Origin: Albugo candida
Lineage: Eukaryota
DNA length: 64,000 bases
NCBI GenBank assembly: GCA_040437565.1
Contig: JBDOQK010000008.1
Location: 310,001-374,000, forward strand
Reading direction: 5' to 3'
The translations under genes were made by a program, and so were the position numbers. Below, in pieces: positions 1 through 64,000 of this stretch; within the stretch, counting starts at the first letter, position 1, and every line of letters starts with the position of its first letter. The notes under the pieces were generated by a model. That model saw nothing but the letters and a program-made list of their open reading frames with translations. It was not told the origin of the DNA and made no database searches.

Positions 1-557
1 TCATACAATTCAAGCATCATTGTGGAGGTCCCACGAAGAACATAAAGAGTTGCATCATTCGATAAATACAGAACACATCTTGCTTCCTAATAACCTTTCC
101 AACATTATACGAGATTTTGGGCTCAGTCATCTCACAGAATGCGACACGTTTCGTTGATAACAATTCCACGATACTCGTGCCACGTGAAGCAGTATATCAA
201 ATATATTCGTTGTGGCGTTTCTCCATGCATTACGCCAGCTGAATTTACGTGTCTACCAGATCTGCCAATTCATATCATGATGACCAGTTTTATTGTCACG
301 ATTATTTTCGCTTTCGAAACGTTTTCAGTTATCAAATATTCGTTTATGCGAAGAGCCGCATTCCGAGCATTTATTACACATATATTACACCTCGATTCTA
401 AAAATAGAGAAGTTCATCCAGTTCTATCAATAGGAAGCTGACTTTTATTGACTGACAGGTCGATTGTATGTCGCAAAATCCACTGATAATTCGCTCATGT
501 GAAAGCACTTACCAATTCTGATTATAGGTTACTGCATATCTAGTTCTCGCCGTACCG

Positions 558-2048
558 ATGACCCAACCACCACGTGAAGTATCATACAATCGACATCGAG
601 AAAATGTCACGCGTGAAATGGCTTTGAAGCACTCACGAGCATCCAGGTCGCACTTTTTGAGTGCATCCAGTCGTTCTTTGACCGGTTTGGGCGCTACGAA
701 GAGGAACCAATTTCAACGAAGGAGTATTTGTGGACAATGGGTCGAGGATGATTCAATTCAACTATGCACAAACTGTGAGAAAGACTTTACGATTTTTGTG
801 CGTCGGCACCACTGTCGTATTTGCGGACTCATATTTTGCGGCCCTTGTTCTCGCACTCGGATGGTTTTACCTTTATCCGTTTCAAAAGGAGTAGACGGCG
901 CAATTTACACGACACGATTGCGTGTGTGTGATGGTTGCGCATCCTATGTGCAACGAAAAGCAACGGTCGATCAACTTGCGAAAGTTGGTAAAGAAGTCAT
1001 ACAAAACATTGATCACTCTAATCGCTTGTCCGATCCAAATGTATCTAATGGCGCGTCAAAATCACCGATCAAATCCGAGTATCATGTCGAAAAGCTCAAA
1101 AACGACTTTATGCTTATTCGTTTATTTGGTTATGCCATTGCGTATTGGTCCATTTGGAAAGAAGTCACGACATTCAATCCAGCAGTTTGGATCATATTCA
1201 TCGGACTGCTAAAATGTGTGGTGGAATGTATTATGACTCTCAGAGGCACGTTATGCTTGAAACTGCGAGCGGAACGGATCATATTCAAAAAATTGAGGGG
1301 GCAGAATAGAAAAATCGAAGTCAAAGCCGACCCGGTGAATAGATTGAGCTCGGCATGGTCGTCTCCGAGAGGATCGGAGGATAGTAAAAAGCTTGCAATC
1401 CTTGATGACAATCAGCGCATATCGCTAATTGATTTAGGCGAACAAACGCTGGATACATTGTGGAATCTTGGCAATTCGACAGAAGATTGGCAGATAGAGT
1501 CTTCAATGCACGATGATGTCAATCTCTCATCACGAGATGCGAAACCAGTCCGAATGTACAAGTGTGAAGTTCTTGTTGATGCTCCAATGGAAGAGCTCTT
1601 CGACATTCTTCATACTAAATTTGAAGATAGCAATACTTGGAACGGTAGCTCAGAAGAAAGTAAAATTTTGGGCGCGTTAAATGAGTGCACCGATTTGATA
1701 TACATCAAAAGTGTGGCTGCATTAAAAGGTTTGATAACAAGTCGAGATTTTGTCAATGTCCGCACATGGCGTAAAGACTTGAACGGGTACACAATCGCCA
1801 TCAATTGTGCTGGTAAAGCCTTACTACCAGGCACAAAGGACGTTGTACGCGGTGAGAGCGGACCTTGTGGTTTTATCATACTTCCAGTCCGAGGCCATGA
1901 GAAGAAAGCCAAGCTCATTTGGGTCCTGAATGTTGACATCAAAGGCTTTTTTCCGTCCAGTATGATAAAAAAAGGAAGTCTCAGTGAAATGGATTGTTTT
2001 GTTCGGAACCTTCGACGACACATCACGGCTCTACGTGCAAATAGGTAG
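558..2048 (+). CDS. FYVE zinc finger + hydrophobic (putative TM) segment + START lipid-transfer domain (STARD3/STARD1-like)
   Basis: 496-aa ORF. Complete FYVE signature: WVED, CTNC, RRHHCRICG, FCGPC, RVCDGC. Hydrophobic stretch FMLIRLFGYAIAYWSIW...AVWIIFIGLLKCVVECIM. C-terminal START motifs SRDFVNVR, RGESGPCGFII, KLIWVLNVDIKG. Confidence 0.9.
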   Translation: MTQPPREVSYNRHRENVTREMALKHSRASRSHFLSASSRSLTGLGATKRNQFQRRSICGQWVEDDSIQLCTNCEKDFTIFVRRHHCRICGLIFCGPCSRTRMVLPLSVSKGVDGAIYTTRLRVCDGCASYVQRKATVDQLAKVGKEVIQNIDHSNRLSDPNVSNGASKSPIKSEYHVEKLKNDFMLIRLFGYAIAYWSIWKEVTTFNPAVWIIFIGLLKCVVECIMTLRGTLCLKLRAERIIFKKLRGQNRKIEVKADPVNRLSSAWSSPRGSEDSKKLAILDDNQRISLIDLGEQTLDTLWNLGNSTEDWQIESSMHDDVNLSSRDAKPVRMYKCEVLVDAPMEELFDILHTKFEDSNTWNGSSEESKILGALNECTDLIYIKSVAALKGLITSRDFVNVRTWRKDLNGYTIAINCAGKALLPGTKDVVRGESGPCGFIILPVRGHEKKAKLIWVLNVDIKGFFPSSMIKKGSLSEMDCFVRNLRRHITALRANR

Positions 2049-2384
2049 CAGTCATAAAACGTTATTTTCTTGAAGCAACTATTTATTTAAGATGACATAG
2101 AGAAGGTGGTGTTGAGTCACCGAAAGTGGTTTTGGTGCTTCGATCACTTTCACTTTTCGCAGTGTCTCGAAAAATGACTCAAACAGAAAGATGTTGGACT
2201 TTGAGCTTCGTAATAGTATTTCCTTAGCTCCCTCAAAAACGTGTGATCACCCCAAAATATGTTTATTACTATAGCCGTTGTTTTTGGGCTAGTAGTCATG
2301 CGTGGTAAAAGTGCTAACCTTTCTGTGACACGTTTAGATTGATAAATAAGCAAGAAAATGCCGAGTAATATTATGATTGTACAT

Positions 2385-3494
2385 TCAGACAGCTATGCCT
2401 GCCGCACAGAGGGCATGGTGAGCATTGTAAGCATGTTTTTGTAGCCGTGGATCTTGTACACACTGCCAGTTTTTGGTAAATGCGACCACGCTTTTGGTAT
2501 GCTGTGAGGTTTTTAATGTAGCGGATATAAATGGACTTAACAGTGCGATGATGCGCAGACAGGCGCGCTGAAGTTCAGGATCCGCAGTTGGCCCACCGGA
2601 AGCATATTTGACAACATCGTGCCAGCCATGAAAATCCCCCACCGCCTCCTGGCAATGTCTCTTCTCGCATAATACGTTGAGGGCTACATGTGCCAGTTTT
2701 GACAGACTTTTGTTTTTTGATCGCAGCGACGTCACCAAATGACTCAAAAGGGATTTCATCATTTCCGTGTTCTTTATGCTTTCTTCGCTGGCCAATGATA
2801 TCAAACCAAGAACCCCTTGAATCCTTGCGTCATCAAATTTGCTTTGCAGCAGCCCATTGATTGCCTTGATGGCACTGTTCACGTGCTCAATGGTCGACGG
2901 AGTTGGCGTCGTGATGGCAGAAATGGGTCGCTTTATAACCTTTGTCGGGCTATTCTTTTCCACTAATAATTGATATTTTCGGAATGAGGTTTGTAATTCG
3001 GCATAACCGTGCATCAAACTGATGATATCGCCTTCTCGGCGCTGCAACTCAACAACGCAAGTCTTGTTTGCTGTCTTGAATAGAGTGATGTTAAACATCA
3101 CCCTATATGAGCTCTTATCGCGGCGATATTCCACTACCCATTTGCATTTTTCGGCTTTGAAAACAAAGTCGGTGTCTTTAGCGCACAAAAACTGACCAAT
3201 TATCATGCAAACGCGCGAAATGGAATCGCTCTTTACATGGAAATGTGTGTGTGCCTCGAGCCGAAAGGGACGTGGGGGCAACTGGCGGGGAATCACCGTT
3301 CCATAATTCGTTTGATCGGTACGTGTTCCAAATGTGATCGGTTGAGAACTCGATGCGCTTGCTGACGCTTTTTTTGAGTGAGTGTACGTTTGTGTTGGAC
3401 CTTCGAACGGCATATTTGGGTTGTAAAGAGATATATTTGAACGGTGACCAGTCGCAATGGATCGATATTGTACGCGATTGGATTCGTCACTCAT
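2385..3494 (-). CDS. Hypothetical protein with KA1-like domain followed by ARM/HEAT-like helical repeats
   Basis: Open frame from ATG at 3494 (MSDESNRVQY) to stop at 2385, 369 aa. The ORF-track extension crosses an N gap and is not trusted. Segment VMFNITLFK...VVELQRREGD...LMHGYAEL resembles KA1. The C-terminal half is amphipathic helical (ARIQGVLGLISLA, LAHVALNVLC, LQRACLRIIALL). Confidence 0.7.
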   Translation of the reverse strand: MSDESNRVQYRSIATGHRSNISLYNPNMPFEGPTQTYTHSKKASASASSSQPITFGTRTDQTNYGTVIPRQLPPRPFRLEAHTHFHVKSDSISRVCMIIGQFLCAKDTDFVFKAEKCKWVVEYRRDKSSYRVMFNITLFKTANKTCVVELQRREGDIISLMHGYAELQTSFRKYQLLVEKNSPTKVIKRPISAITTPTPSTIEHVNSAIKAINGLLQSKFDDARIQGVLGLISLASEESIKNTEMMKSLLSHLVTSLRSKNKSLSKLAHVALNVLCEKRHCQEAVGDFHGWHDVVKYASGGPTADPELQRACLRIIALLSPFISATLKTSQHTKSVVAFTKNWQCVQDPRLQKHAYNAHHALCAAGIAV

Positions 3495-4002
3495 TGAGTC
3501 AAGAGTGCCATAAATCGGCTTATTGCTTTCCTCAAATAANNNNNNNNNNNNNNNNNNNNNNNNNNNNNNNNNNNNNNNNNNNNNNNNNNNNNNNNNNNNN
3601 NNNNNNNNNNNNNNNNNNNNNNNNNNNNNNNNNNNNNNNAGTACGTTCCAGCAAAGACATGTATTATGACAATGATCGATTTCCACGCTACCCGCAAGTG
3701 ACTGGCACTTGATGTTTGGGCGTTTCTTGTGAGTATTATAGATAGTTTTTATTATATTCATACGTATACACTCTACATCACAACACGTGGACGTGGACCA
3801 CTGTGCCTCATAATTGACTCAACAATCACAATCTATCAATCAGCCAATTGTTTCTGCCGCACTTTACTATCACGAACGTTATCGACGCAGCCGAAATTGC
3901 TGTTTTCTAACACATACCTCAAATGTGCTCACTTTGGACCTGCCTTGGCTTCTGATTCGGAGTGCTGTTAAAATTTATTAAATTCTGCAGTAGGAATTAC
4001 TA

Positions 4003-5878
4003 ATGTCGAAACGGGTGAAATCTGTTCCGTCGAATGGATCTACAAAGAATATTCTGGGTCAGCTTGCTCTGAACGAAATTCCACTTGAAAAAGTTTTGAG
4101 TTGGAAACTGTTTCAATTTGATCATGTACCACAACCCGACACGAATACTGCGGATCCGTCAAATATTGCAACCGTACTTACGCAGTCGATTGAAACTTCT
4201 TCTGAGTTTGTGACTGGTCTAAGGTGTGGAACGTGCGAAGTGAGTGCATTCGAGTCATCTGAAGCACAATATTATCATTTCAAATCGGAGTTACATCGGA
4301 CAAACCTCAAACGCAAAGCAAAAGGCCTTCCACCAATCACTTCATCCTCAGACTTGCCGTCTGATTCCCCAGACTCAGAGTCGGACGACTCAACATCTTC
4401 AAAGTCGGAGGAAGAAATCGAAAGAAGGCATCCGACCGAACCTGTTATTCTCTTCGCAGATGATATAAATGTACACAAGGTAACTCAGATGTCTGTTTTG
4501 GCTTGCTCCTCAACTTACTGTAAGATACTCAGATATATAAAACTCTGCTCACTGAACCCAAAGCAGAAGTCGATTTCAAAGACTCACTAATTCGACTTTG
4601 TAATTCAAATTGGAAATGGGCAATTTTTTTATTGCGCAGTGGACGATTTGCTGGAGCCATCTTCCAGAGGAATTTAGCGATTGTTCATAAAACCTTTCAA
4701 CGATACACGACAAGAAGGAAACAAGGAGGGAGTCAGACCGCTCACGATGCATCCGGTAATCGATCCAAGTCTGCCGGTGCAACTCTGCGTCGATACAATG
4801 AGAGCGCGTTGAAGGGAGATATTCACGATATATTGACTCAGTGGAAAGCAGAGTTGGCAACTACCGAACTTATTTTCATTGCATCAGGGAGGGCTGATCA
4901 AAGCACGTTTTTTGGAGCGAAAGACCTTTTTGATACAAATGATCCCCGGATACGTCGAATACCATTCGCAACATATCGGCCAACATTTGAAGAGGTTTAC
5001 TATGCTTTGTAAATATGACAAGCTTTCCAATAATTCGACTGTTTTAGGTGTGCCGCGTGCGTGCCAAATTACAAAGTGTTAAATTTTGCTCCATATCTAC
5101 GATGCTACAATCACCGCAGAAGAGAGCCCCAACCACGACTCAGGCGATACTCAAGATGACCGCTGAAAAGCATGCGAAATGCAACATTGCTGTCGAAGTG
5201 CCACAAGTTAAAGCGGTTAAGAAGACAGTACCGACTATCATCCAGAATTTACGAGATGGCAATCATGACGCTGTACAAGCTGAAATCAATAATCGTGACG
5301 TGAACGGTGTGAGCATCAATGTGGCAGACTCTGAAGGCATGACCTTGTTACACCACGCGGTGAATGTCGACACAACTTATCTGGTGTCTTTCCTGCTCGA
5401 GAATGGCGCGAATCCATCCCTGATGGATTTTCGAAACCGTCCACCTTACTTGTTATGCATCTCCAAAGGAACTCGTGATGTATTTCGTCGCTTTCTTGCG
5501 AAGCACCCCGATGCTTGGGACTATACCAACTCTCACATACCAAGCCCTCTGACCGAAGAAATGAAGCAACGTAAACGTGAGAAAGAAAACGAGAAGCGTC
5601 GACGGGCGAGAGATCGTAAGAAGGAGCAGAAAAAAATTCTTGCGGAAGAAGCCCTGCATAAAAAGCGGGAACGAATAGCTAAAGAGGAGGAAGAAGCGCG
5701 CCAAAAAGAACGGGATAGGAGGGATATGGAAGCAGCGAATGCCTGTTCATTCTGCGGAAAATCCTCGGGCCCGACTCCATTTACGCGATTGGAATACAGA
5801 TATTGTTCGGTAATTTGTGTTCAGAACCACCGGCGACAATTGCTCAGTGAAGCGGCACTCCGACGTTTAAAAATGTAA
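4003..5878 (+). CDS. ANKZF1: VMS1/ANKZF1 ribosome-quality-control peptidyl-tRNA endonuclease (3 exons, ~589 aa)
   Basis: Exons 4003-4479, 4533-4994, 5048-5878; GT-AG introns of 53 nt each restore one frame. C2H2 finger CGTC...HFKSELHRTNLKRK, VLRF1 core SGRFAGAIF...HKTFQRYTTRRKQGGSQ...SAGATLRRYNE, ankyrin repeat GMTLLHHAV...FLLENGANP, coiled coil, treble clef CSFC...YCSVICVQNH, VIM-like RQLLSEAALRR. Confidence 0.93.
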
Positions 5879-5924
5879 GAATTAAATCCTCAATAAGAAT
5901 CAACACTCAATTCAAACCGATATT

Positions 5925-6756
5925 ATGAACGTGCCTCTTGATGATGCTACACTGCAACGTGTGTATGCATGGATCGATGAAATACCGTTATCGAGACCTA
6001 AAAAGAATATTTCACGTGACTTTAGTGATGGGATTTTAGTTGCCGAAGTGGTTGCTTACTACTTCCCTAAATTGGTACAAATGCATAACTATAGTGCTGC
6101 TAATGCGATAAAGCAGAAACAGTACAACTGGCATACACTTCATCGTACGATCACGTTTAGTTTGCAATGAGTCTTTGGTGTTAATAGATTTGCCAGGAAA
6201 AGTTCTAAGACGGCTCCATATCGTTTTGAGCAAGGACGAGATTAATGATTTGGTACAGTGTCGCAACGGAGCGATCGAGCAACTTCTTTTGAAATTGCAA
6301 GTCAAAGTATGTCATGGCCTTGATGATACGTACTACTTTAAGGCTGATGGCAGTGATTTGTAGATTGCCACCTATCAAGAGCATCGGTCATCGCGAAAGA
6401 ACGATGAGGAAGACGAGGACTCGGGGAAGGATGATGTGGACTGTATGAATAAACCATCAAATGGTCGAGATAGTGGAAGTCTGACAGACGTAGCCTCGCG
6501 TCTCGATATTCCGACACCATCCAGTGCTAATGCATCTATCTCAGCGTCTAATCGAAGCGATCGAAACAGCTTGGACCTCAACATCGCTGAAAGTAGGGCT
6601 CACGAAATTCTGAAAGAAAAAGAGCAAACAATTACGGAATTGCAGGAAACAAATCAGATTCTAGAGCTAAAGATACAGAAACTTGAGCAATTGGTTCGAC
6701 TGAAAGACGGCAAAATTCAAACACTTGTAACTAAATTACGATCCCAAAATTTATAA
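5925..6756 (+). CDS. SPEF1: Sperm flagellar protein 1 (SPEF1/CLAMP): CH-like domain + C-terminal coiled coil (3 exons, ~240 aa)
   Basis: Exons 5925-6144, 6197-6306, 6364-6756; introns of 52 and 57 nt, GT-AG. N-terminus WIDEIPLSRPKKNISRDFSDGILVAEVV...HNYSAAN...NW and C-terminus LQETNQILELKIQKLEQLVRLKD are typical of SPEF1. Confidence 0.92.
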
Positions 6757-7328
6757 GCGTACTTCGTGACATTGTTATCGTTCAGCCGCAGCTCATAATA
6801 GTGCATCATATCAATACTAATACATAGTCATTTAGTGTAAATATATTCTGGTAGAAAATGCCCAAGTTTTTGAGTGATTGAAAACGACCACTTTAATCCG
6901 TTTACAGTTGTCATTCTTTACGACTACTTATTAGCGAGTGTTCCGTTTCCATTACACTGTGACCCTGAGTCATGACCGATTCCACTTTGTGCTTCAACTT
7001 TTGAACAAAAGTTGCTGATATTCAAATGATAGAGGTGATGATAAGTTATTTCTATTGAGTGAGCCCCATCGCAGGATTAAGGTGGCTATAATTCAGCTCT
7101 TATTCTATTCCGACAGTCTCGCCATAACGTGTTCACTTCTAGTCATATCTGTAGGTGGAGTCTTCAAGACGTATCGACATCGGACCCGTGCTTCTTTTCG
7201 GTGTAATCGAGCCTTACTTCAAGAGCTCCTTCAGTAAAGGATCATATATGGATACAAATAATTGAGATACGTTTTGCCTATCTACCCAGTACATCGAAAA
7301 TATTTCTTATCCAAGCATCCTGAATCCT

Positions 7329-7674
7329 CTCAGATTTCGCGGAAAACCAGCTATCTCCGAGTTTGATTAGCTAGCTGTATCACACTTCTTCTTTAATATC
7401 TGAATATTGACTCCGGGTCAAAATGAAAAGTCTAAAACTCTTACGCATGGTNNNNNNNNNNNNNNNNNNNNNNNNNNNNNNNNNNNNNNNNNNNNNNNNN
7501 NNNNNNNNNNNNNNNNNNNNNNNNNNNNNNNNNNNNNNNNNNNNNNNNNNNCTCAGATTTCGCGGAAAACCAGCTATCTCCGAGTTTGATTAGCTAGCTG
7601 TATCACACTTCTTCTTTAATATCTGAATATTGACTCCGGGTCAAAATGAAAAGTCTAAAACTCTTACGCATGGT
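7329..7674. repeat. Gap-flanking direct duplication (7329-7451 = 7552-7674); uncollapsed contig overlap
   Basis: Identical 123 nt on both sides of a 100-N gap. Confidence 0.9.
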
Positions 7675-7806
7675 GAGGAGCGCATCAGACCGGAAACTTG
7701 TTCGGTTGACAGCATTGCGGCAATCTACCACGCAAAATAAGTTCTGGTGATATCAGACCATGCTTGGACCAATCAAAAGTGACCAGTAGTCGGTGTGGCA
7801 AAGCAC

Positions 7807-8028
7807 ATGATCGAAGTAATTCTAAACGATCGCTTGGGTAAAAAAGTTCGTGTTAAATGCAACGAAGATGATACAATAGGTGACTTGAAAAAGCTTGTTG
7901 CAGCTCAAGTGGGTACTCGACCAGAGAAAATTCGGATTCAGAAATGGTATACAATCTATAAGGATCATATCACCTTGGAAGACTATGAGATACATGATGG
8001 CATGGGGCTGGAGCTATATTACACATAA
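7807..8028 (+). CDS. UBL5: Ubiquitin-like protein 5 (HUB1), 73 aa
   Basis: [34 protein letters not shown]...[22 protein letters not shown] matches the very conserved UBL5/Hub1 sequence with the terminal di-tyrosine. ATG at 7807. Confidence 0.97.
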
Positions 8029-8237
8029 TCTAGCATATACTCCGTAACGACACGCGTCTGGAGCTGTATCGCCTTGTACTATTATTAGTGCAGGAATATC
8101 TAGGTCAAGTCTGGATTAGTACTACTTACTCAATAAACAGCTTTTCATGTATTTCATGTAATGGTCTAATAGCTCATTTTAGCGGGATGAATTCTATCTA
8201 AAAATAATCGTAGCTAGCACGCCAAGCGCCATCTTTG

Positions 8238-11200
8238 ATGGGTGCTGAAGTATCCAAACTTCTAAGAAGTGAAGGTCTAGACACGTTCGAGCGGTCCAGC
8301 ATCCACGAAAGTGAATCAAACGAGGATAATCGTAAGTCAAGTCGTATTGCAGCTACTTGGATCAAAAATGATAGCATGTTTGAATTTTGCAAGCACTGGA
8401 ATCTCAGAATCTTGCTAGATTTTTTACGATTTTATATGCATTGCAATGAGCAACACCAGAGCTCGAAAGGAATTCCAGCCATGATGGCGGTCGAGACAGC
8501 CCTTCCTGCTATCGAAGAGGCCGAACAAAGAAAAACATATCTGGACTCGTTGATAGATACAATACAAAACGAGATCAGCGATATTGTGTCGGCATCTACA
8601 GCACAAGGTGACAAAAAAAAGGAGCNNNNNNNNNNNNNNNNNNNNNNNNNNNNNNNNNNNNNNNNNNNNNNNNNNNNNNNNNNNNNNNNNNNNNNNNNNN
8701 NNNNNNNNNNNNNNNNNNNNNNNNNCACCAGAGCTCGAAAGGAATTCCAGCCATGATGGCGGTCGAGACAGCCCTTCCTGCTATCGAAGAGGCCGAACAA
8801 AGAAAAACATATCTGGACTCGTTGATAGATACAATACAAAACGAGATCAGCGATATTGTGTCGGCATCTACAGCACAAGGTGACAAAAAAAGGAGCGTCT
8901 ATCGAGTTTAGATGCTAGAAAGTCAAGAATTGCAAGGAAGAAGCTCGTTTGTGAAGAAAAACTCGCAGAGTTGAGCCAAATAGTTTCACCAGCCATCGCT
9001 AGTGTTGATCTGTCTATCGAGGTGAGGTGGAAAATTTTAAATCGTACAATTGAGGCAATAGGAAAGAAGTACGTCTTACAGAGCAGCGAGACAACTGTAG
9101 AAACATCGATCGCTGATTTATCTGCAACAAATTCAGCCACACGGCACCCTGCTTGTGGTGCATACCTTATGAATCGCATCGATACATCAGAGTATCAGTT
9201 GTATGATAATACGTACGGCCAAATTCCCCCTTCCTATTCGTATGATACGAATGGTGATACAGACCAAAGTGCCGATATTTCTGATTCAGATAGCTCGATG
9301 GTCAGTGAATCCAGTGATATGTCGATCGCTGCTGAAGGTAGCAGCTTGATTTCAAAAGATGAGAACGATTGCAGATCGGACGAACAAGTCACTGATAAAG
9401 AAAATTCCAACGTCCGTGAAGAGATCAAGACGAAATTTAAACAGGACTCAGCATCTAAAAAGCTTTCTTCGCCAGCGCGGTGCAAGAATTACACTAGAGC
9501 ACGTGAAAATCGACTTGCTAGCTCACAACATTCTTCTATGCTTGATACATTCCCAAAATTGAATACCGAATTTACTTTGAAAGCATTTTCCGCAAGCTTT
9601 AATGCTGGTCTGCGCAATCCAGTATTTTTTTGCTGTAACTTAGATAAAGTCACGACTCAGCAAGCTTTCGCGATATCTACGAAAGAGAATGCAGAATTGG
9701 AGCATGAAAAGCAATGCATAGAACAAAAAGTACAGCAGCTGAATGCAAAATTAGAGCAATCTATCGCATCCGAAGACGCGAAGCTAAGAGCCTTGACACA
9801 AAAAGAAAAGGAATATCATGAGAAGCGCGACAAATTCTGGAGCAAACGTCTCAAGGATCTTGAGCAAGCTCGAGCTGAACTAAACTCCGAGGACTTAACT
9901 TTGCAGTCACGTGAAAATCAGCAATCACATATACGAAATTCGTACGATCAGGAAGATCGAGAGATACAATCGAAGAAAATCCATCTGGAAGAAAAGATGC
10001 AGAACGCAAGAACGCAACGTAATCTGGAAGTCAATAAACTTCGAAATATGGTTGAATCTGAGGAGCCACTAGGCGCATCTCGTTTGGAATATCATGAACA
10101 AGAGATTCGACGCTATGAGGATGAGATTCATAGTGCAAGAAATTTTCTCGAAAAAGCACAAGAAGATTTCGTTTCTTTTAGATCATACAATAATCACACG
10201 CTTGTGTTGCCAGGTTCTAAGCAAGATCGGCAACAGCGTGGTCAGCTTCTCCACATCGAAGGCCAAATACGGCGTTACGAAAAGGAATTGAAATCGCTGT
10301 GCACCGTATTCGAAAATGAGCTTTACCTTCTCGAGCGGTCGAAAATGGTTTATCAAAGAGAATCTCGTTTGGCACCACTTTATAACAGCCTTCGAGGATG
10401 TACCAAGTCTCAGACACTCGCAAGCGCTCTGGGTAGAGCACCTACGCTTTTAGACGTAGCAGTAGCGTTTTTGATTGGAATGAAGAAGCCTTCATTAACG
10501 ACCCGGATAAAGTTTCTATTCAATATCTATGCTGCAGGATCGAGTTACGCATTGAAATCTACAAAGAGAATGTTTAAAGATTCGCCATCGGATATGAAAA
10601 ACCAAATTCGCGTTTTAACTTGCAAGTCGTTCACATTGGTTCTGCAACAAGTAGTACAAATTTTGATGCGGCTACTTCCTATGCAGTCGGATAAAAGTCT
10701 TACTCAGGAGAAGATTCAGGGTATTGCGCAGCGCGAATATTTGCTTTTAATGAGATCAAAAGAATGGAACAGCACATGTCTACGTACTCCCACGTCTCCG
10801 CAAGGACAACTTCCGAGATTCGGAACTTCCAAAGAGCTTGCTAACTCTCATGTTTTAACATGCATGGAATTTACAGAGTTTTGTATAGCCTGTATCAAGC
10901 GATCTCCGCAACTTAGTCGGTTTTTTGGTCAACAATGCTCATGTGAACATTTGGGAAGATACTTGATGCAAAATATCAGTGCAACACATCGCTATAAATT
11001 AGGTTTGGTCCCGGTTGAAAATCTCAAGTATGTACTCACTCGGAGGCAATTGGAATATCGTGAGGAACTCTCGCCATGGAGTAAACTGAAGATCCACAAA
11101 ATGGCTTTAGCAATGGGGAAATTCGATACATTGAAAGCAAACTACAGAGTCGATCTTCGAGCCCAAAAGGTCAATGCATTATCAAATGTGATTCCACTCA

Positions 11201-14200
11201 ATCATGGTGGGTATCATAATGCTTTGTACCAAAGAAAGGAAAATATGCAACTCGCCAGTACCAGGATTCAATCTCGCTGGAGGGGAAAGCAGGGTCGTCG
11301 GAGAGCAATTTTCCTCCCACAAAAGCAAGCATTCTATCATGCAAAAGCTGTAGAACTCCAACATGCGAGAGATAAAATTGTCATGGAATGGAAAGATAAT
11401 GAAACACAAAGCGATACGGATTCAGTTCGGCTAGGACAAGCAATTTCGTCGAAAAAAATAATCAAGAAAAAGGTGATAAACGTAGCGATGGGAGATCAAA
11501 TTCGTAAAGCTCAAAACGAAATAGACGATCGATTTCGTGAAATGGAAAGAGAACTTGGATACATTGACCATGAAAGTCAGACGAAAGTCGAGAAGCACAA
11601 TCTATCTCTAAAACAGGAGATTTCTACGATCCTAATTCAGAACATAGGTGATGCGAAGCGAGAGGTAGGATATTCACCACAACTCCATTCAATGGTGAAG
11701 AAGGACAGATCCCATGCAGCAGACGTGCTGGAACAAAAACGGATTGAGGAAACAGACTCTACTCAACAACGATTACAATCCAGTAACTTCGAGACCAATA
11801 ATCAAACAGAAGAGCAGAGACCCAGTGATTTTTACGGTAGTCAGGTTTCTGAAAGCAACGAAGAAGATTTGCTATCATCTGATGCCCCATTGCAACTGGT
11901 ATATTCATATTTGCGCATACGGTGTGACGGGTTGACACCATACAAATTCAGGGAGCTCTCACTTGAGCTTCCCTCTAAGCGACACATTTGCAACTATGTC
12001 TGTTCATTCCGTCGAATGGATGGTAAATATGAGCATCACAAACTCGAAATGGATCTAGTTGACCATTTTCGCATCAAAAAAAGTACCTCTCCGCTCGTGT
12101 TGGCACTCATTGAGCTTACTGAAAATGATGCGTGTTTTGGACTGACTTACGCGCTGTTGCATAAACTTAGATGTGAGAATGAACAAATCTACTTGATGTC
12201 AGCATTCGAGCGTGGTATACGACTTTCCCGAAGTACGCCTGCTTCTCTGAAGACACCAGATAGCACCGTTAGTATTACCAACAGCACATCGGTACATGAC
12301 GTGCTTCCATCTTATTCTTCTCTTCGTGATACGAAAAAATTGGATTTGATCGCAAAACATAAATCTCGAGCAACCGAAGCGTATGAAAAGATGGTACATG
12401 CAATGTTAGAATGGAAAAGGGTCGAGCGATCGTTGCAAGAAACAGAAAATGATGAAGTTCAGTCCCATGGTCTCGGAATTTGTACCGATCATATAGATTG
12501 GTCAGGACGACTAAATCAGGCTTTGCAACTCCCGGAACTATCTGAAGATGAGATTCGCGATAAATACGTGGAAATCTATAACATTTGTCACAATTTCCTA
12601 CACACCGCAACTGCAGTTGCCATGATCATAGCACAGGAGGCCACCTTACCATTATCATCCAGATCAATAATTCCTTTGTATCATTTGAAAGCTGATGGCC
12701 GCAAAGATTCAATCCGACCAGGCATCAAAAGGACGTACGAGGTTCACAACATCCGATTCGAACTTTCCATAGATGACCATGGACGCTACGAGAGTTGTGA
12801 TGAATTTGCGGCAAAGTTCTACGGACATGAAGTTAGGAATTCCGCTTTATACATGCGTTCAATTGGGTCCAGCATCAACTTTCTGCTTCCATTACAGTGC
12901 TGTGTGGATACGCGAGGATTTCGAGTTTTGTGCACATCGGTTCTTCCGGTCGACACAAACTCGCTCACAAATGAGTTTGGGTATACAGAGATACATACGG
13001 GTGAACAGAATCTGATTCAAGGTACAAAGGATCATGGAAATGTAATTATTGCCTCCAGTAAGAGGCTTAGAGACTTACTGTCCCCAGTTTCGAAAGAACT
13101 CAATACTAGTCAGCATTTTGTTCGAGGATCGCAAGATCTGGTTCAGCGAAGCATTTACGGACCGTCTGATCTACAAATTTATTCTTTAGCGCCCGATCGA
13201 TACATGTTACTCAGTTTTGCACGCGCTATGCCACCGGAAGATCCCGCGCCCACCAAACATTTGATAGCATCCACGCGTGGGATGAGTATCTTATGGCGAC
13301 AGCTACGTTCTGAGTTCGTGCGGACGCAGAAACGCGCTTTGTCGCCCGATGCACTTTTTTCCACGACATATTCCGCATCAGACTGCTTCCAACAGGCTAA
13401 AGACGTGGAAGATGCTACAATCGAGTTACTAAATACAGTGATTCCTAGATTTGCAAAAGAAATGTGTCAAAATGCACAGTACTACTTATCCTTGTGTAAT
13501 GAGAATTCAAAATGGAGCAATAGTAACCAAGAGATCGAAGATGGAAAAAATGAATTCGAAGTGATAGAAAGTGGATGGAATAAAAGCGCGTTGACAAGAG
13601 GAATGCATCGTCACGGCATAAATGTGCGTCATCTCGGATTATTGCGTGCCCACTTAAAATCTGACGATGCTGGTGAGTTTTTTTGTGAGCCTATTGCGAC
13701 GAAAGAAACGAATCATTTATCACATTTGGCACAAACGAGCAATCTCACACCTTGTGAGAGTGGGTGTAAATCTATGACTCGTTCCTCCTCGCTTCAGGCG
13801 CTCGTTTTGGCTGAAATGGTGGCCAGAACTTTGAAAAATGTCATACGTCACTTTTTACGTGAAGAAGCCAAACAGACTAAGACAGGATTAAACTCAGCAT
13901 TTTTGAACTATGTAATCGTTCAGACCCTCAATTTGTTCACCGGAGGACGGAGAGGAAGTGATTCATTTTGGAAAACCTTTCTCATTCGTGGCGTGCGTGT
14001 TCGATTCGGGAATATTGCATTATCTCAAGATGAAGAATCCAACGCACGCACTGATGCTGTACCGTGGTTTCATTATATCGTTCGTCGCGTGTCGGATATG
14101 CTCGGACTTAGTTTGACGGCTGGATCACTTTTACGTCTACGATTGTCACCAAATGGCTATACTTTTAGCTCGGAAGATTTCCTGGCAGGACGCGACTGTC

Positions 14201-17200
14201 AGTTTGGAGATATAAGAACACCACAATCCGTCACAATGTGCCGAGTGAAGAGTAATTTATCTGTGCTTCATTTTGCTATGGGTTCCTTGCTGTCACTTGA
14301 AGGATCTGTCAGACAGTCATGCACATACAAAGAAGTTGTCTTGACGGCTCAGCCGCATGGCTACTGGCCTTTGTCTGAAACAAAAGGAACGACAAAAGCA
14401 TTCAACTTGGGATTATTAGGAACAGATCTGACTGGAAATTACATCGGTAAGTGCGAACTTGAAGGTCCAGGTTTCGTATGCAATTCTGAGTACAATCGTG
14501 CGGTCAGATTCCGGAGGGATAAAAGAGCCTTTGTGAATTATGTTGATTCTCATGTTCCGCTGATACAAATTCAAGATACAATGTCTATGATAGGAACTTT
14601 AGAGGCATGGTGCTCTTGTGAAGGACTGTGTGGTAGAAGGCAGACCATCGTGGCGGTTGGCTGCCTCAGCCTAGATATTATAATGTCAGATCATTGGGCT
14701 GTGATATTGCAAAATCAAAGCGTCAATGTCATAGCTCAAGGACCACCAGTTAGCTTAAACAGATGGACATATCTTAGCGCTACTCTGAATGGTACCACAT
14801 TGCGCTTGTATGTAAATGGTAGACTTGAAAGAGAAGTCAATTGGCGCCACACTATCAGGAACAAGTCCCCTTTGCAAGGGGCTTCAGTCAGCGAAACTAA
14901 AGCAAGACTGGAGAACCTGAGCGATGAGAAGCAATATATTGCAAGTGAGAAAGAAAAGCATGATTGTAATTCAGAAGATGGGAAGTTTTTCAAGTGGCTC
15001 AAAATGCTGCAAATAAAGCCACGAAGAAAGACAGCCAAGATACGTTGGTCCACCTTTGGAAAACGGGATTACGACAAGTCGCCAATATGTGATAAATCAT
15101 CAGGCACTTTATTTCGACTTAATAAGCTTGAAATGCACTCGACATCAAATTGTAAGGAACAAAGTGAACCGATAGGCCTCGACGACATACAAGGTAGGCA
15201 CGACAAGGATAGGACGAATAGCCTGGAAAAAGCTCAAATAATACGACCTACGCGAATTGCTTGCTTGTTCACTGATAGAAGCCGGGATGGCAAATACTTT
15301 TTCCAAGGTCTCATCGCTCATGTCGCATGCTACCACAACAAAACTCTCGCTCATGAAGACATCAACAAACACTATGTCATAGGAACGCAAAATCGAGCGG
15401 GAGTACGTGACCATTTTCTTGATTTAGCAGTTCAGCGATTTGCACGAACTTTGTCCACATTTGATCCTCAAGATCACAGTACGTTACGCCATTTTGCAAA
15501 AAATGTGTGTGCCTCACGAAATCATCACAACGAGTCTATAGAATCTATCATCAATCAGAAACGACGAATCTGCCTTGCGGTCAATGCCTTGATACTTGCC
15601 AAGTGTGTGCATGGTATCGCCGAAATAATGAGAAACCTACCACTTAGTCCAAGGTTCAGCGATCTCTTCATTTCATGCTACCAGAGTATTTTGCAAGAAG
15701 ATCCATCATATTTTCGACCAAAAAATGATCCAAGTTGTCAATTTGCGCTGGAAGATCTTGCTGAAATTCCGTTCGCCCTTTTCTTTATACCTGGCAATGC
15801 CTTATCGATCTCCGATATCCTACCAGACGATCACGTACTTTTGCCCGAATGTGATATGAGGTATGCTTACGATGACTGTCAAAGCTTTGGGAGCAACCGT
15901 GGATCCAGTCAGGGGAAGATTGTCCAGACTTTCGCGGACATACTGATTCGTACAGTGACAAAAGTTCCTTACTTTTTCAGTCGAGATTCACCGACAAATG
16001 TGAAGTGGCTTGGATACATCATAAACCAGAAACTCATTCTTCATTGCGCTTTGCGACTTCGAAAAGATGGTTTTTTGGATAATCTGTGTTTTGAAGACAT
16101 CCCAGACATTTCAACACGGGACTTTGAAGTGATCGTGAGGAACAACACCAATTGTAAATGTCTTTCCATTCCCAGCTGCAAATTTCTAGCTGAAAGAACA
16201 ATAAAGGAAACGATTCTTGTATGTCGAAAACTGCAAGAGCTTGACCTTTCTTACTGTGACCAACTACACGATTCTTTCTTGGACGAGATTGCGGGGAAAT
16301 GCGCCGAGCTGAAGAAGCTTGCGGTCGCTCATTGCCATCAGATAAGCGATATCGGCTTGGTATCGCTCCTTCGAAAGCTTGGTTGCCGGCTTGAGAGCCT
16401 AGACATAAGCCATTGTGAACAGTTGACTGATGCGAGCCTCACACACATTGTAGCATTGTGTACAATGCTCCAAGATTTGAACTCACAATGGTGCTTACAA
16501 TTCACGAGCAAAGGATTCCAGCGGATTGAGAAGTGTACTTCTTTTTCGAACTCACTAGAGCGAATCAATATTTCTGGCTGCAAAAAGATAGAAACAGAGG
16601 GAATTGTCCACCTAGCGGAATGCTGCACGAATTTACAGCACATCATATTGAACTCCTGCGAAAGAATTACAAGTCGATCAATAAGTGCGCTGATGCAGAA
16701 ATGTACGCACTTGAAAACACTGCATATGCAGGACCTGGTCTTGGTGACAAGCGAACTCCTCTCTGAAGCTCAACTGGTTGATAATATGTCGCAACAAAGT
16801 ACACAATGTGAACTCTCCGATCTGTCCCTTTCCGGCTGCACCGATATCGACGATGAAGCATTTCGATATTTTTGCACTCAGATAGCGGACTTGAAGTTTT
16901 TGAATTTGTCATCGTGCACATCTTTGACTCAGGATGTGTTTCATTGCTTTGCCGCAAACGCGAATCGTTGTACATCTGCATTGGAAATCTTAGACTTGAG
17001 CTTTTGCCCCCAATTCAACCCGAGTGACGTAGAACTGCTAACCACAAATAGTCATCGCTTGATTTCGCTGAATCTCTCGGGATTGATTACGTTGGACAAT
17101 ACAAATGTGAATTCGATCATCAAATATTGCCCACATTTGGCCAAATTACATCTTGGTTTCTGTCGAGAATTGAATGATAGTATACTCCACTCTATCGCTG

Positions 17201-17577
17201 CTAATCTTACTCTGCAGTATCTTAACATCGAAAGGTGTAACAAGATGACCGATGATGGAATTTTAGCATTCATTGACGACAACTTTACATTACAATCACT
17301 GAACATATCGTCCTGTAAATTAATTACTGACAGAGTAATGCTTTTCTTGATGAAAAGCTGCCCCAGGTTGCGAACATTGAGCATCGAGCTCTGTTCACAG
17401 ATTACACTAGCTAATATTTCAGCCCTGAGACGGAAAAGATCAAGTCTAAATGTTATATATTCGGATTTTGCGAAGCAAACTGGAGAAATATCAAAATTCG
17501 ACGCGGCTTTTCTATACAAGCCACAAGCACCTATCTACAATACGCGGAATTACAAGTCGGATACCAAATGTGATTGA
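8238..17577 (+). CDS. Large multidomain protein (~3,020 aa): coiled coil, IQ motif, CLU (clustered mitochondria) + CLU-central, LamG/ConA-like, C-terminal FBXL/RNI-type LRRs
   Basis: 2868-aa ORF 8971-17577 extends in frame to ATG 8238 if the gap-flanking duplicate (8454-8625 vs 8726-8896) is collapsed using the A8 copy. IQ: IQSRWRGKQGR. CLU: DWSGRLNQAL, GHEVRN, PLQCCVDTRGFRVLC, FARAMPPE, LRSEFV, LSPDA, MHRHGINVRHLG, EMVARTLKN. LamG: GYWPLSE, TLEAW, LRLYVNG, FQGLIAHVA. More than 12 LxxLDLSxCxxLTD repeats. Confidence 0.85.
8454..8896. repeat. Gap-flanking direct duplication (8454-8625 vs 8726-8896)
   Basis: Identical except an A8 vs A7 homopolymer; 100-N gap between the copies. Confidence 0.9.
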
Positions 17578-17796
17578 TATCTTGAGATCTTCAAGTCGCA
17601 GTTTGTTGTCTCGCTATAAAGTTTTGGATATAATGTTGAAAATTTTGATGACTTCAAATTCATGTCGCTTCTTCCGATCTATGTTGTGTATGCACCGGAT
17701 AAATTAGAAAGGGGGTTCGAGAGGTGACCTAGTTCTTGATAGCTTTAAAGTGCCAAGTAGCGATATGCACAGCATATGTCACCATACGCATCGGTG

Positions 17797-18224
17797 CCGA
17801 TGCGTAGCGAACTAGCCATAATTTGATGGTCGCAACCGCGTTACGTGTCCATCTGAGTAGCATGATTGCTATCATGTACCAATATATTCGTCCAAAGCAC
17901 AGCGGCCGCTGCACTACTTTGTTAAAAGTAACAGACTGGTCTTCCATATTTCGTTCGCAGNNNNNNNNNNNNNNNNNNNNNNNNNNNNNNNNNNNNNNNN
18001 NNNNNNNNNNNNNNNNNNNNNNNNNNNNNNNNNNNNNNNNNNNNNNNNNNNNNNNNNNNNCCGATGCGTAGCGAACTAGCCATAATTTGATGGTCGCAAC
18101 CGCGTTACGTGTCCATCTGAGTAGCATGATTGCTATCATGTACCAATATATTCGTCCAAAGCACAGCGGCCGCTGCACTACTTTGTTAAAAGTAACAGAC
18201 TGGTCTTCCATATTTCGTTCGCAG
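17797..18224. repeat. Gap-flanking direct duplication (17797-17960 = 18061-18224)
   Basis: Identical 164 nt on both sides of a 100-N gap. Confidence 0.9.
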
Positions 18225-19288
18225 CTGTCTCAGTATGTTCGCAAAGTGCACACGTGCACCCTTCTGAGCATATAGCTGATATTACCTCCAAGTCAGTAAA
18301 GCATGGCAAAATGAGGATTTCCAACAAGTGATCTTTCAATGATCATGATTTCTGTATAATCCGCTCGAGATGCGGTACTGAAGGTACCTATATGATCAGA
18401 AGTGCAGATTCCCTCTCGCTTATAGTGAATAGAGCGAAAAAAATATCAAAGGTGAAGCACGGCGGGGTATAAAAATCCTTCATCCCCTACAGCTCGAGTG
18501 TTTTGATTCTCCCGTGTGGCATTCTAGTTAAATTCTCCGAGATTATTGCTGCACTATATAAGGTTTTAGATGAGATGTCATTGTACTGATTTGAATAAAG
18601 ATTGTGAATGCTTTGTCACGTATCACGGCAATCTAGCTAATTTTGCTCGTCATGCAGGTTCCAGAGTGAAGATTATTTCATCGACTTTGCAGGCGCTGCT
18701 AGCGACAAAATAAAGATCAGGCCAATATATTGATGGTAAGACGACAATTACGTCAAGTCAACACATGCTACTCGAATGGTGCTAGTGTGGTGTCGACAAT
18801 GGCTGCTCATGAAGAGCTAGATTACAGCTAAAAGCTCGAAACTTTAAAGTTTAATAGAACCTTCAACGATTTCCGTTTATCGATTTGTGCCACTGAATAT
18901 TTACATACTTCTTGCACACAAGTCGTTCTGCTTCCGTCCGGAAATGATCTTTGCGATGCAGATGATGTCATATAACCGATTTTGTCACCAATGTAATAAT
19001 GTCGCAGGATCAATCGTAAGGCTCTCGCCAAATGTGTCTCTTTGTATCTTTCATCTAAAGCATAAAAATTCGAAATAGATCCCTGTACCATCAAGTCGCA
19101 GTCATACGACCGACTCCTTGGTTCGCTATAACATTCTCCATGCTATCATGCTTGATCAATCGATGCATGCGCATGTATCTAATCACAGGTGCAGCAACTG
19201 ATGATTGTATAGCGCTGCCAAATACTCAGAGTGAGATTATTACGTAGTCCGGATCGCAAAACATGATTTTGAGACACAGGGATTTGAG

Positions 19289-22200
19289 ATGCACTGGAGT
19301 GTGAACCCATCCAGTAATGCATCTTTATACACTAATGATCACTGGGTCAATGTTCCCGATACATCAATCTCTGTAACACTCCCTGCACCTATGTCAAGTT
19401 TTATTTCGTATTCTATTAGCGCAGCATATTCAATGAATCTGAAAACAGGTTCAATATACGACGTTAGCAAGGCAAAACACGACAACATAGTGGCATTTCG
19501 TATCCTTGTTGACGGCATCCCGTTTCGACAGTCCGGGACATCCATGGGTATATCTCAAAGTAATTTCAGTAGAACAAGTGGGTATCTTGGGATAGAGATG
19601 AGAGAAGGAAATCACATCGTAGCGTTGCAGTGGAGGAAAAGAGGGTCAATTGTTCGCTCATGGAGGCTTGTCAAAAATAAAATGGACGGCTTTCAGGGAG
19701 GGCGATTACTATTGATGTCATCGCATAAAAACACATTCCGGTACATACAGCCGCTCACAGAGGCCATTCTGATCTCCTCGACACAATGGCATCAAGTCAG
19801 AGATATGAAGCTGCGACTAAATTATGATTCCCAGACGAGGATTTACTTTTTTTATCAAATATTGATCACATCAGAATCATCACCTTACACAGGTATGAAG
19901 CCTCTTAATCCAACCTGACATGAAAGAATAAACTTTCCACATTATAGCAGGGATAAACGAAGGTACCATCGAGACGATCTTAATAATTAATGGTGCCAGA
20001 TATACGGAGACTCGGGCTTCTACAACATCGCTCGGAAAAGCTGTAAAATCACTTCGAGGAAGTGTAATACTTAAAGTGGATCCGGGTGAAGTCGTTGTAC
20101 TACTGCAATGGCGTCATAAATTTTTCTCGGAAAAGATTTGGCGATGCAGTCCTTCTATTGACGATGGATTCGAAATGGGAAGAATTCTAGGCGCGTTAAA
20201 CGATCACGTAATTGAAGCTCCGTCCGCATACAGCTCTTGGCTTTTTTATTATCCGAATATACAAAACTGGTCGATTGTTGGAGATTCTTTATCGAGTTTT
20301 GAATTGACGAACGCCACCCATGTTGAATTCACATACAGTCTTCCGATCAGTCAGAAAGGGAATCAGGATTCAGAGATAGGAAGACACACATCTTATGAGG
20401 CAATACAAAGCCGCATATTAGTAGATGGAATATGGTATCGTCATCAACATTTCATGGATGCGACCAGGAGTAGCTCTGATATGCAGGCAACATTAATTAT
20501 CCCGCTAGCAGGAGGTACACATACTGCCTGCGTCCTGTGGGAAAATAGAACTGACAATATGTGGAGATCAATAGTGGGTTCCTCCAGCCAATCTGTGCAT
20601 CTTCGTGTGACATTCCATCACAACGAACCAGTCATCTCGAGCCCGGTCTCTTACACAGTATTTGAAGATGAGGACATGGTATTGTCTGGTATCAATGTTC
20701 GGGACAAAAGTTTCTTGGATCTTATAGACTATATAGTGGAAGTCAATTTAGCTGTAGTGCACGGCACATTGATTCTACTTCAATCAGCCGGAGATGATAA
20801 TGAACAGACTGAGAATAATAGGTACTTCATGAGTGGTAAAGTCTCGTACATCAATGCGAGACTTGATCGGATTGTGTATCGTGCAAATTCAGACTGGAAT
20901 GGGCAGGATCAATTATCTTTGTTCGTACGATCCAAAGAATACGATGGAATCTCATCTAAGGTAGATACCTGTATTATTGATATACATGTCCAGCCAGTAA
21001 ATGATCCTCCTCAACTAGCTGTTCCTATGCAAATGATTCTACTCGAGGATGATAAGGTAGATATTTTTGGAATCAGTGTCTCTGACAAGGACATCGAGTT
21101 GGATCCGGTCACAAATCACAATATAGTGAGCGAATATATAGAAGTTTGGTTACACGTTGTTGATGGAGTCTTGGTGTTCCCACACGCTGGAAACCTTCAA
21201 GTTCTACAGGGAGACATTTCTGCCGACCAACTATTACACGTTCGTGGGCGCCTAAGCGATGTTAATTTGGCTTTGCAGGAAGTGGTATACTATCCTAGTT
21301 CGGATTATAATGCGCTACAGCATGAGGAATTTATTGGAATTCACGTGAGAGATGAAGAAGGAGCAGAAAGTGAGGCACAAATAGAACTGGTTGTCTTGCC
21401 TTTTGACGATAAACCATACCTCGAGAAGCGAGCAGCATTCAGTGTCGCGTTACAAGGTTACAAGTTGATCTTTGACGAATTTTTGACGAGCATGAAAGAT
21501 CAGAAAGCTTTTGTGAGAATGCAGACCGTGACAAAGTCTGGTAAATTGAAGCTAGCTCAAGGCTCTAGCAATTTCACAAGCGATTTGGAGTGGATTTCTC
21601 CCAACGATCCTCATATCAGCTCTTCATACTTGGAATTTGGAGGTTATGTACAAAAGGTTGCAAAATTTTTGGAGTCATTAGTTTATACTCGAGCCCCCTC
21701 ATTTGATGGATACGAGGTCATACATATTAGTCTCAGTCACCTACCAACCTTTTATGATTCACAACATTTCGTGATACAAATGGCGCTACAGACAGAAACC
21801 AGGAATCCTGTGATTCCCAAGACTCCAATCCGAATACGTCAGCTTCAGCCAAATAGAGGAAACTTCTTTGGTGGTACGCATATCAGCATTGTAGGGAGTG
21901 GTTTCTCTATCCTATATGATCTGTACGACACGCTCATGTGCAAAGTCGGTACCAACGATGCAGTTGTAGCTACTTTTCTGAATGATACCAACCTCATCTG
22001 CGTTTCTCCCAGTAATCGTCAGTCGAACAACGGCATTTCGGTCAACACGACCTTTCTGATGATAACCGATGAACACGAGCAGTTTTACACAAATCCATTG
22101 GCATATGTCTATGACAGTATATGGCAGCTAGGGGCTGTTTATCCGAAAGTTTTATCAGTAATGACAAGTACAAGGCTCAGGCTGCATGGTTACAATTTCG

Positions 22201-25200
22201 TCAACTTGGCTAGTTGGAGGTGCATCTTCGATAAGGCTATTGCAGTAACCGCGTATTTCATGTCTCCAAACCAGCTTGAATGCTTTGCCCCTCCGGCTCT
22301 CACAAAACAGCGAAAAAACATCACGGTACGGCTCACTAACAATGGGGTCGAAAGCTCGATGGCTTTCTTGCTCAGTTACAAAGGTATCGTGATCGGCATC
22401 CGCTATCAAGGGTTCAGACTTCTTATTACATTTTCTAGATATTCCGCAAATAAATCTGGTCGAGCCACTCACAAGCTTTTTTGGTGAAAGAGATATTAGT
22501 ATACGTGGAACAGGCTTTTGTTTGCACGAGCTGTACGAATGTATCTTTGACGAAAACTTCACATCCAGGGCGACTGTTTTGTCAAGCTACGATCTTTCCT
22601 GTCCGCAACCAGCTAATAGCAGGTCTCTCGACCAAAAATCGTTAATGTCGAATTTGAGTATCCGATACGGATTTGTTAGCATTCCTTCACCCAGAAGCAT
22701 CAACTTATACGGTACGCTTCCTTCGAATCTATACCCCGGCAATCATAATGCTTTTATATATCCCCAGCGCCCCCTGAAATCCAGGGCACAGAACCTCCTT
22801 TTGGTATCGCAAACGCAGTGCATGATATCATTCTTCACGGACACAATATGTCGAATGTATCAACGCTGTTTTGTCAGTACCATTCAACTGTGATCTCGAC
22901 GGTGCAAGCTATATATCTCAATTCCACCAGCATTCAATGTGCAGGTATACCTTTCCAGCAACCGCAGTCTAATTGGATTGGTGTGAGAGTTGCAACGCAA
23001 CACCACTTATATAATGGCGAAGGAAGTCACATGAAATGGTTCATGTTGCCATACTCAAGGTTACCGGAAGTAACGACTATTCTTCCACCATTCGGTTTGT
23101 CATCATCGGGAGGAAGCATTGAGGTACATGGCAACTATTTTAAACCGTGGTATTCCGCCAACTGTCATTTTGTGGAGCTCAGAATGTCAGTGAAGCTTCG
23201 ATTTACCTCGACAGTGAATGGAATCTGCGTTATACCCCGACTTCTCATTTTTCATCTCCAGTCTCAAACGATTCTCGTGGAAATACGACTTGTACTGCCA
23301 ATCGGAAAAGGATACGACAAAGAGATTACGCTTGCATCTTTCCCTTACATTTTACTTAAACCACTCAGAATTACTAGACTCTTTCCGCAAATGGGAGTTT
23401 GGTCTCCCAGTAGAAATCTGACTATTGTATTGGATGCCAATGTGACAGAAGCGCAGAGTCTTATCAATCATTCACATATTAAGTGTAGCTTTGGATATAC
23501 GACAACTCCGGCAATTGTGAGAAACCATTTTAACATCAGCTGCACTATGCCGAATCCTCCTGTAGGCAAAATGATGTCTATACCGGTCAAAATTATGAGT
23601 GGAGAACCTAACAATCAGAAATGTATATCCGAAACTAAAGCTACAAAAGAGACTTCGCTTGTTTTCTTGAACCCAGTACGAATCATTACTGTATTTCCAA
23701 AGCAAACAAGTGACGCTGGCAACGTATCGATCCAAGTTCGTATGAGTGGCCGAGTACTTGGGATTATTTACTGCTCGTTTGGCCCGAAACATTTTGTACC
23801 TGCCACCGTAGTAGAGCACAATCTTGCCTTTTGCAAAGCTCCAAGGTCTCAAGCCGGAACGAAATTACTTCGAATTATGAGTAGCGATTTGATTTTGCTA
23901 TCGCAAAACGCAGTTTTGTTCACTTATTATGTTCGACCAAAAAATGTCAGAATTCTCCTAAACCAAGGAGCTTTACTGGATTCAAATTCTCGAGTAAAAA
24001 TACAGACCAGCACGCATTTTGGCTTGGAAATGAATATAACATGCTTATTCGACGCTCCCTCTGGCAGATTCCTGTCCATTGCCTCACTGATAACAAAAGA
24101 TCTAGCCATTTGTCGCCTACCCTCTTCCCTTCGCTTTGCCTCAATTACTTTGAACGCCTCCGTTTGGATTGATGGAAGTAGATATGTGCATCATCATATT
24201 TTAAACAAAGTTGGAGGTATGAAAACCACGGTTCGGAACCCCGAGTATCTGCGCAGCTTTCTTACAGGAGGAATGGTGGTAGCACTCAGTGCAAGAATAC
24301 TTAATCCTGTTATCGGGATAACAAGTGAATCAGCTTCCTGCTATTGCCGGTTTGTAGGCGTGATAGTTCAGGCCACATTTTGCCAATTTGATAATTCCAC
24401 AGCATTGACTGTACTGTCCGAATGCATATCACCGCCAATGTTTTATCCGGAATGTGGATATCTTAGTTTCAGCATCAATGGTCAGGACTTTCATAAAGTA
24501 GAATCCACGTCCGGAATCGAGTACAAAGCCTCACCAATAATTGAATACTTCTTACCTCACGTTGGATCACGTCGTGGAGGTACAGATCTACTCATTCGAG
24601 GACAGGGATTTGATGCTCTTATTGAGTTGCATTGCCAATTTTCTTGCTACATGAGCGAGAACCTGAAAATTCGAAGACTTGGCACAGTCATCAACCAGAC
24701 GACGTTGAAGTGTAGTACACCCGCGTCAGAGGAGTTTGAGACTGAGTGCAATCACATTTGGACTGATGTAACTTGGGGAAAAGAGGCTTTCAATATGAGA
24801 TTTGATTCTTTATTCCATTATTGGAAGACACCTTCAATTTCATTATTGATATCTAGTCAAATTCCAGTAAATATGAACAGCAGTATCGCCATTCTCGGTT
24901 ACCCGTTTCCTCAATTCGGACATCTGCAATGTCGGCTCAGCTCATCAGGCCTCTTGTTACCAGCATTGTGGCTTTCTGCTGACAAGATTAAGTGCTATTA
25001 CACCGAGAATTCCGGTCAGATAGGGATGGATTCGCTAGATGTTAGTGTCAACGGTCAAGAATGGTCTAATAAACTGACTATCGACATTACAGAAGCGTTC
25101 GAGATCAAAGGGATTTTCCCAACATCACTGATTTCATGTGCAGTCGGCACAAAAGTGGTAGTTGAAGCTGGAGGTCTGATCACCAAAGGTCAGAATTCTG

Positions 25201-28200
25201 TATTTTGTCGTTTCAACAACAACAGCACAATCGCCGTGCGAATTGACAAAGGACATGTTGCGTGTATGATGCCGGATCTCCCTAACTCTACATTCACAGT
25301 GAATTTAGCACTTTTTGTTACCAATGAAGTGATGACTCCAGGAATTAGATTCCAATGTGTCGATCCACCTCGACTTCTGCAGGTACTTCCAACAATGGGG
25401 GTTATGAACGAATGGGGTATTAGATTCAATCTCTCGATAAGCATACCAACAAAGAGCTTCTTATCTCTTGACATCAGATTGTCATGCTGCATTTCATTTG
25501 ATAGAAAGCATTTTTGTCAACATGCCAGCGTTATCAAGATTGATGGTGACATAAGGCTACTAGAATGTTTATACAACAAGTTATATATTGAAGCGTTGTC
25601 GGAACCATTGCAAGCAAGAATAGCCATCGCGTTTGGATCTGATGAGAAAAGTGGTTTCATTTACTCAAATGAGCTTTTCGTCCTACTTTACCCACATATT
25701 ATGATCAATTCTGCGTTCCCTATGCAGTTGTTACTTCGAAGAGAATCGCATCCGTCAAAAATCAATGTGATCGGTTTAAACTTCGCAGGCGGATGTCATA
25801 TTGTGTGTAATCTTCAGCTGCAGGGCCAGCGATTTACTTACAACTATACTCTAAGCGCAATCCGTAAATCTGGGTCTCTTGTGCAATGCCTTTTTCCAAA
25901 CAGATCAATACTATCGACTTCGATGATGGATGCAAATCATTTGGTCGGGCGTCTTTCTATATATTTTGAAAACGTGGGATCATTCTTGGTTCCTTACAAC
26001 TTGACATTTTTACAGGAGCCTCAAATTTCTCGCTTGATGGTAACGTCAGAAAAATCTTTGGGACAGCGGAGATCATCACCTGAAATGTTTTTTTTTGGAA
26101 GATATTTCACCACTGCACTAAACTTGTCTTGTCATTACAAATTGGAATCGGCAATATTCTACGAGAAGGTTCACATCACTAATTCATCGACGATGATATG
26201 CAATTGTCCAGCATGGATCTATCACGCAGTGCATAAATTGAACCATAGCATCTCCTTAGAGCTTCATACAGCACTACAACCGTCGATGGTCTGGTCATCA
26301 ATATATGACTTTAATAATCAGCGCAATTTCATCACACCGTTACAGAGTAAGCTGCTTTTGAGTACAGAAAATTTTTGGTACATTGAACCGACAAAGGGCG
26401 ATTTAAGTGGGGGTACAGGAATTCAAGTTCAGGGGGCTGTGTTGCTGAATGCTCGCACAAGAAAAGAATCAATCATGTGCTGTTTTAACGCTCGCCTATG
26501 CACTCCATTAGTGTATATGATACCTCCTAAGAATGCCTGGTATTGCACGTCTCCTCCACATGCCGCATTAAACTCAGAAGACCTGGAGGTATCGATTGTA
26601 CTTAGAACGAAATCACGGAATTTGTTGGTGTCGGAAGAAGCAGTTTCATTCTACTATCGGCCTCTTCCAATTATTCGAAATGTTTATCCTCTTCGCGTCC
26701 TTGAATTCCCTCAAAATTTGTACATCATTGCGGAAAATTTCTACGACTATGCCGATGATCCGACCATTTCTTTCGAATGCTTGTTCGGTAACAGACATCT
26801 CAGGAAAGCGCTTTTCAAAGGGAGCAATGAGCTTCAGTGTGAAATACCTCGTTTGGATGGGAACAGAAGTGCGTCTAGCGATACGTTTCGATCTCACGCT
26901 AGTATAATAATGACAACATACGATATGTACTCAGAGAAATTCACGAGAAACATGCTAGAACCGCACACGATCCACATTACTTATGTTCGAGTACCTGATT
27001 TAGTCCGCGTGCATTCTGTCCGTGCAAAACGCTCATACGCTACTATTTCAAATCATTTTGCTACTTATTACGAGCTTGCAGTGGTGCTACTTGTCACATC
27101 ATTATATCCAAGTTCACTATCGTGCTGCCGTATAGCACTTGGTCCGATGTACATGAGCTCTTGGAATTTGACGATTGCTGATAATACACGGATCATGTGT
27201 CACTTCACACTTTTAAAAGAACAATATGCTTCTGGTGTCTCAATCAGTATCTCCTCCGACGGCATTAGCTTTTCCAATATAATCAAGGTCCCTTCGCCAG
27301 GCCAGAATATTACTGAATCCATCCCATCTGTATCTCGACTTCATCCATATTTTGGAATAATTGGGCAAAGCTCAAATGTTTGGATAATCTTGGAATCTAC
27401 AATAGAGTATGAAACAGCTCCGTTAGAATGCGTGATCGAGTACGACAAGAACGAGTTTATATCAAAAGTACTCTCACAAAACAATTCACATGTCGAGTGT
27501 TTACTACCCGTTTTTGACGACGGAGATAGCTTCGAGTCGATGACCAGAGAATTAGACGTTTCCTTGGCGGTGAAGGCGTATGTAGAAGATCATTCATACT
27601 GGAGACTACAAAGCAATCACTTCACGTTCAGATTGATACGTCAAGCAAAGTTGAGCCTGGGTTCTAATCGTGTGTTTGAAACGAAGGAATTAAGTATCCA
27701 GCTTACTGCCAGCGAAATCTATCCCTCGCATCTCGCACAATGTCAGCTTCGACAGCAGGAAAGCATCAAAAACTACATGGCTAGAGTAAACTTGATATCA
27801 AATACACAAGTGGACTGCATATTTTACGGGCACGTTCCATCGGAATCATACGTTGTATTGTTTTCCACAAACGGTTATCACTACGAAGAACTAGATACTC
27901 CTTTTTTTATTCAGAAGCCACCCATTATCAATCAAGTGTATCCTGCCACTGGCAGTGTGACCGGAAAATATGATATCTATATACACGGAAAGCATATAAC
28001 TGAGGACATCAACTTATGCTTTGACGATCAAGTCGTACTGCCTTCAACGAATTATGGTCAAAAGAGCGCCAAGTATTCTGTACCAGCGACATTTTATGCC
28101 AAAGCTATTTCGTTATTTGCTACGATTGCACCGAGCTGCAAAACATACCCTCTCGATTCTTCAGTTAGTGTCAAACTGAATCAAACATTCAAGTATTTGT

Positions 28201-31200
28201 CGAAACCAGTGATTTTAAGTACATTTCCAACGATGCTTACGGCAGTCAATCGACATTTTAATGACTATTTGGAGATAAGAGGACGAAATCTTGACAGCGT
28301 GCCTTCCATTTTATGCAAGTTTGAAGTCACAAATGATCTCCTTCTGAGTGAAAGCACTGAAACACTTTGGCAAAGCCCGACGAACGCAAGATGCCGATTA
28401 CCAAATTGGTCTTCTATTAATCGATCACTTACTATCCGAGTTACGTTTATCGATCACGCAATGCCGTCCAATACAAGTATAGGCTTCTCATTCCTGCAAG
28501 TGTTGCCTGCGTCGTACATCGAGCAGATTTACCCGCTTGCAGTCCCTATTTTGACTAATTCTTGGTTACCTTCTCAATCTTTTCGACTGAAAGGAAACTT
28601 CTCACTTGGTAATCAGCAAACAGTATGCCAGGCTTCGTGCAATAATCGGAGTAAAAGCTTGCCGGCGTTGAATCACATAGTTGGCAAAGTCACTGCATTT
28701 GAAAAACATTTTGTTGAATGCTCTCTTACTTTTTCTGAAGTGCCAGCAACATGTGATGTCACACTGTGGACAGCCGAAGGTAGCAGATTATCAAGTAATA
28801 GTGCCCGAGTTATTAATGCTTCGCCGATTGAGTTGAAAAAAGTCTTTCCTGCAAATTTTTTTAACAATGGTGAAGCACTTCTCAACATTCATGGATCGGG
28901 GTTTAATGTCGACTCTCAAATCCCTCTATATTGCTTTTTTGGGCACACTCATTTCTCAAGAGTCATTGTGTATTCTGATGAAGTATTGACCTGCAATGTC
29001 CCCATGCGTTTGCTAAATGAGCATGATTTTGATGGTGGAATTGATATGGATATGCATGTATCAACAATTGATTTCTCGCTCACTTCGAAAGTACAACATT
29101 TTACGCTTGGAAAGGCACTCAGGTTAGTATCTGTACATCCAAAAGCTGGCTTTTTCGGACAAGAAATCCTACTTCATATTCGACTGTCAAAAGCTTTGGT
29201 GAGTTTGGAGATGAAATGCATTTTCACGTCCTTGCAGAGGCATGAAAGCGCAGTTGCGTATCTAGGAATTGAGAAAATGGTAGTGCATTGCTCAGTCCCA
29301 AGGGGACTTCCGGTTGATGAGTATAATGTTGGAATTGCGGCACCTAAACTCGGCAGAATTCAAAATTCGACCTTATTTTATACAATTCTGGATAGACCAA
29401 TTCTGATCTCAATTTCTCCACCTAAAGGTTTCGTCAAGTCAGATAAAGGTGCAAAGAAACACTTAATGACCTTGCAAGGATCGAAATTTGCAAACTCAAT
29501 TCACCTTAGTTGCAAATTTTATCCGAAAGATGATATGGGATCTCAAGGCTTTGAAAAGAAATATGAGAATACACCGATGCACGTACTAAGTCCATCGCTT
29601 GCCCAGTGCCACATTCCATCTCATTTAGAGATCGGCCAATACATCGTGCGTGTGGTGGCGAATAATGCAATGGAAACAGCTCCTCACGCAATTACGTATG
29701 CTGAGAGACTGAAAATTTACGAAGCTCTCTCACCTATGTCAGCCTATGATATAACTTCTCTGAGAGGTTTTGAATTTGGAGGAACAATCATACGTGCTCA
29801 CGGCGTATTCTCTACCCAGTCTAATGGTGCTTTGGAGTGTGTTTTTGGTAACAGAGGTGTCTTAGCTTCCATCAAAAATAACTCTTATATGGAATGTGTG
29901 TCACCTCCAATGCAAGTTTCAAGAATACCATTCATGATACGGATATACGCAAATGCAGTGGCGCTTGCCAATATCATAGGCCCCAAAGCTGAATTCCAGT
30001 ATTTGAAAGCACCAACAGTAGAAAGAATTGCTCCCTTGCTTATCACCAGAAGTAATCGCAATGTGAGCATCATCTTGTACGGTGAAGCATTGAGTGTCAA
30101 TGACTTAGATGGCTGTTTGGTCGGAGGAGTATTTTATCCCTTGGAAGAAATCAGTACTGGTCGACTCGAAGTTCAGATAAATGTGTCAAATATCGGCTCT
30201 TATTCTGTTGTACTGGTCATCGCTAACAACATTAATCCCTTACTAGACACACTCCAGCACATTCAAGTTGTTCCCCAAATCATTCCAGTTTACATGACAC
30301 CAGATCGATTCAACGAACGTGGAGGACTACAGGTACTGATTTCAGCAATTCAAATCTCAAAGTTTGCAATCTCAATTCATTGTCGTTTCGGAAATGTAAC
30401 TGTGGAAGCATTATGGGCCTCTCAGTCACAGGTTTTGTGCACTACACCCTCGCACCAGCCTGGCTCAATCAAAGTATCCCTTAGCCAAGATGGTGAGATC
30501 ACGTGGTCTAGTGTAGATCTATATGGAGAAGTGTATCGAGCAGCAACACTTCTAGACGTTTGGCCAAATTCGACCACACTCAGAGGTGGCACCTTACTAT
30601 CAATCAGTGGTATAGGATTTCACGAAACAACACCACGATCAAATTTTCGCTGCCTTTTTTATTACAAAAATATTGTTCCGCTCGAAGCTGATGCGATATA
30701 TCTCACGCAGAACATGGTTCGATGTCGAGTTCCAGAATTGTTTGCGCCCGTGCATAGAGACATGGTTGAAGCACAGACACTCGTTATGGAATTGAAACTA
30801 TCATTGAATACTTATGAACTGGCAACGAATAGCTTGGTAATCGAAGTGCATCACGCGCCAGTATCTCTATGTCTTCTACACATTTCTTATGGTCAAAATC
30901 AAGGAAGCTCTTCTCTAGAAGTGTTCATTTCTGGTCGGTATTTTCTGAAGGATCTACACAGCGAATTGGAATGCCGATTTATGAACGTCCGTGCATCCGG
31001 CTACATTGATGTCACAAATAGTACCCATTTAAAGTGCACCCTCCTTGATCAAAGCTTATTCGATCGACCGATGCATGGCCCTAATTATGTCGCGATATAT
31101 CACAATGACAATCTCTTACTCAAAGAAAGTTTAGGTGACTCAAATTTCCTGCGCCCTATTCAAATATATGGAACTTCTCTCATCAATGGCAAGATTAGTC

Positions 31201-34200
31201 GAGCGCAGGCCCATACATCAAGCTCTTTTTATGTATATGGTTCCGGTTTCCAGCATGAACTGCAAATCAGCTGCGTCTTCATATCGCTTCAGGAAGCTAG
31301 TGTATCTGCGCGTTTTCTATCCCATTCGACATCAATATGCAATTTTCCGTACAGCTCACCAGGATTATATACATTGAAAATTGTTTGCGACAGGACACGA
31401 ACGGTGTTGGCTTCTTTCCCCATCCAATACTTGCAGGCTCCAATGTTTCCCAACTTATTACCGCTTACCCAAATTGACGAGGATGAAACGGAGCTACACC
31501 TTTACGGAAAGCATTTTGATGAGCACGACTGTACAAAATGTATATTCGGAAGAAATGACACCAACGTGCCTTTATCTGTACCGACAAAATTTATCTCATC
31601 GATTGAGCTTTCTTGTAGAGTACCACTTCATGATACGGCTTGGAAGTTTGACCTACTAGCGAGCAATAACTTTTGGGCAAAGTCTTCGCATCAGCGTACC
31701 TTGGCCCTATTCAGACTGTGCAAAAATTTGAAAGCAGTTCCTTCTTTGGGTGCAGTCGGCCGGGTACAGGACATCCATTTAGAGTGTCTGAATGATGATG
31801 ATAGTATTGACTTCTTGCATCAAATCAAGATACATCTCTACCTTACTTCCAAGACAAAAAAACACGCCAGAGATGATGCAAGAACCATCATCGATANNNN
31901 NNNNNNNNNNNNNNNNNNNNNNNNNNNNNNNNNNNNNNNNNNNNNNNNNNNNNNNNNNNNNNNNNNNNNNNNNNNNNNNNNNNNNNNNNNNNNNNNTTTG
32001 CGACAGGACACGAACGGTGTTGGCTTCTTTCCCCATCCAATACTTGCAGGCTCCAATGTTTCACAACTTATTACCGCTTACCCAAACTGACGAGGATGAA
32101 ACGGAGCTACACCTTTACGGAAAGCACTTTGATGAGCACGACTGTACAAAATGTATATTCGGGAGAAATGACACCAACGTGTCTTTATCTGTACCGACAA
32201 AATTTATCTCATCGATTGAGCTTTCTTGTAGAGCACCACTTCATGATACGGCTTGGAAGTTTGACCTACTAGCGAGCAATAACTTTTGGGCAAAGTCTTC
32301 GCATCAGCGGACCTTAAACCTATTCAGACTGTGCAAGAATTTGAAAGCAGTTCCTTCTTTGGGTGCAGTCGGCCGGGTACAGGACATCCATTTAGAGTGT
32401 CTGAATGATGATGATAGTATTGACTTCTTGCACCAAATCAAGGTACATCTCTACCTTACTTCCAAGACAAAAAAACACGCCAGAGATGATGCAAGAACCA
32501 TCATCGATATGCCTGCAGTCATCGAAAAACCTGGAAAGTACCAAATATATGTCAGTGCTCCAGGATACAAGAAACACTTTTATCGAACAAAGCTGGAATT
32601 TATCGCCCACAAATCAGTCGAAATATCTCATATAAAAATGCTTCCAAGAATAGCGGGTCAGCAATTTGTCGTGGAAGTCTACGGATACAATTTCGCTCCA
32701 TGGATGGGAATTATATGTGAACTTAAAGCTACGAAGACAATCATGACACCACAAAGGATTGAATCAACGCAGTCCGAAGCGATACTAATCGACCACAGTA
32801 AATTAGTCTGTAAGTTTTCACCATATCAAATTTCAAGTCTCAAAGCGGAAATTGCCACGATCGAGCTACTTCCTATGTCAATATTTAGCGATCAACCATC
32901 CATCGATGTCACGCTCATGGATCGTACTGAGGTATCATCAATCCAACCAAATAGCGGATCTTTGGTTGGTGGAACTATCGTAGATGTTATAGGTAGAGGT
33001 TTTTTCTATTCAAGTGATTTTTGGTGTCAATTCGGTACTTTCAAGGCTCTAGCAACTTTTGTTAACAGGACACTTCTTCGGTGCAGGTCTCCTTCATATT
33101 CACCAGCACAACCAGTCATGAATGCAGTGAGTGTTCATTTTGACTTATACCAATTGGATAAGAGAGTTCCCAAGTCTTTACAGTTCACATACACCGTTGT
33201 AATTGAGATTCGACAACTCGGGTATGAGCGGAAACGGGGTAATTTTGGGCAATCTAATCGAGCCTTACCTGGATCGAAGCTTTGGCTAAAAGTTTACACA
33301 TTGAATCAGCTATTATTTCCGCTGTTCTGTCACTTTTTGACTACCAAAATCAATGATACGCTTTCATATCGTTCGCCTGCGGCTTTCCGACAAACCAACA
33401 CACTCGAGTGCACAATTCCGAATCAACTTCCTGCTGGTACGAACTTCGTACAAATAGTGCACCTAACGAGTGAGATCACTTCGAACAGAATGCTTTTCCA
33501 GAGCTATACGAATATCACGATCAGCACAATTTCTCCAATGATTGGACCAGCAATCGGTGGTTATAATGTTTCTTTATATGGTGATGGATTCCCACCGAAG
33601 AAAGTTTCATGTCGTTTCTTGATGAGTGAATCTAAGTTTTTCGATTCAGCTGGAGAAGTTTTGTCTCGAACGCTGCTTTTCTGCATGGTACCTACGATGC
33701 TTGGCATTGATGCAGTTACAAATGTTGCTCGTCTATCTCTATTATTGTCATTCACCGACCCCGTGACATTAGATGACCTTGGTGAAGTATATTATTACAA
33801 TACAGGGGCGCACTTTTTCGTGAATACCCCGACACTTTACGAGGTAGACCCACAAGTGATATGGTTCCCAAGAAAAACCATCTCCTTTTCAATTTTTGGC
33901 TATCAAATTCCGTTTTCTCCAGCACTCACGTGCTTGTTCTCGGTATTTTCTGATGATCGTTCTTACAGAAGCATCGAGGCGCTTTACAAGTCTGAAAACG
34001 AAGTGGTGTGCCTCTTGTACCCTTCTACAGCACTTGATCTTATGATATCACCCTCAAGGTCTACAATGTTATCAATTGATCTTGAGATAAGAGGGATCTC
34101 ACTAAGAAAACGTGGAGAGCTCACGATCTGGATAGCAGCAATTCCGGAGCGAATCACATCGATCACCCCGTCATTTGGATCCATAGCCGGTGGCGACATG

Positions 34201-37200
34201 TTGACAATCTCTGGAAACTTCAGCACGGTCAGTAGTTTGCCACGCGATGTTACCAGTTCCCTGACCTGCGTCTTCGATGCCACTTACTTCTCACAAGTTG
34301 TGGTCCTTGAAGACACAGAAATAAAGTGTGCTTCACTAGCAACCGATCGAGCAAGAATGAGCTCTATAGCGATTTTTCTGAAAGGTAATGACCTAATTGA
34401 TATAGGAAAGCATTTCCACTACGTCAGTGATCCGACTTTCAGTCATATCAGTCCCAGCAGATTACCGCAGGAAACTCGAAACGATAACGCGAGATTATAT
34501 TTACACGGGAAATATTTGCATATCTGGAAAAATGAAAGAGTTTCGTGCATTTTCGTGCACCAAGAATTAGAAGTGCATTATATTAGCGACGCATTCATCA
34601 AGCAAGATAACAACATTCAGTGCATTCATCTCCCTGTTTTTAAAAAAGTAGGATTTTTCCATGTAAAGCTTCAGCTATCAGATTACAATACTTGGGTTGC
34701 TTCCAATCAATCTGTCGAGGTGATGCCCAATCCAGTGGTCAACAATCTACACCCACAAACTGATACAATCTTTGGTGGAACCCGCGTTGTGATCTCTGGC
34801 CATAGCTTCTTCCACGAACCCTCGTTGCGATGTCTGTTCGGAGACGAATATGTTACAGCTTCAATGCTTTCGAAAAACGCAATTGTCTGTGTGGCTCCTT
34901 CGTCCTCTGCGAAAGTAGTGAATGTATCCCTCGTCTATTCAAAGAATGGTGACATAAACTATAGCACATCATTGCTTCGATTTACTTATGTCAAGCTCCC
35001 AGAGTTGAGCTCTTATAAATTCAACGCGGATGGAAGTAAATTGATTCTTTGCACGAAGCTACCAGCACCAGCTTTATACTTGAAATTTGTGTCAGAGGAC
35101 TTTGCAAATAGTGGCTCGGAAAATAGAGGCATCGATACAACTATAACTAACGCGTCATGTCGGGAGGCTTTAATACCATACAATGCTCTTGCTAGAATGT
35201 CAATAGTGAGGATTCTGATTTCTGTGAATGAAGTCAAGTACTTTGAATCCAGTGCAGAATTACCCATTGCAAACTCTCTACACATCACTCATATTGCGCC
35301 ATTATTTGGTTCATTCCAAGAAAATGTTTTAGTTCACTGGTACGGACATCGTATCGTGATGACAGCGGGAATTGGAACAGGAAATTTACTGTGNNNNNNN
35401 NNNNNNNNNNNNNNNNNNNNNNNNNNNNNNNNNNNNNNNNNNNNNNNNNNNNNNNNNNNNNNNNNNNNNNNNNNNNNNNNNNNNNNNNNNNNNAAATGAA
35501 AGAGTTTCGTGCATTTTCGTGCACCAAGAATTAGAAGTGCATTATATTAGCGACGCATTCATCAAGCAAGATAACAGAATTCAGTGCATTCATCTCCCTG
35601 TTTTTAAGAAAGTAGGATTTTATCATGTGAAGCTTCAGCTGTCAGATCGCAATATTTGGGTTGCTTCCAATCAATCTGTCGAGGTGATGCCCAATCCAGT
35701 GGTCAACAATCTACACCCACAAACTGATACAATCTTTGGTGGAACCCGCGTTGTGATTTCTGGTCATAGCTTCTTCTACGAACCCTCGTTGCGATGTCTG
35801 TTCGGAGACGAATATGTTATAGCTTCAATGCTTTCGAAAAGCGCAATCGTCTGTGTGGCTCCTTCGTCCTCTGCGAAAGTAGTGAATGTATCCCTCGTCT
35901 ATTCAAAGAATGGTGACATAAACTATGGCACATCGTTGCTTCGATTTACTTATGTCAAGCTCCCAGAGTTGAGTTCTTATAAATTCAACGCGGATGGAAG
36001 TAAATTGATTCTTTGCACGAAGCTACCAACACCAGCTTTATACTTGAAATTTGTGTCAGAGGACTTTGCAAATAGTGGCTCGGAAAATAGAAGCATCGAT
36101 ACAACTATAACTAACGCGTCATGTCGGGCGGCTTTAATACCATACAATGCTCTTGCTAGAATGTCAAGAGTGAGGATTCTGATTTCTGTGAATGAAGTCA
36201 AGTACTTTGAATCCGGTGCAGAATTACCCATTGTAAACTCCCTACACATCACTCATATTGCGCCGTTAATTGGTTCATTCCAAGAAAATGATTTAGTTCA
36301 CTGGTACGGACATCGTATCGTGATGACAGCGGGAATTGGAACAGGAAATTTACTGTGCCTTTTTCAGAAGGATGGCAACACTGTTACTTGTCCAATCACT
36401 ATTGTATCCGACAGTGAGCTTGTATGCCCTGTTCCCTATAAATTACATGGAGGCGTGTGGAAACTGCAGATCGCACCGGATGATGGCTCGAATCGCACAT
36501 ACACACGCCAGTATGATTTCAAGATTGTTGGGCCAATGGAAATTGCTAACATGAGCTCAAGTAAAGGTTATAGCAATGGTGGTACCGTTATCACTATCGT
36601 GGGTAAGGGATTTGTTAGCCATCCTTCATTGTCTTGTCAGTTTGGTAGCACATACTCACGTCCCGCGATATTTATCAATCCCACAATGGTCCGATGTAAG
36701 ACTCCTCACATTCGTCTAGCACTGCCGTCTCAAAAGGACGCGTATGCTGCGCAGCACCCAACTAGTGCCCTAGTTCGACCGTGTAGTGTAAAAATCACGT
36801 TACAATCTGTTCAAACAAAATCGCACGAATTTCAATATACCCGTACTCCAAGCGTGCACAAAGTCACTCCAAATGCTGTAGTATTCAGTAAAAAACTTAT
36901 ACGACTTCATGTCTACGGATTTTTCTTGTCAAAGGAAACTTACTGTCATTTTGGTTTGCAAAGCCCCGTCATTGCTCAGTATGTTACGAATGAAGAAATA
37001 GTCTGTACCGTGCAGATCCCGCCGTCTCTGACTGCCATGGCCTCTTCTGAAGCGCTACTGGAACTATCCGTGAACGGAGTAGATCGTGTTTCTGCAGGAG
37101 CGGTACGATTAATCACTCAACCACTTAGTGTGCACAAAGTGTATCCGGAATCACTGATACCAATAATTACTCGGTTTATTAGGCTGAAAATCAGCTCCGT

Positions 37201-40200
37201 ACAGCTTAACTACTTCCATTCCATAAAAACTCAGCTCATATGTTATTATGAAGAAAGCAATTTTACTGTGATCAGCACATGGACTAGTGAATTCGAAATT
37301 GTGTGTGCTGTTCCTGAAGCGCTCAAATATACTCGTTTGAAGACCGCACAATATTTAGCTTTGGATTTGCGATTAAACGAATCTTCCGTTCTTGAGAGAC
37401 CAGTCTCGGTTGATGTACTTCCATTGATGGATATTCTTGATTACTTTTATATCGAGTCGCACAATTTTTCGGAGTACCCCATCATTGGATTGCCAGATCG
37501 TTACGTCATGTTACTTGGAAGGAATTTTGTCCCAATGACTTCGGTAGTATGCCGCTTTGGAGAGCAGAAAGCGGCTGGCCTGATGCTTTCTCGTAATCGA
37601 ATGAGATGTTCTCTGCCGGACATGCAAACATGTTCTGATTCTTTTCTATCGATATCATACAATGATGGGGCCGATTTTATCTCGGTTGGTCACTTGACCT
37701 TTGTCGACAAAATATCTGTACACGAAACCTATCCACGCTTGGGCTCGTCTAGTGGAGGAACTCCCGTGAGAATTTTCGGAAGACACTTCATGATCAATGA
37801 AACTATGACTTGTGTGTTTGGAATGCGCCAAAGTCCGGAAAAAGCGAAAATTATATCAAATACTGAAATTATGTGTGTTTCCCCAATGTCGCCATCGGAC
37901 GATCTGGTCGACATTACTTTACAATTGACCAGTCGACGAATATCTGTGCAGCTTGAAAAGGCATTTCAGTATCACAGTCCTATCCTCATCTACTCGTATC
38001 AACCAAATGAGATATTGTTATCCAAGGACGACCTTGTAATCGAGCTTCGTGGGGCTAATTTTCTGCATTCGTCTTCCCTCCAGTGTCAATTCTCCGTCGA
38101 AAATGCAAGTTTTTCTCAAATTATCCATGCCGTGTGGCACTCTTCCACGCGAATCCAGTGTGTTGTGCCATCGCACGTCCTATCCCGTGCATCATCCTTA
38201 TTTATTCACACCAAAATGCATCATGTGCGCGTGGTAGCATGTATTGGCGTGTCGAACAACAAGGTTGATTTTGTACGATCGTTGCGAGATGTCCGGTCTT
38301 CCGAAGAAATACAGCTTCTTATCTTTCATCCACCAGACATCAGGAGAATTCATCCAGCATTCGGTCCTTCGAATGGTGGTACCCCGGTCATGTTAGAGAG
38401 TCAGCATATATCACGATTTTCACAAATATGGTGTCTTTTTGGGTCTGAAGTAGCGATGGAAATGACTGTGAGGGCAATTTTCATCTCCGCTCATGCTATA
38501 ATTTGTCGCTCTCCATTCTTATTAGCGAACAGAGAATTTTCGGCTCCTTTAAAAATCTCAATTGATAGAGAGCATTTCTCTGAGACGGCATATAGATTTG
38601 TGTACGTGCCTATTCCTGAAATTCAAAAGATTCATCCTTTAGAAGGTGATGTGAGAGGATCCACATCCATCGATGTGCATGGCAAACATTTCATGCCCGA
38701 CGATAATAGATCATTGGAAGCGTGGTGTCGATTTGGAGACAGAAAAACACGCGCCATAGCACGATCAAATCGAATTATATCATGTTCCTCTCCACAATCA
38801 GACTCAGCAAAAATTGTAAAATTCGACATCTCCATCAATGGTGTCGATTTTACGAAAAGCGGAAAGCATTATGAATATGTCCGTGTTCCAAGGATTTTAT
38901 ATATGCATCCTTCCATGGGACCGACAGTGGGAAACACTATTCTGACGTTATCTGGGTATGATTTTCACGGTGTTGGTTCAGTGAACGCTAAATGCTGCTT
39001 TCGTGATAAAATGTACTGTTCACAAGCTTTGGTGCACAACTCCACAAGGATCACATGTGTCTCCCCAATGATGTCCTCGCAGATATCCGCAGGTCATCGC
39101 GTGATGGTCTACCTCTCGCTAAATGGTCAAGACTTCCATTCGGTACCACATCCTTTTGTTTATTATGTTCGTCCGTTGTTACTCTCTTTAGAAAAAACGA
39201 GATTTGGTATGAGCTCCGAAAATAGTCAAATTTTGATATTGGGCCGAGGATTCTTTCGATCAAATTGGCTATTGTGCAGAGTCACCCTAAGTGAAAGTGA
39301 AAAAACTTGGGGAGATGTACGTTCAGTCATTGTTGATGACATGAAGGCCAATTATGTTAACAGCAGTGCCGTGCGCTGTCCAATGCCTCATTTACCGCCA
39401 CGATATTTTGGAAATCTCCATGGAACGGTTGACATATCGCAGAATGGTGTCGATTTTACATCCTTCTTGCTGAACTTTGCGTATTTGACCGCTCCAACAA
39501 TAGAAACAGTAAAGCCGAATCTCATCAGCAGTATGGGAAAGACTACCTTGAACATCACGTACTCTCATATTGGAAAACCGTTGGACATCGATTTGGCCTG
39601 TAATTTCGTATTCAATCAAGCACATTTCATCAGCACTGCTGCAAGACTTCTTACAGACACAATTATCACTTGTAACGCTCCCGCATTTGATTTCAGTGGC
39701 ATAGCGTCTGACTCCAATAATTCTTTTGACGCGGAGCTTTCAATCGAGTCGCAAGGGTTAAATTCAAATTTTCTGCTTATCGAAGTATTCCGAGTATCTA
39801 CTTTGATATCTCTTAGCCCGCATCGAGTGTTTTCTGGTGTTGGAACATTTTTGAATGTGTATGGTATTAGCTTCCCTCGATTATCTGCAATGAAATGCTG
39901 TTTTGATGATGGGAACTATCCCGTGACTAAGCAAAGATGTAGTGGCGCCAAGTACGTCAGTAGTTCAGAGGTACGATGCCTCATCCCTCCAGGTTTGGAA
40001 TCTCATAGCGGCAAACTAAGCACCAGCATTCAACACGGAACACAGAAGATAAGTGAGAACGAACTTGATCTTTATGTCGATGCCAATGTCGTCATAACGC
40101 ATTTAAGTCCGGATTCTGGCTCTGATCTTGGTGGAACAATGATCTATGTCAGCGGGCATAACTTCAGTTTTACGCCACATATATTTTGTTGTTTCGGAGA

Positions 40201-43200
40201 TAGCATGGTCCAAGCCACAGGATGGGCAAATAAAAGTACGATAATTTGCACGACAGAAGCTCATGTCGACGGTGCTGTACCTTTCTCTATCTCTTACAAC
40301 GGGCGGGACTGTGAGACACACCCTAGCTCCCTGTCAACTTACACATTTGAGCCCACCCCAAGAATCCAGTCGATTGACCCATCTATTTTTTGTAGAGAAG
40401 GAGGAACTCAGGTCATCATACGAGGTTCTTTTTTTCTTCCTAACAAAAGCATGGCTTATTTTGGCCAATTTTCCTCCTCCGACTGCCAGTATCGGTCAGA
40501 TACTGAATTGCATTGCGTCGCTCCAGCTCAATCCTCACAGCAGGCAGAAAGGTTGGCGAGGGTAAGTAACAATAGACAAGATATGTCAATTGATTCAGTG
40601 GAGTTTGATTATGCACCATTGGAGCAGGTTCGAGCCGTACATCCTCACTATCTTGTCATAGATTCTCACGGCTGCGAAAGATACCAGCAAGATAAATATG
40701 TTTCCGTTGTAACACGCTTTGCCAGAAACACTCAAAATCTCAAATGCATCTTCACATTCAGCCCAGGCAGCCCAGAAAATGAGCATGAAGCATACGTAGA
40801 AGCTGTGTTTGAAAGGTCTGATTTGGTATATTGTTTGCGCCCAACAAATCATTTGGTGATGTCGATCATTCCTAAACCACAGCACATGGAATCAATATAC
40901 AGAGTTCATGTGCACGTGAGCAACGACCCTGGTGTAAAGTCCATCACCTTTGCTTTGATTGAAATCGTACTTGCTCCAGTGGTATACAAAGTAAATCCAC
41001 TCATCACATTCGTGAATCAGATGCAAAAGATCACCATAATGGGCACAAGATTGAACGGCGTTTCTCATTGCCGATTTGGAGACCAAAAAGTCTCGGTTTT
41101 CACCAATAATTCCTTCTTAGTATGTGACTCTCCAAAGTATCAACGAGAAGGAAACTTCTCATTCACATTACTGACAGATGCAAAGACTGCTGTGTACTGC
41201 TCGAGACAGGATTTCCAAGTCGTCAGTGACAATCACGTACCTCAGAAAATCAATGGAAGACGATCCATGTTACCACCGAATATATGGAAAGTCTCAGCAT
41301 CACAACTTCCAAATGCAAGTGAAGTCAATTTAATTATACAAGGACGGAATTTTCGAAATACTTGGGAACTCAAATGTCGCGTGGGGAAAAATCATATTGC
41401 AAAAGCATTTTACAAGACCAGTAACGAGATTATTTGTCCCGTTCCATCGACAAAAAGACNNNNNNNNNNNNNNNNNNNNNNNNNNNNNNNNNNNNNNNNN
41501 NNNNNNNNNNNNNNNNNNNNNNNNNNNNNNNNNNNNNNNNNNNNNNNNNNNNNNNNNNNGAAGCTCATGTCGACGGTGCTGTACCTTTCTCTATCTCTTA
41601 CAACGGGCGGGACTGTGAGACACACCCTAGCTCCCTGTCAACTTACACATTTGAGCCCACCCCAAGAATACAGTCGATTGACCCATCTATTTTTTCTAGA
41701 GAAGGAGGAACTCAGGTCATCATACGAGGTTCTTTTTTTCTTCCTAACAAAAGCATGGCTTATTTTGGCCAATTTTCCTCCTCCGACTGCCAATATCGGT
41801 CAGACACTGAATTGCATTGCGTCGCTCCAGCTCAATCCTCACAGCATGCAGAAAGGTTGGCGAGGGTAAGTAACAATAGACAAGATATGTCAATTGATTC
41901 AGTGGAGTTTGAATATGCACCATTGGAGCAGGTTCGAGCCGTATATCCTCACTATCTTTTCATAGATTCTCACGGCTGCGAAAGATACCAGCAAGAGAAA
42001 TATGTTTCCGTTGTAACACGCTTTGCCAGAAACACTCAAAATCTCAAATGCATCTTGATATTCAGCCCAGGCAACCCGGAAAATGAGCATGGAGTATACG
42101 TAGAAGCTGTGTTTGAAAGGTCTGATTTGGTATATTGTTTGCGCCCAACAAATTATTTGGTGATGTCGATCATTCCTAAAACACAGCACATGGAATCAAT
42201 ACACAGAGTTCATGTTCACGTGAGCAACGACCCTGGTGTAAAGTCCATCACATTTGCTTTGATTGAAATTGTACTTGCTCCAGTGGTATACAAAGTGAAT
42301 CCACTCATCACATTCGTGAATCAGATACAAAAGATCATCATAATGGGCACAAGATTGAACGGCGTTTCTCATTGCCGATTTGGAGACCAAACAGTCTCGG
42401 TTTCCACCAATAATTCCTTCTTATTATGTAACTCTCCAAAGTATCAACGAGAAGGAAACTTCTCATTCGCATTACTGGCAGATGCAAAGACTGCTGTGTA
42501 CTGCTCGAGACAGGATTTCCAAGTCGTCAGTGAAAATCATGTACCTCAGATAATCAATGAAAGACGATCCATTTTACCACCGAATATATGGAAAATCTCA
42601 GCATCACAACTTCCAAATGCAAGTGAAGTCAATTTAATTATACAAGGACGGAATTTTCGAAATACTTGGGAGCTCAAATGTCGCGTGGGGAAGGATTATA
42701 TTGCAAAAGCATTTTACAAGACCAGTAACGAGATTATTTGTCCCGTTCCATCGACAAAAAGACAGCTCGAGATAGAAGTCTCTAACGATGGGGTCACATT
42801 TTCAAGGTTCAGAAACATATTCAAAATACAGCAAGAAGTATACATTAGTAAATTGCACCCTAGCAGAGGTTCCGTTCTCGGAGGAACGGTAGTAACGTTT
42901 CATGGTAGTAATCTTCAAGATGAAGAATCATTATTTTGCCTATTTGGACCCACAGCTACCCCGGTCGTGAAAAATGTTAACAACAGTCAGATTGTGTGCA
43001 TTACACCCCAAAAGACAGGCACTAAGATGATAGTAGCAGCTGGACTTTGTACAGAAAAAAAGGTGCTAATCTCAAATGAGCTCAATTACACTTATACAAA
43101 TGCTCAGCAACTGATATCAGTCACACCGTCATCAGGAACTCAACTGGGTGGGACACCAATCTTGATTGGAGGAAGATACCCAGAGATCACATCCTTCGAG

Positions 43201-46200
43201 GCCATAGTGCTTTGCCGATTCATCTGCATGTCACAATCCGAAACTAGCGAGTCGGATATTTATACCTTCAGCGGCGTATTCAGGAATTCGACACATGTTG
43301 CATGTACGACTCCATCAGTAAAACAATCAGGATCATATCGTATCCAGGTAAGCACCAACGAAGGAGGCGATTTCAGCACTTTTTCATTGTTGTATGACTT
43401 TGATGAAGAAATCTGGATTTCACGGATTGTACCGAATCTCGGTCCAGCGCTGATAGCGGACACAATTATTACTGTTCATGGCTCCGGATTCATCAGGAGT
43501 AAGGACCTGAGTTGCTTCTTTAATGATGTTGGCACATCAGCAATGTGGCAAAGTAATACCACCATCACATGTCGCTCGCCCTCACACGTGCCCAATCAAT
43601 TCGTGCTCCTTCGGATCAGCAGCAATGGCGTGGATCTATCAGATATGTCTGTCAGCTATTTTTACCACCACGATGTCAGCATTACTTCATTTTCGCCTTC
43701 AGTCGTGCCATCAATCGGTGGGACTCCAATCTACATCCAGGGTCGCAATTTTCTCGACCACCACTTGCTTTCTTGTCGATTTGGAGATAATATTGTAAAA
43801 GCAGCTTTTATATCTGAAACAGCCTTGGTTTGTATTACTCCGCCACGAATTCTTACTACTGGCCATCGTTTTAAACAAGAGAAGGTTTCCTTGGAGGTGA
43901 GCCTCAATCGTGTTGATTTTACGAATCTTGGCGTACCGCTGGTATACTCACTCAAGTGCCCCACGAAGTCGTATTGTTCGTCTAATGATTCTACGATACG
44001 GTCTTGTCTGGCAGGACATATGTGTCCAGGAGCCTTCGCCAGTGGCAGCTCCATTCCATGCCTTCCAGGGTCATTCCAGCCTCAAAATTTGCGCTCACAG
44101 TGTGCAACATGCCCCGTTGGCTTCTATTGCCCCTTTTTTGGAATGTCAGTCCCGCTTTTGTGTCCAGAAGGACGAATATGTGACTCTCATGGAATACGTA
44201 TGCCACGAATCTCATGCCCACAAGGTTACTACTGTAAAGGAGGCACAAAATCAGCTGAAACACTTGATGTAGTCTTGTCTGATGCTAGTGACAACGAGGA
44301 GCACATTGGACATGCTGTCCCTCATCTAAGCTGGCACACTGGCATAAGAAGTAGTCAACGCCATTATATCAATACTCTCGTCAATAACAGTCTAGGAAGT
44401 GAATCTCGATCCGATAGGTCCATGACCTTCACTTCCATACGTGCCCTGCAACTTGAAAAACCTTATCCATGTCCCGTCGGGACCTACTGCATGGGTGGCG
44501 TCAAAACTCAGGTTCATATACCCGGAAAGCTCGATACACCACAAATTTGCTTTGATGGTTTCTATTGTCCATCAAGTTCGTCAACACCCGAAGGACAAGG
44601 CGCATGTCCGACGGGTTATTACTGTCCCACACCTACCGATGCTATTGGGTGCCCAGTTGGATTTCACTGCCCTGGTCTTGGGAATGTAAAGCCAAAACCT
44701 TGCATTCCTGGATCGTACAATCCATTTCTGCGACATTCAAGTTGTGCAATCTGCCCTGTCGGATTTACGTGTCCTCACTGGAATATGGAACGTCCGATAC
44801 CATGCCCTGCTGGATTTGTGTGCAATACGGCTGGTCTACCAGTACCCGTCTTGCTTTGCCCCCCTGGATATTATTGTGAGGCTGGTACACAGACATCAGA
44901 TCCTCAAGATAGTTCTCTTTATCGTCCAAAGCCTTGCCCAAAAGGAACCTATTGTCTTGGTGGTGTTGCACATAATCGTACAGTGGAATGGCTTCCGACT
45001 CAACCAGAAGGAGCAAAAGCTCCGCAGATATGTGCAGAGGGTACTTACTGTAAGAAAGCAACAACGAGCATTGCAGGGACCCAAATATGTTTCCCTGGCC
45101 ATTACTGTCCTCCGGGAACGGATTTTCCTGTGCAAGTATCTGTAGGCTCATATGCTGCCTTACCGGGGTCCTTAGCTTCAAGTCTGTGCTTTCCGGGAAC
45201 ATTCACGTCGTTACGTGGAGCGACAAAATGCGAAGTATGTCCAGCTGGGTATACTTGCCCATACTATGGAACTTACATTCCGTCAATCTGTCCCGAGGGA
45301 TACTATCGGTCAGTACTGGATGGTATAACTTGTCGTCCATGTCCGAAAGGTACCTGGTCGTCTCGAACGGGTCTCACAGACATATCATTTTGTGAAATTT
45401 GTCCTGCTGGTATTCAATGCAATAGCATTGCGACATCGAATCTGTCATTCGCTAGCTTTTGTGCACCTGGATACGTATGTGGAGAAGGGACAACCGAAAA
45501 AGACTACATGAGTCATTTGTGCTCTGCTGGTGAATACTGTCACAATGGAACCACATCGGTGACACAACACGATCGTGCATGTGACCCGGGATACGTATGT
45601 ACCCGTGGCACGAAGAATCAAGAGAAGAATCGTAACGAATGCCCTGTTGGATCGTTTTGTCCTAGTGGTACTTCAAACCCGTCAAGTAATTATCTGAGTT
45701 GTCCGAAAGGTACGTGGGCGAATACGGGGGAAAAAGATATTTCGGATTGTGCTATTCGGGCGGTCGACGTATGCGATCGAGATGATGCTAATCGTTATTA
45801 TCAACGATTTAGTTACAATCACAAAGGAAAACGTGTACATTTTGATTCAACTTATGAAAGCTCGAGCACTGGAGAAGTAGAAGCAGTCAAGGTCATCAAT
45901 CCAGTGATAACATCTGAATCTACTCTATTCTGGCGAAATGACACGGTTGAAGTTTTCCGAGTGTGTCCCAGTCAAATGGTAACGAGTGGTGGGTTGACTG
46001 TGACAATCATTGGAAAGCATTTCTATGATACAAAACGTATAACATGTCGCTTCCTGGTGGCACAAGTACTCGACATACCCCAGGATGTGCCTGCATCGTA
46101 CATTGATAGCACTCGAGTACAATGTCGTGCTCCACCCTTGAGCAGCTTTGGAATTGAAGAGGAGGTTAAAGATATACACATTCGTGTGTCCAATTACGGT

Positions 46201-49200
46201 TTGATATTCTCGGAAACATTTTCCACGATCAAGTACGTATCAGACAAACTTTTTGCGTCGAATGATCTCGAAGCCGACCTCGGACCTTGCCTCAGTTCTG
46301 ATCTATATGAAACAAGTGAGAGAATTACAAATGAAAGAAAATGGATCAGTCTTCGGGGTCTATCAAAAGCAACGATATCTTTTGATTTTCGACATATTCC
46401 ACCAGATCTTATCTATGACGAGCACTACAAAGTTGCCGTATATGTGCAGAATTCCACATGTCCATACCAGCCTTGCTCTGGTAGCACCCCGATCCAGCCA
46501 AATGGGGGCGACTTTTACACATCCCCATGTCGTCTCCCATTAAACCTTCCCGAATGGTTCACATCTTCAAACGTGGACAAACACGACACCATGAATTTGA
46601 CTCTATACGCACTCGAAGATGTAATTTTCAATGTTGAAATTCACATTTTAAATGGCCTCTATAGTGCTTCAGCCTCTTTGTTTTCGGAAACAGCGGATAT
46701 ACATATCAGCTCCCCAAGTCGTAGTAATGTGACGCTAGGGAATGCCGACGCTGCAACTCGGGCGCTATCCACATCTATAACACCCACCCAAGAAGAAGTC
46801 AAACAGGATTACACATTCTTAATCGCATACTTCGCAGCAGATGCTGATTATACATTGGCTCCACTTAATCTTCCACCCAAGTATCAGAGTCTCGAACGTG
46901 GGCGTGTCCTGGTAAGTCACAACGTCAGCAATCAAAGCCATCATGTACCGCTGATTCTTGATCCTGACCAAGATCTATTAACTTCAGAAAGCTACTGGCA
47001 GCTACCGTATGCCACAGCCGCGATGACATACGATATGGTTCTAAAATACCGGGAAATATATCAAGAGATGTATGCGGATCCTAGCGACCCAACACGAACG
47101 CAACACAATTTCGCATTTCGTAAAGTACTTCTTCCCTACTTACCATTTTTTTCAAACTGTATGGAGTACGATTCACACATACCTATATTTGATCTACTAG
47201 AAAACGATCGTTGTGCACTTCCTCCAATTACATCTGAGTTGGAAGGATATGGGCGAAACTGGTGGCGACGGAAATTTGCTCCGCTTCCAAATCAGGACAA
47301 CATCGACTTCGTGGGTCCATTAGATTTTATGCGAGAACCTGTTGCGGATACGTGCAATTTGGCTATTCAGTGTCATTATGAGGAAGATCTGGCAAACACT
47401 CCTTCGATATCTCGTTGGTTTGAGCAATCGCAGGACACCAAACTCTTTTACTTTCTTCGAGAAGCTGCCGCATTTGATGATTTTTTACAGAATGGAAAAT
47501 ACTACGATAAACTTTTGGAGAGTCATGGATCTGATTACTTTATTCCGGTCACTGTTGATACGTCTGGGAATACGCTAGAAGGGGACTGCACACATGGCTG
47601 TTTTCCTCGTAAAGTGACACTGAGGATATCCTACTACCAAGTCACGAAATCGTTGAAGCGAATCATCAAAGCATTCTTGGTTTATGAAAATTACGACCGA
47701 GATTTTACAAAAAACGATTACGTTCTACAAGTAGATTACTCCGCACTTGGCTACATGCAATTGATTATCCAGTTTGCGTTCGAACGTCAAGTATTCATCA
47801 CTCTATTTATTTTCAACGGTGGTGTCATCATTTGTCTTTCTTTCATGTTTTGGTTTCTTCATATCATGACAGCACTAATTGAATCGAAAAGTACCCCCAA
47901 ATTTCGATTTTGGAGCATGCTAGCCCTGACAGCTCCTCCAATCGCTGCTGGCAGTGTCATTGCCATACTTCCAATTTCCTTGATTATCGCGGCATTCTAC
48001 TACCTACTGAATGGAATACACGGACGGGATACAGACATTGCAAATCCATGGCTGCTAGATCATATTGTAAAGCACTACATTGATGCACAGACTGACTCGG
48101 GAGAACTACAAGCAACAAGATATGGCCGAAGTGGATTCTGCTTTTTTGTACTCGCCTCATACCTCATTTTCTTGAGCACGACAATCTTTATATCACAGTC
48201 AGTGTCAATCTCTGAAAGTGCTTTGCAAGAAAAACCGGGTGAAGTGCGCAAAACGCAAACAATATGGTGGCCAACACAATGGAAAAGGGCAAATATGATA
48301 TTCACGACCATAATTCTTTGTGTTGGATTAGTTCTTCTGATCGAATTCTCGTTTTGGTCTAAATTCGGGCAATATCTGTGGTTTGTGATTATAGGACTTG
48401 AATTGCTTGCGCCGATCATTGAAGGGTTATTGACCAGACAGCTAAAAGAAGCATTATTGGTTGCTCCTTTAGCATCCTCCTATGCACTTGTATCGGGATT
48501 GATCACCTTTGGTGCGTCGGATTTCAAGGACTTTGTAGTGGGTAACCTGCTGGATTTTGGTGTTTCTTTGATAGAAAGAGTGTATTTGGATACCTCCATC
48601 GAAGGGACGAGAGGATTTGTGGGCCTCATACTAAGGAAAACAATGCATTATGGTACCATTTCAATTCGAAACCTCAGATGCCAAGTCCGAGACTTGACAC
48701 AACGAGTAAACAAGTCAGACCGAACACATGATTCCGACAAAGAGAAAGTATTACCGAAAAGCGCACCTGCCGACGACCACGAGAGTGAAAAAGAACACCA
48801 GACCGTTGAACCCATCATTGAGTTTTATATTGGGCATTCTATGGATAAACTTGCCGTATTTTATCAGCCGGTATTGATAATCCTGATGATTCTGTTTCGG
48901 AATGAATTACAATTACCAATTCTATACAATATCCGCGAGAAAGACATGGAATTCTACCTATGGTACTCCTTGATCATTTTGTTATTCCAGGTCGTTAGCG
49001 ATGCGTTTGTACTACATGTTGTAGAATGCTTCCGAGGATGGAAGCTATACGATTATTTGGTGTATTCGCGTTATCGATTTCTGCACCGGGAACATGCATG
49101 GAAAGGTATGGAACCGTATCTGGACGAATGTATTGAGCCGAATTTGCGAACTTTGGACCAGATGTGCTTCTCATCACAACTATTTCTAATGTGTACTCTC

Positions 49201-50253
49201 CACATGACCGGGATTGTTTTCTTCGTGTTCGCAATAGAGATTATGGTACGCTGGAAGTACAATTTTTTCGGCGATCCAGCTGCGATAATTCTGGCAATCT
49301 TTGTCATAATGGCGTGCAAATTTGTTAAGCATACGACCTTATTCCTATCCGCGCGGATAAACTTTCGAAATTACACAAATGAGAGCAATGCTTGGACTAC
49401 GGACGCTCGAGGTGAGGATGAATTTGGGATTCCAAAATGGGAAGACATCGAAAAGTACAACGAAGCATCACACGAAGCCTACTTGATGAATCAGAGAATC
49501 ACGACAGAGACATTTCGAAATAGGTTTCTGGAACACAATCGTTCGTGGCTCATTGAGCAACTTCCGACAATGTTCACACCACGCACAATTGGTCGAACTC
49601 GGCCGCTTTTGCTGGAACAGTTTTCAAGTATCGTTGAGGCTTTCCAATCAGCTAGTTCTGGTAGCGATGAAGACGAAGATGATGAAATTGACGGAAAACC
49701 GATTTTTGGTCCCATTAGTCTGTCGACTTCATCAAATATTATGATACAATTGTGGCTAGCACAAGCAAGAAGACTACAAAGACTCCAACGAGCAGTACAA
49801 CCGATACTACAACAGGTTCGCAAAACACAATGTGAGATGTGTCTCAGCCATAGACATCTCCAGATACAGATGCTGCATTCCATTAATGATATTGGACAGC
49901 AGTTTGAAAAGGAATCATCCTCTGAAAGCTTTGATGTTGCCGCTTGGAAGGAATACTTTAGAATCAATCAGAGATTCAAAACCATCTGTATCAATTGCAT
50001 CAAGTATCTTCGCGAGCGTGATACAAGTGCCTTCAACTTCATCCCGGATCGACCAGAAAAGGATATACAGGCGACATATCGGCGAATGACTGCACCATCC
50101 AATGCTATGATGCAAAAGTGGTATTCCGAAGCGAAATGTCGCCTACCTCATGGAGGTCAATACTCGCACAATTGGAAAGAGGCTCCCGTCCAATTAGATG
50201 CAGCATCCTTTGCTCTTGCTAGGAGGTGGCTTTATGCCGTCCGTCAACCATGA
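19289..50253 (+). CDS. Giant (~9,300 aa) IPT/TIG-repeat, cadherin-like, GCC2/GCC3 Cys-rich, multi-pass membrane protein
   Basis: Exons 19289-19892, 19951-22383, 22439-22711, 22768-50253, with GT-AG introns of 58, 55 and 56 nt. Each splice restores the next ORF frame. Gap-overlap offsets of 613, 964 and 1304 nt match the frame shifts between ORFs 22818, 31792, 35372 and 41434. Collapsed CDS is 27,915 nt (9,304 aa). Repeated PxxGxxxGGTxVxIxGxxF...CxFG...CxSP units (IPT/TIG), VNDPP cadherin-like motif, CPxGxYC repeats and C-terminal TM helices. The true start may lie upstream. Confidence 0.82.
31384..32509. repeat. Gap-flanking diverged duplication (31384-31896 vs 31997-32509) within the giant gene
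   Basis: 513-nt copies with ~13 substitutions and 6 amino-acid differences counted by eye. Confidence 0.88.
34530..36357. repeat. Gap-flanking diverged duplication (34530-35393 vs 35494-36357) within the giant gene
   Basis: 864-nt copies with ~16 amino-acid differences counted by eye. Confidence 0.88.
40256..42763. repeat. Gap-flanking diverged duplication (40256-41459 vs 41560-42763) within the giant gene
   Basis: 1,204-nt copies with ~29 amino-acid differences counted by eye. Confidence 0.88.
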
Positions 50254-51164
50254 GCACTTGAGCGATCACTAAATCAAAGCAATAGCAATTTGTATCGAGC
50301 CAAGTATTTTACAGTGTATTGGATTTCCCCAAAACTCAACGTTTTTGTACATTTGTGGCAGAACTATTAGGTTGTAATTGATGACCGAGACTACTGAATG
50401 AAAGGCCAGTTCACAGACAACATATAGAGCGCACTCAAGCTTAATTTATTTAGACATGTACGATCAAAACTTGCTTGTCTATATGATAATAATCAGAGGT
50501 GTGCTAGTGGCGAGAGTAGATCCGAGCTGCTGTAATGATCTGGTGTTTTCCTCGCCCAAATCAATTGCGTGCGTCAGCTTGCGAAAGATGATCGAGCCAT
50601 GCGCTCATTTTATAAGCGCCGTGCCTACAGATATGCACAACGACTTGATGTTGATCAAAAAATGACTCACTTGACCTATGCAAGAAATTGTCCCTATGGC
50701 ATTACTGAATTAAGGAGAAATTCATGTCATCGACAACGAGAACACTAGATGTTGAAGCAATAGTTTTGCAACCTCAACACTACAAAACACGTAGTCATTA
50801 CAATACCTGCCGGAGTATGGCAATGAGTTCGCACAAATATGATTGAGCTTTCGACTTGCATTGCAATGCTCTAAGTGCTTTTACGTCATTTTCGAGAGCA
50901 TTCAGCTATTGCATTATCAGATACCTGTTTCGTTGGACGCTTGCCATAGGAAACGTTGCCGAATATGTTCAGCTTCAAGTGTTGGCTAACGAATCACGAT
51001 ACGATAAACCATGGGCCGAATGGCACTTCAGTTTGTGGTCTATTCCCCTTGTTCCGTTCAACTACGATGTCATACAACTCGGTCGAGAAGGTTATATGTA
51101 GCATTCAAAGTACCCAGGGCAAGCGATTGGGGGACGGACGATATAGTGTTGAACATGCAAAATG

Positions 51165-51237
51165 TACGCGATGCGGGACTCGAACCCGCAACCCCCAGAT
51201 TCGAAGTCTGATACGCTATCCATTGCGCCAACCGCGC
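51165..51237 (-). tRNA. tRNA-Arg(TCG)
   Basis: Reverse complement folds as GCGCGGT/ATCGCGT acceptor stem, D arm GCGC-AATGGATA-GCGT, anticodon arm TCAGA-CT-TCG-AA-TCTGG, T arm GCGGG-TTCGAGT-CCCGC; 73 nt. Confidence 0.93.
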
Positions 51238-51357
51238 TTTTACTACANNNNNNNNNNNNNNNNNNNNNNNNNNNNNNNNNNNNNNNNNNNNNNNNNNNNN
51301 NNNNNNNNNNNNNNNNNNNNNNNNNNNNNNNNNNNNNNNNNNNNNNNAGTTATAACG

Positions 51358-51430
51358 GTCAGTGTCGTCTAGTGGTTAGGACGTAAGCTTAACACGCTTA
51401 AGATCGAGGGTTCAATCCCCTCCACTGATA
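51358..51430 (+). tRNA. tRNA-Val(AAC)
   Basis: Acceptor stem GTCAGTG/CACTGAT, D loop AGTGGTTAGG, anticodon arm TAAGC-TT-AAC-AC-GCTTA, T arm GAGGG-TTCAATC-CCCTC; 73 nt. Confidence 0.92.
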
Positions 51431-54400
51431 TTCTTTCACATCGTAGTCACTGTGCGTAAATTGCGAAACGTGACGCAGCCGCATGGTCGATAGCGATGTC
51501 TCATCGGTAGATAATCTAAACATAGTCAATGAACTCGTCTGAATGAAAATATTTGAGTAACAAGTTGCATATCAAGTCCGCATAAACTTAAAAGCATTAT
51601 GCCATACGTTCGCATATTTATTCGCTATTTGCTGCTCATGCTACAGTATGAATGGTTGGTATGTGAATCCGGCAGTTTAAATCGGGAATCAGGCTCGAGC
51701 GCATTAATGTTTTGTAGCAAGAAATATCCGCTTATCTTCGCTTTTGACTTCTGAACTCTAAGTCACGGAGTTCGCCTCTGACATGATGCATTGCATCGTG
51801 CACTATCAGAAATGCGCCAATCAGCGTAGATAAATCAATCTAATGTATATCTTGACCAGGATTCAAATCATATTGATGTATTTGGGATGCAGGACATTGT
51901 TATCTGGGCTATTAGGGGCGCTTTATATTATGCCGATAACCAGACCACTTTTTCATATCAGAGATAGGCATTAGCTTGCTGAATGAAGATGGTCCGTGCT
52001 GTTTATGAAGATTTTATCGATTCTTGCTGACTAGTTCTGCCGATTTATACGCCGAAATGGAGCTTTGATCAAAAGTTTGTTTGTCTCATAATTAAGCCGA
52101 TATCCCAACAACAAGCGCACACATAGCACATAATTGTCTCAGTGTGCTGATAGTGCTCAGAGGGATTTGTTGAGATTAAATCCATTTCTATGAACGCGGA
52201 TAATATCAAAACATCTAGATCCCAACACAGTTCATCTATTGTTGTCGAAGCAATGCCGTCAAAGAGGCCTGGAAGCAAATCTCTCTATATTATGATTCAA
52301 ATTAGGGATAGTATGTCTCGATTTGCTCGTAATACCTTTTCGATCACCCTTTGATGCATTGTTGTTTCGACTTTCTTATATCCCAACATTCTTGCTCGGC
52401 AGAGGACTCATATGGTGAACGAACGACGACGCAATTTTGGAAATCGTTTGCTACAGCTTTCAAAATCCGCAGACTTCAAGACTTTTTTTTCTCGAGAAAG
52501 CGACATGGCCAACGAAAGAAGCAATCGTCGACCACTACTGAGAGATGGTCAGATCGGCTATGGCTGAAGAAAAGTTACTGAGTTGACTCTGCAATGAAGT
52601 CACTGGACCTTCTTACGTTCCATTTACCTTCCCGAATACACTGAAAATGTTGCGCGCCAAAAAGACCTTCGTATAAATATTAATCTATATCCAGCCACAA
52701 GAAGGAAATGTGGTGGTTGTATCCTCGAAATTCTGGCAAGTACTCGGCTGGTAATCATTTCGTCTTTGCGGGATGGAATGATTTTAACGTCTGATACCAA
52801 AAGAAGATTGGAATAGCGTATCCAGTCCAAGATTGGTCTCATAACTTGGATTCAACCAGCCGCGAGTTTAAGATCGTTTTATGTGGGAGTACAAAGCAAG
52901 GAAAGGAAGCATTTTTTCCATGTATCCCACGCTATCAACACTCACGTATCGTCTGAAAAACTCACGAGCCAACCAAGGTACACATCATGTCAGCACATTG
53001 GTCATCATGGGAGAGATCAGGCGAAACAGATAGAGCACGATATGAACACTTATGGATGCAACACGGCATCTTCGGAAACGTGTGTTATCGGTTTTCGCAA
53101 ATCTCTAGTTTCGTCTGGCCTTTCCCACAGATGGGACTGCAGCTACTTGCCGATCAACCTAAAAGCTTTGATGCCCGTTTCGGATGTTGCTAGTTCGATC
53201 TCGTTTTTGGTTTAAGGATATTCAGCCCTAAAAAATATTGTGCACGCAGCCTTCGTATCGGGCAGCGGAATCCAATCAAGATCTCTTTCTCGAGTGCGAC
53301 CAGAGCACAATTAAGGATGGATTTACCCCCTACTTGGGATCAGTTATTCTCATTCCGATCACCTTGGAAGCATACTGCGTGTGCAATTACGCCATCACTA
53401 CGGCCGACATGGAAAGAGTATCAGCAGATTAGATCCGATTCATGGCTTGCATTGCAAGCAATGCAGCGCAACTCGTCTGGAAAGATAGGAATCGTTGTTC
53501 GCTCGGTCAGCGATCAGCAACTGCGGCAATTCCAGCACTGTCCATTATAGACACAACGCAAATTCGGTACGTTCGAAGACAGTGTTACGATTAAGACGAA
53601 CGTATTCGGTTGCGTGCTGGATCAACTTCCAGCGCAATGATCATTCCGTCGATTTTTCAGAACCCGAAGATCAATGGTGCGGGTACACAACTGGGAAGTA
53701 GAAGTGCAAGTGCAACTACGATTCTAGTTTGCAAAACACGGTAGTTTTATAGTTTTTACACTCTGGACGCTCTCTCGTATTCTGGTGGTTTTGGGGCTAC
53801 CGCAATACAAGACTATCAGCGAGAAGACAGTATATCATCTCTCACAGGTATTTTCACGAAACGTTCCTTGCATGTATATTTCCTAGTTTAGATAGCCTCG
53901 GCAACTAGAGAAGTCAGTTAGTCTAATTATAGTAATGTAGATACCCTTCAAGTGAATGGATCGTTTAGAACAGTACAAGCCTTTAAAAATCAAGTTGTGG
54001 TATACAACCACACTGCCTTATGTGTACGGTCAATAGTATCAACACAAATTGTCTGTGTAAGGGTTACTAGATGTAATCATAACGAGGTCGTCATATACAT
54101 GCCTGACTCTTGATGTTCATCGAATGGATCTCGGGCAAAGCACTTCTCGTACTACTTCATTCATCTCACGATCCTCGCTTTATACAGGCTCACATGGTCA
54201 GGAGCTTAGCCATCGCGGATCAAGTTGTTTCTTACTATTTGTTGAAAGTTGACATTGATATAATATGCGCTGTGGAAAACTACTATTGAGAGAGATAGGC
54301 AAACTATAATGCCTATACGCCCACGGAACTCATAGTTGCAAAGCCTTGAATATCGGCAAAAAAATCGAGCAAGAGCTACGAAGGTTTGCCTGAAAGCATC

Positions 54401-54487
54401 CAGTAGAAATGCCACGAGAGATCAGTCGACAATATCCCATCATCGTGCTACTCTAACTCACAACTTCGGACAACGCAAAGACTTCCT

Positions 54488-55097
54488 GGCAAACAAAACT
54501 CTCATACAAGGAAGCATCCAATACTCACAGCTTATGTGATGTTGAGCGCCGTTGCCTAATAGCCTGAATGACGAATGTGATGATTCATTTGATCCTGCTA
54601 TACTCGTGTGCTCGTATCTCGTAGTGTATAAGATGTCTTAGCATAAAATGCTGATAAAGGGACACGACGTTCATCATACCCAGCACATGGGATAGAAGTT
54701 GTTTGCAACACCTTAACAACGCCCTTTGCGGTTGTATAGCAANNNNNNNNNNNNNNNNNNNNNNNNNNNNNNNNNNNNNNNNNNNNNNNNNNNNNNNNNN
54801 NNNNNNNNNNNNNNNNNNNNNNNNNNNNNNNNNNNNNNNNNNGGCAAACAAAACTCTCATACAAGGAAGCATCCAATACTCACAGCTTATGTGATGTTGA
54901 GCGCCGTTGCCTAATAGCCTGAATGACGAATGTGATGATTCATTTGATCCTGCTATACTCGTGTGCTCGTATCTCGTAGTGTATAAGATGTCTTAGCATA
55001 AAATGCTGATAAAGGGACACGACGTTCATCATACCCAGCACATGGGATAGAAGTTGTTTGCAACACCTTAACAACGCCCTTTGCGGTTGTATAGCAA
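54488..55097. repeat. Gap-flanking direct duplication (54488-54742 = 54843-55097)
   Basis: Identical 255 nt on both sides of a 100-N gap. Confidence 0.88.
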
Positions 55098-55934
55098 TGT
55101 CCGCTTGCTACGATGAAGTACGATTAGACTGTGACTGCGTTTCTATTTACGTATCACCGTATGTTCTATCATGAATGTTGTTTGTTTGCACTTGGACATC
55201 ACTAGAAACCACTGTTGGAACCCAAATTCCATTTGCACTCTAGGCAAGCAGCAGAGTGGCATAAATCTAACTCGTTATCGAAGACATCAGAGATGATTGC
55301 ACGACCGCAGCGACAATGAATGAAGACCTGTACCATTATTATGCGGAGAAAGTGCAGGATACAATGAATAACTGGGAAGTAATGGCCTAGGTAACAGCGA
55401 CAAAGTTGACATTCAAATTTGCAAACGAAGTCGTTACGAGCATCTGTTGGTAGCGTTTTCTGCCTGCATAAGGTGGTCTAATTGTGCGCTATGATTGTAG
55501 CATCCGCCAAGATCATCGATCCAACATGCAAAATTACTTCTTCCTTTAAATCACGTCAGATTAGGCTCAGCAGCCACCGGTATAACAATTACAAATAGCG
55601 CATGTGACAGCGTGTCAAAAAGGCGACGCAACTTATTGACTCACTTCGAACGAGCTAGTATTGTTGACTGTACGTGGGGGAGTCAACCACTGCCGGATTC
55701 ACATACCAACCATTCATACTGTAGCATGAGCAGCAAATAGCGAATAAATATGCGAACGTATGGCATAATGCTTTTAAGTTTATGCGGACTTGATATGCAA
55801 CTTGTTACTCAAATATTTTCATTCAGACGAGTTCATTGACTATGTTTAGATTATCTACCGATGAGACATCGCTATCGACCATGCGGCTGCGTCACGTTTC
55901 GCAATTTACGCACAGTGACTACGATGTGAAAGAA

Positions 55935-56007
55935 TATCAGTGGAGGGGATTGAACCCTCGATCTTAAGCGTGTTAAGCTTACGTCCTAACCACTAGACGA
56001 CACTGAC
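55935..56007 (-). tRNA. tRNA-Val(AAC), second copy
   Basis: Exact reverse complement of 51358-51430. Confidence 0.9.
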
Positions 56008-56127
56008 CGTTATAACTNNNNNNNNNNNNNNNNNNNNNNNNNNNNNNNNNNNNNNNNNNNNNNNNNNNNNNNNNNNNNNNNNNNNNNNNNNNNNNNNNNN
56101 NNNNNNNNNNNNNNNNNTGTAGTAAAA

Positions 56128-56200
56128 GCGCGGTTGGCGCAATGGATAGCGTATCAGACTTCGAATCTGGGGGTTGCGGGTTCGAGTCCCGCATCGCGTA
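56128..56200 (+). tRNA. tRNA-Arg(TCG), second copy
   Basis: Exact reverse complement of 51165-51237; anticodon TCG at 56161-56163. Confidence 0.92.
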
Positions 56201-56972
56201 CATTTTGCATGTTCAACACTATATCGTCCGTCCCCCAATCGCTTGCCCTGGGTACTTTGAATGCTACATATAACCTTCTCGACCGAGTTGTATGACATCG
56301 TAGTTGAACGGAACAAGGGGAATAGACCACAAACTGAAGTGCCATTCGGAGTACTTTTCTAGCGGTAATGCCCAATGACTTGCTTCGCTTGGTCGTATAA
56401 GTGCATTTTTTCCAGAGGACGATAGGATCGGTGGATGCTGCAATCCTGGGAGATAAAAGTCTTGGGAAAAGTATCTACCACCGCACTGGGAGCATTTCAT
56501 GTCCATGAGGACTTTTCTGTGAACTGCGGCCTATAATTTGAATTCAGCTTGTGCTAAAATCCGATTGTATATAGTCTCGTTTGGCAATAGTACTGTCGAC
56601 ATGACTTGATAGATCCCATCGATCTCGGTATCGGTAGGTCGACAAATTTGGGAAAAAGGATTGCGCAGACACTGGACCGTTTCGATGGTTCGATGAAATG
56701 AGCAAAGTGTTGAAGGCTTTCAGATTGCAGAGAATTTTCTTTACTGCTTGACTACGGCAGGTCAAATACTACTTTCAAGGTAGTTATTTTTGCTCCGTAT
56801 CACCAAAGCAAAAGGCATCGAGTTCTCAGAAAGCGCGAGCGAATCAACGCATGTACTGTAGCATTTGTGATTCCGTCCCTAACTATTCCACATGCATACA
56901 ATTTGACTAGATATTAATCCCCATATTTTATAGCCTTCCAAAAGCAATACTTAAAAGACGATAGCGAGCCAA

Positions 56973-59336
56973 ATGACAAAAACTGGTCTCACTAATGCTG
57001 ACTTTGCTCGACTTTTTTGCTCAGAAAACACAGGCAACATACCAAGTAAACCTGATCTAATAGAAATAAGCGAATCATCATTTCCTTTCCCAGAGGAAAA
57101 AGAGGAAGTCACTATTACACGAGATGACAATTGCATCAGACATGTTGACGATCCAAAAACGAGTAAGAAACAGATGAAGAAAGTGAAATCCTCAAAGAGG
57201 GGTGCTGTAAATGCTTCTTCAGCACATTTGGCAGACTGGGAAAAGCACACAAAAGGTTTTGGGAAGAAAATGCTGGAAAAAATGGGTTTCTCTGGCAGAC
57301 TTGGTAAAGATGAAAAGGGCGTTTCGAGTATCATAGAAGTTGTTCAGCGTCCTAAACAAGCGGGAATTGGTTTTGGCAAGACCAATGATCCAAGAGAAGC
57401 GAAAAGAAATCGAGTATCGCAAGAAGGAATCTATGACGACAACTCGCGTCCCAATAATGAAGGTGAAGTACCTACTGCTGATGACTCTATGTGGCGGAAA
57501 CGTAAACTCATAACAGATACAAAAAACAGAAAACGGTATCGAAGTGTTACGAATGTCCTACAAACGAGCTTTGCAGCGAGCTCCACATATTTGGAACGTA
57601 TTGTGGACATGCGAGGAACTCAGGTTCGACATTTCTCGGATATGGCTAGTGTTTGCAGGCATAGCAGCGAACAAGCGAAGATGGATGAATGCAAACTTGG
57701 AGAGGAACTAATTTACAATTTACAGCTTGTCGTAGATAGTGCTGGAAAAGATATTCAGTACCTGAGAAGAGCGGCAGATGAAGCCGAAGGAGAGGCGCTT
57801 AAGGCTGCAATTGAAGTGAATACGGTCTCATCCAAGCTTGAACAAGAAAAATGTCATCTAGTCAAGCTGGAAGGGTTTTTGTCTTCATTGCAGCAGACAG
57901 ATCGCGCATTAGACTTGCCTGCCGTGGAAACCATTTTCAGTGTGATGTCGAGCTTGCAAATAATCCGTAGCGATTTTCCGGACGAATTCGACGCTCATAA
58001 TCTATTTGATATTGTGCCCAGCCTCGTTATCCCATCATTGCAAGCTCAGCTTTCCGGAATTCAATTGTTGCGTGAGGATGATAACGATATGATTCTCGAA
58101 CAGATACGCTTACTGCACTCGTTCTTTATTGAAAATGAGTCTGTCGATTGCGACCCTATTCGGAACCCGGGGCATTGCTCATTGCCACGTAGAAGTAAGT
58201 TTCAATATGGGAAACTCAGTGCTCAAGGTGGTGCCATATATAATCATATTCTGGAAGAAACCCTGTGGACGGCTTCCTATCAGTGTATTACAATGCAATG
58301 GAATGTATTTGATCCGGAAGCATGTATATTATTTTACTCAAAATTTCGCCCTTATTTGACGGAAACGTTTGCTCAGGCGTTTCTGGGAAAGCTGATACTA
58401 CCACGGCTACGGAAAGCATGCCTACAATGGACCTGGAGCACAGACACACCGTCTGTATCTATTTATAATTGGGTGTCCCCATGGACCGAGCATCTCGATG
58501 CTCACATGGAAGTACTATATGTAGACATTCGAGTTGCACTGGGTAATGCTCTGAATCAGTGGCATCCTTCTGACGTATCCATGTTGCATCACGTGTTCCC
58601 TTGGAGAGAAGTTTGGGGCGAGGAGCAGTATAGCCGTTTCACCCACAGACATGTCATGCGTCGACTGATTCGGACGCTACATCGTGAATTTGACATCAAT
58701 CCGAAAAAGCAGTCACTTGATGTCCTGAAGTGGATTTTGGCTTGGAAAGAGCATTTACCGGATTATCAAAGTATCGCCTTTTTTGAAGGGGAATTTTTTC
58801 CTCGTTGGTTGCATGTACTTCGAAAATGGATTCTTGGAAAACCTAATCTCACAGAGATAGCACAATGGTACTCAGGTTGGAAACAATTCTTTATGAAACA
58901 GAAGCTGGCTACTGAACCTCGTCTTATGATTCACTTCCATGGGGCTTTATTCATGATTGAAAAGCTATATGAGAGTTCAGAAGAAGTGATACCGGTGCTA
59001 AATCAGATGGCACCGAAAAGCTACCAAGAAGCCATTGCTTGCGTAGATGACAGACGAGCCAAATCTTTCGAAGAAGCAAAGAGAAAGCGGGCTTTTCAGA
59101 AAAGAGCGAGTGGGTTATCCTGTAATCAGTCGAGTTCGGTTGGGCTGCGTGATGTCGTCGAGCACTTGGCGATCAATTACGACCTAGTTTTTAAACCGAA
59201 AGGAACGCATGACGGGCAACCAGTCTATTCCTTTGGATCTCATAATATCATCATTGAACAAGGCGTTGTGTTCGTCGACAAGGGTAAAGGCGATTTCGTC
59301 CCAATTGATGTAGAGAAGCTCGTCAATCAAAACTGA
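56973..59336 (+). CDS. TFIP11: Tuftelin-interacting protein 11 / NTR1 / Spp382 (G-patch + GCFC domain; spliceosome disassembly factor)
   Basis: 787-aa ORF. G-patch WEKHTKGFGKKMLEKMGF..GRLGK..GV...RPKQAGIGF, ELIYNLQLVV, and Trp-rich GCFC repeats LILPRL...QW, WVSPW, QWHPSD, FFPRWLHVLRKW, EIAQWYSGWK. Confidence 0.9.
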   Translation: MTKTGLTNADFARLFCSENTGNIPSKPDLIEISESSFPFPEEKEEVTITRDDNCIRHVDDPKTSKKQMKKVKSSKRGAVNASSAHLADWEKHTKGFGKKMLEKMGFSGRLGKDEKGVSSIIEVVQRPKQAGIGFGKTNDPREAKRNRVSQEGIYDDNSRPNNEGEVPTADDSMWRKRKLITDTKNRKRYRSVTNVLQTSFAASSTYLERIVDMRGTQVRHFSDMASVCRHSSEQAKMDECKLGEELIYNLQLVVDSAGKDIQYLRRAADEAEGEALKAAIEVNTVSSKLEQEKCHLVKLEGFLSSLQQTDRALDLPAVETIFSVMSSLQIIRSDFPDEFDAHNLFDIVPSLVIPSLQAQLSGIQLLREDDNDMILEQIRLLHSFFIENESVDCDPIRNPGHCSLPRRSKFQYGKLSAQGGAIYNHILEETLWTASYQCITMQWNVFDPEACILFYSKFRPYLTETFAQAFLGKLILPRLRKACLQWTWSTDTPSVSIYNWVSPWTEHLDAHMEVLYVDIRVALGNALNQWHPSDVSMLHHVFPWREVWGEEQYSRFTHRHVMRRLIRTLHREFDINPKKQSLDVLKWILAWKEHLPDYQSIAFFEGEFFPRWLHVLRKWILGKPNLTEIAQWYSGWKQFFMKQKLATEPRLMIHFHGALFMIEKLYESSEEVIPVLNQMAPKSYQEAIACVDDRRAKSFEEAKRKRAFQKRASGLSCNQSSSVGLRDVVEHLAINYDLVFKPKGTHDGQPVYSFGSHNIIIEQGVVFVDKGKGDFVPIDVEKLVNQN

Positions 59337-62100
59337 TGAATTTGTTGATGTGGCATCCGAACCCGTATTAATGATGGTTACAAATCGGAGCAAACCTTGA
59401 CTAGCTAAGATACGACTGGGCTTGAGCGAATAGACAATTAGTAGATAAACGTCATGATGAATGAAAATTCTCTACTTATATCGGTTTATACGACTCCTTT
59501 TGGAACAGAGAATGGAAGCAGTAGAAGCGTCACGCCGTGGCGAATTTATACGCTTTAATCACGTGTATGTATCTTTATAATCGCTGCGAGCTCTCTACCG
59601 CTCATCTCAATAGAATGATTTGCTAAGACTTTTCTCGTGAACTACTGAGTCTCTTACATACAAAAAAGAGTCTGTAGTGGTGAATTTGTGGGCACATGGT
59701 AATATACCCTAATAGAGTCTNNNNNNNNNNNNNNNNNNNNNNNNNNNNNNNNNNNNNNNNNNNNNNNNNNNNNNNNNNNNNNNNNNNNNNNNNNNNNNNN
59801 NNNNNNNNNNNNNNNNNNNNCTTTGATAGGTCCAAGTATAAGATACGGCAACTTCAAGATCCGGACTGTTATCATCAAGCTGCTGACCTCTTCCACAAGG
59901 GTAATTTGTATCCAGGCACAGCTGAAAAAGACAAGATTTACGGTGGGTAAATCTCCTCTTGCACTCATCTCCTATGCTGTATAAGTCCTTCGGTTTTGAT
60001 TGCATTTTCTACATCTTCGCTGCCGAGTTCTGATTGAGACAGATTTTGATTTATAGCGCCAGGTGATCGCTCTTTTGTTCACCGCACTGAGGGATCATCA
60101 GAAGCAAATTCTATCAAGCCACTCACCAGTTCAGCTGTTTTGTGTGAGTCTAATGTCGCACGGTGCTCAGCAACGATTTCGATGATGGATGATGAAGCAT
60201 TTGGCTTTTCAACTTGATTACATTGCTAACGGGGGAAGACAATGGAAGAAGTGGACTAAATTGCCACTGTTGATGCTACAGCTAAGATTTAGGAAGTTCG
60301 TGAGTGCGTGAAAGACTAAAGTTGCTGATAAATGGCCCAGACATATGCTCTGATTACAAACTTGGCATGAAATTGCCCATACAAGTCAAGTCAAGCCATT
60401 TCCTTCTCTCTTCACTAGGTCGCAGTATATTTCTGGTGCTTGGGAATTTGCCTTAATCTGCTGGATATCTGTGCAAATCCATGATTGAGGACTACTATCA
60501 TATTTATTTTTGATGTTTTGAAATGGAGGCACATTTCACTCGACGCTAGACAAAAATGGTCCTTTACTGGCTTCCAGGTGTTATTCGGATGGTCTAGATA
60601 TTTTCTGTCAAGCTCTACCACAAAGTTCTTCTATATCCTGTTTTTGAAGGGATCATTTGTGATGCTTCAAGTTCATTGCAATCTCTCTATCCGTGACCAA
60701 TGCTACAGGTGCACAAAGCAGAATGAATTAAGATATGTATAGATTTGACATATACGACAAGCAGAAGAGGTCAAACGTTGCTGTTGTAAGTCCGCAGTTC
60801 GAAATACAGCCTCGCTTCTCTCGTTAACACGGCACCCGTTTAGTGTATTATAAGAAGTCTGGCCTATCTAGCTACCGCTGCTTGTTATTCTGTAAATCCG
60901 CACCCTGCGATCCAACTGCAACGTACCCGGATCCGATCAAGACCGAGCACTGGCTGATTTTTCCCTTGCATTTTAGGAGAGAACATGTTTATGGCCAATT
61001 TGACGTGCGTGAAATGAGCATAGAAGAATCTTGTGGTGACTTAAATAAATAATGACACCAATATCCATGTGAAGTCAGTTTTTTCAAGTAGATAGCTATC
61101 GGTGCACGTCCGCTAGGCTTCCTTGATAGGAATGCAGCCTCAGCTGCATATGCTTAGGCTATTTGCGATAATATATGATTATTTCAATCAGCTCATCTGG
61201 TCCCTACTGTAAGGGTTGTCGCACATTCTAATTTCAGCTGGAAGTTTTCATCTCGTTGCCAGGATGCTTATTTCCTTTGCAGGTGGATGGCTGCGATGAT
61301 GTTCCGCAATCAAGATCATAGCTTTGCATAAGATTTCGAAAGGATAATCGGAAAGCCAAGTATGAGAACATCAGTTTTTTCATATCTCAGCCACAATCGA
61401 AAATGCTCACAAGTGCGTCTCTTGGATAAATAGTGGAATGAGTGAGGCGATGTAAGAGCCCTCCGGAGGAGGTAGCATACTTGATTGGGAGAGATGCCCA
61501 TGCAGTAGGTAGACCGTGGCCATCTCCTATAAATTGTGAACAAATAGTGGTTTCTTATTGTCTACTGCGGCTGGTTCGTCTCTCCGCTGATTTTTTAGCA
61601 ATAATAAATTGGTACTTACAATATTCGCAGTGTCATATCACACTCAGGCCGCAGCACTTACTTTCAACAGGTCAAGCTACAAACGCGATATCTGCGCTCT
61701 TCAAACCACGAATTAACGCAGGCTCTTTGATAATAATACAAACACCCGATGACAATTGGGTGTTGCTTTCATTCTGCGCGCGGAGAACTCGAGACCATAA
61801 TGGGATTGAACCCTAGCATCAAAGTCTACCGGTCCACCCAATCTATGTCGATCAACGTGCATTTCCCCCATTCGAAAAGACTTTCAACCGAAACAGAAAA
61901 GTTTATGACAATTTACAGCGCGCCAAATTATAGTATTCACGAGAGATGGGATATATGCAAACATCAATTTTTCTCTGATTCATAAAATTACACCTTCTCT
62001 TTGTACGCATAGTCGTTGATCAGTAGCAAAACACATAGAAATGGACGGTGACCATAAGTAGCGTTAACATCCTAGCATTAATATACAAAGTAGCTTTTCC

Positions 62101-62476
62101 AGCTGCCATTTTTACAATACAAGGATTCTACCTACTGTCGTTTGGCCACAAAATTTAGCAAGTGAGAAAGCGCCTGCATGATCAGAGTTGATAGTTCCAG
62201 TATTTGATTCGAATTAGTTTTTTATGATTGCCTACCTTNNNNNNNNNNNNNNNNNNNNNNNNNNNNNNNNNNNNNNNNNNNNNNNNNNNNNNNNNNNNNN
62301 NNNNNNNNNNNNNNNNNNNNNNNNNNNNNNNNNNNNNNAGCTGCCATTTTTACAATACAAGGATTCTACCTACTGTCGTTTGGCCACAAAATTTAGCAAG
62401 TGAGAAAGCGCCTGCATGATCAGAGTTGATAGTTCCAGTATTTGATTCGAATTAGTTTTTTATGATTGCCTACCTT
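62101..62476. repeat. Gap-flanking direct duplication (62101-62238 = 62339-62476)
   Basis: Identical 138 nt on both sides of a 100-N gap. Confidence 0.88.
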
Positions 62477-64000
62477 ACTTGCATCGCTCCAAGAATTGAT
62501 GGAGAAAAACACAGACCTACAGCATCTTATTGTTCTCCGCAATCACATAGCAGTAGTGAACTTCTTTAGTCCTTATTGCGCTGTAAAGCTCCTGATCAAA
62601 ATCTGGAATGATAGTAGCAGAAAGATTGCATTTACTCGTGGCCTCACAGGAAAAAATTCTTAAATAATTTGCTGAAGTTTGTAGATTACGATAATGAGTT
62701 ACCTTAATTCAATCCTTCCTAGAACGATTCCTTTTTAAGGTGCTGTGATAGTGAATACGTAGCATTCTCGCAAGGTGCTTATCAAATTGCGACATATCTT
62801 ACTCCGTTGATGTCCATCGAAACTACAATTAACCATGATGTCCTAGGAATGCAAGGTTCCACATTCAAATGGTAGTTAGCTTGAAGAGCGATAAAGTGTA
62901 TAATGTTCAAGCGAGGCCTTATTGATCTCCTTTCGGCACACGGTACTCGTACTTCGTAATGTAATCAGTAGCTAGCTGATCGTGGCTTGTGGTTGATGAA
63001 AACCGAAAAAGAGCATAAGAGTCTGCGGAACATGATGCTTCTAAGCGTCAACTAAACGAGTGCAAAAGGAGCAAAGGGACTTGGCTGGTGCAGAACACAT
63101 GCAAATGCGATGAGTGAGCGATGCACATGACCCGTATTGAGGACGATATGGACGATAAAAATGCTGTAGTTACCGTAACCTTCCTTGTGTGCGGATATCG
63201 TCATGAGAACTTTCGACTTGGGCGGCTCGGAACTATCGAAAACCTACTCTACTCCAGTTCTTATGTCGTACTTGCCAGTCGAATATCTTCATTCAGTTTA
63301 GTAAGCACAAAGCTAGCAATAGTAGAGTACGTGACTAAAGCAATCCAGACAGGGCACAAAACTAAGAGCGTTCATGTCAGTTTGATAAATTATCCGCTGC
63401 ATAATCAGACTGAAATGGGTATACAGAGATAGGTTACAGCGGCACTATGAGAATAGCTTATTTATGACTGAGCTATTATATAAACGCACAGAAAGAGAGA
63501 GCAGTGTGGGAGTAAGCTAAGGGTACGTCTAGAGTCGGTATCAAGATTGTTCGTCTTGTTTGTATTATGGGGTATTCTTTGTTTTTTTTGCGATAAATGG
63601 TGTGTATACGGAGTCAGTCAGACAAGCAGCAGGTGATCGCTTCTTGATACTAGAATTTACAGTGACTGGGTGGCTATAAAATATTCTAACCCTGCCCATC
63701 GTTGCTATATCTACTCTTTTGAGCCTCTGCGTACTATGTGCTGTGATAATTGCAAGTTGCTAAGCACATGCAAAATATACGTGCTTACATAATCGCAGAC
63801 ATCTTAGTAAGGGCAGATCTCATGAGTTTCTTCATAGCTCACACAATACAGCCAAATACATATTGAGTACGTGTTTCGATTGTATTTTTAGTATTGCTGC
63901 GCATAATTTTCCTGTTGTTGTCCACCTGGGAGATTCGCCAACTCTAATGGTTCAACTATGAAAATATGATCGTCCAGATCGTATTAATGTCCGCTCTACG

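Follow-up and report, generated by a model that had tools for sequence, protein, structure and literature searches.

The question raised by this locus of Albugo candida is whether seven consecutive open reading frames on the forward strand (ORFs at 19235-19918, 19932-22487, 22393-22893, 22749-32090, 31792-35499, 35363-41869, and 41425-50253 of the window, i.e., the whole analyzed stretch of 64,000 nucleotides) encode one giant protein, as the first-pass annotation had proposed, and what kind of protein this would be. Runs of N, each exactly 100 long, interrupt the 64-kb window at 12 sites, of which three fall in the locus (31897-31996, 35394-35493, and 41460-41559), and at all three the sequence preceding the gap was repeated directly after it, with 96.6-97.5% identity and no indel. 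The first overlap pairs 31384-31896 with 31997-32509 (513 nt, 97.5% identical, offset 613), the second 34530-35393 with 35494-36357 (864 nt, 96.6% identical, offset 964), and the third 40256-41459 with 41560-42763 (1204 nt, 96.7% identical, offset 1304). These "gaps" are unmerged overlapping contig ends and no sequence is missing, so the 100 N and the second copy that follows are assembly artefacts to be skipped at 31897..32509 (513-nt copy), 35394..36357 (864-nt copy), and 41460..42763 (1,204-nt copy). Abutting overlaps were present at 8 of the 12 gaps in the window, which makes them an assembly habit rather than biology, and the orthologue of Albugo laibachii carries a single copy of each duplicated stretch in a colinear alignment. 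No stop codon appeared within the filled gaps, the collapsed coding sequence remaining open whichever overlap copy was used, and the gap offsets, taken modulo 3 (1, 1, and 2), are the same as the steps in frame from ORF to ORF.

Our comparison with contigs from public runs, which covered 18061-31896, addressed the frame changes located further upstream. Contigs from X1 and X2, runs that we presume, as a guess, to be RNA, skipped exactly the three predicted GT..AG introns at 19893..19947 (55 nt), 22384..22438 (55 nt), and 22712..22767 (56 nt), all in phase 1, and the DNA contig of X5 retained them; these introns and the three gap offsets explain every frame change between the ORFs, as had been claimed. 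One X1 contig (7,712 nt) and one X2 contig (5,430 nt) were both spliced at the predicted sites, the former running unbroken over 22767-27026, and the X5 DNA contig (40,062 nt) covered all of 18061-31896 and extended beyond both ends. A further GT..AG intron (19189..19247, 59 nt), overlooked in the first-pass annotation, was skipped, with 19188 joined to 19248, in one contig each of X1 and X2 and unspliced in the X5 DNA contig. Because of this fourth intron, the start of the gene must lie before 19289; the most likely start codon is ATG 19140, which is in frame and is the first ATG past the 5' end of the spliced contig (approximately 19090), with an in-frame stop at 19056. The start originally proposed, ATG 19289, is thus inside the gene but lies within exon 2. 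Stretches lacking X3 contig cover and the short X1 and X2 contigs after 27026 were uninformative either way.

The resulting model comprises exon 1 (19140..19188; 16 codons and the first base of a split codon), exon 2 (19248..19892), exon 3 (19948..22383), exon 4 (22439..22711), and a long exon 5 assembled from 22768..31896, 32510..35393, 36358..41459, and the last piece, which opens with 42764..43920 and reaches the stop codon at 50251-50253. From ATG 19140, the coding sequence measures 28,008 nt including the stop and specifies 9,335 aa; counted from 19289, the collapsed sequence of 27,918 nt including the stop (9,305 aa) agrees with the earlier figure of 27,915 nt. Such a locus could in principle be mimicked by several neighboring genes, by a pseudogene in decay, or by a chimera arising in scaffolding, given the fragmented assembly (12 gaps in 64 kb), the shortness of transcript contigs past 27026, and a contig comparison that ended at 31896, short of the 3' 18 kb, where transcript continuity rests on one X1 contig whose extension of 3,540 nt past 31896 was unseen. 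This is nevertheless highly improbable, as 28,005 nt are free of any stop, the contig ends overlap exactly, colinear counterparts exist as single long proteins in A. laibachii and elsewhere, the single 40-kb X5 DNA contig covers the first 13.8 kb and beyond, and the spliced contigs indicate that the locus is expressed, X1 and X2 being presumed RNA. Our data show one transcribed and spliced gene, its five exons separated by four short GT-AG introns and uninterrupted by any real gap, whose product of approximately 9,335 residues (about 1.05 MDa) probably ranks among the organism's largest proteins. The full-length gene model is thereby corrected and backed by evidence of expression, and the assembly "gaps" conceal nothing.

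The domain order that had been read from the N- to the C-terminus (beta repeats, cadherin-like units, TIG domains, Cys-rich block, TIG, luminal region, helices, and CxxC tail) was recovered. Three beta repeats of approximately 145 aa extend to about 20663 (pairwise BLAST E values of 1.6e-9, 6.8e-6, and 0.004), with the first repeat and the beginning of the second in exon 2 and the remainder in exon 3, and are followed by cadherin-like units (about 20556-21833; Cadherin_4, 22.8 bits, under the 25.1 cut-off), which match repeat units of two other proteins (P0169 and P0171) and resemble repeats of bacterial surface proteins. A search with the N-terminal piece among proteins of up to 4,055 aa gave three matches, and a comparison of the N-terminal part with PDB sequences gave nothing relevant. 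The main TIG array spans 21834-43920 overall, beginning in exon 3, with one domain in exon 4, filling the first three pieces of exon 5, and ending in 42764..43920. The IPT/TIG family (PF01833, cut-off 20.9 bits) was detected in five of the seven ORF pieces (E of 4.7e-13 to 2.1e-98), and a profile built from the protein itself found 60 TIG domains, in keeping with the dozens anticipated; both Cys are retained in the TIG consensus, and a search for tandem DNA repeats in the array found none. Behind the array lies a Cys-rich block (43921..45951; 677 aa, 55 Cys), which the first-pass annotation had recognized as GCC2/GCC3 type: the block is present, but its match to Ephrin_rec_like stayed below the cut-off (18.5 against 23.1 bits, in five stretches), with PF07699 being found in many relatives by precomputed annotation. 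The one further TIG expected after this block is domain number 60 (45952..46209), identified by both Pfam and the self-built profile. It is followed by a beta-rich juxtamembrane domain (46210..47784), which is conserved, was modeled with a pLDDT of 80.3 and a pTM of 0.82, and shows invariant Cys and Glu columns in an alignment of relatives (A3); searches for this domain returned nothing relevant among PDB sequences and nothing in the ESM Atlas.

The long N-terminal part is very probably situated outside the cell, where it would form a filament of a few hundred nanometers with the three beta repeats and the cadherin-like units as a binding head. Our reasons are the retained TIG Cys pair, the 55 Cys in the stalk, and the signal-peptide-like N-termini of three relatives (P0173/P0060, P0143, and P0056). 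In the A. candida protein, neither ATG 19140 nor ATG 19289 opens a recognizable signal peptide, and 18061-19139 showed no exon carrying one, so we infer its export rather than observe it. A hydrophobic core is missing from the 30 residues that begin at ATG 19140 (best 10-aa Kyte-Doolittle mean, 1.21), and the neighboring gap at 17961-18060 conceals no exon because its flanks overlap by 164 nt.

To place the protein among its relatives, a 998-aa query from the C-terminal module was used, which yielded 1,051 cluster representatives at E<=0.001, of which 302 reached E<=1e-30. Among the 1,051 were stramenopiles, dinoflagellates, a ciliate, and a rhizarian, and alveolate members came from Polykrikos, Yihiella, and Litonotus. 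In one relative (P0024), residues 1-998 of the query aligned with 81% identity, and a profile search (A1) among proteins of 3,500-5,000 aa gave three matches, all known relatives. The module was C-terminal, after CxxGx[YFW] repeats and TIGs, in all 49 fetched module-bearing relatives of at least 3,000 aa; all of them have the TIGs first, the Cys-rich block next, and the module last, as does the A. candida protein. The protein is therefore a member of an as yet unnamed family that extends over stramenopiles, alveolates, and rhizarians. What stays constant in the family is the Cys-rich stalk, a single TIG, the beta-rich juxtamembrane domain, the multi-helix membrane module, and the tail bearing two CxxC pairs; the TIG array, of 60-66 domains in the A. 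candida protein, is variable. This defines a large SAR-wide family that has neither a name nor a Pfam model for its conserved membrane core, the C-terminal module matching no Pfam family. The closest relative is a 7,926-aa 'conserved hypothetical protein' of A. laibachii Nc14 (CCA22724.1), colinear from 23571 to 50250 and 81% identical over the C-terminal 998 aa, and a 7,478-aa 'IPT/TIG domain-containing protein' of the oomycete Aphanomyces invadans (XP_008870714.1) is likewise a colinear orthologue with the same domain order. The N-terminal ~1,400 aa, which hold the beta repeats, the cadherin-like units, and the first TIGs, are missing from both models, which makes the A. candida model the longest among those compared. 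The expectation that automated annotation would split such a gene held for Phytophthora, where models are mostly pieces of 1,385-4,058 aa, but not for A. laibachii and A. invadans, where single long proteins are annotated. Our literature search found no publication on the family or naming the A. laibachii and A. invadans proteins, and no described function. A 1,910-aa Ephrin-receptor-like membrane protein, PPTG_03357, is listed in the zoospore membrane proteome of Phytophthora parasitica in the part of PMC12223298 available to us; its belonging to the family could not be established.

The bundle of about 9-11 transmembrane helices announced in the first-pass annotation was found as 11 modeled helices at 47785..49359 (TM0-TM10 in OSCA numbering), between query residues 177 and 701 of a model with a mean pLDDT of 81.7 and a pTM of 0.73. 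The cytosolic tail (49360..50253), with its acidic patch, basic helix, and CxxC...CxxC module (about 49762-50025), likewise corresponds to what had been described. Acidic residues are conserved in 90-100% of the aligned relatives (E in TM3, D and E in TM8, and D before TM10), and basic residues concentrate in the loops that an N-out/C-in path would place inside. An OSCA-type topology (11 helices, N-out/C-in) fits the model and depends on the putative sixth helix, which is amphipathic with several charges, spanning the membrane; if it does not, there would be 10 helices and the tail would be outside. The structural alignment with OSCA begins at model residue 180, one helix before the TMEM16 and TMC alignments (204-225), and this earlier start is consistent with the extra TM0 and N-out/C-in topology of OSCA, as given in the portion of PMC6235563 at hand. 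Based on the predicted model, there is a roughly even chance that the module, with 11 helices, its N-terminus outside, and its C-terminus inside, adopts the TMEM16/OSCA/TMC channel-scramblase fold, whose members share 10 helices, with TM0 as an addition in OSCA.

The predicted resemblance to TMEM16, OSCA/TMEM63, and TMC proteins includes the OSCA-like extra first helix, the N-out/C-in arrangement, and a long sixth helix that would reach into the cytosol. In contrast to these likenesses, neither sequence nor profile similarity was found, and the rmsd was high for most fold-search matches. Foldseek alone returned nothing with the module model (best E, 0.033; TM-scores, 0.04-0.13). The Pfam families of TMEM16, OSCA, and TMC, which we take to be Anoctamin, RSN1_7TM, and TMC, matched 0 of 20 family members at E<=10, and family profiles A1 and A2, run against PDB sequences at E<=1 and E<=10, matched no TMEM16/OSCA/TMC chain; the module itself found nothing relevant there. 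For the module, the ESM Atlas gave oomycete clusters at 0.80, and an hhalign comparison of the membrane module with itself found no internal duplication. An ABC-2 type permease assignment (PF12698, ABC2_membrane_3) was rejected, since its score (26.1 bits) fell below the 31.6 cut-off and it appeared in only 1 of 20 members. OSCA also has a large cytosolic TM2-TM3 domain that the A. candida module lacks, and a giant ectodomain of ~8,500 residues is found in no described TMEM16/OSCA/TMC member. Should the core indeed have this fold, it would be the first such module physically joined to a long extracellular filament, and tether-based gating would become directly testable in microbes; should the fold match be false, the family would still be a good structural target, as its core models confidently and matches nothing solved.

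Our best overall explanation, to which we give somewhat less than even confidence, is that one expressed gene encodes a tethered receptor with an outside TIG filament and a TMEM16/OSCA/TMC-like module. A pull on the filament, or binding to it, would pass through the rigid stalk and the juxtamembrane domain to the membrane module, which might then open an ion or lipid path and signal through the presumably zinc-binding tail. Such a receptor carrying its own tether, with both the opening of a path and signaling by the tail, is a doubtful proposition as a mechanism. It is more speculative still that the family represents a new branch of the TMEM16/OSCA/TMC fold, a channel or scramblase fused to its own tether of a few hundred nanometers, by which SAR cells turn pull or contact into an ion or lipid signal; the hair-cell pairing of tip link and TMC would then have its counterpart within one self-contained molecule.

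The protein might otherwise be a passive giant adhesin or surface fibril in which the array and the head act and the module only anchors, sorts, or oligomerizes, without gating or transport. The Ig-like repeats (60 TIG) do make up most of its mass, the cadherin-like units have their bacterial surface-protein resemblance, the membrane module matches the fold weakly, and the overlapping haplotype copies differ by 51 nonsynonymous versus 27 synonymous codons (of 858), as expected for a fast-evolving surface protein. We consider this reading possible but rather unlikely, because the juxtamembrane domain, module, and tail are the best conserved parts. Identity to A. laibachii reaches 83-84% in the juxtamembrane and membrane parts, compared with 73% in the Cys block and 64-67% in the TIG array, and in two distant long relatives (P0205 and P0025) the juxtamembrane domain, module, and tail show 52-58% identity versus 21-28% in the array. 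Oomycetes, dinoflagellates, a ciliate, and a rhizarian have all retained these parts, with TIG numbers ranging anywhere between 2 and 53, and a simple anchor needs neither 11 helices nor charged residues in or beside them that are 90-100% conserved.

Oomycete zoospores secrete on contact, which counts toward a further reading of the protein, namely a stramenopile counterpart, by descent or analogy, of the alveolate cysteine repeat modular proteins (CRMPs), linking contact sensing to regulated exocytosis. The first-pass annotation had put this idea forward, proposing a sensor that may couple host-surface contact to zoospore encystment or secretion; the fold search points instead toward TMEM16/OSCA/TMC. 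In the sections of PMC9670195 and PMC9815656 accessible to us, it is proposed that the CRMPs of Apicomplexa and ciliates sense contact for exocytosis, of rhoptries or trichocysts, and their layout is similar in outline to that of our protein: Cys-rich repeats of EGF or Ephrin-receptor-like type, which those of our protein match below the cut-off, come ahead of a multi-pass core at the C-terminus. The family of our protein is, moreover, present in alveolates. However, the CRMP core, as far as the excerpts of PMC9815656 describe it, has nine helices directly after the Cys-rich part and ends soon after the last one, whereas the A. candida protein has 11 modeled helices, the first of which lies 620 residues beyond the Cys block, and continues after them into a conserved tail of 300 aa; it also has a TIG array and a CxxC tail, which CRMPs, in the same excerpts, lack. 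By pattern look-up, HGWK, CFSS, and FGDP, three motifs strongly conserved in the family, had no match in the CRMP sequence supplements of PMC9815656 that were available. In the opposite direction, three CRMP-core patterns from the accessible supplement file 6 of that paper had no match in the 9,305-aa protein, and a fourth, FRYI, had a single match, at residue 150, which lies among the N-terminal beta repeats and outside the membrane module. The kinship to CRMPs suggested by the first-pass annotation was hence not borne out by helix count, spacing, or these admittedly crude look-ups both ways, and a CRMP counterpart appears improbable.

The tethered-receptor reading may also be set against giant or repeat-bearing receptors of other lineages. 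Fibrocystin/PKHD1, PKHD1L1, plexins, and Met are single-pass proteins with G8/PbH1 or Sema/PSI domains. Our protein resembles them in its tandem extracellular IPT/TIG domains with a conserved Cys pair; G8, PbH1, Sema, and PSI occurred in none of the Pfam listings for the gene pieces, and, unlike that of fibrocystin/PKHD1, its anchor is multi-pass, with 10-11 membrane helices rather than one. Polycystin-1 has a long array of Ig-like repeats and then an 11-helix membrane part. REJ, GPS, PLAT, and PKD-channel domains were absent from the Pfam listings for the gene pieces, and no polycystin chain was among the fold-search matches listed; in outline, the A. candida protein is nonetheless similar to polycystin-1, with an Ig-like repeat array placed before an 11-helix membrane part.

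The seven long plus-strand ORFs at 19235-50253, which lie in shifting frames, constitute one expressed gene. Joining the exons across three introns (55, 55, and 56 nt, with GT..AG ends and all in phase 1) and skipping one copy of each assembly overlap produced 27,918 nt including the stop codon, the same length figure as the single CDS proposed by the first-pass annotation, with no internal stop codons whichever overlap copy was used. Between the versions built from the alternative copies, there are 82 base and 51 residue differences. Twelve runs of exactly 100 N occur in the window, three of them within the locus, and at each of these three the bases preceding the gap reappear immediately after it without any indel (513 nt, 97.5% identity, offset 613; 864 nt, 96.6%, offset 964; 1,204 nt, 96.7%, offset 1,304). 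The three offsets modulo 3 equal the ORF-to-ORF frame steps. Since such abutting overlaps were present at 8 of the 12 gaps, the 100 N were inserted by the scaffolder between contig ends that truly overlap. The five overlaps outside the locus (at 7452, 8626, 17961, 54743, and 62239; 123-255 nt) are 99.4-100% identical, and no abutting overlap was present at the gaps at 3540, 51248, 56018, and 59721. The two copies inside the gene differ by about 3%, as haplotypes would, and no sequence is missing. Further genes of this assembly may likewise be falsely split at overlap gaps. Between the haplotype-like copy pairs of 31384-31896, 34530-35393, and 40256-41459, 51 codons differ nonsynonymously and 27 synonymously (858 compared), a high amino acid-changing share within the TIG array.

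Contigs of four public sequencing runs (X1, X2, X3, and X5) were compared with positions 18061-31896 only, where they covered 29, 29, 20, and 30 of 30 bins, respectively. Contigs of 7,712 nt from X1 and 5,430 nt from X2 skip exactly the three introns, whereas a 40,062-nt DNA contig from X5 retains them, spans the whole compared region, and extends beyond both of its ends. X1 and X2 are only presumed to be RNA runs; even so, spliced transcripts are the likeliest source of long contigs from which GT-AG introns have been removed exactly. The first 328 nt of another X1 contig (3,868 nt) correspond to 31569-31896, and its remainder extends past 31896. Additional skips of 70 and 59 nt were observed in X1 and X2 contigs at 31498-31569 and 31787-31847, with ends CC..TG and CT..AC rather than GT..AG and both within the first overlap copy; these are probably haplotype or strain stretches too divergent to align, not introns.

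These contigs also bore out the first-pass observation of one gene while correcting its start. Both X1 and X2 contigs extend 5' to about 19090 and lack one more GT..AG intron, the fourth, of 59 nt (19189-19247), across whose junction the frame is open from 19059, following a stop at 19056. The ATG at 19140 is the first in this open frame and the first downstream of 19090, giving a corrected model of 28,008 nt including the stop, 9,335 aa, and 1,047 kDa. The upstream gap at 17961-18060 has flanks overlapping by 164 nt; therefore, no hidden exon is possible there. Inspection of the sequence from ATG 19140 revealed no evident signal peptide. Within 19059-19188, 27 open codons precede this ATG, and an uncharged 13-residue hydrophobic stretch beginning at 19119 straddles it; the stretch resembles a signal-peptide core and has no start codon upstream. 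The region upstream of the first exon (18523-19090) is covered by X1 (depth, 18.8) and X2 (depth, 6.7) contigs, and a minus-strand ORF of 104 aa without Pfam matches lies at 18828-19142.

The domain order proposed in the first-pass annotation was recovered throughout (residues numbered from the Met at 19289). Three beta repeats of about 145 aa each (residues 1-440; pairwise BLAST E values, 1.6e-9, 6.8e-6, and 0.004) had no Pfam match; similar sequence forms the N-terminal ends of the long relatives P0047 and P0048. They are followed by about three cadherin-like units (residues 405-830; Cadherin_4, 22.8 bits, below the cut-off of 25.1), which resemble repeats of two other proteins, P0169 and the "VCBS repeat-containing protein" P0171. 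A profile built from the protein itself located 59 TIG domains at residues 831-7195 and an extra one at 7873-7958, and six holes in the array (109-138 aa each) may hold further copies. The TIG copies share a mean pairwise identity of 19.5% (maximum, 41%; 1,764 pairs), their consensus retains both Cys, and no DNA-level tandem repeats were found in the array; the copies are old. The Cys-rich block (677 aa, 55 Cys) matched Ephrin_rec_like, a GCC2/GCC3-type repeat, in five stretches, all below the cut-off. The remainder comprises a 536-aa juxtamembrane domain with invariant Cys and Glu columns, a membrane region (47785-49359, plus strand), and a tail (about 300 aa) that combines an acidic patch and a basic helix with two CxxC pairs conserved at 83-97%.

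The gene is a new and the longest member of a large, unnamed, SAR-spanning family. Its best relative, P0024 (Albugo laibachii Nc14 CCA22724.1; 7,926 aa, "conserved hypothetical protein"), is colinear with 23571-50250, and since its matched residue ranges overlap at the three locus gaps (2604-2773, 3450-3737, and 5017-5416), it contains each duplicated stretch once. The last 998 residues, used as the query for the C-terminal module, matched 1,051 cluster representatives at E ≤ 0.001; tightening the threshold to 1e-10 left 632, and to 1e-30, 302. Lengths of 6,000-7,900 aa are common among them, with the match lying at the C-terminus. Named members include proteins of the oomycetes Phytophthora, Pythium, Nothophytophthora, and Aphanomyces (7,478 aa), as well as of Triparma, Cantina, Bigelowiella, the dinoflagellates Polykrikos and Yihiella, and the ciliate Litonotus. 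A quick membrane-core tree placed our protein beside a Phytophthora fragariae protein and the latter's close relative. In all 49 fetched module-bearing relatives of at least 3,000 aa, the module is C-terminal, after Cys repeats and 2-53 TIGs. Identity to A. laibachii rises from 64-67% in the TIG array to 73% in the Cys block and 83-84% in the juxtamembrane and membrane parts, and identity to the more distant long relatives P0205 and P0025 rises from 21-28% to 47-52% and 52-58%, respectively. This climb toward the membrane indicates that the membrane-proximal core is constant and under constraint, whereas the array varies. No Pfam family covered the module in any of 20 members compared; a sub-cut-off match to ABC2_membrane_3 appeared in our protein only and was rejected. 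No paper on the family or its accession numbers was found in the literature searched. A 1,910-aa Ephrin-receptor-like membrane protein appears in a zoospore membrane proteome of Phytophthora parasitica (PMC12223298), and no tie between it and the TIG/module family was found.

Two papers describe CRMPs as combining Cys-rich Ephrin-receptor-like or EGF parts with a conserved 9-helix core that begins right after the Cys-rich part (PMC9670195, PMC9815656), and the likeness to our protein lies in this layout. Crude motif look-ups found none of the family motifs HGWK, CFSS, and FGDP in the CRMP sequence supplements and none of three CRMP-core-specific motifs in our protein, where a fourth, FRYI, matched once, at residue 150 within the beta repeats. 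Kinship with CRMPs gained no support from motif look-ups in either direction, and the layout alone is alike.

AlphaFold modeling of the 998-residue C-terminal part (64-sequence alignment; mean pLDDT, 81.7; pTM, 0.73) predicted 11 helices at residues 177-701, the sixth being 63 residues long. The Lys/Arg distribution fits an outside N-terminus and an inside tail, as needed for a very large ectodomain combined with a CxxC tail. The juxtamembrane model (pLDDT, 80.3; pTM, 0.82) had only weak structural matches. Foldseek found no match to the module in the PDB (best E, 0.033; TM-scores, 0.04-0.13). VIA-align against 48,161 representatives yielded only five matches exceeding 180 residues: TMEM16F (score, 7.1; 256 residues), TMEM16A (6.7; 260), TMC-2 (6.7; 182), TMC-1 (6.4; 216), and OSCA1.2 (6.1; 281). 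When Foldseek's 579 best chains were re-examined, the top multi-pass membrane proteins were nhTMEM16 (four entries; scores, 7.0-7.9; rmsd, 7.0-8.1; 269-285 residues), Ist2 (6.8; 3.7; 157), and afTMEM16 (6.3; 7.9; 291), although the rmsd to the module model is high in most of these comparisons. The OSCA alignment starts at model residue 180, one helix ahead of the TMEM16/TMC alignments (204-225), which fits the OSCA1.2 topology of 11 helices, outside N-terminus, inside C-terminus, and an extra "TM0" relative to TMEM16 described in PMC6235563. Neither 20 members searched against Pfam (E ≤ 10) nor profiles run against PDB chains revealed similarity to TMEM16/OSCA/TMC. A shared fold and a different one appear about equally probable; the core, modeled with high confidence, could represent a tethered version of the TMEM16/OSCA/TMC fold.

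From what was observed, namely one expressed gene, its domain order, its family, and the conservation gradient, a tentative mechanism can be drawn. The TIG array is presumably extracellular, since its Cys pairs are conserved, the stalk contains 55 Cys, and three relatives begin with sequences resembling signal peptides. As a TIG domain is about 4 nm long, the array would form an extracellular filament of an estimated 200-300 nm, with an N-terminal head that would bind an external partner. Through the rigid stalk and the juxtamembrane domain, this filament would be coupled to the 11-helix module with its conserved acidic residues; judged by its possible fold, the module may be a passage for ions or lipids. 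The main rival reading, in which the protein is a passive adhesin, is plausible, though the module's strong conservation speaks against it.

A plus-strand ORF of 2,897 aa just upstream (8884-17577) matches CLU, eIF3_p135, Laminin_G_3, and leucine-rich repeats; it terminates at 17577, separate from the TIG-repeat gene. Other plus-strand ORFs encode FYVE and START (528-2045), ankyrin repeats and a VATC treble-clef domain (5048-5875), and G-patch and GCFC (56955-59333), all ordinary eukaryotic domain sets.
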